From assembly GCA_051294905.1 (NCBI GenBank), contig CM119379.1, positions 5,890,001-5,954,000 of the forward strand: a stretch of 64,000 bases of DNA, read 5' to 3'. The position numbers and the translations under genes were made by a program. The DNA is from Botryllus schlosseri. Taxonomy: Eukaryota. Numbering within the stretch: the first letter of the stretch is position 1; every line of letters begins with the position of its first letter. Shown piece after piece: positions 1 to 64,000 of this stretch. The notes beneath the pieces were generated by a model. It ran no database searches, had not been told where the DNA came from, and saw only the letters and a program-made list of their open reading frames with translations.

Positions 1-117
1 AAGAAGTTCATATGAACAAGAGAATCTAGTTAATTTTGACACGAAGGGTTATGACGAAGAGAGTTCATGTTGAAACATCAGCCCGGGTATTTCATTATTA
101 AGAATAGGACGATGTAT

Positions 118-418
118 ATTTTTGTCCTTGAGGATTTTTGACGCATATACACTGACTCATGATGCTCATACACACGATTTGTGCATACGCAAACCATGAG
201 TGCGTGATGAGCATGTGCCGCTGGACAAGGAAGGTACAGATATGGCCTTTTGAGGCTTTCTAAGTCTCGCATCATCTCTCCATGCTATCCTGGTAATGCT
301 GAACGACAAGCAGGATGGATACCAGTGTCACAAATCAGGTCTTTAGTCTGGCCCGGCCGGGGACTGAACCAACGACCTACCGATCAAGAAGCCAGACGCT
401 TCACCATTACGTTATCTT
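118..418 (-). mobile_element. tRNA-derived SINE, family 1
   Basis: Reverse-complement homologue of 28861-29165 over about 300 bp, including the A/B box head. Confidence 0.8.
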
Positions 419-541
419 GTTGTCATTTATAGTAATTATTGCAAAACACGTACTTATTGGAATATTTGGTACCTTGTCTTCTACGCGAGTGAACACGTTT
501 ATACAAAATAATTTAATATCACGTAGAGGAATCATGCTAAC

Positions 542-716
542 TTGTGAAAAGTGGCACGAAATTTCAAAATCGCATCGGTTGTCCATTTGCGGACATTCGT
601 CTTGCGTGATGCGGATATCGTCCAAGGCGATATCACCATCCAATCCACCGCGGATAGCTTCAAATGTAAGTGTGTACGCTTCAACGGTATCGAGGCTGAA
701 GTACGCATACATCCAT
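542..716 (-). CDS. Exon 71, MAM24 end / MAM25 start
   Basis: WMYAYF...GDIALDD...[11 protein letters not shown]; gene continues beyond position 1. Confidence 0.92.
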
Positions 717-3700
717 CTGTAATACAACGCATTTAATACAGATTTGATTCAGAAATAATAGTTTATATGCTACTTGTTTCCAGATGAGCCAGTTCTCGAC
801 CAAAATCTCCACTTTCTATTTCCGTTCGGTATCAATCGGTAAATGTTCAGCGTTCCGACGTTAGGACCAAACATGTGGTAGTAGAATTCGACACATATCT
901 GCACAGATTAGAGATAATGTTGACAGAATAACATACGTGAGACAGCGATTTCATGAATATTCAGGACAGATATATCTTTACTCACAACAGAACCCACTTT
1001 TACAGAGATATATTTACATTTTCTACGACTGTTTGAACTGTAGCAAGAACAGTCACATGAATTTTGATTGGGATTGATCAAGTGTACCCAAGAAAAAATC
1101 ATAGCCACAATCTGCCAAACAAGGGAAGGTTTCTCTTGGGTAACTACTGTTCGAAGTAGGTTGACGCGATAATCCATCAGACATGACAAAGTGTATACAT
1201 CTTTAATTTCGAAGAATACCGGCCCTAAAGCTCTCAAGTGACCAAAATCCCCAGTCCAGTGAATCCAAATGTCTATATCAGCCCAAGTGCCTATAACGTC
1301 TGCAGATCCGATACTATACTAATTATATCATAGTGCCTACTTAAAATGCAGTAAAACTAGAAAATAAGCCCATATTTTCACATACTCGATTGGCGTCATC
1401 AGTTGATGGTGGTTGCAAATAGGTGACCAGCTGAGCCTTCGTATTAGCTGGAGCAGTTCTTGACGAGTCAAAATACACGAAATGTCCAGAGTTACCCGGT
1501 CCAAGAGTGTTATCGTAACCTACGAAATAGTAAATGAATTTAGTTCAAAATTTCTCCCGATTAAATTTAACATGTACCTGGCCCGCTGTGAACAATTATA
1601 GAGTCTACAGCCTCGCCGTAGCCCCAATCAAAATCGTCATCGTTCTGTTCTTGGTACCACCCACACAAGTCAGTTTCAAAGTCGCACGTTAGATTGTATT
1701 GGTTAGCGGGCACGTAATCCGGGCTGCAGTTTACGAATTCAATATCGTCCACTGCGATGTCGGTGGTGCCTACCGCCAGTGGAGACGGGACCCCGCGAAA
1801 CTCAACCTTTAAACAGAAGGAACTGAATACAGTGGATCAGTTTAACACTAACTCAAGACTCTATCAATTCTTATTGTCCAATGGCGTAAAAATCAATAAT
1901 AGTTGATTGTACAAGGTAAAAATTTGACCACAACAAGCTGGAATATCGTAATGAGGCTGATTACAGTATAATAGTATAACAGTATTACAAGCAGAGGCGT
2001 TCAAAGTAATCAGCGTTGCTACCAAAGTAGAATTAGGAGTAACATCTTAAATTTCTAGTCAATTGCAAGTAAAAGTAACGATATTTAAGATGTGTCAAAA
2101 TTACTTCAAGTGGAAGCAGAAAATGAAAGGTGGTGAGTAATTTCAAAAAGTAAACTGATCAAGGGTCGCATATTTTTAGCAGTTTACCAGAACTGGTTAC
2201 TTAAAGTGATGCAAACTTATCCAAAAAACTGTAGTCTACTTGTGAAAATTCATAGTGTCAGAAGTATGTAGTTTTGCCTGCAAAATTGTTACGTAGAAGA
2301 GGAAATGGTAAACAAACTTGACCATCTTAGTGAGTAGTGCAGGTACACCTCATTTCTGACCACCTCAGGTTACAACATACCTTGAAACCGGCTGGTCTTC
2401 TGCCAACGGGTGCATATTGTAGACTCCATTGTCTTCCCTCAGTGCCGACACGGAACCAAACGTCTCTATAGTTATTATCGTTATCTGCGTCAGGATACAC
2501 GCGTACAAACACCTCACCGGCATCACCTGTGATCAAAGGTCAAGATACTCAGGTCTGAGAATTTGATCACCGATAAGTGACAGATGATTACCAGTCCCTG
2601 CGAGCCATAAGTAGAATTTCATCTGACAGGCCAAGCCTGTTTCGCCCATCGGCACGGTCTGCATGATTGCTTTAGCCAAAAACGAGGATTGAGTATTGTC
2701 GATACGCATCATATACCCTGATAACGAATTGAATCATATTATAACAATAATAATATCAATATTATAATTATAGTGTCGAATATAGCAATAGGTCACCGCT
2801 ACACTAGGGTGCTGTACATAAAGGCAATAACACATAGAAAGTATAACTATATGTATAAAAATAGAGTGCATAGCTGTAGGGAAAGAATGAACACTGGACT
2901 TGGAATAGTTGGAATACAGGTACAAATAAAAAAGGGTTTTGATTTAATTGAAAGCATCTAGTAACTCCAAAACATGTAGTGAGTCAGATAAGTTGCTAAG
3001 GAATAGGAAGTTTTCTATTTCTGTCCTTGATATTTTTGCAGCATATACATCACCACATGATAAACATACCTGTAAATATTCATACCATGGGTAGAATATG
3101 TGCATATGCCGCTGGACAAGGATGGTGCACATATAGCGTTCTAAGGCTTTCTAAGTCTTCAACCACCCCTTCATGCTAACTCACAAATGCTTAGCGTCAA
3201 ACGGGGAAGCTACAGACACCTGTTTTACTGATCACGTCTTCGGTCTGTCCCGGACAAGGATTGAAGCCATGACCTACCAATTAAGAAACCGGACGCTCCA
3301 CTATTACACTCTTTTGTCGACAAAAGCTGGAACATTGTTCGACCGAATGGCAGCCATTTCATAAAGTTACGAGTGTTTGATAAATTTGATCGCAATACCT
3401 GATTGCAATCCTGTGGTGTGGTCTCCTTGTGGTCCGTTGGGATCGAGAATGTATTGTGCGGTCTCTCGCAACCAAGCCCAGGTTCCAGAGCTGATATCGG
3501 CCCATCCGCAAGTGTCGGTTTCAAAATCGCACGTTGCGCATATGTTCTCATCGCCCGCACCGGCAGGGCAGTTGTTCGTGTAATCGCAAACCTGTTCGCA
3601 GTCAATAAAGTCAGTCCATTCCAGCAGTTAAACATCACGACCTTCTATCCTAGGTTGGTGACTTGAAGTGATTTTGGAAAGGCCACAAACTGGTTTAACT

Positions 3701-6700
3701 TTTGCTCAGTGACTTAGTACTTCTACTATTGCTCATCCACTACATGCTCAACTGGTAATAATTTAGAGTTCTTCAACCTCTACTTCACAGTTTTATGTTT
3801 TTAGGCAAAACAAAACCTAGAATATTTTTACTTAATTGGAAGTCTCAACTCCTACTTGTACTTGCGTAGTAATTACGACATTACGTCTACTAGAGTACCG
3901 ATGATGATTTATTTGAAACGTACGCTCTTCACTCATGCTGTATCTCATTCTTGGGTTCATCAACTACAGTCTTACAGAAAAAATTTTTCACATTTCCATG
4001 GTTTACGAAGCTTTTATTTCAAAATCCCTCGGTATTGTTACAACAGATAAATATTATAGGAAAAGATATCGATAGATGCGGATATTGTATTTTGACAGAT
4101 ACAATTTAGTTTCGAAAGTCATAACAAGTCGGATTTCATTCTGATTTCCACTACTGAATTGTATTCAACTAAATAAAAACTGATCAGAGAGACATACCTG
4201 CGACGTGCTTATGCAGGTAAAGCCGTCGTCACAGACAGTTTGACCGGTACTGCAAGGCGACGGCGTGGTAGGTGGCATAGTACCAGGTGGCAGGGATCCG
4301 TCATAGAACAGGCAACCTTCGCCGAACACAATATCATCGATTGCGATATCACCCTCATGACCGTCACCAACTATTCCTTCGATCATGACCTGAGGACAAA
4401 CCACGCCAGTTGTATCAACATGCTACTCTACAACTTCTTGAGTAAAGGACACTCTCTTTTTAACTCATACGACTTCTTGATTTAAAAAAAGGGAACATCA
4501 TGTACTTGAAACGAGTGAATTCAATTCTTTTAATTTGTATCAACCACCACAAATACTGTTGCATTATATACTGCTAAAAATATCGTTGAAATTCTGTATG
4601 CGCATTTTAGACTTTGAAAGTTATAGGTTTTTAAGGAGTGGTTAACTGAGTATGGGTCTAAACCCAAACATAGGTCACAGAGGGTAGAAATTTGGTTCGC
4701 TATAATTATTACAGTTGAACTAATATTTAAAAAATTTATAGGTTCTTGTGACCTCAACTACAGCCATCATATAGCTTTTCACGTTCTCTGCGTTGGCGTA
4801 AAATTTAAAGATTTAGTGATCTATGAGCGTGAAAATGACGAGAAAAAAGTTGGTGACCACTTTTGTATTTGACTCAATAAAACAGAAATGGGGATTGAGT
4901 ATATTTTGAAGGATAAATTTCAGTGATGTGAACGGCACTGATATTTTTGCGATAAGTCATGCGCTTTATAGAACTGTGAAGAGTTCACCCTACAACGAAC
5001 TGGTTAGCCACATCTATTCAGGCATGTCCAGAAAAAACAGAGGCAGTTAACATGAAACTAAATTCGATGAGTTAGACTTGGGTGTTCAGACAACTATAAA
5101 ACTCAGTTTTGGGTCACACTCTAAAAATTTGTGAACCACTGGTTTAAAACGTCGCCCACCTGGAAGTCTTTAGCATCGGCAAGCGTCAGCTCACCCCTGG
5201 CAAAATAGTCTTGTTCCAAGGCATTACGTCTGTACCACACCAGGGTCCAGGGTCCGCCATCCTGAAGCATAGCTGATTACTCTAGGATACATTCTAAAAC
5301 CATAATAAGTCATCTTACCGCAGTTCTCTTGTATATGTTGAGCTCTCCGACATGCCGACCGATCATGTGATAGTAAAAACGCATCGTACAATACGGCAGA
5401 GTAACAATGTTACGTAACGGTGGGAATGTGAAGATTGCGGTGTCACCGGGGAAGTTAGGCCGTGCCGCATTCATGTATAAGTAGAATCTAGACATGAATT
5501 TTGATATAATCACAATATATATATAACAAGGGGTGGTCAAAGCTGTTGATGCGCAACAGGGTTGTAACCAAGTCACAAGCCAATCTCACTTCTATGGTTT
5601 CGAATCGATTCAAGTAGAAATATAAGTATTCTAAAACCATAACCACTTGAGTACTCCAAAAAAGGTTAAAGTACGTCATTACTGACCACCTCTGTATATA
5701 ACATATCCGTCTGTTAAGTGAAAATCTCCAGTTCAGATATATCAGTGCGAAATTAAATATGACCACCATAATTAGGAAGCAAAAGCTTGACAGAACTTGA
5801 AGAAACAGGATTGTTTGACCACCATCATGATTAGTCAGGTATAGCGTACACCAGGGGTGGGCAAACTTTTGAGCTCGCGGGCCGCATTCAACATCTGAAT
5901 CCATTCGCGGGCCGCACTATGTAAAATTGGGATTATATACCAAAACGCAATATTGCTGGTATTTGATTATATTATAGTGAGGACATGGAGATAATATATA
6001 TGCTTATTTAAAACAAACTAAACGTTGCTATGATGACATCGTACACGCGCCAGAAATAATGGCGAGATTTCATAGGCTGGTCGACCTCAATAACCAATTT
6101 GTCTAAACTATAGAGATGAAAGTATGTTTTCCCGATTCTTAGAACAGGATTGAAATTTAAATGTGTGAGCAGTGATCTGCTTAGATTTACTAATTCCACT
6201 TTTGGTTCAGTTCCAGGACAAACAATGCTGACAGCATCATAACCATGTTAGCTTCAAACACGCTTCTACTATTGTTGTAGATAAAATATATATACCCTAA
6301 TTCTACGCATACAGAGAACGAATCTATTTAAGACACGCGCAAATCGTGTTTTATAAGCACATCACTGAAATAATTGAAACTGGAGTGGCCAATCTGAAAT
6401 CACACTCGTGATCCGAATTACGTCTATCTCGTTTAGGATTTCTGTGATGTTTAACAGTTGAAACCTTTCAAACTGCGTGGGCCTTGAGATCGGGCTGTCG
6501 CACCAGAAATTAAACAGTAAAAATAATATAGGAAATACTTACCTTAGAAAAGTGGTTCTATAACTTTTTAAGACATGCCCCTCCCTTATGATGGTGAAAG
6601 ATTTCGCGCCCCCTTATCGTCATATCACAAAACGTAACCAGTATGCTATAGCAAACCTAACGGATAGTTTGGTGGCATGGGAGGTTACGACTATTGATGA

Positions 6701-9700
6701 GAGATTTTTGAATATGAAATTCATACCAAATACAGAGCAATAATTATGAACTTGAAGTAAATCGCGCAGAGCGCGAAAAAAATTTTCAGTCGAGCTCAGC
6801 TTCGCGATCTCCTTCAGATGCTTTCACGACCCCAAGGGGCACGCGTCCCCCAGATTGAGAACCAATGCCTTAGAATTATCATGGTGAATTATACTAAAAA
6901 AAGTTTAATCAGGTCCCTGCACTAATTTGATTTTTAGTACGCATTTTATCAATATTTTTAATAAGTTTCTGTAGACTTTCGCGGGCCGCACAGAACGGTG
7001 TTGCGGGCCGCATGCGGCCCGCGGGCCGTAGTTTGCCCACCCCTGGCGTACACCGACGAAAACAAAATGCTGTCTTAGTTGTGGGAATTGACAAAATTTA
7101 AGTACTTAAAAGGTATAACATTCTATGTTGTAAAGAAACGAAAATCGATACGTATTGTACCTACAAATTAGACGATTCCCTTCCTGATAACGGATTACAA
7201 CTTTGTAACAAATTTGATGGATATCTGATACAATGCCAATATTGTGGAATTCAAATAAACGGGAGTTTATATGAAATATTTTCATTGTCGTGTTCGGATA
7301 TATCAAAAGCTAAGAAGACCTTAATCTTATGCAGAATTACTTCCAGCACTGTGTGTTTAGCAAAGAAATTGAGACTTCTAAAATCTCGTGGCAAGTTTTT
7401 GATACAAGATTCTCGTCAACAATAATCTTTTAAGAGACGATTTGAGGTACAAAACTTCAATATACAATTGAATGATATACTTATATTGAAATATCGACTA
7501 TTTTTGAGCTGATGAGTACCATTGACGAGTGTGTCGGAAATATTCCGGTTTATATCAATATGAATTAATTATTCAGCTGTACGTATCGTGACATGTTATG
7601 CAGGAATGATTGATCCACTTACCCCGCGTCAGTGTTGGTGGTATGATCTCTCGTCGGTCCAGTCCCGGTGTTTGTCGGCGAGTCTGCACGTCTGCGCTCC
7701 CAATCGAAATCATCTTCCGCGGAGTTGTAACCATTGCATAAGTCGTCTTCGAAATCGCATTTAGTGTAAAGAACGCAAGACGCCTCGTCTGATGCATCGC
7801 CGCAGTTATCCGTCATATCACAAACAGTGTCGACCGAAACGCAAGCTCCATTGGCACACCTGAGAAATCAAGGTAATGTATCGATATCCGAATTTTACTA
7901 TTAAATCATCCTTCCTTCGGGTTGAGCCATCCGACCTTCGTTGAATATGCAAGGAGTAACAAAAATCACATTTGCATTGTGTGTACTGTATATTGCATTG
8001 CACATTGTGTGTGTGTCTTGGCCAGATGCAAATATAATCTGACGATTGATTGATTGATCACTATGCCACTGGACTCACAAAATTCGAGCAGTTCCCCGTA
8101 ATATACTTGTACTCACTGGTATTCATCGCCAGCACAGGAAGGCTCAGGCTGGGGAAGCGCACAAGCACTGTATTCAATGTCGTCCACCGCGAGATCGCTG
8201 GGTCCGGTCACACTTTTGAATGCAATAAAGGTGAGAAGGTATGGTTGGGAGATCCGTCCTGCAGAAATGGGAGTTATGATGTAAGGAAAACTGAAATGTA
8301 GCGAACAACAAGCAATACAACTTGTTTTGTTGAAACTAGCAACTTTATTTTGATTGTTCGGTTTCTTAGAAAACAACTGTGAATTGCTAGCCTCTATTAT
8401 TTTGTCAAATGTCTCAAAAGTGTACTACTGGAATTTTGAGAATTTCCCTAAAAAGTAATCTTAGCCATAACATATAGCTTGTGTATTGAGCGAGTTGTAG
8501 GCTAATAGTCAGCCCTCGAGACTATCGGTCCCACAATCTGATATATCAACTTCACCCACTGACAAATGCCAAATTCATTTTCATGGCTTGTCCTTTTATT
8601 ATCTTCGATTATTTTCACTCAATGTGCATGTGCATATCTCTTATTTACACGCTGAAGGCCAAAGTAGGTGTCTGATTAAAAGAATACTCCAAGTCCCTTT
8701 AAATAGGACACCCTCCTACCTTTTCATTATATTACAATCTTGCGGTGTTACTCAATGAATAAATATATCAATAAATGACTTACTGACTGGCTTTTAAAAC
8801 AGTTTAGTACAGTGTTTCCCAACCGGGGAGGAATTCCCCCCTTGGGGGGAATTTTGCAATTTTTAGGGAGGAATTCCACTTTAGAATTATAACGGATTTC
8901 CCAAATTGTTCATGTCCGAACTGTCATGTAGTCAACCAGTTATATCAGAACGTATGCTCCTTATAGCTGTTTTTTTGCTGATAGTATGGTCAAATGCTAT
9001 TTGAAATCTCTTTCTCACATACCAGTTCCCCCTTGTTTTTTTTAAACTAGTTCAGATGTGCTGCAGTTCGCAAGACAATTTTGTAGGCCAGAGACGGCCT
9101 CTCAATCAAATATATTCTAAGCGAGCAAATGTCCTGCCGAATCTATCACAACAAGGCCTCTAACGAAAGTATTTATCTTATATTTTCAAGTCAACATTTT
9201 CATAAAGTGACAAAATATTCCAACGCCATCGGTTCAAGTCAAAGTGATCGCTAGCCTGCCTTTATTTTTAGTGAACAGCTACTCGATCGAAAAAATGCAT
9301 GAAAAACTTGGTGCAATGTTGCCGAAACAGAATGAGAGTCCTAAATTTCAATGAGCTCAAGCAGGATATCTGATCACGTGTATGTTATATATCAGGGCTG
9401 TAACCAAGTCACGAGGCTCCGAGTCAATCTCACTTTAATAGTTTTGACTCGAATCAAGTCGAGTCATTTTCAATTCACTATTGAGTCAAGTCCGACGGTC
9501 CAAGTCACCGAGCATAGGGTCGAGTCAGATTCATGGTACTATGACTCGAATCCGAGTCCAAGACATTGTGTTGACTGCTCAATTTCCAGCTGAAGTCTTG
9601 TTAGACTCACTTTTTATAACTCTGTTTGGTAATATTGAATGATTTTGATTTATAATATACTAATTTTCTTCACTTTGAGCAGTTTATTGTCGCATTTCCA

Positions 9701-12700
9701 AGTACCAGGACCAATAGACGAAATTCCAATAGGAAGGCCACTTTACTGTTCTTCGAAATTACAATGAAATGTCGGTCTTGGCCGTCTTATAGTCACGAGT
9801 CATATGGCTTGGTTCGAGTCATGTACAATGACTCCAAGTCGAGTCAATACACAGATTGTCTCTAGTCGAGTCTAGTCGTTTCCCAATTTTGTGAAAATGA
9901 CTCGAGTCAAGTCGAGACATCAGAAAATGCTGACTCGAGTTCGACTCGAGTGTGGTCAATCCTGCTATATATGAAAGTACCAATATTATTGGCCAAATGC
10001 ATACGCAAACTTGAGAAAAAAATCGCGAGACCAGTAAATCTATGCATACTGATTTTTCGCAGCAGTTATATTAGCGATTGGTCCATGATAAGGCAAAAAC
10101 ACAAAGGGAAATAGGAGGGTCTGTTGAGTCAAGTCTTCCAGAATTTATTTGATTGGGACCAATACCATTTGTTTTTGGAGGTCAACAAAGTGTTGTTACT
10201 GCCAGAAACAAACACGCTATACTACCCGTCTTATTCTTCGGTGATTGCGCGGTTAAAAATGACCTTTCTTAATCATTGGGCAGATTTCTCCTAAGGGGGG
10301 AATTTTGACTCAAATTTTGGCCAAGGGAGGCACGAGATGAAAAAGGTTGGGAACCACTGGTTTAGTACAACACTTTCAGTATTTTAAGTCCAAGCTAAAC
10401 CAAGAGCCCTATATTATATGACCAAAGATGCGGAAAAAGACGTTCCAAGTTCTAAATCAATTCAATATACCTATATAGACATTTCCCTGCTTCCATTCGT
10501 TTCCTTCATCGTTACTACGTTCCCACACCAAGAAATTCCTTCCGGTGTTCAGCAAAGTAATATAGATCGCCAGTCTACCAGGGTTAGGATTTAGCAGCGT
10601 CTCAGTGAAGCCTCTGCCGGACATGTGATACCAAAACAGTAGCTAAAAGAAATATAAAAAGGTAAAAAGTAGTATGCGAAGGATGTATTTGAGAAATATA
10701 TGTAATGCGAAAGATAGCTAAATCATTGGGAATAGATGAAATTGAGTATTGAGCTGAAAGTTGTATTTGAGAACTCAACTGATCCAATCACACTACAAAT
10801 CAAATTATGAGCTTGCCACTTTGGGAAGGTAATACATATACAATGTAATATTGACATTGATTGTTGGCTGAAATAGAATTGATATCAACGTTTTTAACGA
10901 TTTGTAATCAGATTTAGAGGCTGAGATTAACGATTAAAAGCTAGCTAATGCTGTAAGTCAAGTAATATTCTTTTTGATAGAATGTGCTTTCAGTGCTTGA
11001 CGGAACAAAAAACATGTCCAGTCATCCTCAATTGTTTCATTCAATACTCAGTTTTAAGTACCATAAGTACTCAAGAATTAGATTGTTATCTAATTACATT
11101 CAAATGATTGAAAGCGATGCATCTGATAGATAGCAGCAGTGCAAATTCATTTTTTTCTTTATTTCAATTCAGTCACCACTAATTTCAAAGTAATATGTCT
11201 CATCGATAGGCACTAGCTCTTTTTAAACGGCAAAAAAGTCATTACATGCCACAGTTACATCTTGCTGAGGAAACTGATATCAATTGTATAATTACCTGGC
11301 AGGTATCGCTTGCTGGTCTCAATGTTTGTGTCACCATGATAGCTTGAGAGCCTCTATCTCCATCGCTACCCTCGACAGCCATGTAATAACCTAATAAAGA
11401 TGGTAAAATAAGTAACAGTACCATCCCAATATACAAGTATATTCAAAATCAACATTAAACACAACCTACCTTCCGAGGACCCTAGGGTGTGGTCGATTGA
11501 TGGTCCTGTTGCAATTCCAGAAGTGCCGCCGCGGTCTCGCTTCCATACAAAGCTACCGAGAGATAAATCGACCCATCCGCACGCGTCGTCTTCAAATGTA
11601 CAAGCCCCGCAAGAGCCCTCGTCGTAATTGTTCGCACAGTCTGATAACAGCAATAGGTACCATCAGTGATCAATTAAATACGCCATTTCCTAGCATCGGA
11701 TGAATCACCTCTAAATATGGTACAAGCTCAAGTGTTTTGATTATTCGTTCTTACACTTCAATGTATTTGATATTTTTACATTATTGTGTTGTAAAATTGT
11801 CAAGAACGACAAGCAGTATGGCCATAGCATCATGATCTAGGGTCGCATCTTGGGATTTAAAGGTCGAAATGAGTTACCAGCAAGAAAATATTTCACACGA
11901 GTAATTTCCAAACCGTTCATTTTATTTTTCTGTTTCAAATAGTTTCGACTTCCTTTAGAAGGCTGAGCTTTAAGTCGCAAATTTTAGTTAGAAAGCATCA
12001 TTGGCAACATTGACCAGTGGTGAAGCAAAAGTGAGTCATCGGCAATTCTTTGTTTCGTATTTGGATACGTTGTAAGTGGTAGCAGTTGCATGACTCATTC
12101 TTGTCTGCTGTCTAGGTTGCACAGGTATGCAGTGTGTTCGTATGTCTTTATCAAATCAATATAACAATTAAAACAATATAACAATAAAACAATATAAATT
12201 AAACAATATAAATTAAACAATATAACAATTAAATCCAAACCGAACAAAAGTCATAGCATGATATACCATAGTATTGTATTCCTTGAAGTTTAATACCATC
12301 ACTTTACTCAATTCATCAAATACAGATGCCATTTCACAGCTCTCTTAATGTATTTTTAATGGAAAATTGAGTGTGATATGACAAAAATAACCAGAAGTGT
12401 GTGATTTGACACAATAATTTGATAACCTGTTATCATTTATGCAAAATTTATGAGCAGCATTGAGTAGAGTACCTTGGATGTAGTCGCATATTTGAGTGGT
12501 CATTATCTGAGTGTCATCACCATTTCCACATTCATCCAAAGTAGGGGGTGGAGCAGTCGAGCAACTGCCTGGAATAAAAGAATGGCATAGATTTTCTTGT
12601 CATAAAATTTATCACAAATTCCAAAAGAATTCTCAGATAAGATTGAAACAACAGAAATTCGCAGTGTAAATAGTCGTGCTATTCCAGTAAAAAGTCAAGT

Positions 12701-15700
12701 GACATTCAATGTCTCGTGACTGAAATTCCCAATAAATATCACCTCGCCATATCACAATATCATCCAACGCAATGTCTCCTTGATCTCCCGCACCAATTTC
12801 TCCTTCAAATACCAGGAAAAACGTACCATACGTAATGATCTGGACCTGTCACAATATTGCAGTATATGAATATAATCAGAGCGGGAGTAAAAATACATCA
12901 AGCCACATAATAACGTTATTTTCATTTGCATTCAATATTAGAGTTATAACAGTGATATCTTATCATTTTACGCTACATTTTAATCTAGACGGGTCTGCCT
13001 CCGAATGTAGCATACAGAAAATCAGTTGCAATTTTAAAGATACTCTCTATATAAATTTTAAAGCATGTTTATGCCAATGGAATCTCCCTTGGGTAGAGAA
13101 TGAAATTAAACCTGAAGTTATTCCTTATTAGTCAGAATTCGGCCAACTTGGTTTATATAGAATTGAAAAAGAAGAGACGCCAGTATTTTGTCTAAGAGTA
13201 TGGAATCGACCGTACTTGCGCAAATTTCCATTCGCTCCCCTGATTTCCGCTGATCACCCATTTGTTCTCAACATCTCCCATATTATATCCGTACACCATC
13301 AACAACCTGAGAGTGCCGACGTCGGCGCCGTACATGTGATACCAGAAGTTGACGCAATGGTCGTCGGTCCAGGTTTCGCTCCAATGAATCAAATCCTCTC
13401 CCTCCAAACGAGCTGTGTCGCCCGGTTGTCGATTCGATGCTTCGATGTAAAGGTAACTCCCTGAAAAAAAAACGCCGATTTAAACAAAATCTGCGGTTCC
13501 AATATTTTCATCCGTTCAAGAAATACATATTATGATGTACACCACATAAGACAAAATGCAAGGTAATGAACAGAAATGAGGATTTCAAAATGACTATGTG
13601 CGACTTATCAATGTCGGATCATCATGTTCGGGCTGTATTTCATTGAACGATTCTCTTCAATGCATTTATCCTGCCCTAACTATTTCTCTTGGCATTTTTG
13701 TAATGACACTATAAGAAAAGTGCACACAGTAGACAGAGCCAAGGTTTACATCTAACACGTGAACATGTGCCACACCCTGGCCTTGAACTACAGTCGAAGT
13801 CTCTCGCTGGGTCAATTTTATATAACTACTTTCATTAACGCAAGATACCACAAGAATCGCGACACAGTGGAGAGAATAAAAAGAAGTCAAAACAAATTGG
13901 TGAAATCAGTCAATTAAACTGTCCACTTGCAACACCTAGAAATACAACAACAAAAACAGAAGAACGTGTTCAAACACACTTACACATTTGATATGATAGC
14001 ATTATTATTGGGAATGAGCAGCAGGAAATTCAATGGCTGTCATTCTTGAAAAAAGATGCAGCATTCACAGCTCGTTATGATGGTTAGGTTCGAGCTCCAT
14101 ACACCCAGCGTAACGAATTCCACGGTGCAAACTATCAATTTATTGAAGGTATCTTCCAAGAGGGGGAAATATGATACTGTGCTCCAAATGACGTCATATT
14201 TTGTGTTACGATTGTTGATATACAATGTTCTTTTGAACTCACAACTAGTTGCTGACGCTTATCCCTGACGAGAGTCAGCCGAAAATATTCGGGTTCATTT
14301 CAATATGTTTAGTCTATTCAATTGTATATTGAAGTTCTGTACCTCCAAGAAGCTGTTCAAATGATATTTGAGAAGGAGCAGATCTCACTGAAATGGAGTA
14401 CTTGCTCAATATTCAGAAAACAACTAAATCGGTAATTCGTGTTTACTCTTTACTGATGCGTTGACTGACGCTGATGACTGTTTAATTTTCAAGTCAAAAA
14501 AATGCTTGCTTGGGATTAGCAATTTAAATCCACCTTGTTTGCAGTGAATGTTAAATAAGTAAATATCCAAATATTTTGTTTCGATGCACGCGCTTGTCAA
14601 TTGACAATTAACTATTACTCACCTTTTCCAGTATCATGGTCGCCTGAAGGCCCTGTCGCGGCAGTATCAGTGGCACCACTTCTCAAGATCCAATCAAATT
14701 GGTCATCACCGTACGAGTTGATCCACCCGCCCATATTGCTCTCGAAATCGGTGTTGCCTAGGGGGAAAAATATAAACATTGAGATCGGATATTCTCATCC
14801 GGCAAATCTCAGAAGTATTCCCAAACTACTATCCCTTGAAGAGAACGCATGTATAGTGCCATGAAGCCAGAAATTGAGTCAGGAATTTTTCTCAATGAAT
14901 AATCTTCTCCTATACACTTTGCGCAGTTGACACATATTGTCAGCATTTTAGAAGAGACTGGACAATGGACATAATAGAATAGGCTTCATTTTTAGGACTT
15001 TGAAACTTTTTTGGAATTATTAACAAAATTTGTAAAACATAGTTTGCAACACTGTGTTGATTGATGCACCAAGAAATTAAAGATAAGCAGCAAAGACGTT
15101 GGCTCAAGTTGAACGCAAGTGCTTTCGTTATACAACTGAGTATTATTATTTGATTCTTTATTCGTTTTACAATCTAGCAAAGTATTCAATTAATCGATAG
15201 ACCTCACTTCACGAGTGTAATGTGGACGCCTCAATAATAACTCCTACATCATATAGACGTCGGAATATGGTGTTAGGAAAATAGTTTATCTTGAAATTGC
15301 ATCCTTGGCAGCACAATTATATGAGCAGAAGATATGACACAAGCAAATTTCGTTAAAATTTCCTGAAAATTTCCTGAAAACATATTTAGCTCAAAGTTAT
15401 ATGCATAAAAAATGTATTTATTTCACACGCAAATTTACAGCACCAACTCTATATCAACTTAAGGTATGTGTTATTGAGAATCCTCTGTTCCATTCTAAAA
15501 CGAAAATAAGCGCCCACTGTCATTTTGCATTAGTAATGAAGATCCACCCAGGAATCCCAAAATAGCATACTCCGATTAACTGCTAAAAGTAAATGATCCC
15601 GGACTAAATATAGTTTACAACTACAGTATTTTTCTGACCTTCTTTTTTTCGATTTAGTTTGTTGAAATCATCATGTTTACTTGTAATCGAGTTGAAACTT

Positions 15701-18700
15701 TCAGTTTCACTTCTACTTCTGTTTCAGAACCAACTTTGGCAACTTTGACCACCCATGCCTATATTTAATACCTGGATAAAGGCATTCGGTATTCTCCGAG
15801 ACCATGACATCATCCAACGCGATATCAGTGGTGCCATCGCCCATAGTAGCCTGGAATATGATCTGCCACGGTCCGGTAGTCACAATCTCGGCACTACCTC
15901 TCTTCCATTCCATGCTCTGGTTTCCGCTGACATGGAATCTCGATTTCTCGACGGTGTTTTCGCGGATTATGATCCTTAATTCGCCCATATTCTGTCCGTA
16001 CAAATTGTACCTGAAACATTGTCACTTGTTACCTCAATACTATAATACCACAATTTTGATGGAAGAACGTACCAGAAATATAGGCAGGCGCCGTTTGGAC
16101 TAGCTGGCCGGGTTGGACTTATGAGTCTCGCAACATCTCCGAAAGATTGCGACGTTGTTGAATCCGCATACATGTAATAGCCGAGGTCGGTTCGTGTAGT
16201 ATGATCAACATCAGGTCCTGAGATGATGATAAATTTTCAAGACTAACAGCAATATGATTGCTGAGACTCTTGGAGGTACGGAATTTCAATATACAACTGA
16301 ATAATATATTCCTATTGAAATAAACCCGCATATTTCGGATGACAATGACCAGGGTTAATCAGCGATTATTATCGGTTATCAACAATTATATGATTGCATG
16401 TATCACAGAAATGGAAACGTGACAGTCGAGATTGGTAGTTTTGGAGATCATTCGAAATTCGAGACTACACTTTGTTTGCTCTACCAAATAACAGCTATTG
16501 TTATCTTTCAATCTTTTAAGCTAATCTTTTTCTGGATAGTAAGGGGCTAGAAACTTGTTTCAAGTCTACATAAGGAGCTGTCACTGGAGGCAGGAGGCAT
16601 GGCAAGACTATTTAGAGGTGCAGTTTCATTTGATATTTGTGCTTCTACGTGTGACATGTCAGATCTTTGGCGCTATCCTAATCTTTTGAAGTATTGATGA
16701 ACTGCTCTTTTGGTGAATAACTAATCTAGAGAGAGAGAAAATTTATTCGTCAACCACCAAATACAAATTAGACCAAACCATAATATAGCCGAAATAAATT
16801 ATTTCATGAACGGTATAGACCGTCATACCTGTGTCACGAAGGAGCTTGGATGTAACAGAATTATTTTAAATATAAATATATATCACAGGCATGCATCAAG
16901 ATGATCACAGATAGAGAGGGTTGAGGATGACAACGACAAAAACCACGATACCTGTATCAAGCGCGGGTGTTGGGCCTTTGTTCCTCTGCCAGTTGAAATC
17001 ATTGCCAGAATCACTTTCGTACCCGCAATTTCCATCTTCAAAGTCGCAAAGGGTAGACGCGGGACAGGCACCCGTGTAAAACTTCACGTCGTCCAAAGCG
17101 ATTTCGCCTACGTTTCCCATCTTCCTGCTTGTTTCGAACACTACTCTGAAAGTCCCGGCGCGACGAATATGTACCTGGAACAGAGTGCATCTTTCGGCTT
17201 AAAGCAGAGTTCCCAAAGGAAGCAAATGGGTCGATTGTGGGGAAAAATGTAGGACTGTTCAATGAATAAATCGATAGATGAGCGACTCCATGCTTGACTC
17301 ATTCCAGCATGGTAAAGGTGAAAAGAAAGAAAGAAAAAAGAACCACTGGTTTAAAGTATTACACATGTGTGGCATGTAGACTTTGATATGATTCGCTATC
17401 ATAAGCATATTAAATTACATATCCAATGAACGTATGGGCAGAATAAAGACTGATATAGCGATCACCAGATCATGGTATTCTGATTTGGGTTTTTGGACTG
17501 CTGCATCTGTCATTTCCTTTTACTAAAATTATCCTACATGTGGTGTCATTGGAGGTGGTCAGTAACGAAGAATTTCCTCTTCTTGAGACTACTCAAAAAG
17601 GTTTTGCTTCCTCCCATTACTCACTCAACTGATTATGATTGTAGAATACTTCTACTTCACAGTTTCAGTTTTTTTAGGCAGAACTAGGACTACAATACTT
17701 GCTTTTTTACTAAATTGAAAATACCCACTTCTACTTGCACTCCAATGGAAATTTACATTACTTCAACTTCTACTTGAGTACCAACGATGAATACTATGAC
17801 TACCGTACATAGAATAAATATAAACAAAAGCGGAAGTAAAGAAAAAGCTTCAGCGTGCTACACTGTATAATTACTGTAGTGTAGCAAGGCGATAATTGCG
17901 CTAACCAGTGTGGTAGTCAAGTACGCAATATTAATAAATATGACGCTAATTGGGTTCAAATAAAAAATTTATCAGAGAGCCATATAATATCATCAAAAGA
18001 GCATATGGTACTACATGGCTCGCCCAAGCCTGAGGTTTCCAACCTCTGTCAATGATATAGGGTTATAAAGTTAGTAATGAAGTATGATCTCTCATGTACC
18101 TGTCCGTGATGCCAAGTTTGATCTCTCGACATGGATCGGGTCCAGACAGTGCTTGTAACGGCGTCTCTTTGCTCGACGAAAATCCGCAATTGACTGACTT
18201 GCGAACCGTACATGTAGTACCAAAACGAGACGCACAGGCCTTCGCTGTCGTAAGCGGTCACATCCGGACTTCTGAACTTAGCCGGCCCTTCGTCATCGAC
18301 AGAGCCAGTGATCTGATCGACGTACAGATCGGTGTACATGTAGTAGCCCTGCACAGTAATTCACATGTGAATGGAAAGACATGGTACTGTAAAGTGTGCC
18401 ACAGTCACCTGAAAATTAATGGCGGGAATACAGTTACTGTTCCAAAGTTGTTTCTTTTTAATAACAAAGGGAATGGATAAATGAATTGGATACCAACTGA
18501 CCGTTACCACTGTGGATATCTGTACATGCATCCAAACATATGTTTATCGGTTGGCCATTTCCATGTAGGTTTTTACTTCAATTCATGTATAAATGTGAAA
18601 AATTTTAAATTCTTGTTTGGTATACGAATACTTGAATCGGAATCAAGTGTTAATCCCCATTCTACTAATAGGTAATTTATTTTCGATTTTATTTTCCGTT

Positions 18701-21700
18701 AGTGGAATCCTTAAAATCTCGATTCGTCGTATCACAATATCTGAAACATGCTGTAGGCTACAATGCTTTGAACTATAACGGAAATGGCATCTCTGTGAAT
18801 TCGTGTTGAAGCCACAGCATTGTCAGAGTGTACAACAAACTATGAATTTCTTTTCAGATCAGATAATCTTTAATGTGATGTAGAACTGGCGAGATTTTAT
18901 TTGGGGTTGTAAAAAGTTACATATATGAACTTTTATCGTCATTCAACCATAATCAGTGACTGTTGGACTTGGTATATTTGATACATGTCTTATTGCTTAC
19001 ACCTGTGCCCAGTTGCAGCTGTTCTAGTTTATTTCACGCCAAAGCATAGCAGTGGCTGCAAAGCTGTTCAATTAGATTCTCTGGAGTTAGACAAGTGCAC
19101 CTTGAGCTAGCTGTCATATCTTTTGAATGTCCGCTAAATGCATTGGGTTTATCAGTCAAGGTGCCAGTTGGGCTAAATTCCAATATGCGCATATCTGATT
19201 ACCATGGTATTACACAGAATGCCAATAATTATCTCACCTCTGTGCTGAGCGTAGTGTGGTCAATGTGTACACTCCCTGATTGGCCTTTCGCTCTGGTCCA
19301 ATTCATGGTGTTGTAGATATCGTTGGACCATCCGCACAGGTCCGAACTTTCGAAATCACAGTCCCAAGGTGTGGGCTCAGGCGTCGGTCCGTTGATGGGA
19401 GGAATTGTAGGTACTTCGGGTGCTACACATAGACTTTGAAGGACTTCGATATCGTCCAAAGCTATGTCACCTTTTGCAAAATGAATAGATTAAAATTCAC
19501 TTTCAGCATGATTGTGTTTGAGAGGGGTTCGTTTCAGATAATATGAGATTGCAGCTAACTCCAGTATGGCAGACAAATATTATATCTCAAATATCTCAAA
19601 ACAACTTAATTACCTGAAACTACGGGTGTGGTTTAGTGATAGTTTGACGGTGCTTGTAGCTGAAGTGCATCTAATCGAAATCCGGACGTTTCCAGCCCAA
19701 ATCGAGCTGACAGTTGTCCGAGTACTTTACGATGTAGATTACACATAAAACCACACTGATGAGCTTGTGTCATATTTTGATATTGTTATAATTTCAAAAG
19801 ACAGAATTGGGTCAACATGGCTTTTTAAGACCAAAGCATGAAGTCAGTGCAGTGTATATTTCACAATGAGCAGACAATTGGCCGTCTACAACGATAGACC
19901 TATAAAGTAGGCTACAAGCTGTAAAATGTCAAATGATAAGATCACCGACAGTGCAAACATTTACGATACAAACGAAATGCAGGTTGCAAAAGAATTTTGA
20001 TTTTGTGAACATTTTTAACAAAATTTTGACAAAATTCTGGCCTTTTTTTGACATGTAAAAAAAATTGCCTTGGTAATGAACCAGTGGTTCCCAGCAAGTG
20101 TGGTATATGGATTGAGTAGCAGTGTGGTGAGCTATAGAGGTATTGCAGATCTGCAAGTAGGTTTTGTTGAGCTAAAATAGCATTTAACGCATCATTAGAC
20201 AATCAACTGATTCTGCATTATTTAAAATCATTACTACAAATACCTTAATCATAGAAAAACACATCAGGTTCTAGGGAAAACGATTTATCTCTTCAATATG
20301 GTGCTATGACGTCAATAAGGTTTATAACCACTGCACTAGCTCATTCAAGAAGAAAATCTAGGTTTTTCATAGATTTCATGCATAGTGTGAGTGAAATACT
20401 GTACCATATTTACAATAAACATACCTGTGTAACCGCCTTCTCCAGTAATACCCTCAAACACCAACATGAACGATTGGTCGGAAGACACATTCACCGCTGC
20501 CGGAAGCCAATAGTCGCCTTTATCGCCACTCATTTTCCATATGGGACCTTTCAGTTCCAACGTGCTCTAAGAATAATCAAGTTGCGATGTGAGGCACACA
20601 GCGAATTCTTCAAGCATATATCGTTATCGCACCTGCTGATCGACTGCAATGTACACGCTGAGGTCTGCAACGCGCTCACCGAACATGTGGTAGAAGAAAG
20701 TTAAACACATTTCCTGTGTCGGTCTGAATACCTCGCTCATCAGCCAGGCTTTGTCGCCACCAACCGAATGCGTTGGGCTTGTTTCTATAGAAGGGTACAA
20801 AATTCAGTACAGAAGGCGCTAAATAGATCTTTTATATTGGCAGTAGGTGTAGGACCAAGCCTACAAAGGCCTTAGAATTCTTCAAGTATTCCAAATGAAA
20901 CAACTGCAGAAACTCATTACTGTACCCACCCATTGAATGCGAACTTGGTTCAATGACACATACATTCAATGTAAAACTCTTCGAACTAAAGTGGGATTAG
21001 TTAATGTAAAGGGTGCTATCTCAAAAAGTTGTAGCAACGTCAATACCTAAACAACTTGAGGTGAATGTTAACTTGCAGAAGTTTACCATACTAGTGATGC
21101 ACAATAGAGTTTAAGACACACAAGTATAGTGAGTGAGAAAATGCAAAAATAATTGTGTGAAATGCGGTTAAACGTTCATAAAGCTCAAGGACATATGTTG
21201 TAACAAGCCAAGTGAGTTGGTACAATCTTCACGGCAGCTACCTAATACCAGTAGTTAAATTCATGGAGTTTATAAGCAATAACAATTTGACACAAGCAAT
21301 AAACAGTTCTGAAATAACAACAATATAATAGCAATAGTACCTAATCCCAAAAAATTAACTTCATTAAACTAAAATCTTATCGACACTGATCCACTATAAA
21401 GTATTATATGGAAGTGAGTATGGGAACACCAAAAAAATTCACTGACCTATATACAGATAATATCCTGTGTTCGATTGAGTGGTGTGATCCAGCAACGGCC
21501 CAGTACCGACGCTACCAGTTTTTCCCGTGTTCCGTAGCCAGTCGAAGTTATCGTAGTCTGCAATCCAAGGATTTGTAAGGATGTGATCGGAGTGGTGGGT
21601 GGTTAGTACTCATGTAGCAATGCTTCTATAGGTTGTAGTTGAGCCAAAATTGGTGTGCAGCGTTTATTTAGGAAACCAAACAATTTTATCAAATAGAATT

Positions 21701-24700
21701 GGAAAAAAAAGTTATTTATGAACAGCCCTATTGACCAACTATATCAATGAATAGAAGTTTCATGATGAGCTGATCCATTCAAACCTGGGTTCTCAATGTT
21801 AGTCCATGTGCAGAAGCCTTCTTCAAACGAGCAATATCCTTTCGGAGGACATTCGCCGACGTCAGTTCTCAAGTCATCGATGGTAATATCTCCAGTCCAC
21901 GAAGATCCAACCTCTCCTTCTATCACAATCTGTGCATCGAAGCGTCACGTAATATCATGTCAATATCAATCAAGAAATTATGATCGATTTGCTTCCTCAC
22001 AGGTTCGGTCATCATGATTATGCCTGTACAGAACAGTCTGCCTACTAAATAGACTTAGTGACTACATTTTTTGAAAAAATGTGTCATTGCAGAATGTATG
22101 TTAGGTAGGGTTACCATATGCTCTACTTTAGGAGGATTTGCATTTGATTTTTCAAGAAATCGAAAATGTCCTTCAAGGACGCCCAAATGTCCAGTAGTCG
22201 ATTTGCAAAAATGAGCTTTTTAGTCAACATAACAGTATAACTGCGGAAGTCGATTTACCAAAATTGCCTTTTTAATCATTTTTGTAGTCAACAACTTTAT
22301 TTCCAGTCAAAAATTTCTTTTCGATTTGTAAAAAGTGTCCACTTTTCCCGATCTCAAAATATGGTAACCCTAAATTGTTTGGGAATTCAGATAAAAGTAT
22401 TAGGGATAAAAAAAGGTCATATATCATAAAAATATCTACATATCGTAATATAGATAATGCGAGTATCTTGAATTTGACTGCAGAGCAATCATTTATTATC
22501 TTAACATTGACCAGGCGTTCATATGTTAGCAAAAATAAACTAAAGGCATTCTTGAAAGTTCAACACAAAGTATTCTACCTACTTTTCAAATATGAGCATC
22601 AGCCTAAAAAAGTAGATTTAAAGACTATGGCCGGGATTTCAATTATTGATATTTTATAGGCTAGATATGGATTTGCAAATGAATAGTCTATTAAATATGC
22701 GTCGGTCAATATTCGTCAATATTCGTCAGCCGAAAATATTTGGGTTCATTTCAATATGAGTATACTACCGAATTGTATGTTGAAGTTCTGTACCTCCAAA
22801 AAGTTCTTCAGATATGGATTTGAAATTGAGAATGAAAATAAATCATAATTGGATTATAATTGACAAGTTTCAAATGGCTTCAATAAAATTAGGAAAATAG
22901 ATTTGAATGCAGACATGATACAAAATGAAATCTGAAAATTTCTCCTACTTTCACACAATGGTTGTGGATTAAATCGTTGAATATTATCCGAATTTAATCA
23001 GCGGCGGCATTTCACCTGGAAATCTTCTTGAAGACTAAATCGAGCCGAAATCTGTCCGTATCGCCACAGATTACCCTGGTTGTTTGCCTTTTTCCAAGCC
23101 AGAAAAGCGATGGACAGGTCTTGTGACACAGGCTTGATGTAAACAGACAACGATCCAATGGTACTGCCGTACATATGATACCAAAATCCAAAGCAATGTC
23201 GAGACCCTGCAGGGTAGACTTCGCTGAATAGCCGAGCTTTTTGGCCTTGAACAGCAGGTCTGTAAAATATGGTCAAGAAGTACTTGAGCATCAGAGGCGC
23301 ATTTAAACCACGTGAGATCTATCATCCGCAATTACCAGTGTGTGATTAATACCTCAATTGAAATTGTGTCATCACTTTAGTTTGAGATAAGAGTTTACTA
23401 TAAAAGTAAGCATTCAAGTGCTTGTAGGAAGCACAGTAAACACTACACTTTAATAGAAGTATGTTTACTTTACTGCTATTTGTTATCTAGAAGTATGTTT
23501 ACTTTACTGCTATATGTTATCTAGAATCAATATTATGTAGAGACAACGTACTTGTTTGATGAGGGTATGATCAGACTAGTTGACCTTGAAGGTCGTATCG
23601 ATCATTCATATCCCATAGCCCAAAACTGTATTGTTTTTTTCTTTCTATGTGATTACTAGGGAAAGTTTTTGCTACTTTGCAACTTTTTTACAGCTTCCTA
23701 GATACTTGGAATCTATGTAGGTCTACTATGATGTTTGGAGGGATTTTATGGAGCAACTCTTTGCAACTTTTCTCTATTTTTTATACCCAATTTTTACTGC
23801 AACTTTTATCAAATATTGCGTAAAAACGTAAAGGAGTGATTTAAAAACATGCTATAAAGATAAACTATTTCTAGTACGGTTGTATTCTCTTTGATTTGCA
23901 TAACAAAGAGCTATGTGATGGGTTAGCTGCATCTAACTATCCGTGACACAATGGCTTGCAAGCAAGAAGTTACTCCTGCTCCTGCCTCAACTACTCCTGC
24001 TAAGCACGACCGTGCCCTAACAATATGCTAATAGATCGTGCTATTAATTCTGTCGTTTAAATTTGAGATATTTTCCCATTTCACGATCGCCCAGGCGAGA
24101 CTACTGAAAATAATATTTTCACTGGGTCACCTTTCTAAGGCTATTGATTTTGGTAAAGTCGCCTAGTGTGAGTTTTTCTGCAACGCCTTGGGTCAAGTAC
24201 CTAAGGGGTTTGGGGTGTGTTACTTGACTTTTTTTAGTAGGAGGGGGTTATCGCCATGCTGTTTGACTTTTGGGGGGATATTATTCCCCATTGTGTAATT
24301 TTCTTGCTGTGTACCGGGAAAAAATGTAATTTTTGGGCGGTCTCGCTGGAATGTCGGTGAAATGGCAAAGTAACAAACTTGACAGCTCTGCAGGAACAAG
24401 GTTGAACAACGGAACCTTTCGGGTATCTCATACCCTGCTAATTAAACAAAAATTATAAATGCAACTTTTCACTGCAACTTTTGTCAAAATTAAGTGCAAC
24501 TGTCTCGCGATTTTAGTGCAACAAAAACTTTCCCTAGTGATTACTGTTTCTTTATGTTTGTGATGTATTTCGATTGGGTGAAAGCAAAAGTCTCTATCAT
24601 CAAAAACCAACTAATTTGACTCTTCAAATTATCAATACTATAACGTAGCCGACGACTTACACTGAGGTTTCGATGTAGGCGTAAAATCCAGTTTCAGTAC

Positions 24701-27700
24701 CGCTGGTGTGATCATGTGCCGGGCCTGTGTTTGAAGAAGCTGTGCCGTTTCTGCCTCGATACCAATCCATATCATCTGTCTTATCTTGCGTCCAGTGGCA
24801 GAATCCTGAGTTGAAGTTGCACGTACCCTGAAGGCAAGAGAGAGAAAGAATCTTTATTTGCCAATAGCATAAATTTTACTAATGCAACTGGGTGAAATGT
24901 GATACACAGTTAACTAAGGTATAGATGGTAGACTTGATATACCAAAACCTTCAAAGCTAAGCCACACAGGCCAGAATCATCCTACTAAGAACTCATTACC
25001 GTTAAACCTTTAGATTAACTAACTATAATGCATGTTGAGTAGAAAAACAAAACGAAAAAGCAAAGCAAGAATTGCTAATCCAAATTAAAATCTGAAAAAA
25101 GAAATCACACTCACATCAGGATCACACAAGCCCGCGACCAAGCTGATGTCGTCCAAGGCTATATCGCCTGTCACTTTTTCTCCCACTATTCCTTCGAATA
25201 TCAGCCTACTAGGGCTGAACGTTTCCAAGGACCTTGTCCCCTTTATCCATATATTAGCTTGTGGTCCGTGTCGGTTCCAGAGATGAATCATGTCCCCGGT
25301 GTTGTATTCCAGGTATACGTTGAGGTTGTCGATGGATTCGCCAAACATATGGTACCAGAATCTGAAAATGGCAGATATGCAAAATGTGAGGAAAACAGAA
25401 ATTATCAACTGAGGAACAGCTCCTTGAGTGACGCATTTAAAAGTGCTGTTTGAATCGTTTGGCTGACAACTCATTGTGGTGAACGATATAAATTGTTTCG
25501 AGTCATGCATTGGTATTTTCTATTGGAATCAATTGTAACCCAAGCTTAATCTCATATAAACTCCTCACTTAATCTGAACCAGAACACATTATTGGCATTT
25601 GTCACTCATCATAATTGGCCCCCCAAATAAAGTTGAACCTAACCAAACTAGAATTTGTCGTCCCCCAGATAATCATGGTCGAAATTGTCAACAACGTGAA
25701 ATATTGCTCGAAGGAAATGAATTGAAATCGAAATACATGTCACTAAAACAAACACTATTGTCATTTGTCAATGCTGTCAATCAAATGAGTTGTGACTCTG
25801 TTCGGCATTTACAGAGAACACATAATTTGTATTATTTTTGGTAGGATCCCATTGCTGCATATTTCAATGTATCACACTTTTGTGGTGTTTTGAAATGAAC
25901 AAGTTATATGGGGTACAGAACTTCAGAATAACACGAAACAATAACTTCATTTAACATAATATACATAATATGAAGTTATTGTTTTGAAATGATGAAAATA
26001 TTATTAAGCTGAAACTGATACTGAATGCTGTTCAGATATTTCGACACTTCATAGAATTGCAAGCTTTTAACTGGAGCTCGAGCAATTTTTGAGATAATAA
26101 TTGTAAAACCAATAAATACCACCATCAACGATTACCCCGATACATTCGGCCGATATTCAAAAGATATAGCATCTAGCTTAAGGGGCATTTTCAAAACTTT
26201 ACAGCATTTTTTTGAACAACTTTACATCCATTTCCATGCTTGAACATGAAATAACCTAGAAAGGTACCATCCGGACACCAGGAACCCCTTAACACTAGAA
26301 CTACCAGAACTTCGAACTACCTAGAACTACATTGTGACTTTTTTGACGCATGTTAAATTTTCTTCGATTAAATGCAATCAACGGAGCTTAAATCAGCACA
26401 AATCTCAACAAATGGCATCAGAAACCATGGTTTATTGCGCTCACAGCTACTTGCCATATTTTAGACATACCTTAGTGCAATAATTATATAACAAATCGCC
26501 GTTTTTGGGTGTAACATATAACTGTTGTTCTGGTGCGCATTTGGTAATTGAGCACGCTCTTTAAAAATTTGGAGTAGGTTCCAGATCCACTTTAGCCACA
26601 TCACCATTCTTGGTTATTGCTGGCATATCACAAAGCTTATCAGATAAGAATTGCATAATGCAAGCTCGCAACTAATCCTCGATTTGCATATTTCTATAGT
26701 ATCGGCATTTTGCAAGTAGAAGATAAATCACAATCTAAGAAAACATGCAAGGACCATCGTCGACTTGTGGGTACCCTCATAGAATACTGCCTTGCAACCT
26801 GGCCAATTATATTTCCCTAGTTTTGTTTCGTTATAACATTTAACCGTCACTGGTTTCTTGTTTGTGTTGTTTCTGAAGGAAACAGTTACTTCCGGTTGGA
26901 GTGAACTCAATAAATATGTGTACAACTTCGATCTCTACACTGGCATCTCGCCGTTACGCTTATCAACAAGATGATAGCTTTGAAAAGTGTGGCTAAATGA
27001 AGCTGCCTGTGTTCCTTCTGGTCCTTGGTAGCTTCATGCAACTTTTGACAATAGTGTCAACTGGGACTTCGTTTGCTTCTCGAAGCATATACAGCCACAT
27101 TCACGTAACATTGTTTCAAGATGGATTACATCGGACTCTTCACATTACTATGCTTGGTAAATGTATAGATTATAGATGAGTTGTCCTGTCCTATCTTCGC
27201 CTAAATATGAGACGCCCTGGTACAAATACTTAGTAGCAGCATCGTCCACCATCTGACATTTACCCCAATTATTTGCTGGCATTGCGACCATGTAATCAAC
27301 GAAAACAATATTATCTTTATCGAGTCTACACCTTTTTTACTCCTTATGTCAATAGAAAGCTCATGACTTCCATAAACTTGTTCCTCGAGAGGGTCTTACT
27401 AAACATAATGCACTCATGCCCTAAGTCCTCATATGCATTCAATTTACAAAATCCAGCTCCCTCTCCCCCCGAAGATCCATCTCGTGGACCAGAGCAAAGG
27501 CCCTTTGCCCTTGCACAACCCTAGTATATTAGTATGGACAATACAGATGTCGGCTTGGTCTAATGGTACATTTCAAATGTCATGTCCTGTAACACGCTGA
27601 GCTTCAGAAATATAATATTACAGAGCTTTGGTAACTCGGAATGAGGAAGATCCAAAGCCTTCTATTACAAGGGATGTTGTTGCCAACACAGATAGACCAA

Positions 27701-30700
27701 GTTGATATTAACAAAGTTCTGTTGTTATAAACGACTTTTCTGCGTTTAGTAGATACATAACCACTTTCAATAATATGAAACTGCGATGCCTTGCGGTAGA
27801 AAAACCGTAATACGTCAAAAAGGCCACTCGGTATTTCTAGGTAGTTCTGTGTATAACTTTTTTACTTGTACTAGATGGGCGATGAAAATCATAGGTAAGG
27901 TGGCCTACATAAAATAAATAAAAGTCAAGAAGTTTCAGACGAACAGCTTAAGATATGACTGAATGCCAGCTCTTCAAAAATGAAAATGCGTCAAAAAAGC
28001 CACTTGATCGTTCTAGTGTTAAGCTATAGGAAATACATCAATAATAATTCACAAATATGGTGGTAACGTGGGAATTATTTTTACGGTTAAAGTCAAATTC
28101 ATCAAGTAGTCAGTAAATAAATTTGTGAATTATTGACGTACGTAAGACACGCTCCTTCAGACATTGGGGGAAGCCATCCGGAATAGATGACGGCCGCTTC
28201 GCCTGGTAGTCTGGGGCTAGAAGCTTCGATATAGATATAATAATCGTCGCCCGTTGTGTGATCTCCAGATGGCCCAGAGTTGTCCGTCGACGTGGGCCCT
28301 TTCCTAAGAGTCCAATCGAATTGATCTGAAACAAGACACGAATAACTAACTATTACCGGAAAGTGCCTTTATCAGTTTAGCGCCAGGGCCAATAGTCCAA
28401 GTCACACTGAATTACATTAATCAAAATCATGCTTCAATGCTTTTTTGCTTTTAACACTGTCATTTCGTGCAACAGTATTCTATATAGTAATGTAATAGAT
28501 GTGTTATGTGTAGGGTTACCATATTTTGAGATTGAAAAAGGAGCACACTTTTCTCAGACTCCAAAAGTTACTGAAGCTGAATAGGAAACCGTATTTTTTT
28601 CCGATATGACTACCGCGTAACCCGCTGTCTATCTTTTACGCCAAAATTTAACATCCATTGTGGTCTTTTTGAGCATTTTAGACTAAAAAGGAGGACATTC
28701 GGAAGGAGGATGGACATTTCTTCAAAAACGAGGACATATCCTACCAAATGAGGACGTACGGTAACCCTAGTGATGAGGGAGATTTTTGTTTTGTGACTAG
28801 GGGGAAATTTGGGGTTTGCGGACGGCTTGCAGATTTGCATAATGATTCAAATGATCCGACAAGATAGCGTAATGGTGAAGCGTCCGTCTTTTTGATCGGT
28901 AGGTCGTGGGTTCGATCCCCAGCCGGGTCAGACCAAAGACCTGATTAGTAACACTGGTATCCATGACTTCCATGCTTGGCGCTCATGCATTACTGGGTTA
29001 GCATGGACGGGTGGTGCATGACTTAGAAAGTCGTAAAGGCTATATCTGCACTTCCTTGTCAAGCGGCATATGCACATCATGCACTCATGGTATGCATATG
29101 CACAGATCGTATGTATGTGTATCATGAGTCGGTGTATATGCCGCAAAAAACATCAAGGACAAAAATAAACTACGGTACGTCCTTTCATTTCATCATGTTT
29201 TTAAGATTAAGAATTAATGCTTTAGGCCTATCAACATCACAGGCCTGAAATATCGTTGTACTCCATTATTGCACTGATTCCAGCGTAATCATATTCCTAT
29301 TTTCAGAAGTGGCCAACCGAAATTGCTTTTCAATTAAATGGAAAACTAATTTCAAAACTAATTTCGAATTTACAATATAAAAAGAACTTCTTGGAGGTAC
29401 AAAACTTCAATATACAATTGAATAGTATATTCATATTGAAATGAACCCGAATATTTTCAGCTGACACTCGTCAGGGGTAATCGTCAGCAACTAGTAGAGA
29501 AATGGAGAGAACATTGTATATCAACAATAGTATCACAAAATATGACGTCACCAGCATGAAATTTCGAATAAGAGAGCGTTAAATGTATTATATTTAGATG
29601 GTACACAAACTGCTGGTGTATTTCGATAAAAGTCGGCCCCAGCCGAAAATAATCGGGGTCATTTCAATATGAATATACTATTCAACATAACAAAAAGGTA
29701 AAAGTAATTCGTTTTGGTTAAAGACTTTAGTAAAAGTGGAAGCAGCCTGAGAACATATCCAATTGAGTAGGTAGTGCAAGTACGCAGTACCTACTTCAGT
29801 ACTCTAAACAAGTAGAAGTAATTCGTTGCTGACCGCCGCTGGTCATAAACACAAAATTTTGACACAGTTGGAAAAAGTTATAAAACCATCAGTGACTACA
29901 TTGACCACATCAGATTGTAATCAAAATCCAATGGTAAAATTACCTTCGTCACTTTGCATCCACGAACATATGCTACCCGAGTAAAATGAACAATCAGCAA
30001 TACTGAGCTTGTACCCAGAAGGGTAGGAATCAGCAGGAGTCTGTTCACATCTTGCGTTATCCGTGTATCTGATGTCGTCAATAGCGATCATCCCACCAGC
30101 TGAATAGCTTGTTGAACCGCGGATAACAAAGTTGAACTCAACATTGCTCGATAACGTAACCTGTGTTCACGAAAAAAGAAAATTGCTACGAGTTTGCATA
30201 CGAAAACCTCGATGCTCTAACGAGAATATTGTATCATTATAGATGAAGGTAAATTGAATTCAATGGAACAGTACTGCTTAGTGAACGTAAATATATTCGC
30301 AAGTAGTGGCGGCAAAGTAATTATAAGCAGGGTAATAAACCAGTGTAATAATACAATTGGAAATATATCCTGAAAGTACAACACTAGCACTAGCATAAAA
30401 GAATGGAAAAGCAATAACAGACATATAGTGCAAATGGGGTTTGTTGTCTGGAACACATAATATTTTTACAGCAGACGCAAAATCAAGAACTTAAGTAAAA
30501 TCATGTTCCTAGGTATAAGTGTGTAATAACTTTGCTGAACAGGTTTTCAGAAAACACACATAAGGTAGTCAAGTTTGAAAATTTATTCTAAAACGGAAGC
30601 GATGCCGTTGTTTACTACCATATTCACCAAAATCAGTGTTTCTTTAATCAAGTCCTCTGTGCTTTAGGGGCTGGAACTCTCTACAAGTAGACCTCAGAGA

Positions 30701-33700
30701 TCTGCCCGACCATCTATTTAAAAAACGTTATCGGAAATATATATTAGATGAGTATACTGACTAAATGCTGATAATGAAATGACTGTCTTGTGTTGTTAAG
30801 TACCATGAGATTTGCTACTGATGCAGACTCAGTTCTGCGCTGTGTTGTTTATATAGCTCGATGTATCCTTGTAAAAATTTATCTCTGCATTTCTTGCAGT
30901 TTTGTATATCTATTTTCATTTGTTATGCGCCGTTGATTGTAATGTGTTATACTCCTTCAGGTGGCGACTGTGTACTAAGGCCTTGCGGCCCCTCGTCGTC
31001 ATCCTGGTCAGTACCGGGTTTTCGCTGGTATGACAAAATAAATGATTAATTGATTGATATATCAATATTTTTGGGCAATAGATACATCCTAGACAACTGG
31101 GCGTCTATTGAAAGAATATTTTATGCGGAAATGGCTTCAAATAAGTCGAGTACAGGAAGTATGGACAAACAAAGATGCCAGAAACTGTCACCTTTGTACA
31201 TTATCTCACTTACATCATCAGACTAGCATTAGCATGTGCAATTGTACATACGTCTGGATGATCTTTGAATAATTATTTATAGGAATTTTGACGTGAACTG
31301 CTTAATGAGCAATACGAAAATCTCTGAAAGACGGCAATGTTCAATTAAAACAATTGATAACCACTGATCCCGTCAAAGAAATTTCCATGGTAAAGTAAGC
31401 TCTATTGAGATAACACATTGTTTCGACAAATTTTAATGATAGGAGTATAAAGAAAATGAGTAGGCTACTATGCCCTAATGAAGCTACCTGTCCATTTTCC
31501 CAACCGTTAGTTGGATTGTATCCTTGCTCCCAGAGTACGTAAGTCTCTGTCCCATCGTAAATATCATGAGTTCCTGGGATACCTTGAGACATCCAAACGC
31601 CTATATCCCCGGTGCTCGAACCGCCGAGATAGTACCAAAAACTGAGGCAGGCCGTTCCAAACGTAGGCACCATGTTGGTTGATAGTAAATTGGCTACTTC
31701 ATGGTCACTAGCCCCCAATCGTTGTAGGTAGAGATAGTGTCCCTGAAATTGACCGAAACTTGGTGTCAACGGGATATATTTTCAATGACAAGCAGGTAAA
31801 GCTCTTGGTGTTCGTTTAGTTGCTTCAGCGCTTCAAATCCTGCAACGCTTGTGCACAGAACAGATCTCAAATTGATGATAAATGTAATGAAAAGAAGCTT
31901 CGCCTTAAAGATTACATATCAATATGATATAAACACAAACAAAACGATGAACCTATCGATTAATTTATTTGTACCAATTCGTTGGGAAACGGAATCTTAT
32001 CAATGATATATACAATATATTAGGATTCTACTACTGAAATATAAAATGATTACTCCTGGGGTGTATAGCCTCTTTGCCTGCTAGTGTCATAAGGGCGTGA
32101 ACAGAGTTGTGACATCGTTAGGAATTGGTAAATTTGGAGTCACACAATAATGCTTGAAGAGTTTCTCGGAGGTAAAAAACAATGGTATCACACAACAATC
32201 AAATTGAATGTCATTTACCTATTCAAAACGGCCGACTAAAATGGAGCAGTGCGTTGGTTTGAAATTACCATACTTTCGACAAGCTCGAAACACAGAATAT
32301 ATTTCGAAATATAATATATATAATACAACATCATTCATAACGTAGAGCGCAAAACTTGAAGGATGCACTGAAACAGTCGGATTTCTCAAATTGCACACTA
32401 TCACCCGCGTCACTGGCAAAAGGCATGCAACTGTGACTTGGGTAATGGAGCCTCACGCTATTCAAAGTTGAAGTCCTAAACTCAGCTGTGTTCCATCATC
32501 AACACTCAAAATTCTATACTATCAACGTAAGATTGCTCTTACTTTGTCAGTCCCTAGAGTATTATCAATAGGCGGTGCAAGCAGTGGGTCAACAGCAGAT
32601 CCAGAGCCGATTATCCAGTCAATGGAGTCCTGCTGCTTATCGTTTACGAACGTGCACAATCCCTAAAATTTAAAATGTTCACATTCGATGCAGTTTATGT
32701 CATGACATATTCGGATACCTTCTCAAAGTCGCAAGAGGCCACAGCCTCACAAGCTCCAGATGTGGTAATTATGACGTCGTCGATGGCAATGTCTCCGTAG
32801 TAGGTTTTGCCTATTTCTCCTTCAAATACCAACTGGTATGGCCCGGTGTTGATGTAGGTAACCTGAAAGGGGGTTCAATGACAATGTGTGCGTACAGACG
32901 GACAGTCAGTAGACATTTGATCAGGACAGATGTCACTTGAATGAAAAATACAAAAAACAAAAAGGGGAAAAAGGTGTTGAAACAAGTTCTTCCGAATTTA
33001 CGTCAACTAATATATTCATGATAATCCCAGGCCACTAAAGTATGCTCTTCATGCAAAATTTCATATTTTTAGTGCTTATAAATCAAACGCGAAAACTACT
33101 TACATGTACAATGTGCTTACACACAAAAATGTTCAATTGAAATAGTTACATGACTGTAAGTAATTTTTGTATTAAACGAGTGGTACCCATAATTTTTCAT
33201 TATGCAAGCTACTTGGAGTGCAGGGGTCGCCAACTCAAAACGGGTCGCGGGCCACTTATCAAATTTTGTAGCGGCCGCGGGCCGCATGAATTCAATATTG
33301 ATATAAAATTGGCAACGTTTTAAAACTCTACGACAGTACAACGCTGTGCTACCTTACGTTGGCGATGGACATAGTGACCAGTGACCACATAAGAAGTAAT
33401 ATTTTATTGAACTAATACAAATACAACAAAAATTGTCATCATCAATTTCATTTTAATTGTGAACTCTGAGCTGTGCTCGATACATGGAAATGCTTTTCAG
33501 CGACTAAGGAATCGATATTGGGGTTAGTAAGATACGTTACTAGCGGAAAGACCATCTCCCGTAACGCTTGATCTTGTTGGGAAGCCCTAAGCCAGTGGTT
33601 TCCAAACTTTTTTAGACACGCCCCCAATTATGATACTGAAAATTTTTGAGATCTCTTTATAGTCATATCGCAAAATGCAACCAGAATGCTAGCAATCCAA

Positions 33701-36700
33701 ACGGATAGTTTGATGGCATGGAAGGTTATGACTGTTGATAAGAGCATTATATGAAATGAACTTCGGACTATACACAGAGCAATGACTATGAATTTGAGGT
33801 GAAGCGCTCGGAGTGCGAAACAATTTCCAGTTGACTGCAATTCCGCACCCCTTCAAATCCTTTCACGCCCCCATACAGGGTCGTGCCCCCCAGTTTGAGA
33901 GTCACTGCCCTAAGCCTTTTTCTTAGCGACTCGGTCTTGGCATTGTTTGGGCCATTGTACGTCGAGGCAATATGCGCATTCATATCAGCTGATTCTCCCT
34001 CGGTAGAATACTGTTGCCATCTCCAAAGCCGTTTCAGCCAGCGAAGAATACTGATGTTGGACACAGAAAAATAGCTTATTTTGAAACAATCACAACCATA
34101 TGTTGAAACTGTAGTCGATTTCAGCATTTCAGAATGGTTTTCTTATCTTTCTTCCGAAATCTCAAATTAAGTCATGGGCCGTGAGTTGGTGACTCCTGCT
34201 ATAGTGAAAAGGTTCTACCTACAGTCCTACACAGGCAAATGATATGAGTAAAGAGTTTTTACCAAAACCCAAGCTAACCGGCAATTGGCACAGGTGCGTA
34301 GTAACCTAAATGAGAGAGTGTATTCAAAAGTCATTTGATTGGCCGTACTGTCTACTAATGATTATATCATAGGTAATAGGCAAATGTAGATATCTTTTGT
34401 GATCCAATCAGCTAATAATAGCTTAGCAATTGCCTGGTAGATTTGCGTGTTTGCCCCATTATGAATTAGAAGATATTATTTAATTATCGTATCAAATTCG
34501 AAGCTTTTATGCAATGAAATACCATCAAAACATTAGAATTCCACTTGAATCTGAATGCGTCTCATCACTATTACACGGAATTATCGATATTCAGTGGATC
34601 TTGTAGAAGTCAACATAGCAAGTGGTATTTAATCATTTAGTTTCAGTACCTCCATGTAATATTTTGAACACAGGTACAAAAGTACATGGCATGATATCCA
34701 ATCTAACCTGAGCAATACGCCAACCGTTCCCTTGATCACCGGACTTCATCCATATAGGATCCGTCAGCGTGACCGTGTCACTTCCAGTAGGCATCCCAAA
34801 CAATCGAAGATAGCCAACGTCTTGTCCATACATATGGTAGAAGAAGGTAATGCATTCGGTGCCGCCGCCCGTTGTAGAGTATTGGGTGAAGGAACGGCTT
34901 ATGATACGAGATTTCTCCCCGACTACCCTGGGGCTTGACGCTTCGATGTACATGTATCTTCCGTACTCTGTTCCATATGTGTGATCGTAAAACGGTCCTG
35001 AATTCACAGTTCCGGTGCCTTTTGAAAGATTTTTGTGGTTATGATGGGGTTTCTCACACTCTCTTATAACATAAACACATTATTTTGTGATCAGTTTTAT
35101 TTGCTTTCAATTCCTGTTCTGAGTCAAGTGTACCTGTTTGATGCTGGTGTGATCAGACTAGATGACCTTCACGGTCTTATCGATCATTCCTATCTAATAC
35201 CGAATACTATGCACGCATATTTTCTGTACCACCATCACTGCCGTTTGTTATGTATTTTGGTTCGATGAAAATAAAGACTCTCTCTCTCTCTCTCAAATAA
35301 CGAAAAATCTTCTATCTGAAAATGATTCTTCACAAACCACCATGGCATAGTTTTATTTGTCCAAACCTCCAAAGTTATTGTAATTTTTATACCTCCTGAA
35401 TTCTGCAGCCAATTGAAGTCGTCAGTAGGATCTTGCGTGTAGCCGCAAGCTAAATCGTCTTCAAAGGTACAGTATAGGTCAGCGTCGTCTGGTGCTGGAC
35501 AGAGTCCAGGCTTCATTTCAATATCATCAATGGATATGTCACCATAATAAGAGGCACCACGGACACCTTCGAAAACGATCTGTAAAATATGTACACGGTC
35601 AGAGATACTGTGCAATATCAAGGATTGCATCTTTACAAAGGGGTAGGATGGTTTTGACAGTTACCGTTACCTCTTCTACTACAACCTTTATAAGTAATGC
35701 CTGTATGGGATAGAGGAACACGAAGAGATTTTGTTGTTGTCGCCATTCACAGCTATTACGTTGCAACTTAGCAAGATATAACAAATATTTCAAAAGCTTC
35801 AAGGCTCATAAACATCTACGACTTTATGCGGCATACACTATGGGTTTAAAGAATAACACTAGTACAGAAAATTAGGGATTCCTTTTCTATATTTTTGATA
35901 AACTTCGAAATATCAATTTCAAAGTTTTAGCTTTCTAATGCATCAGTCTTATCATATATATCGTAAGTAATATTTACTCTGTTCTACTAATAGTTGAGGC
36001 ATGAAAAAATTACTTGTGACTGATTCTTTATTGAATTGGAAATTAGCGTTTTGAGTATTTAATCATTGTGATGCCATGCATGGAAAAACACAAAACAATG
36101 CCGTCTCTTCTGTAAGATGAAAAATACATAATTCTTAAAATCCAAGAATATAGCACATTAGTCAACTGACGAACATGATGTTGATAACGGTGTTGCATAT
36201 CACTCTCGACTTTACAGAAACTACGTTTTAAGGAAAACGCGCAATCTGTTGCATCATGTCAGACGCTACCAAGATACAGACCGGGCTTTAACAACTATTG
36301 TGTAGTGAAATTGTACTTATCTAAAAATATAACACTTCAGTATAGTCATTAGAAGACTGAAATGACTTTCATTGATACGCAACGTAGGAACCAGTACTCA
36401 AATTATTGTGTCCAGACAATCACGGGAGTGAAAAATAAGCTACTACAATACCCATGCCCATTATTGGTGAAACATTTACCAGTGGTGAATCAAAGCCAAA
36501 AAATTTTGGGTTACCTGATAATCGACGTCACTTATGATATCAATAATGGCCGGGAACCAAACATTGGCCAGCGATCCTTCATGAGACCAGATCACCGTTC
36601 CATTATTGGTGTCAGTTGTCTTCTTCAAATACACCGAAAGAGTATCAATTTGACTCCCGTACGCATGATACCTTAAAAAGGTATAGTGAAGAAGGTAAGC

Positions 36701-39700
36701 ATGTCATACATCGAGTATAAGTTCAAAAAGATTCACCAAAAATGCAAGCAAGAGCCCCTAGTCGACGGTCCAATTGCACTTGTCAACCATGCGAAGTCAC
36801 CAGCTTCGTTATCCGAAGCTTCTATGTACATGTAGTATCCGTTAGCATTGCCGAGGGTGTGATCAAACGAAGGACCGGTGCTTGAAGATGAAGTTCCTCC
36901 TTTGTGACGACTCCAATCGAATATGTCAAGTTTGGACTGAAAACAACAGGCAAAGATGCAGTAACCTGACCTAGGGCGTCAAAATTATTCACACATGAGA
37001 CGCTTTCTTATTATGTTGCTTTTCCTACTGGGTGCGTGTATTATAGAATCGAATAGTGAATTTGACTATTCTCAATCAGCTGCGATCGATGTTGTGTATC
37101 AAGGATAAATCATTTTTTGTATGGCCTGATTCAAGGTTGGTGGAGTCGGGGTGTTTTAAGAGAATCAAAATACTGAAAATAGGCAGATATGTGGGTCACA
37201 CACGATCGGCAACATATTGGCACATAAAATCATTCAAGTCTTTCTAACTTACATCAATCACTTGTGTAATTACGTATTTTCCCAGTTATTTCCTGTGTTG
37301 ATAAGTGGGATTACAACCTCGAATAGTCAACTCGCACACATATACATACTCTGATGATATCTGTAGTGTCCTAACAACATGAAGGAATCCTTTTCATCAA
37401 GTTTACCAGCTATATTCCGAGGCTACAATCCAATTGGGTATTTATGTTGAGTATTAGAGGAAAACCATCTTTTCTATGAGTGGCTCAATTTGGTGTTGAA
37501 AGTTTAATGTCCAACAGAGAAGTGAAAACTCATGTGTGGGCCACATTCAATTGTATTATTGCAGTGGTCGAGAACCATATTTGGAATGTTCCCATGGTAG
37601 AGTGTCATGAACAGCTGTGTCAGAAATGTGTATTTGTTTGTTTGTTTTGGGGTATTCATGGTGTTTGTCGACTACTATGGTCATTTACACCAGGCCGACA
37701 TTCCTCTTATTTTTCCGTAACTGCCGACTTATAGCACGGCCCACCTCTAAGCTTTTTGTAAGACACCGCTGACGCGGATGAGGTGGCGAGGAGGAGCCTA
37801 GGTAAACCTCCAACACTTAGGTATCGGAATTCGGAAGTCGACCTCGGTCGGACTCGAACCCGCACCCATTGGTGTTGCAGCCGCGGATTATACCACTGCG
37901 CTATGTGTATTTGTCACTCCTAACTGATTATATTTAATTAAAGATGGAATATAACTCTCTCTCACCTGTGTATACTGACAAATCCCACTTTCAAAGTCGC
38001 AATTGTACGGACCATCCGGAATGGGCGCTCTCGTCGTAGCTTTAGTGGTAGTAGGCGGAGTCGTGGTGTAAATACCTTCGCCGGCTTCCACGGGTTGAAC
38101 CGAGCACACAAATTGCAGAAATTGAATGTCGTCGATCGCGACATGACCGGTATTTCCAGACGCCAAAACATACTCAAACACGATCTGTAAGAAAAATAAT
38201 GAAGTATCCTTGCCTAATTTAAAGTATCACAAACCACACCTTATATGGATTGATCGAGCTGTACAATGGCAATGTGGCTTCCAGCCAGGTATCGCCTTGA
38301 TCTCCGCTGAGGGTCCATCTCAAATCCAAGAGAATCAACGCGCCGGCGTGGGAACTGGCATACACGTTTAGTGTTCCTGTCACAAAAGTGTTAGCGGGTT
38401 GAATTTCCAATGTTTGCTGTAGCACGTTCCGAAGTGTCGTAGGTTAGTATGGGCTCCTCATTCCAGCAGATGACAAATGTCGGATATATAATGAAAGAAC
38501 AATGAAGGGTCAAAAAATAGACAGCAGAATACTGTTATGTTAATAATATTATTACCACAGGTAATCTTAATATTAGATTAACGGACAGCACTCGGTCGTT
38601 TCGGCATCCTCCTATTTGTTCATTACACGGCATTGTGTATGTTTCTCATAGTGCATTATATACCCTGAGCTGATGAAAAGACTTATACTGTACTGTAAAC
38701 GTGTAGTCTACTTATAAGCATTTTCCACAGCAAGTTAAATAAAGAAGTACAAACATTAGATATTTCAAATGTACTTTAGAATTGATGGATTGGTGATTAA
38801 ATAGAAATGACAGCATATTTTCAATTCATGGAAAGAGTGACATTTTATCGTAGTTTAAATATTTTGGAAATAATTACAACCTCACAAAACATACCTGTAC
38901 TGCTTCCAGCCATACTGTAATAGAATCTCAAACAATTGGCGTGATTCGCTGGTAACGTGGTGGAGTAGATTTGTGCTTTCTGACCAGCCGTATGACCGAT
39001 GGAATCTCCCACGTACAAGTAGTGACCTATTACAAAACAAGCAGAAGATAATGAATGAGTGTAACCAATCGCGTACTATGGAAGAAATAGGCCAAAACAG
39101 GTTTGGTGAGAAAAACAGGTCTGTCTGAATAAGCTTAATACTTAGGTCAAGCTAAAGGTAAACTAAAGTATAGTACCCTTTGTAAGATTTCATAAATGAA
39201 AATATAGTAATAAATACATCTTTAGGAGATAGGTACCAAATGACAGACTTGGTACAGTATCATGGAAAAAGTATCAATTGCCAGTAAATATTCATATGAG
39301 ATGAATTAATACAGTGTGATTTATAACGAAACAAATAATAAATAAAGGCAGGTTAGGACGATATATATTATGATTTATCAGTACTTACCCAGGTCAGATC
39401 CAAATGTGTGGTCCATGATCGGGGCATCAGTCTGGACAGGCTGCTTGCCCTGCCCAACAGTCCAATCAAAGTCAGCCGGTGCAATTCCGGATGCCGCCGA
39501 TCCCTTTGCATTATTTTGCCACGTACACCTTCCATTTTCAAAGTCGCAATTTCCTTGCACCGGACAAGAGCCGTCTCGCACAAGAACGTCGTCAAACGCA
39601 ATAATGTCCGGATTTGTAAAGCTTATAGCAGATCCAAGTATAGCTTCAAAGGTGACCTGAAATTGTACATATGAGTATTCTTGATCACAATATTCGCAAC

Positions 39701-42700
39701 ATAGCCACACAAAATTGGATGAGATTTGACCAAGTTCTAGGCTGCAACCAACGTACAGGCAATAAGCAAACAAAGCATATCGAATCTTTTGATATAAATT
39801 GGATTATATTTACCATGAATTCGATACGTATGTTGATAGTAAAGTGTTGATAAATTCCAGACTCCTATTATTGGCAAACCAATAAATATAATCATATCAG
39901 TGGACAAGGTTGCAACATTGGGACTTGTTAGTCACCAAGTAACGTCTAACATACCCAACTGAAAGACAGACCATAAAGTCATATACTGTTGAGGTGAGAA
40001 TCACCCTCTTTCAATATCTTTCATGTTTTTATTGTAAAAAATTAATCATTCCTCCGACAAGTGTGTCTTAATACACCTCAAAAGACATTAACCAGGCACA
40101 AAAATCATAACCTATGTCACGGTAAGTCATAAAAGATTATGAAATATTTTTGGACAGCTGGAATAGTTAAAATTGTAACCGTGACCTGTGATTCTATTAC
40201 AACTGACTCACCTCAAAATAACTGTTGCTCGAAATCGAAACTTGCGCCAGATTCCACAAGTCGCCCTGCTCGCCGATCATAGCCCAAATCGGGTTTCCGA
40301 GATTCAAATCACGTCTCAAATAAGTGTACAACGATCCCACATAGTCTCCATGCATGTAGTACCAGAATTCCAGACAACTCGCGGTGGTAGCGGGTGTCGA
40401 TTGTAAGAAAAATCGTATCTTCTCTCCCAAACCATATCCTTGCAATGTCGGGACAAACATGAACTTTCCGTATTGTGTTTCGTAGGTGTGATCCGTTTTA
40501 GGGGCATTTGGATACACCGCCGTGTCGAGACCACTGCCGTGCAGCCAGTCGTGGAGGTTAGCCGGGTCATTTGTGCCGGAGCACACACCCTCGTCTTCAA
40601 AGTCACAGTGGTTGAGCTCGTGCGTCGTACATTCTCCGGGTCTCAAGTACACGTCGTCTATAGCGATATCACCTGCACAAATTAATATGTGAAAGAGATG
40701 GACAAAATTAGTACCAGTGGCAGAAGTAGATGTTGCGAGGACCAACTAATTATTTTAGTCATAGAGAGAGAGAGTCTTTATTTTCATCCAACCAAGATAC
40801 ATAAAAAGCAGACGGCAATGATAGTGGTACAGAAAATATGCATGCACAGTATTAGGTATCAGACAGGAATGATCGATACGACCGTGAATGTCAACTAGTC
40901 TGATCACACCCGCATCAAACTGGTACACTTGACTCTATACAGTCTGGCTGTAAAAAATGTTAGTTTAAAAAGTAAAATAAAAACGAAAAAGTAAACGATG
41001 GTAGCAAATGATCAATAAAGCAATGTCTGGACAAGGTAGGACAACAGTGTTAATATAACGTCAAGAGGTGATTAAGTAGGTCATTTTTGACTATAGGGCA
41101 ATTCACGAATATCTTGTGGTAATTCATTCCAGGTGATAGGTCCGTAGCAGTCGATAGATCTCTTAGTTAGGTTGCTATTGGGTGGGTTAAAGTAGATATT
41201 TCCCTTTGATGACGATCTCATGTAATGGGAGTGGACATTTTTAGCAGGTATGAAAAAGTCATCAAACACATGAGGCAAACTATTGGAAAAATATTTGTGT
41301 ATAACTTTTGATACTTCGCAGAGATATAGTTTTGTCAAAAGAATCTAAAAGTGGAAGTGCAGGTAATCAAGCATTCTAAAATCACAGACAAAGCCTACTT
41401 GAGTACTCCATAAAAGTAGAGTGACCTACTTCATTACTGGCCACCGGATATATGGTTATACTTGTCGTAGGTGGCAAAGTAGTGTAGGTACTATGGCACA
41501 ACTAGTTATCATTAGCATTGCGTAAAATCGAGTTTTAGGGCTCGAGCTGAGTATTCGAGATGGTGTAGTGGTGAGCGTCGGCGCCATGTAAGAATAGATA
41601 TGTCATTTTACTAATGTGGGTAGCTTTATACTACGTTTCGTAAACAGTCGTACGGCCAATCCAGGTTTACAGCCTTCTACAGTAAAAAATAGTATCAAAC
41701 AATACTTCTGATCGATAAATTAACTCTTCGTGGGAATTGGCATCAAAATTCAGTACTCGAATCATCAATATTAATGCTCGATCTAGATTCAAATACTCAC
41801 TGAATCACTGCGCCCAGCCCTAGTTATCATTTCATGAAGAACATAACGTGTCACATTATTGAGCCCTGATATTAGTTACACATACGCAACACATGATATG
41901 ACGTCACTCGATCATTTGTGAAGCATAAAACGCACACAATTTCGAGAGAATCGATGAGACATCTGTGTTGAGTAATACCTATGGATTCAAGAAGTCGTAT
42001 GCACAAGACAGGACTTGAATAGAAACTTACGGCTTAACTTCTACTTCTACTTGAGGTCGAACAATAACTACTTTGACAACCTCTAGCAGTCAGCAATGGA
42101 GAATACTCTTACCATACCGAAACCAAGATTTCTGTTTTTATTGGCTTAGACAGTTTTCTTGGACTACATCCTCATCTACTTGCTGCTTCTAGTTTCTACA
42201 TCGCATGTGTGAAGGACTAATGACATCACGTGAATATATTTTGAAATATCTTTTATGTTCATTACTCCCACCAATAACCAATCCATTTGCACTAAATCAA
42301 TCTAAAATACTTATTTTTTATTCATTCGGCACTAGACCCGACAAGAGGAATATGCACATCAAATTAGCCATCATTAATTGTTCGTACTTCAACAAATTCA
42401 GCACAGGACAATATTACAACTTTTATAGAGATCAGTCAATCTAGTTTGTGCCTACAGAAGAAGCTCTTGTATGAATAAAAATTTGTATGGTGAAGCTGCA
42501 CGATATGTTTGCCTGGATAATTCGAATTTATATGTATGTGGCATCTTAATTGATGATAAATATGTTTATCTACAAAGTTTTTGGAAATTTCCAGTTGCTG
42601 AAAATTGCCCTGAAGTCACCTCGAAAGTATTTGGGTTCATTCCAAATATGAATATATGTTCAATAGTATAATACAAAATTTAACGACTTACCAAACACCT

Positions 42701-45700
42701 TCGCGTGGAATAAGAAGTACATCTGGCTCGTCTGAGGCGGGACAGTCACTTGCTGCCTGTACCAGCTTGTGTCTGGCACGTCGCTGTTCGTACGTACCCA
42801 CAACGCTTGGCCACTCATAAGAGTGGGAGTCGGAGACATTCGAAGTGTCAAAGTATTGTCAGGCTAAAATACATTAAACCACATTACGGTCGGATATAGT
42901 CTCAATATGCACAAACTATAACTGGGGGTTGGAAAAATTCCAAATCGATCACAATGCATTGAGTCAAGATGAGTATTCTATTATCAACCAATGTGATGTC
43001 ATAAGGTATGTTTGATATGTAAATTTCACATATGTACTGTTTATGTGACCGCAAAGTAATGGATGCTAGTTTTCCACACACTACACGTATTTCATTGCAC
43101 TTTGCGGCAATGTTGCGGGTTGACTACCTCCAAGAAATGTTGTACAGCTTCATACTTATTCTTTGGATGCTGTGATAGGACCAATGAAGGGTAAAGAGAT
43201 AGTTAACACACGCTTGTTCTCTTTGATGCCCGCAACTACACCAATAAAAAAGAGGAAGATTGCTTCAGAACGAACCAAGGAAAATATATTAGAAGATGAA
43301 GTGGAAATATATTTCGCAGCAAGGCTGCTGCTTGAGAACTCGTAAGTATAACTGCAACATTAGGTTCATTGAAAACAGTATACAGCCATGCAGAAGAACT
43401 GTATAGTGATAAGCGAGTCAAGCTCGGTGTACAAATATTAGCTATTTCCATGCATATAAGAATGAACTGTATTTTGTTGTATTTGTTTCTCATTCGGAAT
43501 TTCATTGCCAACTTTTTGATAATTCAGTAATTTCAATTCTAATGTAATTTGGAATTAGCAGTGTAGTTATAATTCTAATGTAGTTAAGAAAAACTGAGTA
43601 GCTCTTATTCGAATCAAATTTAGAAGAGCTGAAAATTTTCTCGTTGTCCAGGTCTGGTTTCAAGACTTCCACGGTGTTAAAAGATTATAGTAACTGCTAT
43701 TCTCATAAAGAATGGATTCTACTTTCATGACCCGAAAAAAATTGTCTCACATTACTAGATCCGAACCCTTACAATCACTACTGAGTTCTTGAATTTGTAT
43801 ACCAATCGCTAACAATAAGCAATACCTTACCTTTCCGTACATACGGAACCAGAATGATACGCAGTGCTCCTCTCCAGTCACATCGACCAAAGGACTGTCA
43901 ATTTGCCCAGTAGCGCCATATAAATTTGACTCAGTGAAGATGTATAAATAGAATCCCAAATCTGCAAATGGCATTTTCAATCACAATAAAGCTTTCCGGC
44001 TTGCATTGAGACGGGAACAGAGGGGTCAAAGTAGTCAGCATTGCTACCCAGGTAGAAGTACAAGTAACCACTGAATTCCTACCTAATTACAAGTGCAAGA
44101 CATGTTAAAACTGCTTCGATTGGGAGAAAATTGAAGGTATGAAGAGCACTCACATAACAAATTTAACAAAGCGGATATGATCGAATGCCTCTTATCGACC
44201 AATGCAAAATGACTAAAGAGTGGTAGTAGGTAGTACCAACCATTGTAGGTAGTACCAACCATTGCAAATAGCTACCTGTGCCAGTTGTAACGTCTATTTT
44301 CGGCGCTGTGTTGTAGGTACCATCGTTAGCCCCCACACGAGTCCACGTGATTGCCCCGGGCTGGTTTACATCCCATTGGCATAAATCATTCTCAAAAGTA
44401 CAATCCATGGGTGACGAGTCTGAACCAAAATAGGATTTAAGAACGCTACTCAGCCAAAGTAAAGTCGGACATATCAAAAATGAAAAATTGTAGGATATAA
44501 AACAGGGGTTTCCTACCTCCTCACAACATGGCTCCCTATATTTTACAGCCTGATCAAAAATTGAGAAACGTTATTTTAGTAGAAAATGCCACATACAGTA
44601 AACATGATATTACATTGACATTCTGTTGTGTTTGCTATCACAATGTCATAATTGCTGGTTTGGTGGTGGAGAAAGAGAGACAAAGAGTCCTTATTTTCAT
44701 CCAACGGAAAAAAGATCAAACGGATGGCAACAATGATACAGAAAAAATACGCATGCACAGTATTCGGTATCAGATAGAAATGGTCACACAACCTTGGAGA
44801 TCAACTAGTCTGATCACACCCGCATCAAACAGGTACATTGCTTCTATGCAATTTGGCTAGAGCGAATGTTAGCTAAAAAACTACAGAAAAAGTAAATAGT
44901 AGCAAATTAACAGGGTTGCAACCAAGTCACAAGGCCCGAGACACAAGTCAATCTCGCTTTTATGGCTTTGACTCGAGTCAAGTCGAGTCATTTTCAATTC
45001 ACAACTGAGTCAAGTCCAAGTCCAATTCAGCGAACAGAGGGTTGAGGTCGAGTCATGGTATCATGACTCGAGTCCAAGTCCAAGTCATTGTGTTGACTGC
45101 TCAGTTTACAGTTAAAGTCCTGTTAAACACAATTTTCAAAACTCTGTTTGGTGATATAGAATGGTTCGCATTTATACTATACTCATTTCCATAACTTTTA
45201 ACGGTTTCTGGTTACATTTCAAGTACCAGTACCAATGGAGGAAATCCCATTAATGTGGTTACTTCACTATTCTTCGAAATTACAATGATATGTTGGTCTT
45301 GGCCGCCTGAGTCTCGAGTCATATGACTTGATAACTCGAGTCCAACTCGAGTGAATACACAGATTGAGAAAACGACTTAAGTCAAATCGAGTCATCAGAA
45401 AATTGTGACTCGAGTCATTACAACCCTGCAAATTAATGAAGCAGTATCCGGTTGAGGTAGAGCAAGAGTGTCAATATAATCAAGTAGGTGTTTTCTAAAA
45501 CGAATATACGACAGTTCACGGAAACGTCATAGTAATGCATTACATATAATTGGTCATGACTATTCAGTAGATCTCTGAGAAAAGAAAGTGAACTCCAGAT
45601 GTAGTATATTATTTCTTTTGTGGTAGCGGTACATATTTATATTTTCAAGGCCCTTACAAGTCTAGAATGAACAATATATATAAGGCCATAGCCCACTGGT

Positions 45701-48700
45701 GGAGAACTCCCAATATAAAATAATACAAACCTCCACCAGGCTGTGTTACGGGAGGTTGATTGGTGGGTGGTGGGCTCGGAGTAGGCTGTTCTGCCACAGG
45801 CGGCAGTACTGAGCATGATCCATCCGTAAAAGTAATGTCATCAATTGCTATGTCAGAGTATGACTGAACCCCTATTTCAGCTTCGAAAATGACCTGCAAA
45901 ATATTATTTATGATTTTCTGATTCGATTGTTACCAGTACAGACCGACTGATATTGGATTTTTCAGCCAACATTGATAAGATATGGCATCTGCCCTCTTCC
46001 TAACATGCTGTGATGTCACTAAAACTGCCAATCTTTTTGTAACTCTAATGGCCGATACAGATACCTCTTTCAAGGTGTTATATCGACTAAATATTATTGG
46101 CAAACCGATAATATACGATCTATCTCTAGATACTAGTGTTCGATTGCCCCTTACTCTGTATTCTCTGTCGTAACTTCTGACATGAACTCGGCCCATAGTC
46201 CAACCAATGCCTTGATCTCCAGTCAGCTCCCAAAGTAACAGTTCGGAAAAGCTATTCAAGGTCAGTGGTGGCTGAAAATTACAAGACAGGTAATATTCAG
46301 GTGAGTTTGTCAAGTTCAGAACGCTGTTCTGGTGCCAAACGCTGAAATTGCCTGGTTAAACACAACCAAAATAGCTGTATTGGTAGTGAACAGCAATATC
46401 AATGATACATTTAAAGTATAATATCTAATATTCAACTGGATGTTGATGACAATTAAATATCGCATATCTCTTCTTCAAACATTTCTCCATCGTAAAGCTC
46501 ACATAATAGGTACTAATGACAAGGGCTTGGCAAAAGCTATCACAATTACTAGGCATGATCCAATTTCCAGGTTCTAGTTGGAATTCATAGAAATTTCCTA
46601 GAAAATTTTGTTATTTCGCCTACTGACGCACCTGCTCCATATACACTCTCAGAGTTCCCATACCAGTTCCTTGCATGTGATAGTAGAAGCTCATACACCG
46701 ACCGGCATATGCGGTTTCTGAGAACCATTCCGACGGCAAACGTGCCTTGTCTCCCGGGTTTCTCGGTGACATTGAATCAATGTACATGAATCGACCTGGA
46801 AAAAGAGCATCATCACAGAAATTTCAATCATTTGCAAAATATCCGCAATGGTGCTAGCTGACAATCTAGCAAATGCAACAATACTACATTTTTATCTGGG
46901 AAAGGCATTACATGACTTTCAAAATTTCAAAGTAACAACATTTTCCAACCATCTGAAGTTGGCCACTATATTGTGGTATCTCATGGTAAACATGAAAATA
47001 GCATCACTTTCATTGGGCAATGAGTATTATTGTGAAAGGAAGGTAAATTTCTGAAGAATACCGACCTTGTGAATCGCCGCTCGTATGGTCAGCAGTCGGC
47101 CCGCTGTCCCCAGTCGTTGAGCTCTTGACAGAGCCCTGGTACCACTGCATAGAATCACGTAATGCCGTATTGTGCCAGGTGCAGTACTGTGAGAAATCAC
47201 AGTCCCCAGGAGAAGAGCACGGTTGCTCGACCATGAAAAAATCGTCGATAGCTATGTCTCCTGATTCTCCATCTCCCACAATTGCTTCAAACATGATCTA
47301 AGAGAGAGTTCAAGTATATCATATTTCTGAAAAGGGTATTTAGAAGTTCCGGTAGGTGACAAATGCAGATTATAAGACACTATTGGACTTCAATATTTAT
47401 TGGAATGGTATGTTCATATTGAAATCACTGTGTACCCTCTACGCAGTGCTGACACAGTCTCTGCACACAGAAAATCCAAGCTGCCACAAGAAAGACAGAC
47501 TGATGACTTTTTTTTATTTTTTAGTCGTTATGCACTGTTGTCCAAAGGACCGAGCAGAGAGTTGGTGAGTGTGCGCAGGAGTGGGAACATTAATTGGAAT
47601 ATTTTCGGCGGACATTCGTCAAGTGAGTCAGTGCATAGGCCGCAATAACATCAAAGACAGAAATATACAACATCCTTTTCCTACATCCTACAAGTATTCG
47701 TCAGCAACTAGTAAAGAATTTGAAAGAACATTTTATATCAACAATCATATCACCAAATATCAGCATGGAATTTACAATAATCTAGTAGAAGAGATCGCTC
47801 AGTACAAATATTGTCCAACCGCCTGTCCGTGGCAAGTTTCTAGTCGGTCCGCCATATATAATAGAGTTTTATATATCTCAATTCCAAAATGCAAGAAGTT
47901 TGACGGCTTTTCATTGATTAAAGAAATGAAACATTACATCTTAAATAGATTTGGAACATTTTAACTGTATGGTGTTGTGTTGGAAAATGCATGGTCTACT
48001 TTGGGCGCACGTCACAATGTGAAATTGTTGTGCCAAACTGTTGAAAAGATTCGGAAAAGTTACATGTGAAAGCGACAGACTGCCTTAAATTCTGACTGCG
48101 CAATCAAGCCTACTTGAAAGTATAATGGAGGTTATAGCAAACAGCAAAGTCACATTGCATTCAAAGGAAACCGAACAATCATGAACAACAAATCACAACC
48201 AACCGGACTTCGCGAGCTTAACACTATTTTCAACTGACACTCATCAGCCAAAAAAATTGAGTTTATTTAAATATGGATGTACTATTCAATTGGATATTGA
48301 AGTTCAGTACCTTCAAGAGTCTCTTTAGATAAATTATGTCTTTTTTGCAATTCCCAATTTTATGCATACCGAATGTAAAGGCCAAGCTATACAACATAAT
48401 TATCGTCACCTGATATCTCTTTCCAAGTGGATTGACTGGGAATTGGGCGGGTATCCACTCCGAGCTTTTCTGAGCGGACCTCGTCCATGCCGGGTTAGTA
48501 ACGGTACCGTCTTCGTCCTTTACATAAACATTCAACCTTCCCACAGTCGATCCGACCATGTGGTAGTGGAATCTGGCACACGCTTCACCGTCGTTAGTTG
48601 TGGGCGTGAAAAACGGGGATGAGAGCCTCGCTTTGTCGCCCGGCGTTTGACCCGTGGTTTCGATGTACATGTAGTAGCCTAAAATGAATTGCGGCACAAA

Positions 48701-51700
48701 TTGAAAAGCTAACAATTTGCGTTTGGCGATATCAGTACCTTACATTGGGATAGGAGAGTTTTGTACAATTACGTGAAGGTTTATTGGGCCTAACCATTTG
48801 TAGTTAAGATTCAATTTTCATTTTGAATACCATCCGAAAAGCTTCTGGTGCATTTGTACCATTTGGCATCCCGGAATTATAACGTCTATTGTACTATGTA
48901 CTAAAATACAGGCCTTCATAAGACATCGAAGTCATGGTTTTAATTGAGCGAAACAAAATAAAAGCACACAGAGGAACATTTCCAGTCTGAATTAAAATTT
49001 TGGATCTAAAATACTAAACAAATCACTAAAATGTTGCATTCCCCATTGAAGATACTATGGTTAGGCTAAGTACCATTGATGTTCCGCCTCAGTTCAGAGG
49101 CAATTGCATTTCGTGAAACACACTCTCACACACAGTTTGGCTGTGAAATGAAACGCTGGCAACATCCGTGGTTCATATCACAGTATCAACTGCAGATATC
49201 AACCCTTATCACATAATTATTGGTATCAAATTCATTGACAACGAAAACGTAATCGATGTTTTCATACCATATGTTGTTTGGTAGGTATTGTCCTTTGTTG
49301 GTCCGGTAGCAGTGTTGCCCAGAAGATTTTTGTACGATCTCGTCCAATCAAATTCGTCATCCGATTCTTGGGTAAACCCGCACATTGTGCTATCGTCAAA
49401 CTGGCATACTCTCCAATAAGGAAGCTCATCTAAAACGGATCGTTAATTTTTCCACTGTTACTAACATATCATAAACACAAACACCCACATACCAACGCAA
49501 TCAATAAGTAAACCACTGATAGCTCCACTCAAAGGTATCGCAACATCCGTAAAATTGCTACGTCCATAGCATTGTCCAGCAAAAGATGATACGGTATGCC
49601 TGAAAGAGACATACATCTTCACAATTCCACGCCAGCCATTTGGAAATGTGAAACATTTACGTTGTCATGTACAATGTCCACCACGTGCACCCATCTGCTT
49701 TCGAGCAGGCATCAGCGCAACGCACCACATCATCGCCGTACACGCCGAAATAGAAAGTATTTGGTCTGTCGTCGGTTTTCGGTGTTTGAATCAAACCATA
49801 CACAGTGTTCAGATTGATGGTCGTTGTCCAACATACTGAATCTGAATGGAGAAACAAACCTCATATACATTGACCATCAACAATCACAAAATTGTAATAC
49901 TATTGAAACTACTGAGCACTCTGATATATACGGTGACTGTGGATCATAGTGTACCTTAAGTCCACTCTAAATCAAGTTTTTGTATAATTTTCATTTTCTT
50001 TCGGCCATGTTTGAAACAATGTGACAGGCATAACCATATGCCTGAAAGTAAATGAAAATGATACAAAAACTTGACTTTGCCAAAATGTGAAAATGGACAT
50101 AAGCTACTCTGACACCACCGCGTCGATACATAATTTACATCAATAACAATATATGATAAAAACATGTAGAATCAGTGATTTTGAAGGTTTGCTCAGGTCT
50201 GAAAATTACTCAAGTAAGTAGTTTGACGAATATATTGGGAATAGGTATCACAGCCTACCATTAGTCAATAGCTGGTAGCAACCTTTAAAATAGCTACATG
50301 TATCTTCGCTACTAGCACAGAACTATTGATGGTGAACCCAGTAGATGTAGCCTATAAATTATATTCTGTTACTGCGTTGTAGGCATTACATCACCCCACT
50401 GTTTAGGACAATTTGCCTTGTCAAAGTGATTCTAAGCTACCTAAAGACTATTTCTTACTTGAAAAAAGTAAGTTGCTTGACTTTCAGAAATTGCACGGAT
50501 TTGGAAGAGCAGAAATGGAAGTAATATAAAAGTGTCAACCACTTGCAAGTCGACAGGCCTTACTAACGTAAAATTGTTTTTCTACTGACCACATCTGCAT
50601 ACATCCAACTTAGATGGTTTCTGGTTTATTAGCAAGATGATAACTAATGACAACAAGAATCATAATCTGTTTGCTTGTCTCGTAACCAGGCAGTTAAATT
50701 ACCACTTCTAAGCGTTATCATAAAGTTTTCAAACTCATTTCTTATTGTGTCATACGTGGTATACAAGCCAGTCAGTTTCAATTGCAAAAAGATACTCACA
50801 ATCGTCACAATTTCCAGGATGTAAATACACATCATCAATAGCAATCCCTGAATCGGTACCACGCAGGCTCAGCATTTCGAATTGAACTTGCTCGACATGT
50901 GAAGAGTGCACATCAGTGGGCAGGTTCACCCTAGCCTGAAATAACATAGATATCCATAATGAATAAATGCTTTTTTGTTTTAAAGTTTATTTTAACAAAT
51001 CATATAAGATTTTGAAAGTGACTGAGATGTAGTTCATCAGTCGCTACGTTTGATAAGTGATCCCAATACGAACTGGTAAATGACAAGCGGCTAAAACATA
51101 TTATTATTTAGTTACCAGTCACAGGAAGTTGATAGGCAGCATTGACAAGATTTGGCCATTGAAAAATAAAGAAATTTAATCCAAAATGAAGAATCGGCAA
51201 CAGGTAGATTATTTTTAGATGCATCAACGTAGAATACAGACTTTCCTCATATAAACTATAGCTGCTTGGAAAAGAAAAATATTTATGATTTGATTTTGAA
51301 ATTTCGAGAATCTCATTCAAAGTCAAAAAAATTGGTAGATTTTTCATTTGAAGTCTAGTGATTAAAGTGAATGAATGGATGTGTTTTTATGGACGTAATC
51401 ATTGTACACAATATCACATTATGCGCTCTACAAGTATATTAAAAAGATAAACATACCAAATATTTCATATTTTATTTATAATGACAGGCAACTTCACAAC
51501 TTCATCTAACAGTCTTCGTCTAACCTTATGCCAGTTAAGTCCCCGATCTCCAGCCCTGGTCCACGCCGTTGTTTTCTGACCATTTGAGACGTAATTCACC
51601 TTCAGATCATCGATATTAGCTCCGTGCATATTATATAAAAATTCCATGCATCTTTGCCCAAGACCAACGGTGGTGATAGTAGGACTGGTGACATAAGCCC

Positions 51701-54700
51701 TTCGGAATGTATCCTGCCCACTGGCAATTCCCCAAAGATATTTACCGGTACCTGATAAAAGAAAGTGTCAAAAAAATTGTTTTGTGCTGGTAATAGGGCT
51801 ATTTCTAAGCACCTGTTGTGTAATCACTGTCGGGACCATTGCTGGTCAGTACACCAGCAGGCTTAACCACCCAGTCAAAGTTGTCATCATACTGATTACT
51901 CCATCCGCATGTGCCTTGATCGTTGTCAAAATCGCACGTGAATCCAGGTATATCGGGAACTTGTGGGGCTAACGTGGTAGGGGGAATGGTGGGTCCACTG
52001 GGTGATGCTTCCATTGGCCAGATAGATCCGTGCGAGCAACTATGGCCGATTGTGACTGTGAAATCATCCAAGGCGATGTCACTAAAAGTGCCCCCAACTA
52101 TTCCTTCAATGATTATCTAAAAGCAATGACATACGTCAGAGGGATTGAGATTACGATTAAGCGCAAGTTGATTTCAGCAGGAACATAGAGAGCAAAATGA
52201 AACTTTAACTCAAATGAATCGTTTCTTGTGCTTTAATTCAAACCAGATTGATAAATAAGCATTAAATTTGATCAAAAAGTAAAAATGTATGTTCATCAGT
52301 CTTATTTTATATTTCGACGAATTTTAAGTCATGTTGTATTATTTCACACTAGTTGTATATAGAAAGACTGCAGTTTAATAACTGCTGTTTTCCATAGCGA
52401 ATCTCAATTAGGTCTTACGGATCCTTCGTTGAATAATTGCTATTGTGTGAGTCAAGAACAAATCTATATTGTCACCTCATATTTTTCGTCAGAAAAAATT
52501 GAAATCTGTCCTTCACTCCACTGATTTCCTTGATTACCACTGAGAGACCAAACCAGCTTGTAACTACCAGACTCCATTCGAACGTACACTTTCAGGCCGC
52601 CAGTTTCAGAGCCATACATGTGATAGTAGAAGCTGAAGCAATCTAGAAGAAGAAATATAGATTATGATGCATGGAGATTTTGCTACTAGGCAGTATTTTT
52701 ACTAATATATTTGGATTCAAAAGCATTCAAAGGCATTGGCCGCATTGGTCGCATTTGGATTGCCATCAAATTCAATTCATGCTGTTAGGGAACTGAATTT
52801 AGATTTTCACTTGAGTGTGATATGAAATGAATTCAACCTTGGATGACAACTTGGTTTTCAAACTGAGATCTGCAACAGGATATGGATTTGAAACAATAAA
52901 TCAGAACTCAGTGTACAGCTGTGAAAATTGTACTTCTGACATGGTGGTGTGCCACTAGGAAGCTTCCGGTCGGTATTTTTGCTTATTAAAGATTGACTAC
53001 GAGCTGGTACTTTGAAATAGTCTACATTCAGGATATACATATACAAAAAAGAAGAATTTTCTTCACACGTCACGCAGAAGACAATCTCTGCCTTAATAAT
53101 TACCTGCTGATGTTGCATCGTATTTCTCGCTGAACAAAAGGGCAAAGTATCCAACAACTGCCGGCGTAGATCCTTCTAGATACAAGTAATAGTTGCGATC
53201 GCCCGACTGTGTGTGATCTTGGCTCGGCCCTGTGTTAGATGATGGTGTAGCACCCTGTAATCGATTCAAACAGTTGTGCAATACTGTAAGCTTGGCAAGG
53301 ATTGGAAGAATTTTGAAAGAATTCTCCATACATACATAATAAAATATATACATATATACATCGATATGAAATAACTCAAGTACGCATAAATGATAGAAAT
53401 ATGAAGTGATATCACAAGTCCTGATTTGTAGAACATAGGTCCCTCATTTGAGATAGTGTTGTGATCGATGTTTCAAATAACTACACTATATTTTTTAAAA
53501 ATGAATGGGTCTCAGACACAATTTTTCAGATGAAAAGTTATTGTACACGATATTGGCAGTAAACTATGCACTTACGCTATTCAGCAACCAATCCATTTCA
53601 TCACCGGAAACTTGTCTCCAAGTACACAGTCCATAGTCAAACGAGCAAGATCCATCGATACTGCAAGCTCCGGCCCGGATTAAGACATCGTCAATGGCAA
53701 TTTCAAAGCCAGTACCACTCAGTCTGGTTGCCCGAAACACAAGTTGGAATCGGCCGCTAACCGTGAAAGTACCTCTTCCAGCAAGCCACACATCACCTAA
53801 CAGTAAATGTTTGGTGATAACCTAAATCTAAGCGTTACTTTCACTGGCATAAATATAAAATGTGGTGGAGTTGGGTAAGAATAATGTACAATTCGAAATT
53901 CGAGGTTTCGAATTAGAAGACGTCACCAATGCAAAATACCTACATACCTCCATATCAATGTCACACAAATAGTGATTAAAACATTCTTGAAAAGTGGAAT
54001 GGTTGATAGATGAGAAATAAAGGAATAATTGCTTAAAATATGGGAAAACAGTCAAAACTAAGAGGCTGGGGTTGATATCAGCTGCAGCAAAATCGATATG
54101 TAACAGAGCTTTAACCAGAAATATTTAGGGCTTCTACGATTCAGTTAGCGCATACACACACACAACACGCAAACACACACTAGACACCTAAAAAAATACA
54201 CACAAGAGTAGCACTGGCTTCAGTACAGCTGTAATATGATTGTTGACGTACCTTGATCTCCAGATTTTGACCAAATAACATTCCCAGAGCCGCTTGCTCC
54301 TTGTTCACGGTACAAAACTTCCAACAACGCATTATCAGTGCCGGTCATGTGGTAGAAAAATTCCACGCACACATTTGGATCAGTCACCGTATAATATTCG
54401 GAATATAAAACAGCGACATCACCCACTTGCTGGGTTGTGGAGCCAGGATAGAGGAAATAGTGACCTGCATGATAGAAATTTATTGGAGAAGCATGAGAAT
54501 TTCCAGCATTGAAAATATGACAGTATCGTCATGATGTCCCATTGTTCCAAATCCGGAATCAGATATTTTCACCTGACACGACTGGAATTGAAATGTTTCT
54601 CCTTATTATTAGAATTGAAACAGATTTCCATAGTAAGTTCTCATATGTTTTTCCCATGAGTACTTCCATTTCAGCTTAAACAGATGTCCAAGACATTTAC

Positions 54701-57700
54701 ACGTTCAACGCTTCATATTTGTCAGGTGGTAAGTAGTTCATGGATACATATTCTCATCAACCATCAGGTATTATTGCTATCAGGGAAAATAGTTCGAAAC
54801 AAAACCTTCACCGCGCACTGTAAACCACTCTGTGTTTGTACAGTGAATATGTGTTTGTACAGTGCATATGTGTTTGCAAACAAATGTGGGACACATCGCA
54901 GCCAACCTCATTTTCAAGTGTTGTACTAGAGGAATCTAGTGTCGCTCACTTCCCACTCTTACTTAAAGTAGCTTTGTCTTGTAAGCCTCTACTTGTCACT
55001 ATTTTCGAGCATTACCTGTACTGCTATATCAGTAGGATGGGATGCTACTTTAACCACATCGGTTCAACCACCTTACCGGTCTGGTAGACTTCAGAACGTG
55101 TATTTTAATGATTACTTAATGATTTCTACATTTATTAGTAAACAATACGTTCATGTTGGCAAATTTATTCCACTTCTACCGTAACTGCGCGTTATTTACT
55201 GCTGTTTGCGACTCTGTGTACCTGTCATTATTACGTCACAATGACAATATTCTTTCTATATTTCGAACTATTTTAACCTCATTTACTGGCGTTCGCTCCT
55301 GATGAGAGCCAGTCGAAAAGCTTCGAGTGGAATCCATTTAGTAGTATGCGAGAACATGTTTATCACCAAATGCGCTATAGTGGTGTCACGCATAAGCTAG
55401 CTGCCAAAGAAGCATTTGTTCATAATGAAAATGCATTTTGCAGAAGACACTCAAATAGATTTAGAAGCGGAAATTTCCAAATCAGGCGAAAAATAATTGA
55501 TGCTGGAAATAGATACCGGTACACAATAACAAGTCCTACCAAAGAAAGTGGTTTAGAATGAAGGCGCAAAGATACAAATTTGTTAGTAACCTGTCATAAC
55601 TATAAAAAGATGAACCACTTTGCTTAACGCAGAATGGCTAATGTTGCTGAATATATGCAATACCGGATCTATACTCTGCGATTGTGACAGGACGACCATA
55701 CTTCATACTGATGATGATAATTTTCGTGACGAATGCAAACCTACTTGCAAACCACTTTTATTCCACATAATTCCAGTGGATTTCGATGGTGAATAATTTG
55801 TTTTCAAGGACTTCTACAAAAGAAGTGGATGCAATCGTGTGACAAAGATACCGACATCGCTCAGGTAAGGAAAACCAACCACTTTACTGTTAATAGGAAT
55901 ATGCATTCTAATCTGTTATTGGGCAAATGAGATATCTACATTGTAACATAGAAACATATCGATCTTGAACGTACCAGCCTCTGTCCCATAGGTATGATCA
56001 GTAGTTGGTCCAAGATGACCCGAACTCTTGCCGCCCTGCTGGTAAGTCCAATCCATATTATCTGTCGCATGCTCATTCGTGTATCCGCAAACGCCAGTGT
56101 CTTCGAAGGCACAGAAATGTGTATCTGCAGATGGCGGCAGAGTGCATTCGCCAGCTTCGATGTTAATTTCGTCAATGGCAATGTCGCTGGCCCATGTAAG
56201 ACCAACTACTCCTTCAAATACAACCTGAAATGTTTAGCATCGTTAACTTTAGTTTCATGGCCATGGGCTGATTAGAAAAGCAGTGTTTAAAAAGGTGGGC
56301 AGCAATGTAGCACTTCTGTGTGTCATAGTACCCAAGTATGTCTTGTTTACTTGCAGTACATACTTAACTGTCCATGTTTTAGAACAGCGATTCTTAAATC
56401 TCATTTTGTTCACAGACCCCTTCATATTTTATGGGCGGTAGCTCGTACCCCGAAAATTGGAGAAGCTGCTGAAAGGTAAGTCCTCACATCTACCTACTTT
56501 TTAGATTTCATCAAGTGGTAAGGAGTGTTGGGGAAAATTTGAATTACATTAAAGAATGACGTTTTCACCAAAATAACGCAATGGAGCCCCTGCATTATAA
56601 TAAAAGGATGATTTCAAAAGTGATGGTATTATTAATCGTTCTGTGTGAGCTGTGATCTTAAAGCATACAATTTGAACAGTTTTTAAGGGCAATTGATCGA
56701 AAAAATATGTACCAGCTAGTTCAAAGCTAATTCTTAAAACTACTCAGTTAAGTCAAATTGATTCCTTACATCCTACTCTTATTTTGAATGATTCTGACAT
56801 GTTGAGAATATCTACTTTAAAAACTCTTGGAGGTTTCGGAACTTCAATATAGAATTGAATTATATATTAATATTGATCCAAAGAAGATCCAAAACCGTTC
56901 ACCAAGCTTTAGCGATTAAATCAATGCCAATCAGGCATTACTCCTGTGTACGCGATTGTATTTCGCGTACGGTATTTCACCTTGAATTGCTGGCTTGGAT
57001 TCAAATTCACTTCTGCAAGTAACCAGTTATCGCCCTTGTTTCCTGTTCTTGTCCAATAAGGTGATGCCGGTAGTTCATCTCCATATTGTACGTAAACATT
57101 TAATGTACCCATGTCCACGCCATACATGTGGTAACGAAATGAGAGACATTGAGCCCCTGGAAAAAATTACATTTTTGCATTAGCAAGGGAATGTGACTTA
57201 CAAATCATGGTAATTCAGAATTTGCAAAGGTCTCATAACTGTCACATGGCTTATGCATGTGAGGTTAACAATGTACGTCTTAAAATGATCATTACAATTG
57301 TATTATAACTGCAAAAACTTATATTCCATGGTAACACGATGACAATAAATAGATTCTGCCAATGACTAGAATTGCCAGCAGTAATGAAATACAGAATATG
57401 AATAAGGAACTGAAACTGTTTTCTCGGTTGTGGAGTATGTCAATATTGGATAACATGGACGTGAAATGTGTATAGAGAAGCCAAAAGAATTGAATGAAGA
57501 GTGCTTGTTTTCAACAATGTGGGAAGTATCGCTGCAACCATTACGCTCATGTTGCCAAATTTATTCCACTCGAAGCTTTTCGGCTGGCTCTCATCAGGAG
57601 CGAACACCAGTAAATGAGGTTAACCAAGTTCGAAATATAGAAAGTTTGGTCGTTGTGACGTAATAATGACAAGTACACAGAGTCGCGAACGGCAGTAAAC

Positions 57701-60700
57701 AACGCACGCCAGAAGGAACATCTCTACACGCTGGGAATGTTTCATTAGTGTTGTTTTGTCATTCGGCTGATTTACAGCCAGTTTCGCGTATGTTGTACCG
57801 TTACTGTGCATTGTTTACTGCTGTTCGCGACTCTGTGTCATAAATTTGGTAACATGAACGTATTGTTAGCTGCAATATTAAAGTTCTGTAATTCCAAAAG
57901 CCTAATTTGGGAAGTAATGTCAATACTGTACGATATGAACCTGTGGATGAGTAATGAGTATACAGAATATGAACAAGGAACTGGAACTGATTTCTCGGTT
58001 GCGAAATATGTCAATATTGCTTAACATGGGCGTGAAATGTGTATAGAGAAGACAGAAGAAGTGGAAGAAGAGTGGTTGTTTTCGATAATTAACGCAAAGT
58101 CATGCCGACAGAGGATTTTTTCTCCAGTCAAACAAGTATAAATAAGGCTGGGTTGCAAGCCAGTATCATTTATTTCAAGAGGACTTGAATGAAGGAAGAA
58201 TGGTCGACATGGAAAGCTGTACATCTCAGAACAGTGGGGGTGACAAAACCGCATTCAAATGGACAAAAACTCCAAACAAAAGACTATCTGGAAAGGCTCA
58301 ATTGAGAGAGCTTGTTAACGAATATTGTAAAAATGAGAGCGTGATAGAAAATACTCCATTTATGCACGTAATTTGCAAAGTAGAATATGAAAAAATTGTC
58401 AAAAGCATGTTTCCACCACTCACAGACCAAGAATGTAGGTGTCTGTATGAGGGTGCAAAAAAGCCAGACCATATCCACTATATAGGTAAAAAAGGTAAAA
58501 AAGCCTGACGCATGCCAAAAGGGTGGGGTAGGCGCAGAGCAATTCGTGACGTAAAACACTTTTTCATGACTGTAAAGTATATTCAGTATACGAAAGGATC
58601 AAAGCCTTCCAGATATGGTGGAAAACTACATCATCACGTTCACCACACATATGGAGATCCTTTGCATAAATCCGTTTCAGCAGATGTGCTTTGTAAAATG
58701 ATAACTTCTCAGAAGTTGAAAAAACAATTCAAACAGTGCATTAAAGCAGAACGAGAAAAAAGAGATTTGAGGTCACAGAGATTCCATGACAGGGAATTCT
58801 ACAAAACTGGTGTTTGTCCTAGAAATCCAAAATTTAGAATTTGTAAATATTGTTGAGTCCATCACCTGGACGTGGAATAGGACTTTACTTCGATTTTTTT
58901 TATTCATATAATTTTACGTATATTGTATTTGTTGGACTGTAATGTTATAACAATTTAATTGCTGTAGGCTGTCTGTAGGCTCATCTTGATCACGATTACT
59001 TTAAAGCTCATGACATCAAGTTGCACAAATTTCTACATATCAGCAAACTACTACATACGGTGAGTATAACTTTGTCAAATTACCATTTTCCTCATAGAGG
59101 TATGCCATTTATTCCACACAAACTAACCTGTTACTGTTCTTTCAGCAAACATTCTAGCTGTGCTGCCTGATACCGCCGGGCTGGATGCTTCCATATAGAT
59201 ATAGTAGCCTGATCCAGAGTAATCACTTGATGGACCAGTACCGGTAGAAACGGTAGCCGTGTTCAAACGAGACCATGAGATGTCACTGGTCGGATCGTCA
59301 GTCCAGGCACATCGATCCTCATCAAAGTCACACTCAAATGTTGGTGGGGCTGTTAGACATAAATTAGAATGCAATAGAATAATCTCACACAGCTGGATTG
59401 CAAATTAAGTTCCGAAAGCAATGATATTATTAAATTTAGGTACTATAGCTCTAAAAAACATGACACATGAGAGGATGAATTCATTGAATTTTCAAGTTTA
59501 TCGAATAGATCGAAACAAATGCTGACTGGTAGAGCACAGCCTATTCAAGAATGCATAGTAAGTATCAAAATTACATCTCAATAAATTGCCACAAAAGAAT
59601 ATCAAAAATGATATTTTTTCAAAAACGAAAATTTCAAAAGAAATCGGATGAAATTGTATTTCAAATGCAACTTGCTTCAAGACATCATGCATTCATAACA
59701 CCATCATATAGAGAAGTCAATATGACAAAGAAACAACAGTAAACTTACGTGGTGTTGTTGGTGGAGGTGGTAGAGCATCTGCTGGTAAGATAGGGCAGTC
59801 ACCACGTGTCCATGTGATATCGTCAATTGCAATGTCTCCCAAATTGTCAGAGCCAACTGTCGCTTGGATGGTTATCTGAAGGAGAAAATGGATTATAATA
59901 GCACGTGGTAACGACAGAAATTCTGACAGTAGTAAATGACTAGCCATAGAATATTTGATGAGCTTCTAGAAGGTACAGAACTTCAATACGCAATCGAGTA
60001 ATACATTCATTAAGGAATAAACCCAAATATTTTCGTCTTACACTCGTCAGAGGCAATTGTCAGAAACAAGTAGAGAATACAATGTTCTTTACAAGTCTCT
60101 ATCAGTTGCTGACGATTACATTTAACCAGCGGCAACTGAAAATATATAGGTTCATTTCAATACGAATATATTTTTCAATTGAATAATATATTTGCAAAAG
60201 GAATTGGCACAATGTATGTCCAGTTTCCTTACTGTCGAATTGTAGCTCATACCAGACGTTTATACGAAAGCAAAAATCGAAGAACAATAAATATCAATAC
60301 AAAGATTTGCATGACAATAATCTGGATTATATTAATTGCAAATTAATGAGTGTGAATTCCTAACCTTAACATGGGAGGTCTTGAATATAATTGACCTTAA
60401 ACAAAATTCAGATTTTAACAATTTCCCAACAAACGAAATGTCTGATAATTGAAGTGCAGGACTGAAGCCAACTAACTTTTTACAGTAAGTAAAGTAATTA
60501 TAAAACAAGATTAAATTTTGATGGTACGCACTGAAAATACTTCCGCTGACGAAATCGGTACAGCGGCTTGTGTCCAGGTGCTGCCGAGATTTCTGGCATA
60601 GTACCACACTGTAAAATTGCTCGTCTTGTACACTTGAGAGACTTGTAGTTGACCCATGGAGGCTCCATTCATGTTGAACCAGAATCGGAAACAATACGTG

Positions 60701-63700
60701 CCATCCAGTGCGGGAACCTTCTGACTTGTGAGCCTGGCCCTGTCACCTTCTTCTTGGGGAAAACTTCCATCAGTGTAAACGTAATATCCTAAAATTTTGG
60801 CACCTTATAACATAAACATTCATATTGATCATGGCAATGTAATGAACTTGATGGTCCTTCCGTCGTCAGTTTATAGTAGGGTTACCATATTTCTGTGACC
60901 CAAATTCCGGACACTCTTCAGCGCCCACTAGTGGATTTCAAAATGAGTTATGACGTCTCAGTAGCAAAGCTTTGCACATAAACCAGAGGGGGTCACACGA
61001 TCCGGTTCAGAAGTATGTGGCTGTGTGTTGTGTAACCGGGACCGGAACCACATTTTCAGCCCCTTTCCGTGAGAATAAACAATGATTTTGAGCCCACCAT
61101 AGGGTAATCGCTGCAACTCCTGGGGGAAGCTTGCTCTATGAATATGGTTTCTATATGCATCTGGTCGTTAAATATTTTGAATGATGTCTGTCAATAATAT
61201 TGGTTGTTCCATACATTACTATATTGTTACTACTCTCCGACCACATGATCTCAGAGTTAGCGGGAGGATGATGAGTTCGAAAATAAAGGGAGCGTCATTG
61301 AACATGTTGAGTCATGTTCATGTTCCACAGATAAGATTGTTTATCAGCCTTATGCCGGTGTGCACCACGGAGATTTATAAACACCCCACATCCAGTGGTT
61401 TCCAACCGTTTATGGTCGCGAGTCCATCTCCAATTTGAAAATGTTTCGTGGCCCGATCAATATTTGACGAGCTGATTAACTAAAAGAAGTCAGCACCTTT
61501 GCCCAGACCTACTCACGGGCCGAGTACGTTCAAAATATCCGCGAACCACAGAATAAAGGTAAACGACCCCCACGTTTGGAACCACTATCTTTGAGCATTT
61601 AAACGGCCTTAACGATATCTACGAGTATACCGTTCTCATATAATTGCGATTACGATGAGGCTTATTCCAGTAAATGAAGGGTGTTTTTATTTATATTTGT
61701 TTTCAGTTTTTGCGAGGGTGGTAGCCCCCATAACATAACCCATAAATGTGATTAGCAAATCGCGCGCAGCGCGAAGAAAAATATCATGCATCAGCACAAA
61801 TATTCCCAAAAATAATGATTTTATGTTGATTTACGAAAAAATTGTTAGCCTACGTCAAGTCTTCGAAATTCCGGACATTTGGCATATTTTAGAAATTCCT
61901 CCCGGACTCTAGTTTGGACAGTTAAATTCCGGACATGTCCGGGAAATTCCGGACGTATGGCAACCCTAGTTTATAGTGCTATTTTGAACCAGATTACATT
62001 AGATGAATTTGAAATTTCAAACATTAATATTTATGACGGGATGGAGTCCAAGCCAAAATATGTTGATGGATAATATAATTATGTAATATGGGCAACATTA
62101 AACAAGTCTGACGGAAATGAAACATCCAGCATTCATTACCAGACCTTCCCTTAAGGTTAATTGAAAACAACCGGTAAAGTTCTTCCATTTCAATATGAAA
62201 CGAGGCAATAAGTAGCTTTCTAAGATCATTATTCCCCATATGTGTAGTAACTTACCTACGGAGAGAACAATATCCAGCAAGCTTGTGCTTAACTTGCATT
62301 GCAGCAGAGGTGTTGCAATTAGGGAATGCCTTAATTGCTTTCAAGCAGCTAACACTACACAAAACTAATCTTTGAATATGGAGATGCAATGTCTATGTCA
62401 TCACTCGCATAGAGTACATTGCAAAATATTGTAATGGTATTTGTAATCTTTGCCTTCAGTCAGTCTCTATGCTAACCTGTTCCAGATGTATGATCGCCGT
62501 TCGGTCCTGTATCAGGAGTTGGAGTTGATCCTTTGTTTTCAATCCAATCAAATTCATCCATTCCTTGTGCAGCATTTGACCAAGCACAGAGATCCCTTTC
62601 AAAGTCGCAATCGACTGCAATTCGAAAATTAAAATATAGCATAACGCACCTGACCATTCAAAATTTTTCGCCAGAATAAGCGACCAACTTAATTGTTATG
62701 ACTACATTTTTTTCATGCTGGTAGCATATTGTGCAATGTTCAGGTATTTGGAACTTAGTCATAGTCATGGGAAGAAAACTATCACCGTCACCCAAATTAA
62801 ATTTGTAGAAATATTAAAATCTCATTGCTAGCATTCATGACAGAATATTTTGAAGCTTATCAACACTTTCACTACACATAATTTATTGCATAATTTAATT
62901 CTTACATGGACTTGAACATTCAATGTCCAACATTGTTACATCATCCAACGATATATCTCCATAATAACTGGCCCCTCGAGTTGCCTCAAAAACAACACTG
63001 TAATCAGTGGCGGCAGTGATACCAACTCTGGCAGTCATCCATTGGTCTCCCTGGTCCCCGGACATTTTCCACAATTCTTCATCCGTGTCCTGGAACATCG
63101 GTAATACGACATATTCATCAGGTAGCCTTGGATTGAATGTTACTGGTTCGGTTGATAACATAGTGAGTGAGATATCGATTACATATATGAATTCATACAT
63201 CAGATATGATTCGTTGCATAATTGCACTTTTCAATAGTAATATTCAATTGAATAGTATATTCATATTCGGGTTCATTTCAAAATGAATATACTATCCAAT
63301 TGTACATTGAAGTTCTGTACCTCCACGAAGCTGTTCAAATAGCAATATTCCAGACACACATACATCGTCCTAAACTACTTTTTCAAGCTGTTACCTTCAG
63401 TATCACTCAAAGCACTGGAGATCTAACTTTACTAGAATTTATGGCAGGTATTAAAGTAACAAATTATAGCACTACTTTACCCTCTACTTCACCAGCACTG
63501 ATTTCTACTGTGATCAATTTTATCGAAATTTCATGACTTTATCAAGTCAAAAATAGTAGCACATAAGCAGGGCTTCTTAAACTATAGTCTACATCCCATT
63601 CGGGGTTTCAGAATGTATCACATTCTCACTAACTTTAAAAAAAACTATATAATGGGCGAATGAAAATAACAATCATGACTAATGTTGCTAGCATCAAGTC

Positions 63701-64000
63701 GCTACTAATTGTCAGAGATAACTTTTCCACTCCATTCCTCTTTAGATAAATAGACATGAAGGTGGGCATGAAGTCACAATACAATTTCTTAAAAAGTTTT
63801 ACAAGCCCTTAAGTCATGTCTAGCTAAATGAATAACTCTCCTTCTTGAATTACATAGATTTGGATTTGTGATTGTTATAGGTTCATTGTTTCATCGTCAA
63901 ATATTCAACAAAATTTTACCGTGCGTTGGTATATAGTCAGGTTTTCTATATCCTGTCCATACATGTGATAGAAAAATTCCACACAGTGATATCCATTGCT
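542..64000 (-). CDS. Giant multi-exon MAM and LDL-receptor class A domain-containing protein (MALRD1/MLRP-like), partial; both ends outside window
   Basis: 71 exons bounded by GT/AG with every intron phase matching; 12,951 coding nt = 4,317 codons, no stop. 24 MAM C-terminal motifs (GDIAIDD-like) plus CxFExxxCxW, DFDW, GPxxDHT, YxYIE and CxxFWYHMYG motifs; 3 LDLa modules toward the 3' part. Orthology not established, so no symbol is given. Confidence 0.96.
774..898 (-). CDS. Exon 70, MAM24
   Basis: [11 protein letters not shown]...SSGN; phase 2 out. Confidence 0.91.
1386..1519 (-). CDS. Exon 69, MAM24
   Basis: [19 protein letters not shown]...DDANR. Confidence 0.89.
1578..1806 (-). CDS. Exon 68, MAM23 end / MAM24 start
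   Basis: VEFRG...TDIAVDD...[10 protein letters not shown]...HSGP. Confidence 0.91.
2381..2526 (-). CDS. Exon 67, MAM23
   Basis: DAGEVFV...GRQWSLQY...PAGFK. Confidence 0.89.
2592..2717 (-). CDS. Exon 66, MAM23
   Basis: YMMRIDN...[12 protein letters not shown]. Confidence 0.88.
3018..3315 (-). mobile_element. tRNA-derived SINE, family 1 (more diverged)
   Basis: Colinear similarity to 118-418 (gctggacaagga, ggctttctaagtc, gacctacc...acgct.ca.tattac). Confidence 0.72.
3399..3591 (-). CDS. Exon 65, LDLa3 end / MAM23 start
   Basis: [18 protein letters not shown]...[10 protein letters not shown]...GLQS. Confidence 0.92.
4198..4389 (-). CDS. Exon 64, MAM22 end / LDLa3 start
   Basis: VMIEGIVG...GDIAIDD...[20 protein letters not shown]. 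Confidence 0.93.
5160..5261 (-). CDS. Exon 63, MAM22
   Basis: DGGPWTLVW...[13 protein letters not shown]. Confidence 0.86.
5319..5487 (-). CDS. Exon 62, MAM22
   Basis: FYLYMNAAR...[11 protein letters not shown]...KRTA. Confidence 0.92.
5852..7045. mobile_element. hAT-type non-autonomous element (host of a nested MITE)
   Basis: Perfect 16-bp TIR CAGGGGTGGGCAAACT; perfect 8-bp TSD GCGTACAC; GCGGGCCG subterminal repeats. Confidence 0.93.
6550..6867. mobile_element. hAT (Charlie-like) MITE nested in 5852-7045
   Basis: Degenerate CAGTGGTTCTCAA-type TIRs; 8-bp TSD CCTTAGAA; colinear with 33593-33907. Confidence 0.88.
7102..7425 (+). pseudogene. Possible Penelope-type GIY-YIG endonuclease remnant
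   Basis: 107-codon stop-free frame without ATG containing [21 protein letters not shown]...CSDISKAK; lies next to family A hammerhead copies. Confidence 0.3.
7623..7859 (-). CDS. Exon 61, LDLa2 / MAM22 start
   Basis: [28 protein letters not shown]...[10 protein letters not shown]...TNTDA. Confidence 0.93.
8117..8258 (-). CDS. Exon 60, MAM21 end / LDLa2 start
   Basis: RISQPYL...SDLAVDD...SCAGDEY. Confidence 0.91.
8810..10359. mobile_element. hAT (Charlie-like) non-autonomous element (host of a nested MITE)
   Basis: TIR CAGTG(T/G)TTCCCAACC; perfect TSD GTTTAGTA. Confidence 0.92.
9393..9964. mobile_element. hAT MITE with GACTCGAGTC subterminal repeats, nested
   Basis: CAGGGCTG...CAATCCTG ends; TSD TTATATAT/CTATATAT (7 of 8); colinear with 44911-45428. 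Confidence 0.88.
10471..10642 (-). CDS. Exon 59, MAM21
   Basis: LLFWYHMSG...[11 protein letters not shown]. Confidence 0.91.
11296..11390 (-). CDS. Exon 58, MAM21
   Basis: YYMAVEGS...ASDTCQ. Confidence 0.9.
11470..11640 (-). CDS. Exon 57, LDLa1 end / MAM21 start
   Basis: [22 protein letters not shown]...LGSSE. Confidence 0.92.
12156..12233. repeat. AT-rich minisatellite (AAACAATATAA-ATT-like units)
   Basis: About 5 imperfect tandem units. Confidence 0.75.
12473..12568 (-). CDS. Exon 56, linker and LDLa1
   Basis: [16 protein letters not shown]...ICDYIQ. Confidence 0.88.
12743..12845 (-). CDS. Exon 55, MAM20 end
   Basis: VQIITYG...[12 protein letters not shown]. Confidence 0.89.
13216..13460 (-). 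CDS. Exon 54, MAM20
   Basis: SYLYIEAS...[10 protein letters not shown]...WKFAQ. Confidence 0.93.
14190..14360 (+). repeat. Representative copy of dispersed hammerhead-bearing repeat family A (about 200 bp, Penelope pLTR-like)
   Basis: Shared block gggttcatttcaatatgaatatactattcaattgtatattgaagttctgtacctccaagaag, or its upstream part, recurs at about 7441-7582, 16268-16365, 22725-22810, 25885-25925, 29385-29687, 42592-42670, 47696-47775, 48223-48320, 56822-56876, 59958-60190 and 63232-63340. Confidence 0.85.
14251..14294 (+). ncRNA. Minimal type I hammerhead ribozyme, family A (intact core)
   Basis: GCTGAC-gctt-ATCC-CTGACGA-gagtcagcc-GAAA-ATAT-TC-GGGT. All core nucleotides present, G10.1-C11.1 pair, palindromic helix III, 4-bp helix I; predicted cleavage after C14290. 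Confidence 0.72.
14623..14757 (-). CDS. Exon 53, MAM20 start (first two Cys absent)
   Basis: [11 protein letters not shown]...DQFDW...DHDTGK. Confidence 0.91.
15772..16010 (-). CDS. Exon 52, MAM19 end
   Basis: YNLYGQNMG...TDIALDD...ECLYP. Confidence 0.92.
16073..16217 (-). CDS. Exon 51, MAM19
   Basis: PDVDHTT...YYMYADS...ACLYF. Confidence 0.92.
16952..17174 (-). CDS. Exon 50, MAM18 end / MAM19 start
   Basis: VHIRRAG...GEIALDD...CDFEDGNCG...ALDT. Confidence 0.92.
17550..17810. mobile_element. Old hAT-like MITE family with AAGTA/TACTT subterminal repeats (representative copy)
   Basis: CAGAGGTGGTCAGTAA-like terminus; related fragments at about 1990-2280, 3710-3930, 5625-5694, 29695-29845, 41350-41445, 42030-42200 and 44020-44110. 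Confidence 0.6.
18100..18348 (-). CDS. Exon 49, MAM18
   Basis: GYYMYTD...[10 protein letters not shown]...WHHGQ. Confidence 0.93.
19238..19470 (-). CDS. Exon 48, MAM17 end, Pro linker, MAM18 start
   Basis: DIALDD...[13 protein letters not shown]...LSTE. Confidence 0.92.
20425..20566 (-). CDS. Exon 47, MAM17
   Basis: [20 protein letters not shown]...GGYT. Confidence 0.91.
20633..20784 (-). CDS. Exon 46, MAM17
   Basis: [14 protein letters not shown]...[10 protein letters not shown]...VDQQ. Confidence 0.91.
21447..21557 (-). CDS. Exon 45, MAM17
   Basis: YDNFDWLRN...GPLLDHT...GYYLYI. Confidence 0.91.
21785..21929 (-). CDS. Exon 44, MAM16 end / MAM17 start
   Basis: IVIEGEVG...GDITIDD...[10 protein letters not shown]. 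Confidence 0.92.
22106..22372. mobile_element. hAT MITE, TAGGGTTACCATA family
   Basis: Perfect 14-bp TIR TAGGGTTACCATAT; TSD not preserved; related to 28511-28769 in the opposite orientation. Confidence 0.75.
23016..23259 (-). CDS. Exon 43, MAM16
   Basis: [10 protein letters not shown]...[10 protein letters not shown]...EDFQ. Confidence 0.93.
23454..23525. repeat. 34-bp tandem duplication
   Basis: TAGAAGTATGTTTACTTTACTGCTAT(T/A)TGTTATC x2. Confidence 0.9.
23657..24536. mobile_element. hAT-type non-autonomous element inserted in a LINE 3' tail
   Basis: TIR TAGGGAAAGTTTTTG; perfect TSD GTGATTAC; TGCAACTTTT subterminal repeats. Confidence 0.92.
24661..24827 (-). CDS. Exon 42, MAM16
   Basis: [12 protein letters not shown]...FYAYIETS. 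Confidence 0.92.
25115..25361 (-). CDS. Exon 41, MAM15 end
   Basis: FWYHMFGES...GDIALDD...LCDPD. Confidence 0.93.
26293..28018 (-). mobile_element. Decayed, internally deleted piggyBac transposon
   Basis: TTAA at 26289-92 and 28019-22; TIR CACTAGAAC; TTTTTTGACGC subterminal repeats. Frameshifted transposase pieces [39 protein letters not shown]...[13 protein letters not shown] and SRRWSLHVF match piggyBac transposase motifs as I know them. Confidence 0.88.
28142..28325 (-). CDS. Exon 40, MAM15
   Basis: QFDWTLRKG...[10 protein letters not shown]...GACL; phase 2 out. Confidence 0.92.
28511..28769. mobile_element. hAT MITE, TAGGGTTACC family
   Basis: TIR TAGGGTTACC; TSD GTTATGTG/GTGATGAG (6 of 8); AGGAC subterminal repeats. 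Confidence 0.8.
28861..29165 (+). mobile_element. tRNA-derived SINE, family 1
   Basis: A box TAGCGTAATGG 28865-28875, B box GGTTCGATCCC 28909-28919, then conserved body and A-rich end. Confidence 0.82.
29445..29488 (-). ncRNA. Minimal type I hammerhead ribozyme, family A (G10.1-U11.1 variant)
   Basis: Reverse complement GCTGAC-gatt-ACCC-CTGACGA-gtgtcagct-GAAA-ATAT-TC-GGGT. Confidence 0.6.
29944..30160 (-). CDS. Exon 39, MAM14 end / MAM15 start
   Basis: VTLSSNVEF...GMIAIDD...[11 protein letters not shown]. Confidence 0.91.
31488..31742 (-). CDS. Exon 38, MAM14
   Basis: GHYLYLQRL...[10 protein letters not shown]...WENGQ. Confidence 0.92.
32543..32662 (-). CDS. Exon 37, MAM14
   Basis: GLCTFVND...DSIDW...DNTLGTDK. 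Confidence 0.9.
32719..32862 (-). CDS. Exon 36, MAM13 end
   Basis: [15 protein letters not shown]...GDIAIDD...CDFEK. Confidence 0.92.
33221..34198. mobile_element. hAT-type non-autonomous element (host of a nested MITE)
   Basis: TIR CAGGGGTCGCCAACTC / CAGGAGTCACCAACTC; decayed TSD (5 of 8). Confidence 0.72.
33593..33907. mobile_element. hAT (Charlie-like) MITE nested in 33221-34198
   Basis: CAGTGGTTTCCAAACT-type TIR; perfect TSD CCCTAAGC. Confidence 0.92.
34708..35018 (-). CDS. Exon 35, MAM13
   Basis: [13 protein letters not shown]...[10 protein letters not shown]...WRIAQ. Confidence 0.93.
35120..35293 (+). mobile_element. 5'-truncated copy of the LINE 3' tail
   Basis: Colinear with the reverse complement of 40762-40935; further copies at 44670-44840 (-) and 23550-24600 (+, split by a MITE). 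Confidence 0.85.
35393..35579 (-). CDS. Exon 34, MAM12 end / MAM13 start
   Basis: [19 protein letters not shown]...[10 protein letters not shown]...QNSG. Confidence 0.93.
36515..36671 (-). CDS. Exon 33, MAM12
   Basis: [11 protein letters not shown]...DVDYQ. Confidence 0.91.
36737..36936 (-). CDS. Exon 32, MAM12
   Basis: [13 protein letters not shown]...YYMYIEAS...SCLHF; phase 2 out. Confidence 0.92.
37635..37908 (-). mobile_element. tRNA-derived SINE, family 2
   Basis: A box TAGCGCAGTGG (37893-37903) and B box GGTTCGAGTCC (37850-37860) on minus strand; no proper cloverleaf; 3' boundary uncertain. Confidence 0.6.
37966..38184 (-). CDS. Exon 31, MAM11 end, Thr linker, MAM12 start
   Basis: [19 protein letters not shown]...[13 protein letters not shown]. 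Confidence 0.92.
38240..38376 (-). CDS. Exon 30, MAM11
   Basis: TLNVYASS...SGDQGDTW...NPYK. Confidence 0.91.
38895..39026 (-). CDS. Exon 29, MAM11
   Basis: HYLYVGDS...[13 protein letters not shown]. Confidence 0.9.
39389..39656 (-). CDS. Exon 28, MAM10 end / MAM11 start
   Basis: VTFEAILG...DIIAFDD...[10 protein letters not shown]...FGSDL. Confidence 0.93.
40212..40672 (-). CDS. Exon 27, MAM9 end and most of MAM10
   Basis: [14 protein letters not shown]...[10 protein letters not shown]...[10 protein letters not shown]...NSYFE. Confidence 0.94.
40762..41380 (-). mobile_element. 3' end of a CR1/L2-group LINE (ORF2 C-terminus plus 3' UTR)
   Basis: ORF 41081-41338 (LPHVFDDFF...HSHYMR...NIYF...[18 protein letters not shown]) fits the ORF2 C-terminal pattern; the 3' UTR ends AATAAAGAC(TC)n. 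Confidence 0.8.
42692..42863 (-). CDS. Exon 26, MAM9 (divergent)
   Basis: [10 protein letters not shown]...LWVR...SWYRQQVTV...FHAKVF. Confidence 0.85.
43831..43961 (-). CDS. Exon 25, MAM9
   Basis: [11 protein letters not shown]...[11 protein letters not shown]. Confidence 0.9.
44276..44419 (-). CDS. Exon 24, MAM9 start
   Basis: [15 protein letters not shown]...DVTTGT. Confidence 0.9.
44911..45428. mobile_element. hAT MITE with GACTCGAGTC subterminal repeats
   Basis: TIR CAGGGTTG; perfect TSD CAAATTAA; 5' fragment of the same family at about 5557-5615. Confidence 0.92.
45731..45893 (-). CDS. Exon 23, MAM8 end and Pro/Thr linker
   Basis: [19 protein letters not shown]...TQPGG. Confidence 0.92.
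46155..46271 (-). CDS. Exon 22, MAM8
   Basis: PPLTLN...[12 protein letters not shown]...REYR. Confidence 0.9.
46632..46795 (-). CDS. Exon 21, MAM8
   Basis: [19 protein letters not shown]...[10 protein letters not shown]...VYMEQ. Confidence 0.92.
47066..47297 (-). CDS. Exon 20, MAM7 end / MAM8 start
   Basis: [19 protein letters not shown]...CDFSQYCTW...GDSQ. Confidence 0.92.
48410..48678 (-). CDS. Exon 19, MAM7
   Basis: [18 protein letters not shown]...GKRYQ. Confidence 0.93.
49268..49429 (-). CDS. Exon 18, MAM7 start
   Basis: [17 protein letters not shown]...DEFDW...DNTYQTTY. Confidence 0.91.
49514..49599 (-). CDS. Exon 17, end of Cys-rich insert
   Basis: [28 protein letters not shown]; two possible in-frame donors 3 nt apart (start 49514 or 49517). 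Confidence 0.78.
49661..49841 (-). CDS. Exon 16, non-MAM Cys-rich insert (PAN/Apple-like)
   Basis: SVCWTTT...[20 protein letters not shown]; phase 1 in, phase 2 out, fits flanking exons. Confidence 0.82.
50800..50935 (-). CDS. Exon 15, MAM6 end
   Basis: ARVNLPT...[17 protein letters not shown]. Confidence 0.91.
51525..51751 (-). CDS. Exon 14, MAM6
   Basis: [11 protein letters not shown]...[10 protein letters not shown]...LNWHK. Confidence 0.91.
51813..52116 (-). CDS. Exon 13, MAM5 end, Pro/Thr linker, MAM6 start
   Basis: [18 protein letters not shown]...[14 protein letters not shown]...DYTT. Confidence 0.92.
52476..52642 (-). CDS. Exon 12, MAM5
   Basis: [16 protein letters not shown]...SDEKYE. 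Confidence 0.92.
53104..53254 (-). CDS. Exon 11, MAM5
   Basis: [15 protein letters not shown]...YLYLEGS...DATSA. Confidence 0.92.
53576..53796 (-). CDS. Exon 10, MAM4 end / MAM5 start
   Basis: DVWLAGRG...EIAIDD...[10 protein letters not shown]...LLNS. Confidence 0.92.
54252..54464 (-). CDS. Exon 9, MAM4
   Basis: HYFLYPGS...[10 protein letters not shown]...SGDQ. Confidence 0.92.
55186..55332 (+). repeat. Family B repeat; inverted copy at 57564-57707 and fragment at 57800-57838
   Basis: About 145 bp, highly similar to the reverse complement of 57564-57707 by eye. Confidence 0.88.
55285..55331 (+). ncRNA. Minimal type I hammerhead ribozyme, family B (intact core)
   Basis: ACTGGC-g-TTCGCTC-CTGATGA-gagccagtc-GAAA-AGCT-TC-GAGTGGA. 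7-bp helix I, AAGCTT palindrome; predicted cleavage after C55324. Confidence 0.8.
55975..56224 (-). CDS. Exon 8, MAM3 end / MAM4 start
   Basis: [19 protein letters not shown]...[10 protein letters not shown]...DHTYGTEA. Confidence 0.93.
56981..57156 (-). CDS. Exon 7, MAM3
   Basis: [18 protein letters not shown]...PSQQFK. Confidence 0.93.
57390..58085 (+). repeat. Diverged direct repeat (about 130 bp at 57390-57520 and 57955-58085) bracketing the family B hammerhead
   Basis: tacagaatatgaa.aaggaactg.aactg.tt(t)tctcggttg...tatgtcaatattg..taacatgg.cgtgaaatgtgtatagagaag present twice. Confidence 0.85.
57565..57611 (-). ncRNA. Minimal type I hammerhead ribozyme, family B (intact core, sense to host pre-mRNA)
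   Basis: Reverse complement ACTGGT-g-TTCGCTC-CTGATGA-gagccagcc-GAAA-AGCT-TC-GAGTGGA. Confidence 0.8.
58185..58856 (+). pseudogene. Unassigned disrupted ORF (about 220 codons, one in-frame TGA), probably a transposon remnant
   Basis: ORFs 58185-58508 and 58512-58856 share a frame and are separated only by TGA at 58506-58508; basic, ends [13 protein letters not shown]; no confident family match by eye. Confidence 0.4.
59128..59349 (-). CDS. Exon 6, MAM3
   Basis: [14 protein letters not shown]...[10 protein letters not shown]...ERTVT. Confidence 0.93.
59749..59875 (-). CDS. Exon 5, MAM2 end and Pro/Thr linker
   Basis: [19 protein letters not shown]...PPPPTTP. Confidence 0.93.
60021..60064 (-). 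ncRNA. Minimal type I hammerhead ribozyme, family A (U17 variant)
   Basis: Reverse complement TCTGAC-aatt-GCCT-CTGACGA-gtgtaagac-GAAA-ATAT-TT-GGGT. Confidence 0.55.
60532..60788 (-). CDS. Exon 4, MAM2
   Basis: [19 protein letters not shown]...[10 protein letters not shown]...SAEVFS. Confidence 0.92.
60877..61968. mobile_element. hAT non-autonomous element, TAGGGTT(A/G)CCATA family
   Basis: TIR TAGGGTT(A/G)CCATA; perfect TSD GTTTATAG; TCCGGAC subterminal repeats; contains a CAGTGGTTTCCAA-type MITE at about 61393-61587 (no TSD seen). Confidence 0.92.
62477..62614 (-). CDS. Exon 3, MAM2
   Basis: [11 protein letters not shown]...[10 protein letters not shown]. Confidence 0.93.
62906..63089 (-). 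CDS. Exon 2, MAM1 end
   Basis: [17 protein letters not shown]...YGDISLDD...CSSP. Confidence 0.93.
63920..64000 (-). CDS. Exon 1 (truncated by window edge), MAM1
   Basis: [27 protein letters not shown]; GT donor, phase 0. Confidence 0.9.

Follow-up and report, generated by a model that had tools for sequence, protein, structure and literature searches.

The window (the whole 64-kb stretch of DNA that was analysed) was searched by BLAST with two queries, positions 14001–14600 and one full element unit. A single repeat, family A, occupied about 12 loci on both strands, roughly one per 5 kb, with a repeat size of roughly 170–270 bp (Table 1), in line with the initial annotation, which had described one abundant repeat of ~200 bp every 4–5 kb. 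Window copies were aligned pairwise to one young genomic copy as reference. Both near-intact hammerhead cores annotated beside the best copy were confirmed, on the minus strand, and the decayed cores were likewise found. The composite at 29374–29685 is flanked by MAM-domain exons of a host gene and is thus intronic. A structural descriptor that demanded the core, the 10.1:11.1 pair, 5 or more of the 6 upstream-box pairs, a palindrome and a stem I of 3 bp or longer gave 5 matches in the window, versus 0 in 20 shuffles of 250 kb.

Table 1 Family A loci in the window and parts of the hammerhead-like motif in the best copy
Feature	Position	Strand	Details	Basis
Decayed composite copy	7441–7565	+	core remnant 7508–7555; X′ with 2-nt deletion	BLAST, pairwise alignment
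Best family A copy, 5′-truncated PLE insertion	14189–14362	+		BLAST, alignment, tblastn
Box X, GCUGAC	14251–14256	+	5′ strand of 6-bp helix standing in for stem II hairpin	
Linker GCTT	between 14256 and 14261	+		base-by-base reading
Stem I 5′ strand, AUCC	14261–14264	+	partner 14291–14294	
Core CUGACGA (C3–A9) and G10.1	14265–14272	+	CTGACGA 14265–14271, G 14272	
Single A between G10.1 and X′	14273	+		base-by-base reading
Box X′, GUCAGC, then C11.1	14274–14280	+	X′ 14274–14279 pairs with 14251–14256	
G12 A13 A14, AAUAUU (stem III) and C17	14281–14290	+	GAA 14281–14283, AATATT 14284–14289, C 14290	
Stem I 3′ strand, GGGU	14291–14294	+		
Decayed copy	16268–16360	−	decayed core 16318–16360, reads CUGGUCA; GAAA short of one A	BLAST, pairwise alignment
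Copy 5′-truncated within motif	22725–22815	+	begins at X′; tail present	BLAST, pairwise alignment
Head-to-head composite insertion	29374–29685	−		BLAST, pairwise alignment
Long arm with tail of this composite	29374–29641	−	motif 29445–29488 (−), intact save C11.1 = U	pairwise alignment
Short inverted arm of this composite	29640–29685	+		
Decayed copy, core deletions	42563–42670	+	core 42597–42641	BLAST, pairwise alignment
3′ UTR fragment	47694–47760	−	ends at box X	BLAST, pairwise alignment
Decayed copy with tail	48223–48331	+	core 48223–48268; adjoins MAM-domain exon	BLAST, alignment
Fragment, tail and ORF start only	56825–56874	−		BLAST
Older head-to-head composite	59950–60185	−	motif 60021–60064 (−), core intact, one mismatch in upstream-box helix; second motif 60108–60157 (+), decayed	BLAST, descriptor, pairwise alignment
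Very short head-to-head composite	63239–63341	+	truncated within motif; tail present	BLAST, alignment

The best copy comprises 3′ UTR, the hammerhead-like motif, an ATG at 14305–14307 and a 38-nt tail at 14322–14359; without the tail, the element ends at 14321. By tblastn, the first 24 aa of the ORF of a Penelope-like element (PLE) were matched from 14305. Base-by-base reading agreed with the full hammerhead core annotated at 14251–14294 and with its palindromic helix III. The 1-bp helix II given there was literally correct and overlooked the covarying 6-bp helix that the motif forms with a box further 5′. The cleavage position is predicted after 14290. Stem III is self-complementary and would pair only between two copies, and therefore any activity would be dimeric.

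The repeat corresponds to the 3′ UTR of an autonomous PLE together with the opening 17–56 nt of its ORF, and the family is not ORF-less as first described. The proposed Penelope-like origin is supported. Complete units that retain an intact RT/GIY-YIG ORF of 845 aa exist at 99–100% identity (e.g. G000:C6:6608767-6617325), and in the G000:C6 array two units in direct and two in inverted orientation are spaced 2683 bp apart. The 845-aa ORF at L062:3874-6411 matched RVT_1 (E 1e-7, 32.2 bits, cutoff 29.6); the GIY-YIG match at its C-terminus (21.4 bits, E 3e-4) was slightly below the cutoff of 22.6, a homologue 60% identical scored 27.5 bits, above cutoff, and the GIY-YIG motif Y..C.C..YVGRT...R..H was invariant in alignment A2. 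In the protein database, 962 homologues were found, the best just 64% identical, and the element therefore belongs to a new PLE family. As hammerheads in PLEs have been known since 2014, the family itself is ordinary, though very young and abundant: the 495-Mb genome holds at least 3200 first-look family A candidates, in agreement with the high abundance expected at the outset.

Insertion arms had fixed outer ends and inner ends at variable depth, reaching into the endonuclease-coding region. Copy 3′ ends were bimodal (reference positions 191–203 and 227–237), with one tail of 38–40 nt per insertion. Head-to-head composites made up 21 of 59 loci, with exactly one arm tailed in 17 of the 21 and, in young genomic copies, direct repeats of 9–13 bp around 14 of them; about half of all copies were single-armed. 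The fixed outer and variable inner ends, bimodal 3′ ends, one-arm tails and 9–13 bp repeats match the hallmarks of PLE insertion (Craig et al. 2021, PMC8557442) and thus argue for PLE identity, and the tail corresponds to the distance separating two RT start sites reported in PMC11167929. The initial annotation had seen neither terminal inverted repeats nor target site duplications (TSDs); the composites in Table 1 are inverted pairs, and the young genomic copies carry the direct repeats, while around the old window copies no clean target duplications were seen. Nor are the copies a non-autonomous, solo-pLTR or retrozyme-like family as had been proposed: they are ordinary 5′-truncated insertions of the autonomous PLE. 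Following published PLE biochemistry, tandem units would be transcribed and the RT would begin cDNA at two internal sites, ~17 and ~56 nt into the ORF of the next unit. Because cDNA would begin inside that ORF, most insertions would be heavily 5′-truncated, consisting of 3′ UTR, ribozyme motif and ATG, some with the 38–40 nt tail, and often of two head-to-head arms with 9–13 bp target duplications on either side.

The motif lies on the sense strand, 14 nt 5′ of the ORF AUG, and its architecture was common to 14 lineages with proteins 43–65% identical and 12 distinct X/X′ sequences. Across lineages, the core (C3–A9, G12–A14, A15.1–U16.1) was invariant or nearly so, with U4, G5, A6, A9, A13 and A14 invariant, and H17 was C, U or A, never G. 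In two lineages C3–G8 was replaced by U3–A8, a double change known from PLE hammerheads (PMC4209133). Stem I had 3–6 bp in every descriptor match; four stem I pairs were 79–81% paired, with double changes in all, despite 3 misaligned rows. In place of a hairpin, stem III is self-complementary over 6–10 nt, the palindromes seen being AAUAUU, AAGCUU, AACGUU, AGUACU, AAAAUUUU, AAACGUUU, AUAUAUAU and AAAAGCUUUU. A palindromic stem III was a built-in requirement of the descriptor; among cases identified by eye beyond it, L064, L070 and L092 were palindromic as well and L066 was one A off.

A stem II hairpin (4–8 bp) directly after A9 was absent; 8–9 nt separate A9 from G12, so that only one 10.1:11.1 pair is possible. 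Stem II consists of this G–C pair and a covarying 6-bp helix that joins the stretch immediately 5′ of position 11.1 (X′) to a box 2–5 nt upstream of stem I (X). In the alignment, 89.5% of cells were paired, against 28–36% with partners slid, double changes occurred in all 11 pairs, and the observed score was reached by 0 of 500 shuffles. RNAalifold predicted the X:X′ helix unprompted. When only the core was searched for, with pairing not required, a perfect 6-mer complement was found within 30 nt upstream in 14/14 UTR motifs (chance value 0.003–0.017 each) and in 0/3 coding-region core matches. At the level of sequence, the X:X′ structure is established by this covariation. For family A alone, the MFE fold pairs core CUGAC with GUCAG, an inactive alternative (z = −1.5). 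One nucleotide from 10.1 to the 6-bp helix would correspond to the loop geometry of an H-type pseudoknot over the deep groove of 6 bp, a steric case made by reasoning only. The search against Rfam, suggested in the initial annotation, returned zero hammerhead matches for the repeat; as canonical PLE mini-hammerheads were missed too, this null carries little weight.

PLEs with the variant form one clade (support 100/100), and distant relatives (29–40% identical) and outgroups carry an ordinary hairpin mini-hammerhead at the equivalent place. No publication describing a pseudoknot-stem-II variant was found in the searchable literature. Hammerheads in PLEs are known; the unusual part is the stem II architecture of the variant. 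With the minimal type I PLE hammerheads of Cervera & de la Pena 2014 (PMC4209133) it shares the location in the pLTR/3′ end of a PLE, the CUGAnGA/GAAA core including the U3/A8 variant, the G10.1–C11.1 pair, a short stem I (4–6 bp), palindromic 15.x/16.x positions implying dimer action, and frequent opposite-strand pairs 100–700 bp apart. Those motifs, however, have a hairpin stem II of 6–8 bp and one bulged nucleotide after A9, whereas the variant forms its helix with a box located 5′ of stem I, and the published descriptor would miss it. As in the Poseidon PLE of Anolis (PAc; Frangieh et al. 2024, PMC11167929) and in general PLE anatomy (PMC8557442), an RT is combined with a C-terminal GIY-YIG domain, tandem units make pLTRs, partner copies are inverted and 5′-truncated, and a one-ended 30–40 bp tail reflects two RT start sites within the ORF start. 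In PAc, the ORF begins within the ribozyme, which is cut 26 nt after the start codon, whereas the predicted cut of the variant lies 14 nt before the AUG.

Outside PLEs, the type I hammerheads that RNA mycoviruses carry in their 5′ UTRs (NAR 2026, PMC13725137) likewise have a very short stem II hairpin (0–2 bp helix II) and lie a few nt before the start codon of an ORF; unlike the PLE variant, they have a long stem III and are monomeric, and a compensating pseudoknot was not reported. They are weak in vitro, yet cleaved RNA ends were detected in vivo (PMC13725137). The Weinberg lab in 2023 described hammerheads in which a helix joins the regions of stems I and II, as well as the non-circular permutations SGC/CSG; pseudoknotted topologies occur among them and do cleave. 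There, too, a short linker connecting one strand of stem I with one of stem II may hold both stems together (PMC10085705). In contrast to these, the variant keeps the ordinary type I order (C-G-S) and has the 5′ strand of stem II detached from the CUGAnGA block, whereas in known alignments never more than 1–2 nt separate CUGAnGA from adjacent stems (PMC10085705). Metazoan non-LTR retrozymes, for which a PLE origin has likewise been proposed, share the type I hammerhead and its palindromic stem III; they are short non-coding tandem repeats, whereas family A is dispersed and 5′-truncated, with a coding master element.

Many copies consist of two inverted arms of ~143 nt or more, and the palindrome at their centre resembles a miRNA hairpin (MIR8742, 60 bits against a gathering score of 130), as would suit a DNA transposon of the foldback or MITE type whose terminal inverted repeats are long and whose hammerhead-like string arose by chance. 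This reading is refuted by arms that are 5′-truncated 3′ ends of an RT/EN-coding unit, by asymmetric ends with one tail per composite and by TSDs not fixed in length; the varying inner ends, the single-armed half of the copies and the conservation of the motif in unrelated-looking UTRs of other PLE lineages also speak against it, and it retains next to no credence. Very improbable, too, is an independent non-autonomous, retrozyme-like family spreading via small circular RNAs. Short copies outnumber long ones, RNA depth peaks over the last 135 nt, and animal retrozymes have been proposed as PLE derivatives (bioRxiv 10.64898/2026.07.22.740005). Against this, short head-to-tail non-coding arrays, which the initial annotation had envisaged, were seen neither in 60 loci nor in the window, the only tandem unit found being the 2683-bp coding unit; moreover, 5′ truncation points are continuous and extend into the ORF, the sequence is the 3′ end of the master element, and the depth profile merely tracks genomic copy number. 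The whole is probably best explained by truncated copies of a young autonomous PLE with a pseudoknot-type hammerhead motif.

RNA data came from a single-cell run of the same organism, in which most reads derived from truncated copies within other transcripts. At the predicted site L062 3859/3860, no pile-up of RNA ends was seen among 3841 reads on both strands, in a library poorly suited to this purpose; RNA-seq ends are also absent at the hammerhead site of PAc (PMC11167929). The PLE mini-hammerheads described in PMC4209133 show poor cleavage, even when dimeric. The X:X′ stem-loop, with CUGAnGA in the loop, might be a structural element that descends from a hammerhead and serves another purpose, e.g. 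helping the PLE RT to recognise its template RNA close to the start sites, or acting as promoter or leader of the pLTR, cleavage having been lost along with the stem II hairpin. Besides the missing cleavage signature, the short distances of 31 and 70 nt from the motif to the RT start sites that follow it would fit such a role, as would the unaffected in vitro insertion of catalytic PLE hammerhead mutants (PMC11167929) and the success of Naiad PLEs with just an 'HHR core' that matches no stem descriptor (PMC8557442). It is nevertheless considered unlikely: the catalytic core is invariant or nearly so in lineages with such divergent proteins, conservation extends to the 10.1:11.1 pair, to a base other than G at 17, to complementary stem I strands and to the palindrome of stem III, and U3/A8 core covariation occurs. 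Such conservation is hard to explain otherwise and favours hammerhead folding.

It is tentatively proposed that a PLE subclade, including two families in the window, may use an apparently undescribed dimer-active topology, in which a 1-bp stem II stacks on a 6-bp pseudoknot and the RNA is cut 14 nt before the AUG to give an uncapped unit-length mRNA/template. Dimers of tandem transcripts would be cut after H17 into unit RNAs with a 14-nt leader, and lone truncated copies in host introns would be expected to be inert. HDV-like ribozymes of R2 and L1Tc also yield uncapped unit-length RNA. If the proposal is true, stems I and II would be tied by connectivity, not by loop–loop contacts, and the variant would be a natural test case in which their juxtaposition is enforced by topology. 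The variant shows that the stem II hairpin, taken to be contiguous with the CUGAnGA box in all published descriptors and alignments, is replaceable by a strand from another part of the RNA, and this would account for elements of this kind being listed as hammerhead-free in descriptor and Rfam searches. With clade-wide conservation, a cut site right before the AUG and the natural contrast of pseudoknot and hairpin forms, the purpose of PLE hammerheads, a long-open question, would become testable. When this genome is annotated, its 'intronic hammerheads', which number hundreds to thousands, should be read as dead-on-arrival PLE tails and not as regulatory ribozymes of host genes.

The window was searched by BLAST with positions 14001-14600 and with the complete unit of the element, and the ~200-bp repeat (family A) was located at about 12 loci on both strands (7441-63341). 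Both this count and the core of the best copy agree with the initial annotation, 14265-14290 reading identically, and the near-intact and decayed cores listed there were found by alignment to a young genomic copy. Window copies were confined to the last ≤270 nt and the first ≤70 nt of the element, and RT or EN coding remnants were not found within the window. A structural descriptor gave 5 matches in the window versus 0 in 20 shuffles of 250 kb. Two of the five belong to family B, a second, unrelated-looking tail family of a Penelope-like element (PLE) with the architecture of family A; its two window copies have ~150 nt of 3' UTR in common.

Features of the window and complementary boxes of the variant motif (X, upstream of stem I; X', directly 5' of position 11.1)
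Feature	Position	Strand	Sequence or remark
Core, best copy of family A	14265-71; 14281-84; 14290	+	CTGACGA; GAAA; C17
Intact motif	14251-14294	+	aligned to young genomic copy
Motif intact save C11.1 to U	29445-29488	-	aligned to young genomic copy
Near-intact motif	60021-60064	-	aligned to young genomic copy
Decayed motifs	7508-7555, 16318-16360, 42597-42641, 48223-48268, 60108-60157		aligned to young genomic copy
Family B motif	55285-55330	+	X/X' ACUGGC/GCCAGU; stem I UCGCUC/GAGUGG; palindrome AAGCUU; differs from family A helix
Family B motif	57566-57611	-	as preceding row
CRE-like box	14189-14196 (also L062:3758-3765)		TGACGTCA
Host gene with repeated MAM domains	~25085-48715	-	
ORFs containing MAM-gene exons	25085-25510, 31341-31769, 35235-35630, 39378-39773, 40197-40745, 48263-48715	-	
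X/X' pairs 1-4			GCUGAC/GUCAGC, UCUGAC/GUCAGA, UCUAGC/GCUAGA, UCCGAC/GUCGGA
X/X' pairs 5-8			UGACGC/GCGUCA, ACUAAC/GUUAGU, UGUAGC/GCUACA, UCCAGC/GCUGGA
X/X' pairs 9-12			UCAAGG/CCUUGA, GGCAAU/AUUGCC, ACAAUU/AAUUGU, ACUGGC/GCCAGU

Genome-wide, a first look gave at least 3200 candidates for family A in the 495-Mb assembly. Nine full genomic copies were aligned and consisted of two inverted arms with fixed outer and variable inner ends, one arm carrying an extra stretch of ~38 nt, with 9-13 bp direct repeats on either side of the whole insertion. In the longest arms, the sequence is palindromic around the centre and continues into an open reading frame, and a search with the inner arm part retrieved copies at 99-100% identity. 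At G000:C6:6608767-6617325, two inverted and two direct units with a spacing of 2683 bp were found. The unit ORF encodes 845 aa (L062:3874-6411, the locus with the full unit) and matches RVT_1; GIY-YIG at its C-terminus scored just under the Pfam cutoff and passed it in a homologue 60% identical, and the nearest database protein is 64% identical. The 'tail' is the first ~56 nt of the ORF of the next unit, with the ATG 14 nt downstream of the predicted ribozyme cut. Copy 3' ends (59 loci of the same genome) fell into two clusters ~38 nt apart; one arm ended in each cluster in 17 of 21 head-to-head composites, and direct repeats of 9-13 bp flanked 14 of the 21.

The features described above are published hallmarks of PLE insertions, namely truncation at the 5' end, partial tandem units, a truncated partner in inverted orientation and a 30-40 bp tail at one end (PMC8557442). 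Biochemical work on an Anolis PLE showed a pair of internal sites at which the RT starts (PMC11167929), and the family A tail corresponds to the interval between them. Given these hallmarks and units with an 845-aa ORF, the family is therefore neither ORF-less nor retrozyme-like; an autonomous PLE has generated its short copies, which were dead on arrival. The earlier reading of a Penelope-derived, hammerhead-bearing repeat thus stands, and that of an ORF-less, non-autonomous element was abandoned. Likewise, the reported lack of TIRs and of evident TSDs gave way to the inverted arms and to the direct repeats at composites of young genomic copies; around the old window copies, target duplications were not recognisable from BLAST boundaries. 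The association of PLEs with hammerheads was already known, and the insertion anatomy is textbook PLE.

The family A motif comprises a hammerhead core, a 4-bp stem I and the self-complementary AAUAUU. Its spacing from A9 to G12 is only 9 nt, so that no stem II hairpin exists beyond G10.1-C11.1. UTRs of PLE relatives, picked by protein similarity, were compared: relatives 29-40% identical carry a canonical hairpin mini-hammerhead at the same position, and the short-spacer form is found in those 43-65% identical. In all short-spacer relatives, X' (the 6 nt before 11.1) is exactly complementary to a box X located 2-5 nt upstream of stem I. In an alignment of 14 lineages, X:X', 10.1:11.1 and stem I were 89.5% paired versus 28-36% with the partners slid, both-sided changes occurred at 11 of 11 pairs, and the observed pairing score was reached by 0 of 500 shuffles; RNAalifold recovered X:X' unprompted. 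As a guard against circularity, motifs were also located by the core alone, whereupon a perfect 6-mer complement ≤30 nt upstream was present in 14/14 UTR motifs (chance 0.003-0.017 each) and absent from all 3 stray core matches within coding sequence. Stem III segments vary between lineages and remain self-complementary, and two lineages carry the U3/A8 core double change familiar from PLE hammerheads. A maximum-likelihood tree was built from 40 RT/EN proteins and rooted at the midpoint solely for display. Every element with the variant motif falls into a single clade (support 100/100), outside which the hairpin-bearing elements lie; the clade also contains one row scored 'none', its UTR being truncated at the end of the contig. 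Comparative analysis showed a conserved pseudoknotted structure, as judged by covariation, in the PLE sense RNA 14 nt before the AUG; the variant hammerhead architecture is well supported, and catalysis is predicted. Directly 3' of box X (column 7 of the alignment), at a position outside every proposed helix, 13 of 14 lineages have a G.

Other folds were considered. A registration with the first CUGACGA as core was rejected, leaving neither a stem I nor a 10.1:11.1 pair. The hairpin CUGAC-GAGU-GUCAG, part of the minimum-energy fold of family A, is not conserved: it is incompatible with the X' sequences GCUAGA, GCGUCA, CCUUGA and AUUGCC of other lineages. In family A alone (L062:3829-3866), the predicted minimum-energy fold pairs the core CUGAC with GUCAG and CCGAA with UUCGG; this alternative fold is inactive and might function as a switch. 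Rfam gave 0 matches at gathering thresholds on the window and no hammerhead match at E up to 10 on one full copy and 11 related loci. These results were not counted against the X:X'-paired hammerhead, because canonical PLE mini-hammerheads are missed by Rfam too.

Metazoan PLE mini-hammerheads have a stem II hairpin of 6-8 bp with one bulged nucleotide (PMC4209133), whereas that of family A is limited to G10.1-C11.1. A 2023 paper, from a group with a catalogue of PLE hammerheads to its name, states that in all known alignments CUGAnGA lies at most 1-2 nt from the adjacent stems (PMC10085705). Hammerheads reported from RNA viruses in November 2026 lie just before ORFs, have a 0-2 bp helix II and lack a pseudoknot (PMC13725137). 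Replacement of stem II was not found in the literature searched, in which work on PLE hammerhead dimers was incompletely covered, and a prior description is possible; full-text searches with motif strings returned unrelated primer sequences only.

In several related PLEs (L149:2956-3001, L074:1319-1365 and, by eye, L064, L147 and L148), the stretch directly between hammerhead and ATG contains a hairpin similar to the 3' stem-loop of histone mRNAs; family A lacks it. The hairpin scored 28 bits against RF00032 (E 4e-4), under the gathering score of 34, and might act in SLBP binding or in the formation of 3' ends that are not polyadenylated. Upstream of the motif, the pseudo-LTRs of families A and B contain a CRE-like box, and in relatives (L069, L063) box X is preceded, at a distance of ~30-37 nt, by CCAAT and TATA(A/T)A boxes. 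These boxes are promoter-like, and a transcript initiated there would have the ribozyme at its extreme 5' terminus. Where the arms of head-to-head insertions meet in a palindromic centre (L002:1368-1509), the sequence scores as a long miRNA-like hairpin (MIR8742) at 60 bits, far under the gathering score of 130. Transcription reading through such insertions would yield long dsRNA, a possible small-RNA source. Runs X16 and X17, labelled as two other organisms (B, C), contained 72-78% of the 31-mers of the PLE region, and no reads were placed from their RNA runs. Near-identical copies may therefore be present under other species labels, through close relatedness, mislabelling or transfer.

The term 'intronic' is fair for the family A copies at 29.4, 42.6, 47.7 and 48.3 kb, because they sit between exons of the multi-MAM-domain gene on the minus strand, the introns of which hold PLE tails in either orientation.

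Reads of one single-cell RNA run from the same organism covered both strands of the region, and their ends did not accumulate; two bulk RNA runs labelled as other organisms placed no reads. Neither gives support either way. The Anolis PLE likewise had no accumulation of RNA ends (PMC11167929). From RNA geometry, G10.1-C11.1 would stack on the X:X' helix and rebuild a stem II of 7 bp, the single nucleotide from 10.1 to X' crossing the deep groove of 6 bp like loop 1 of an H-type pseudoknot. The linker of 2-5 nt from X to stem I would keep stems I and II joined at their distal ends, standing in for the loop-loop contacts needed by fast hammerheads. Following the literature on PLE hammerheads, the predicted activity would require two copies to build stem III, so that cleavage would reduce tandem transcripts to single units, and truncated copies standing alone in introns would be inactive.
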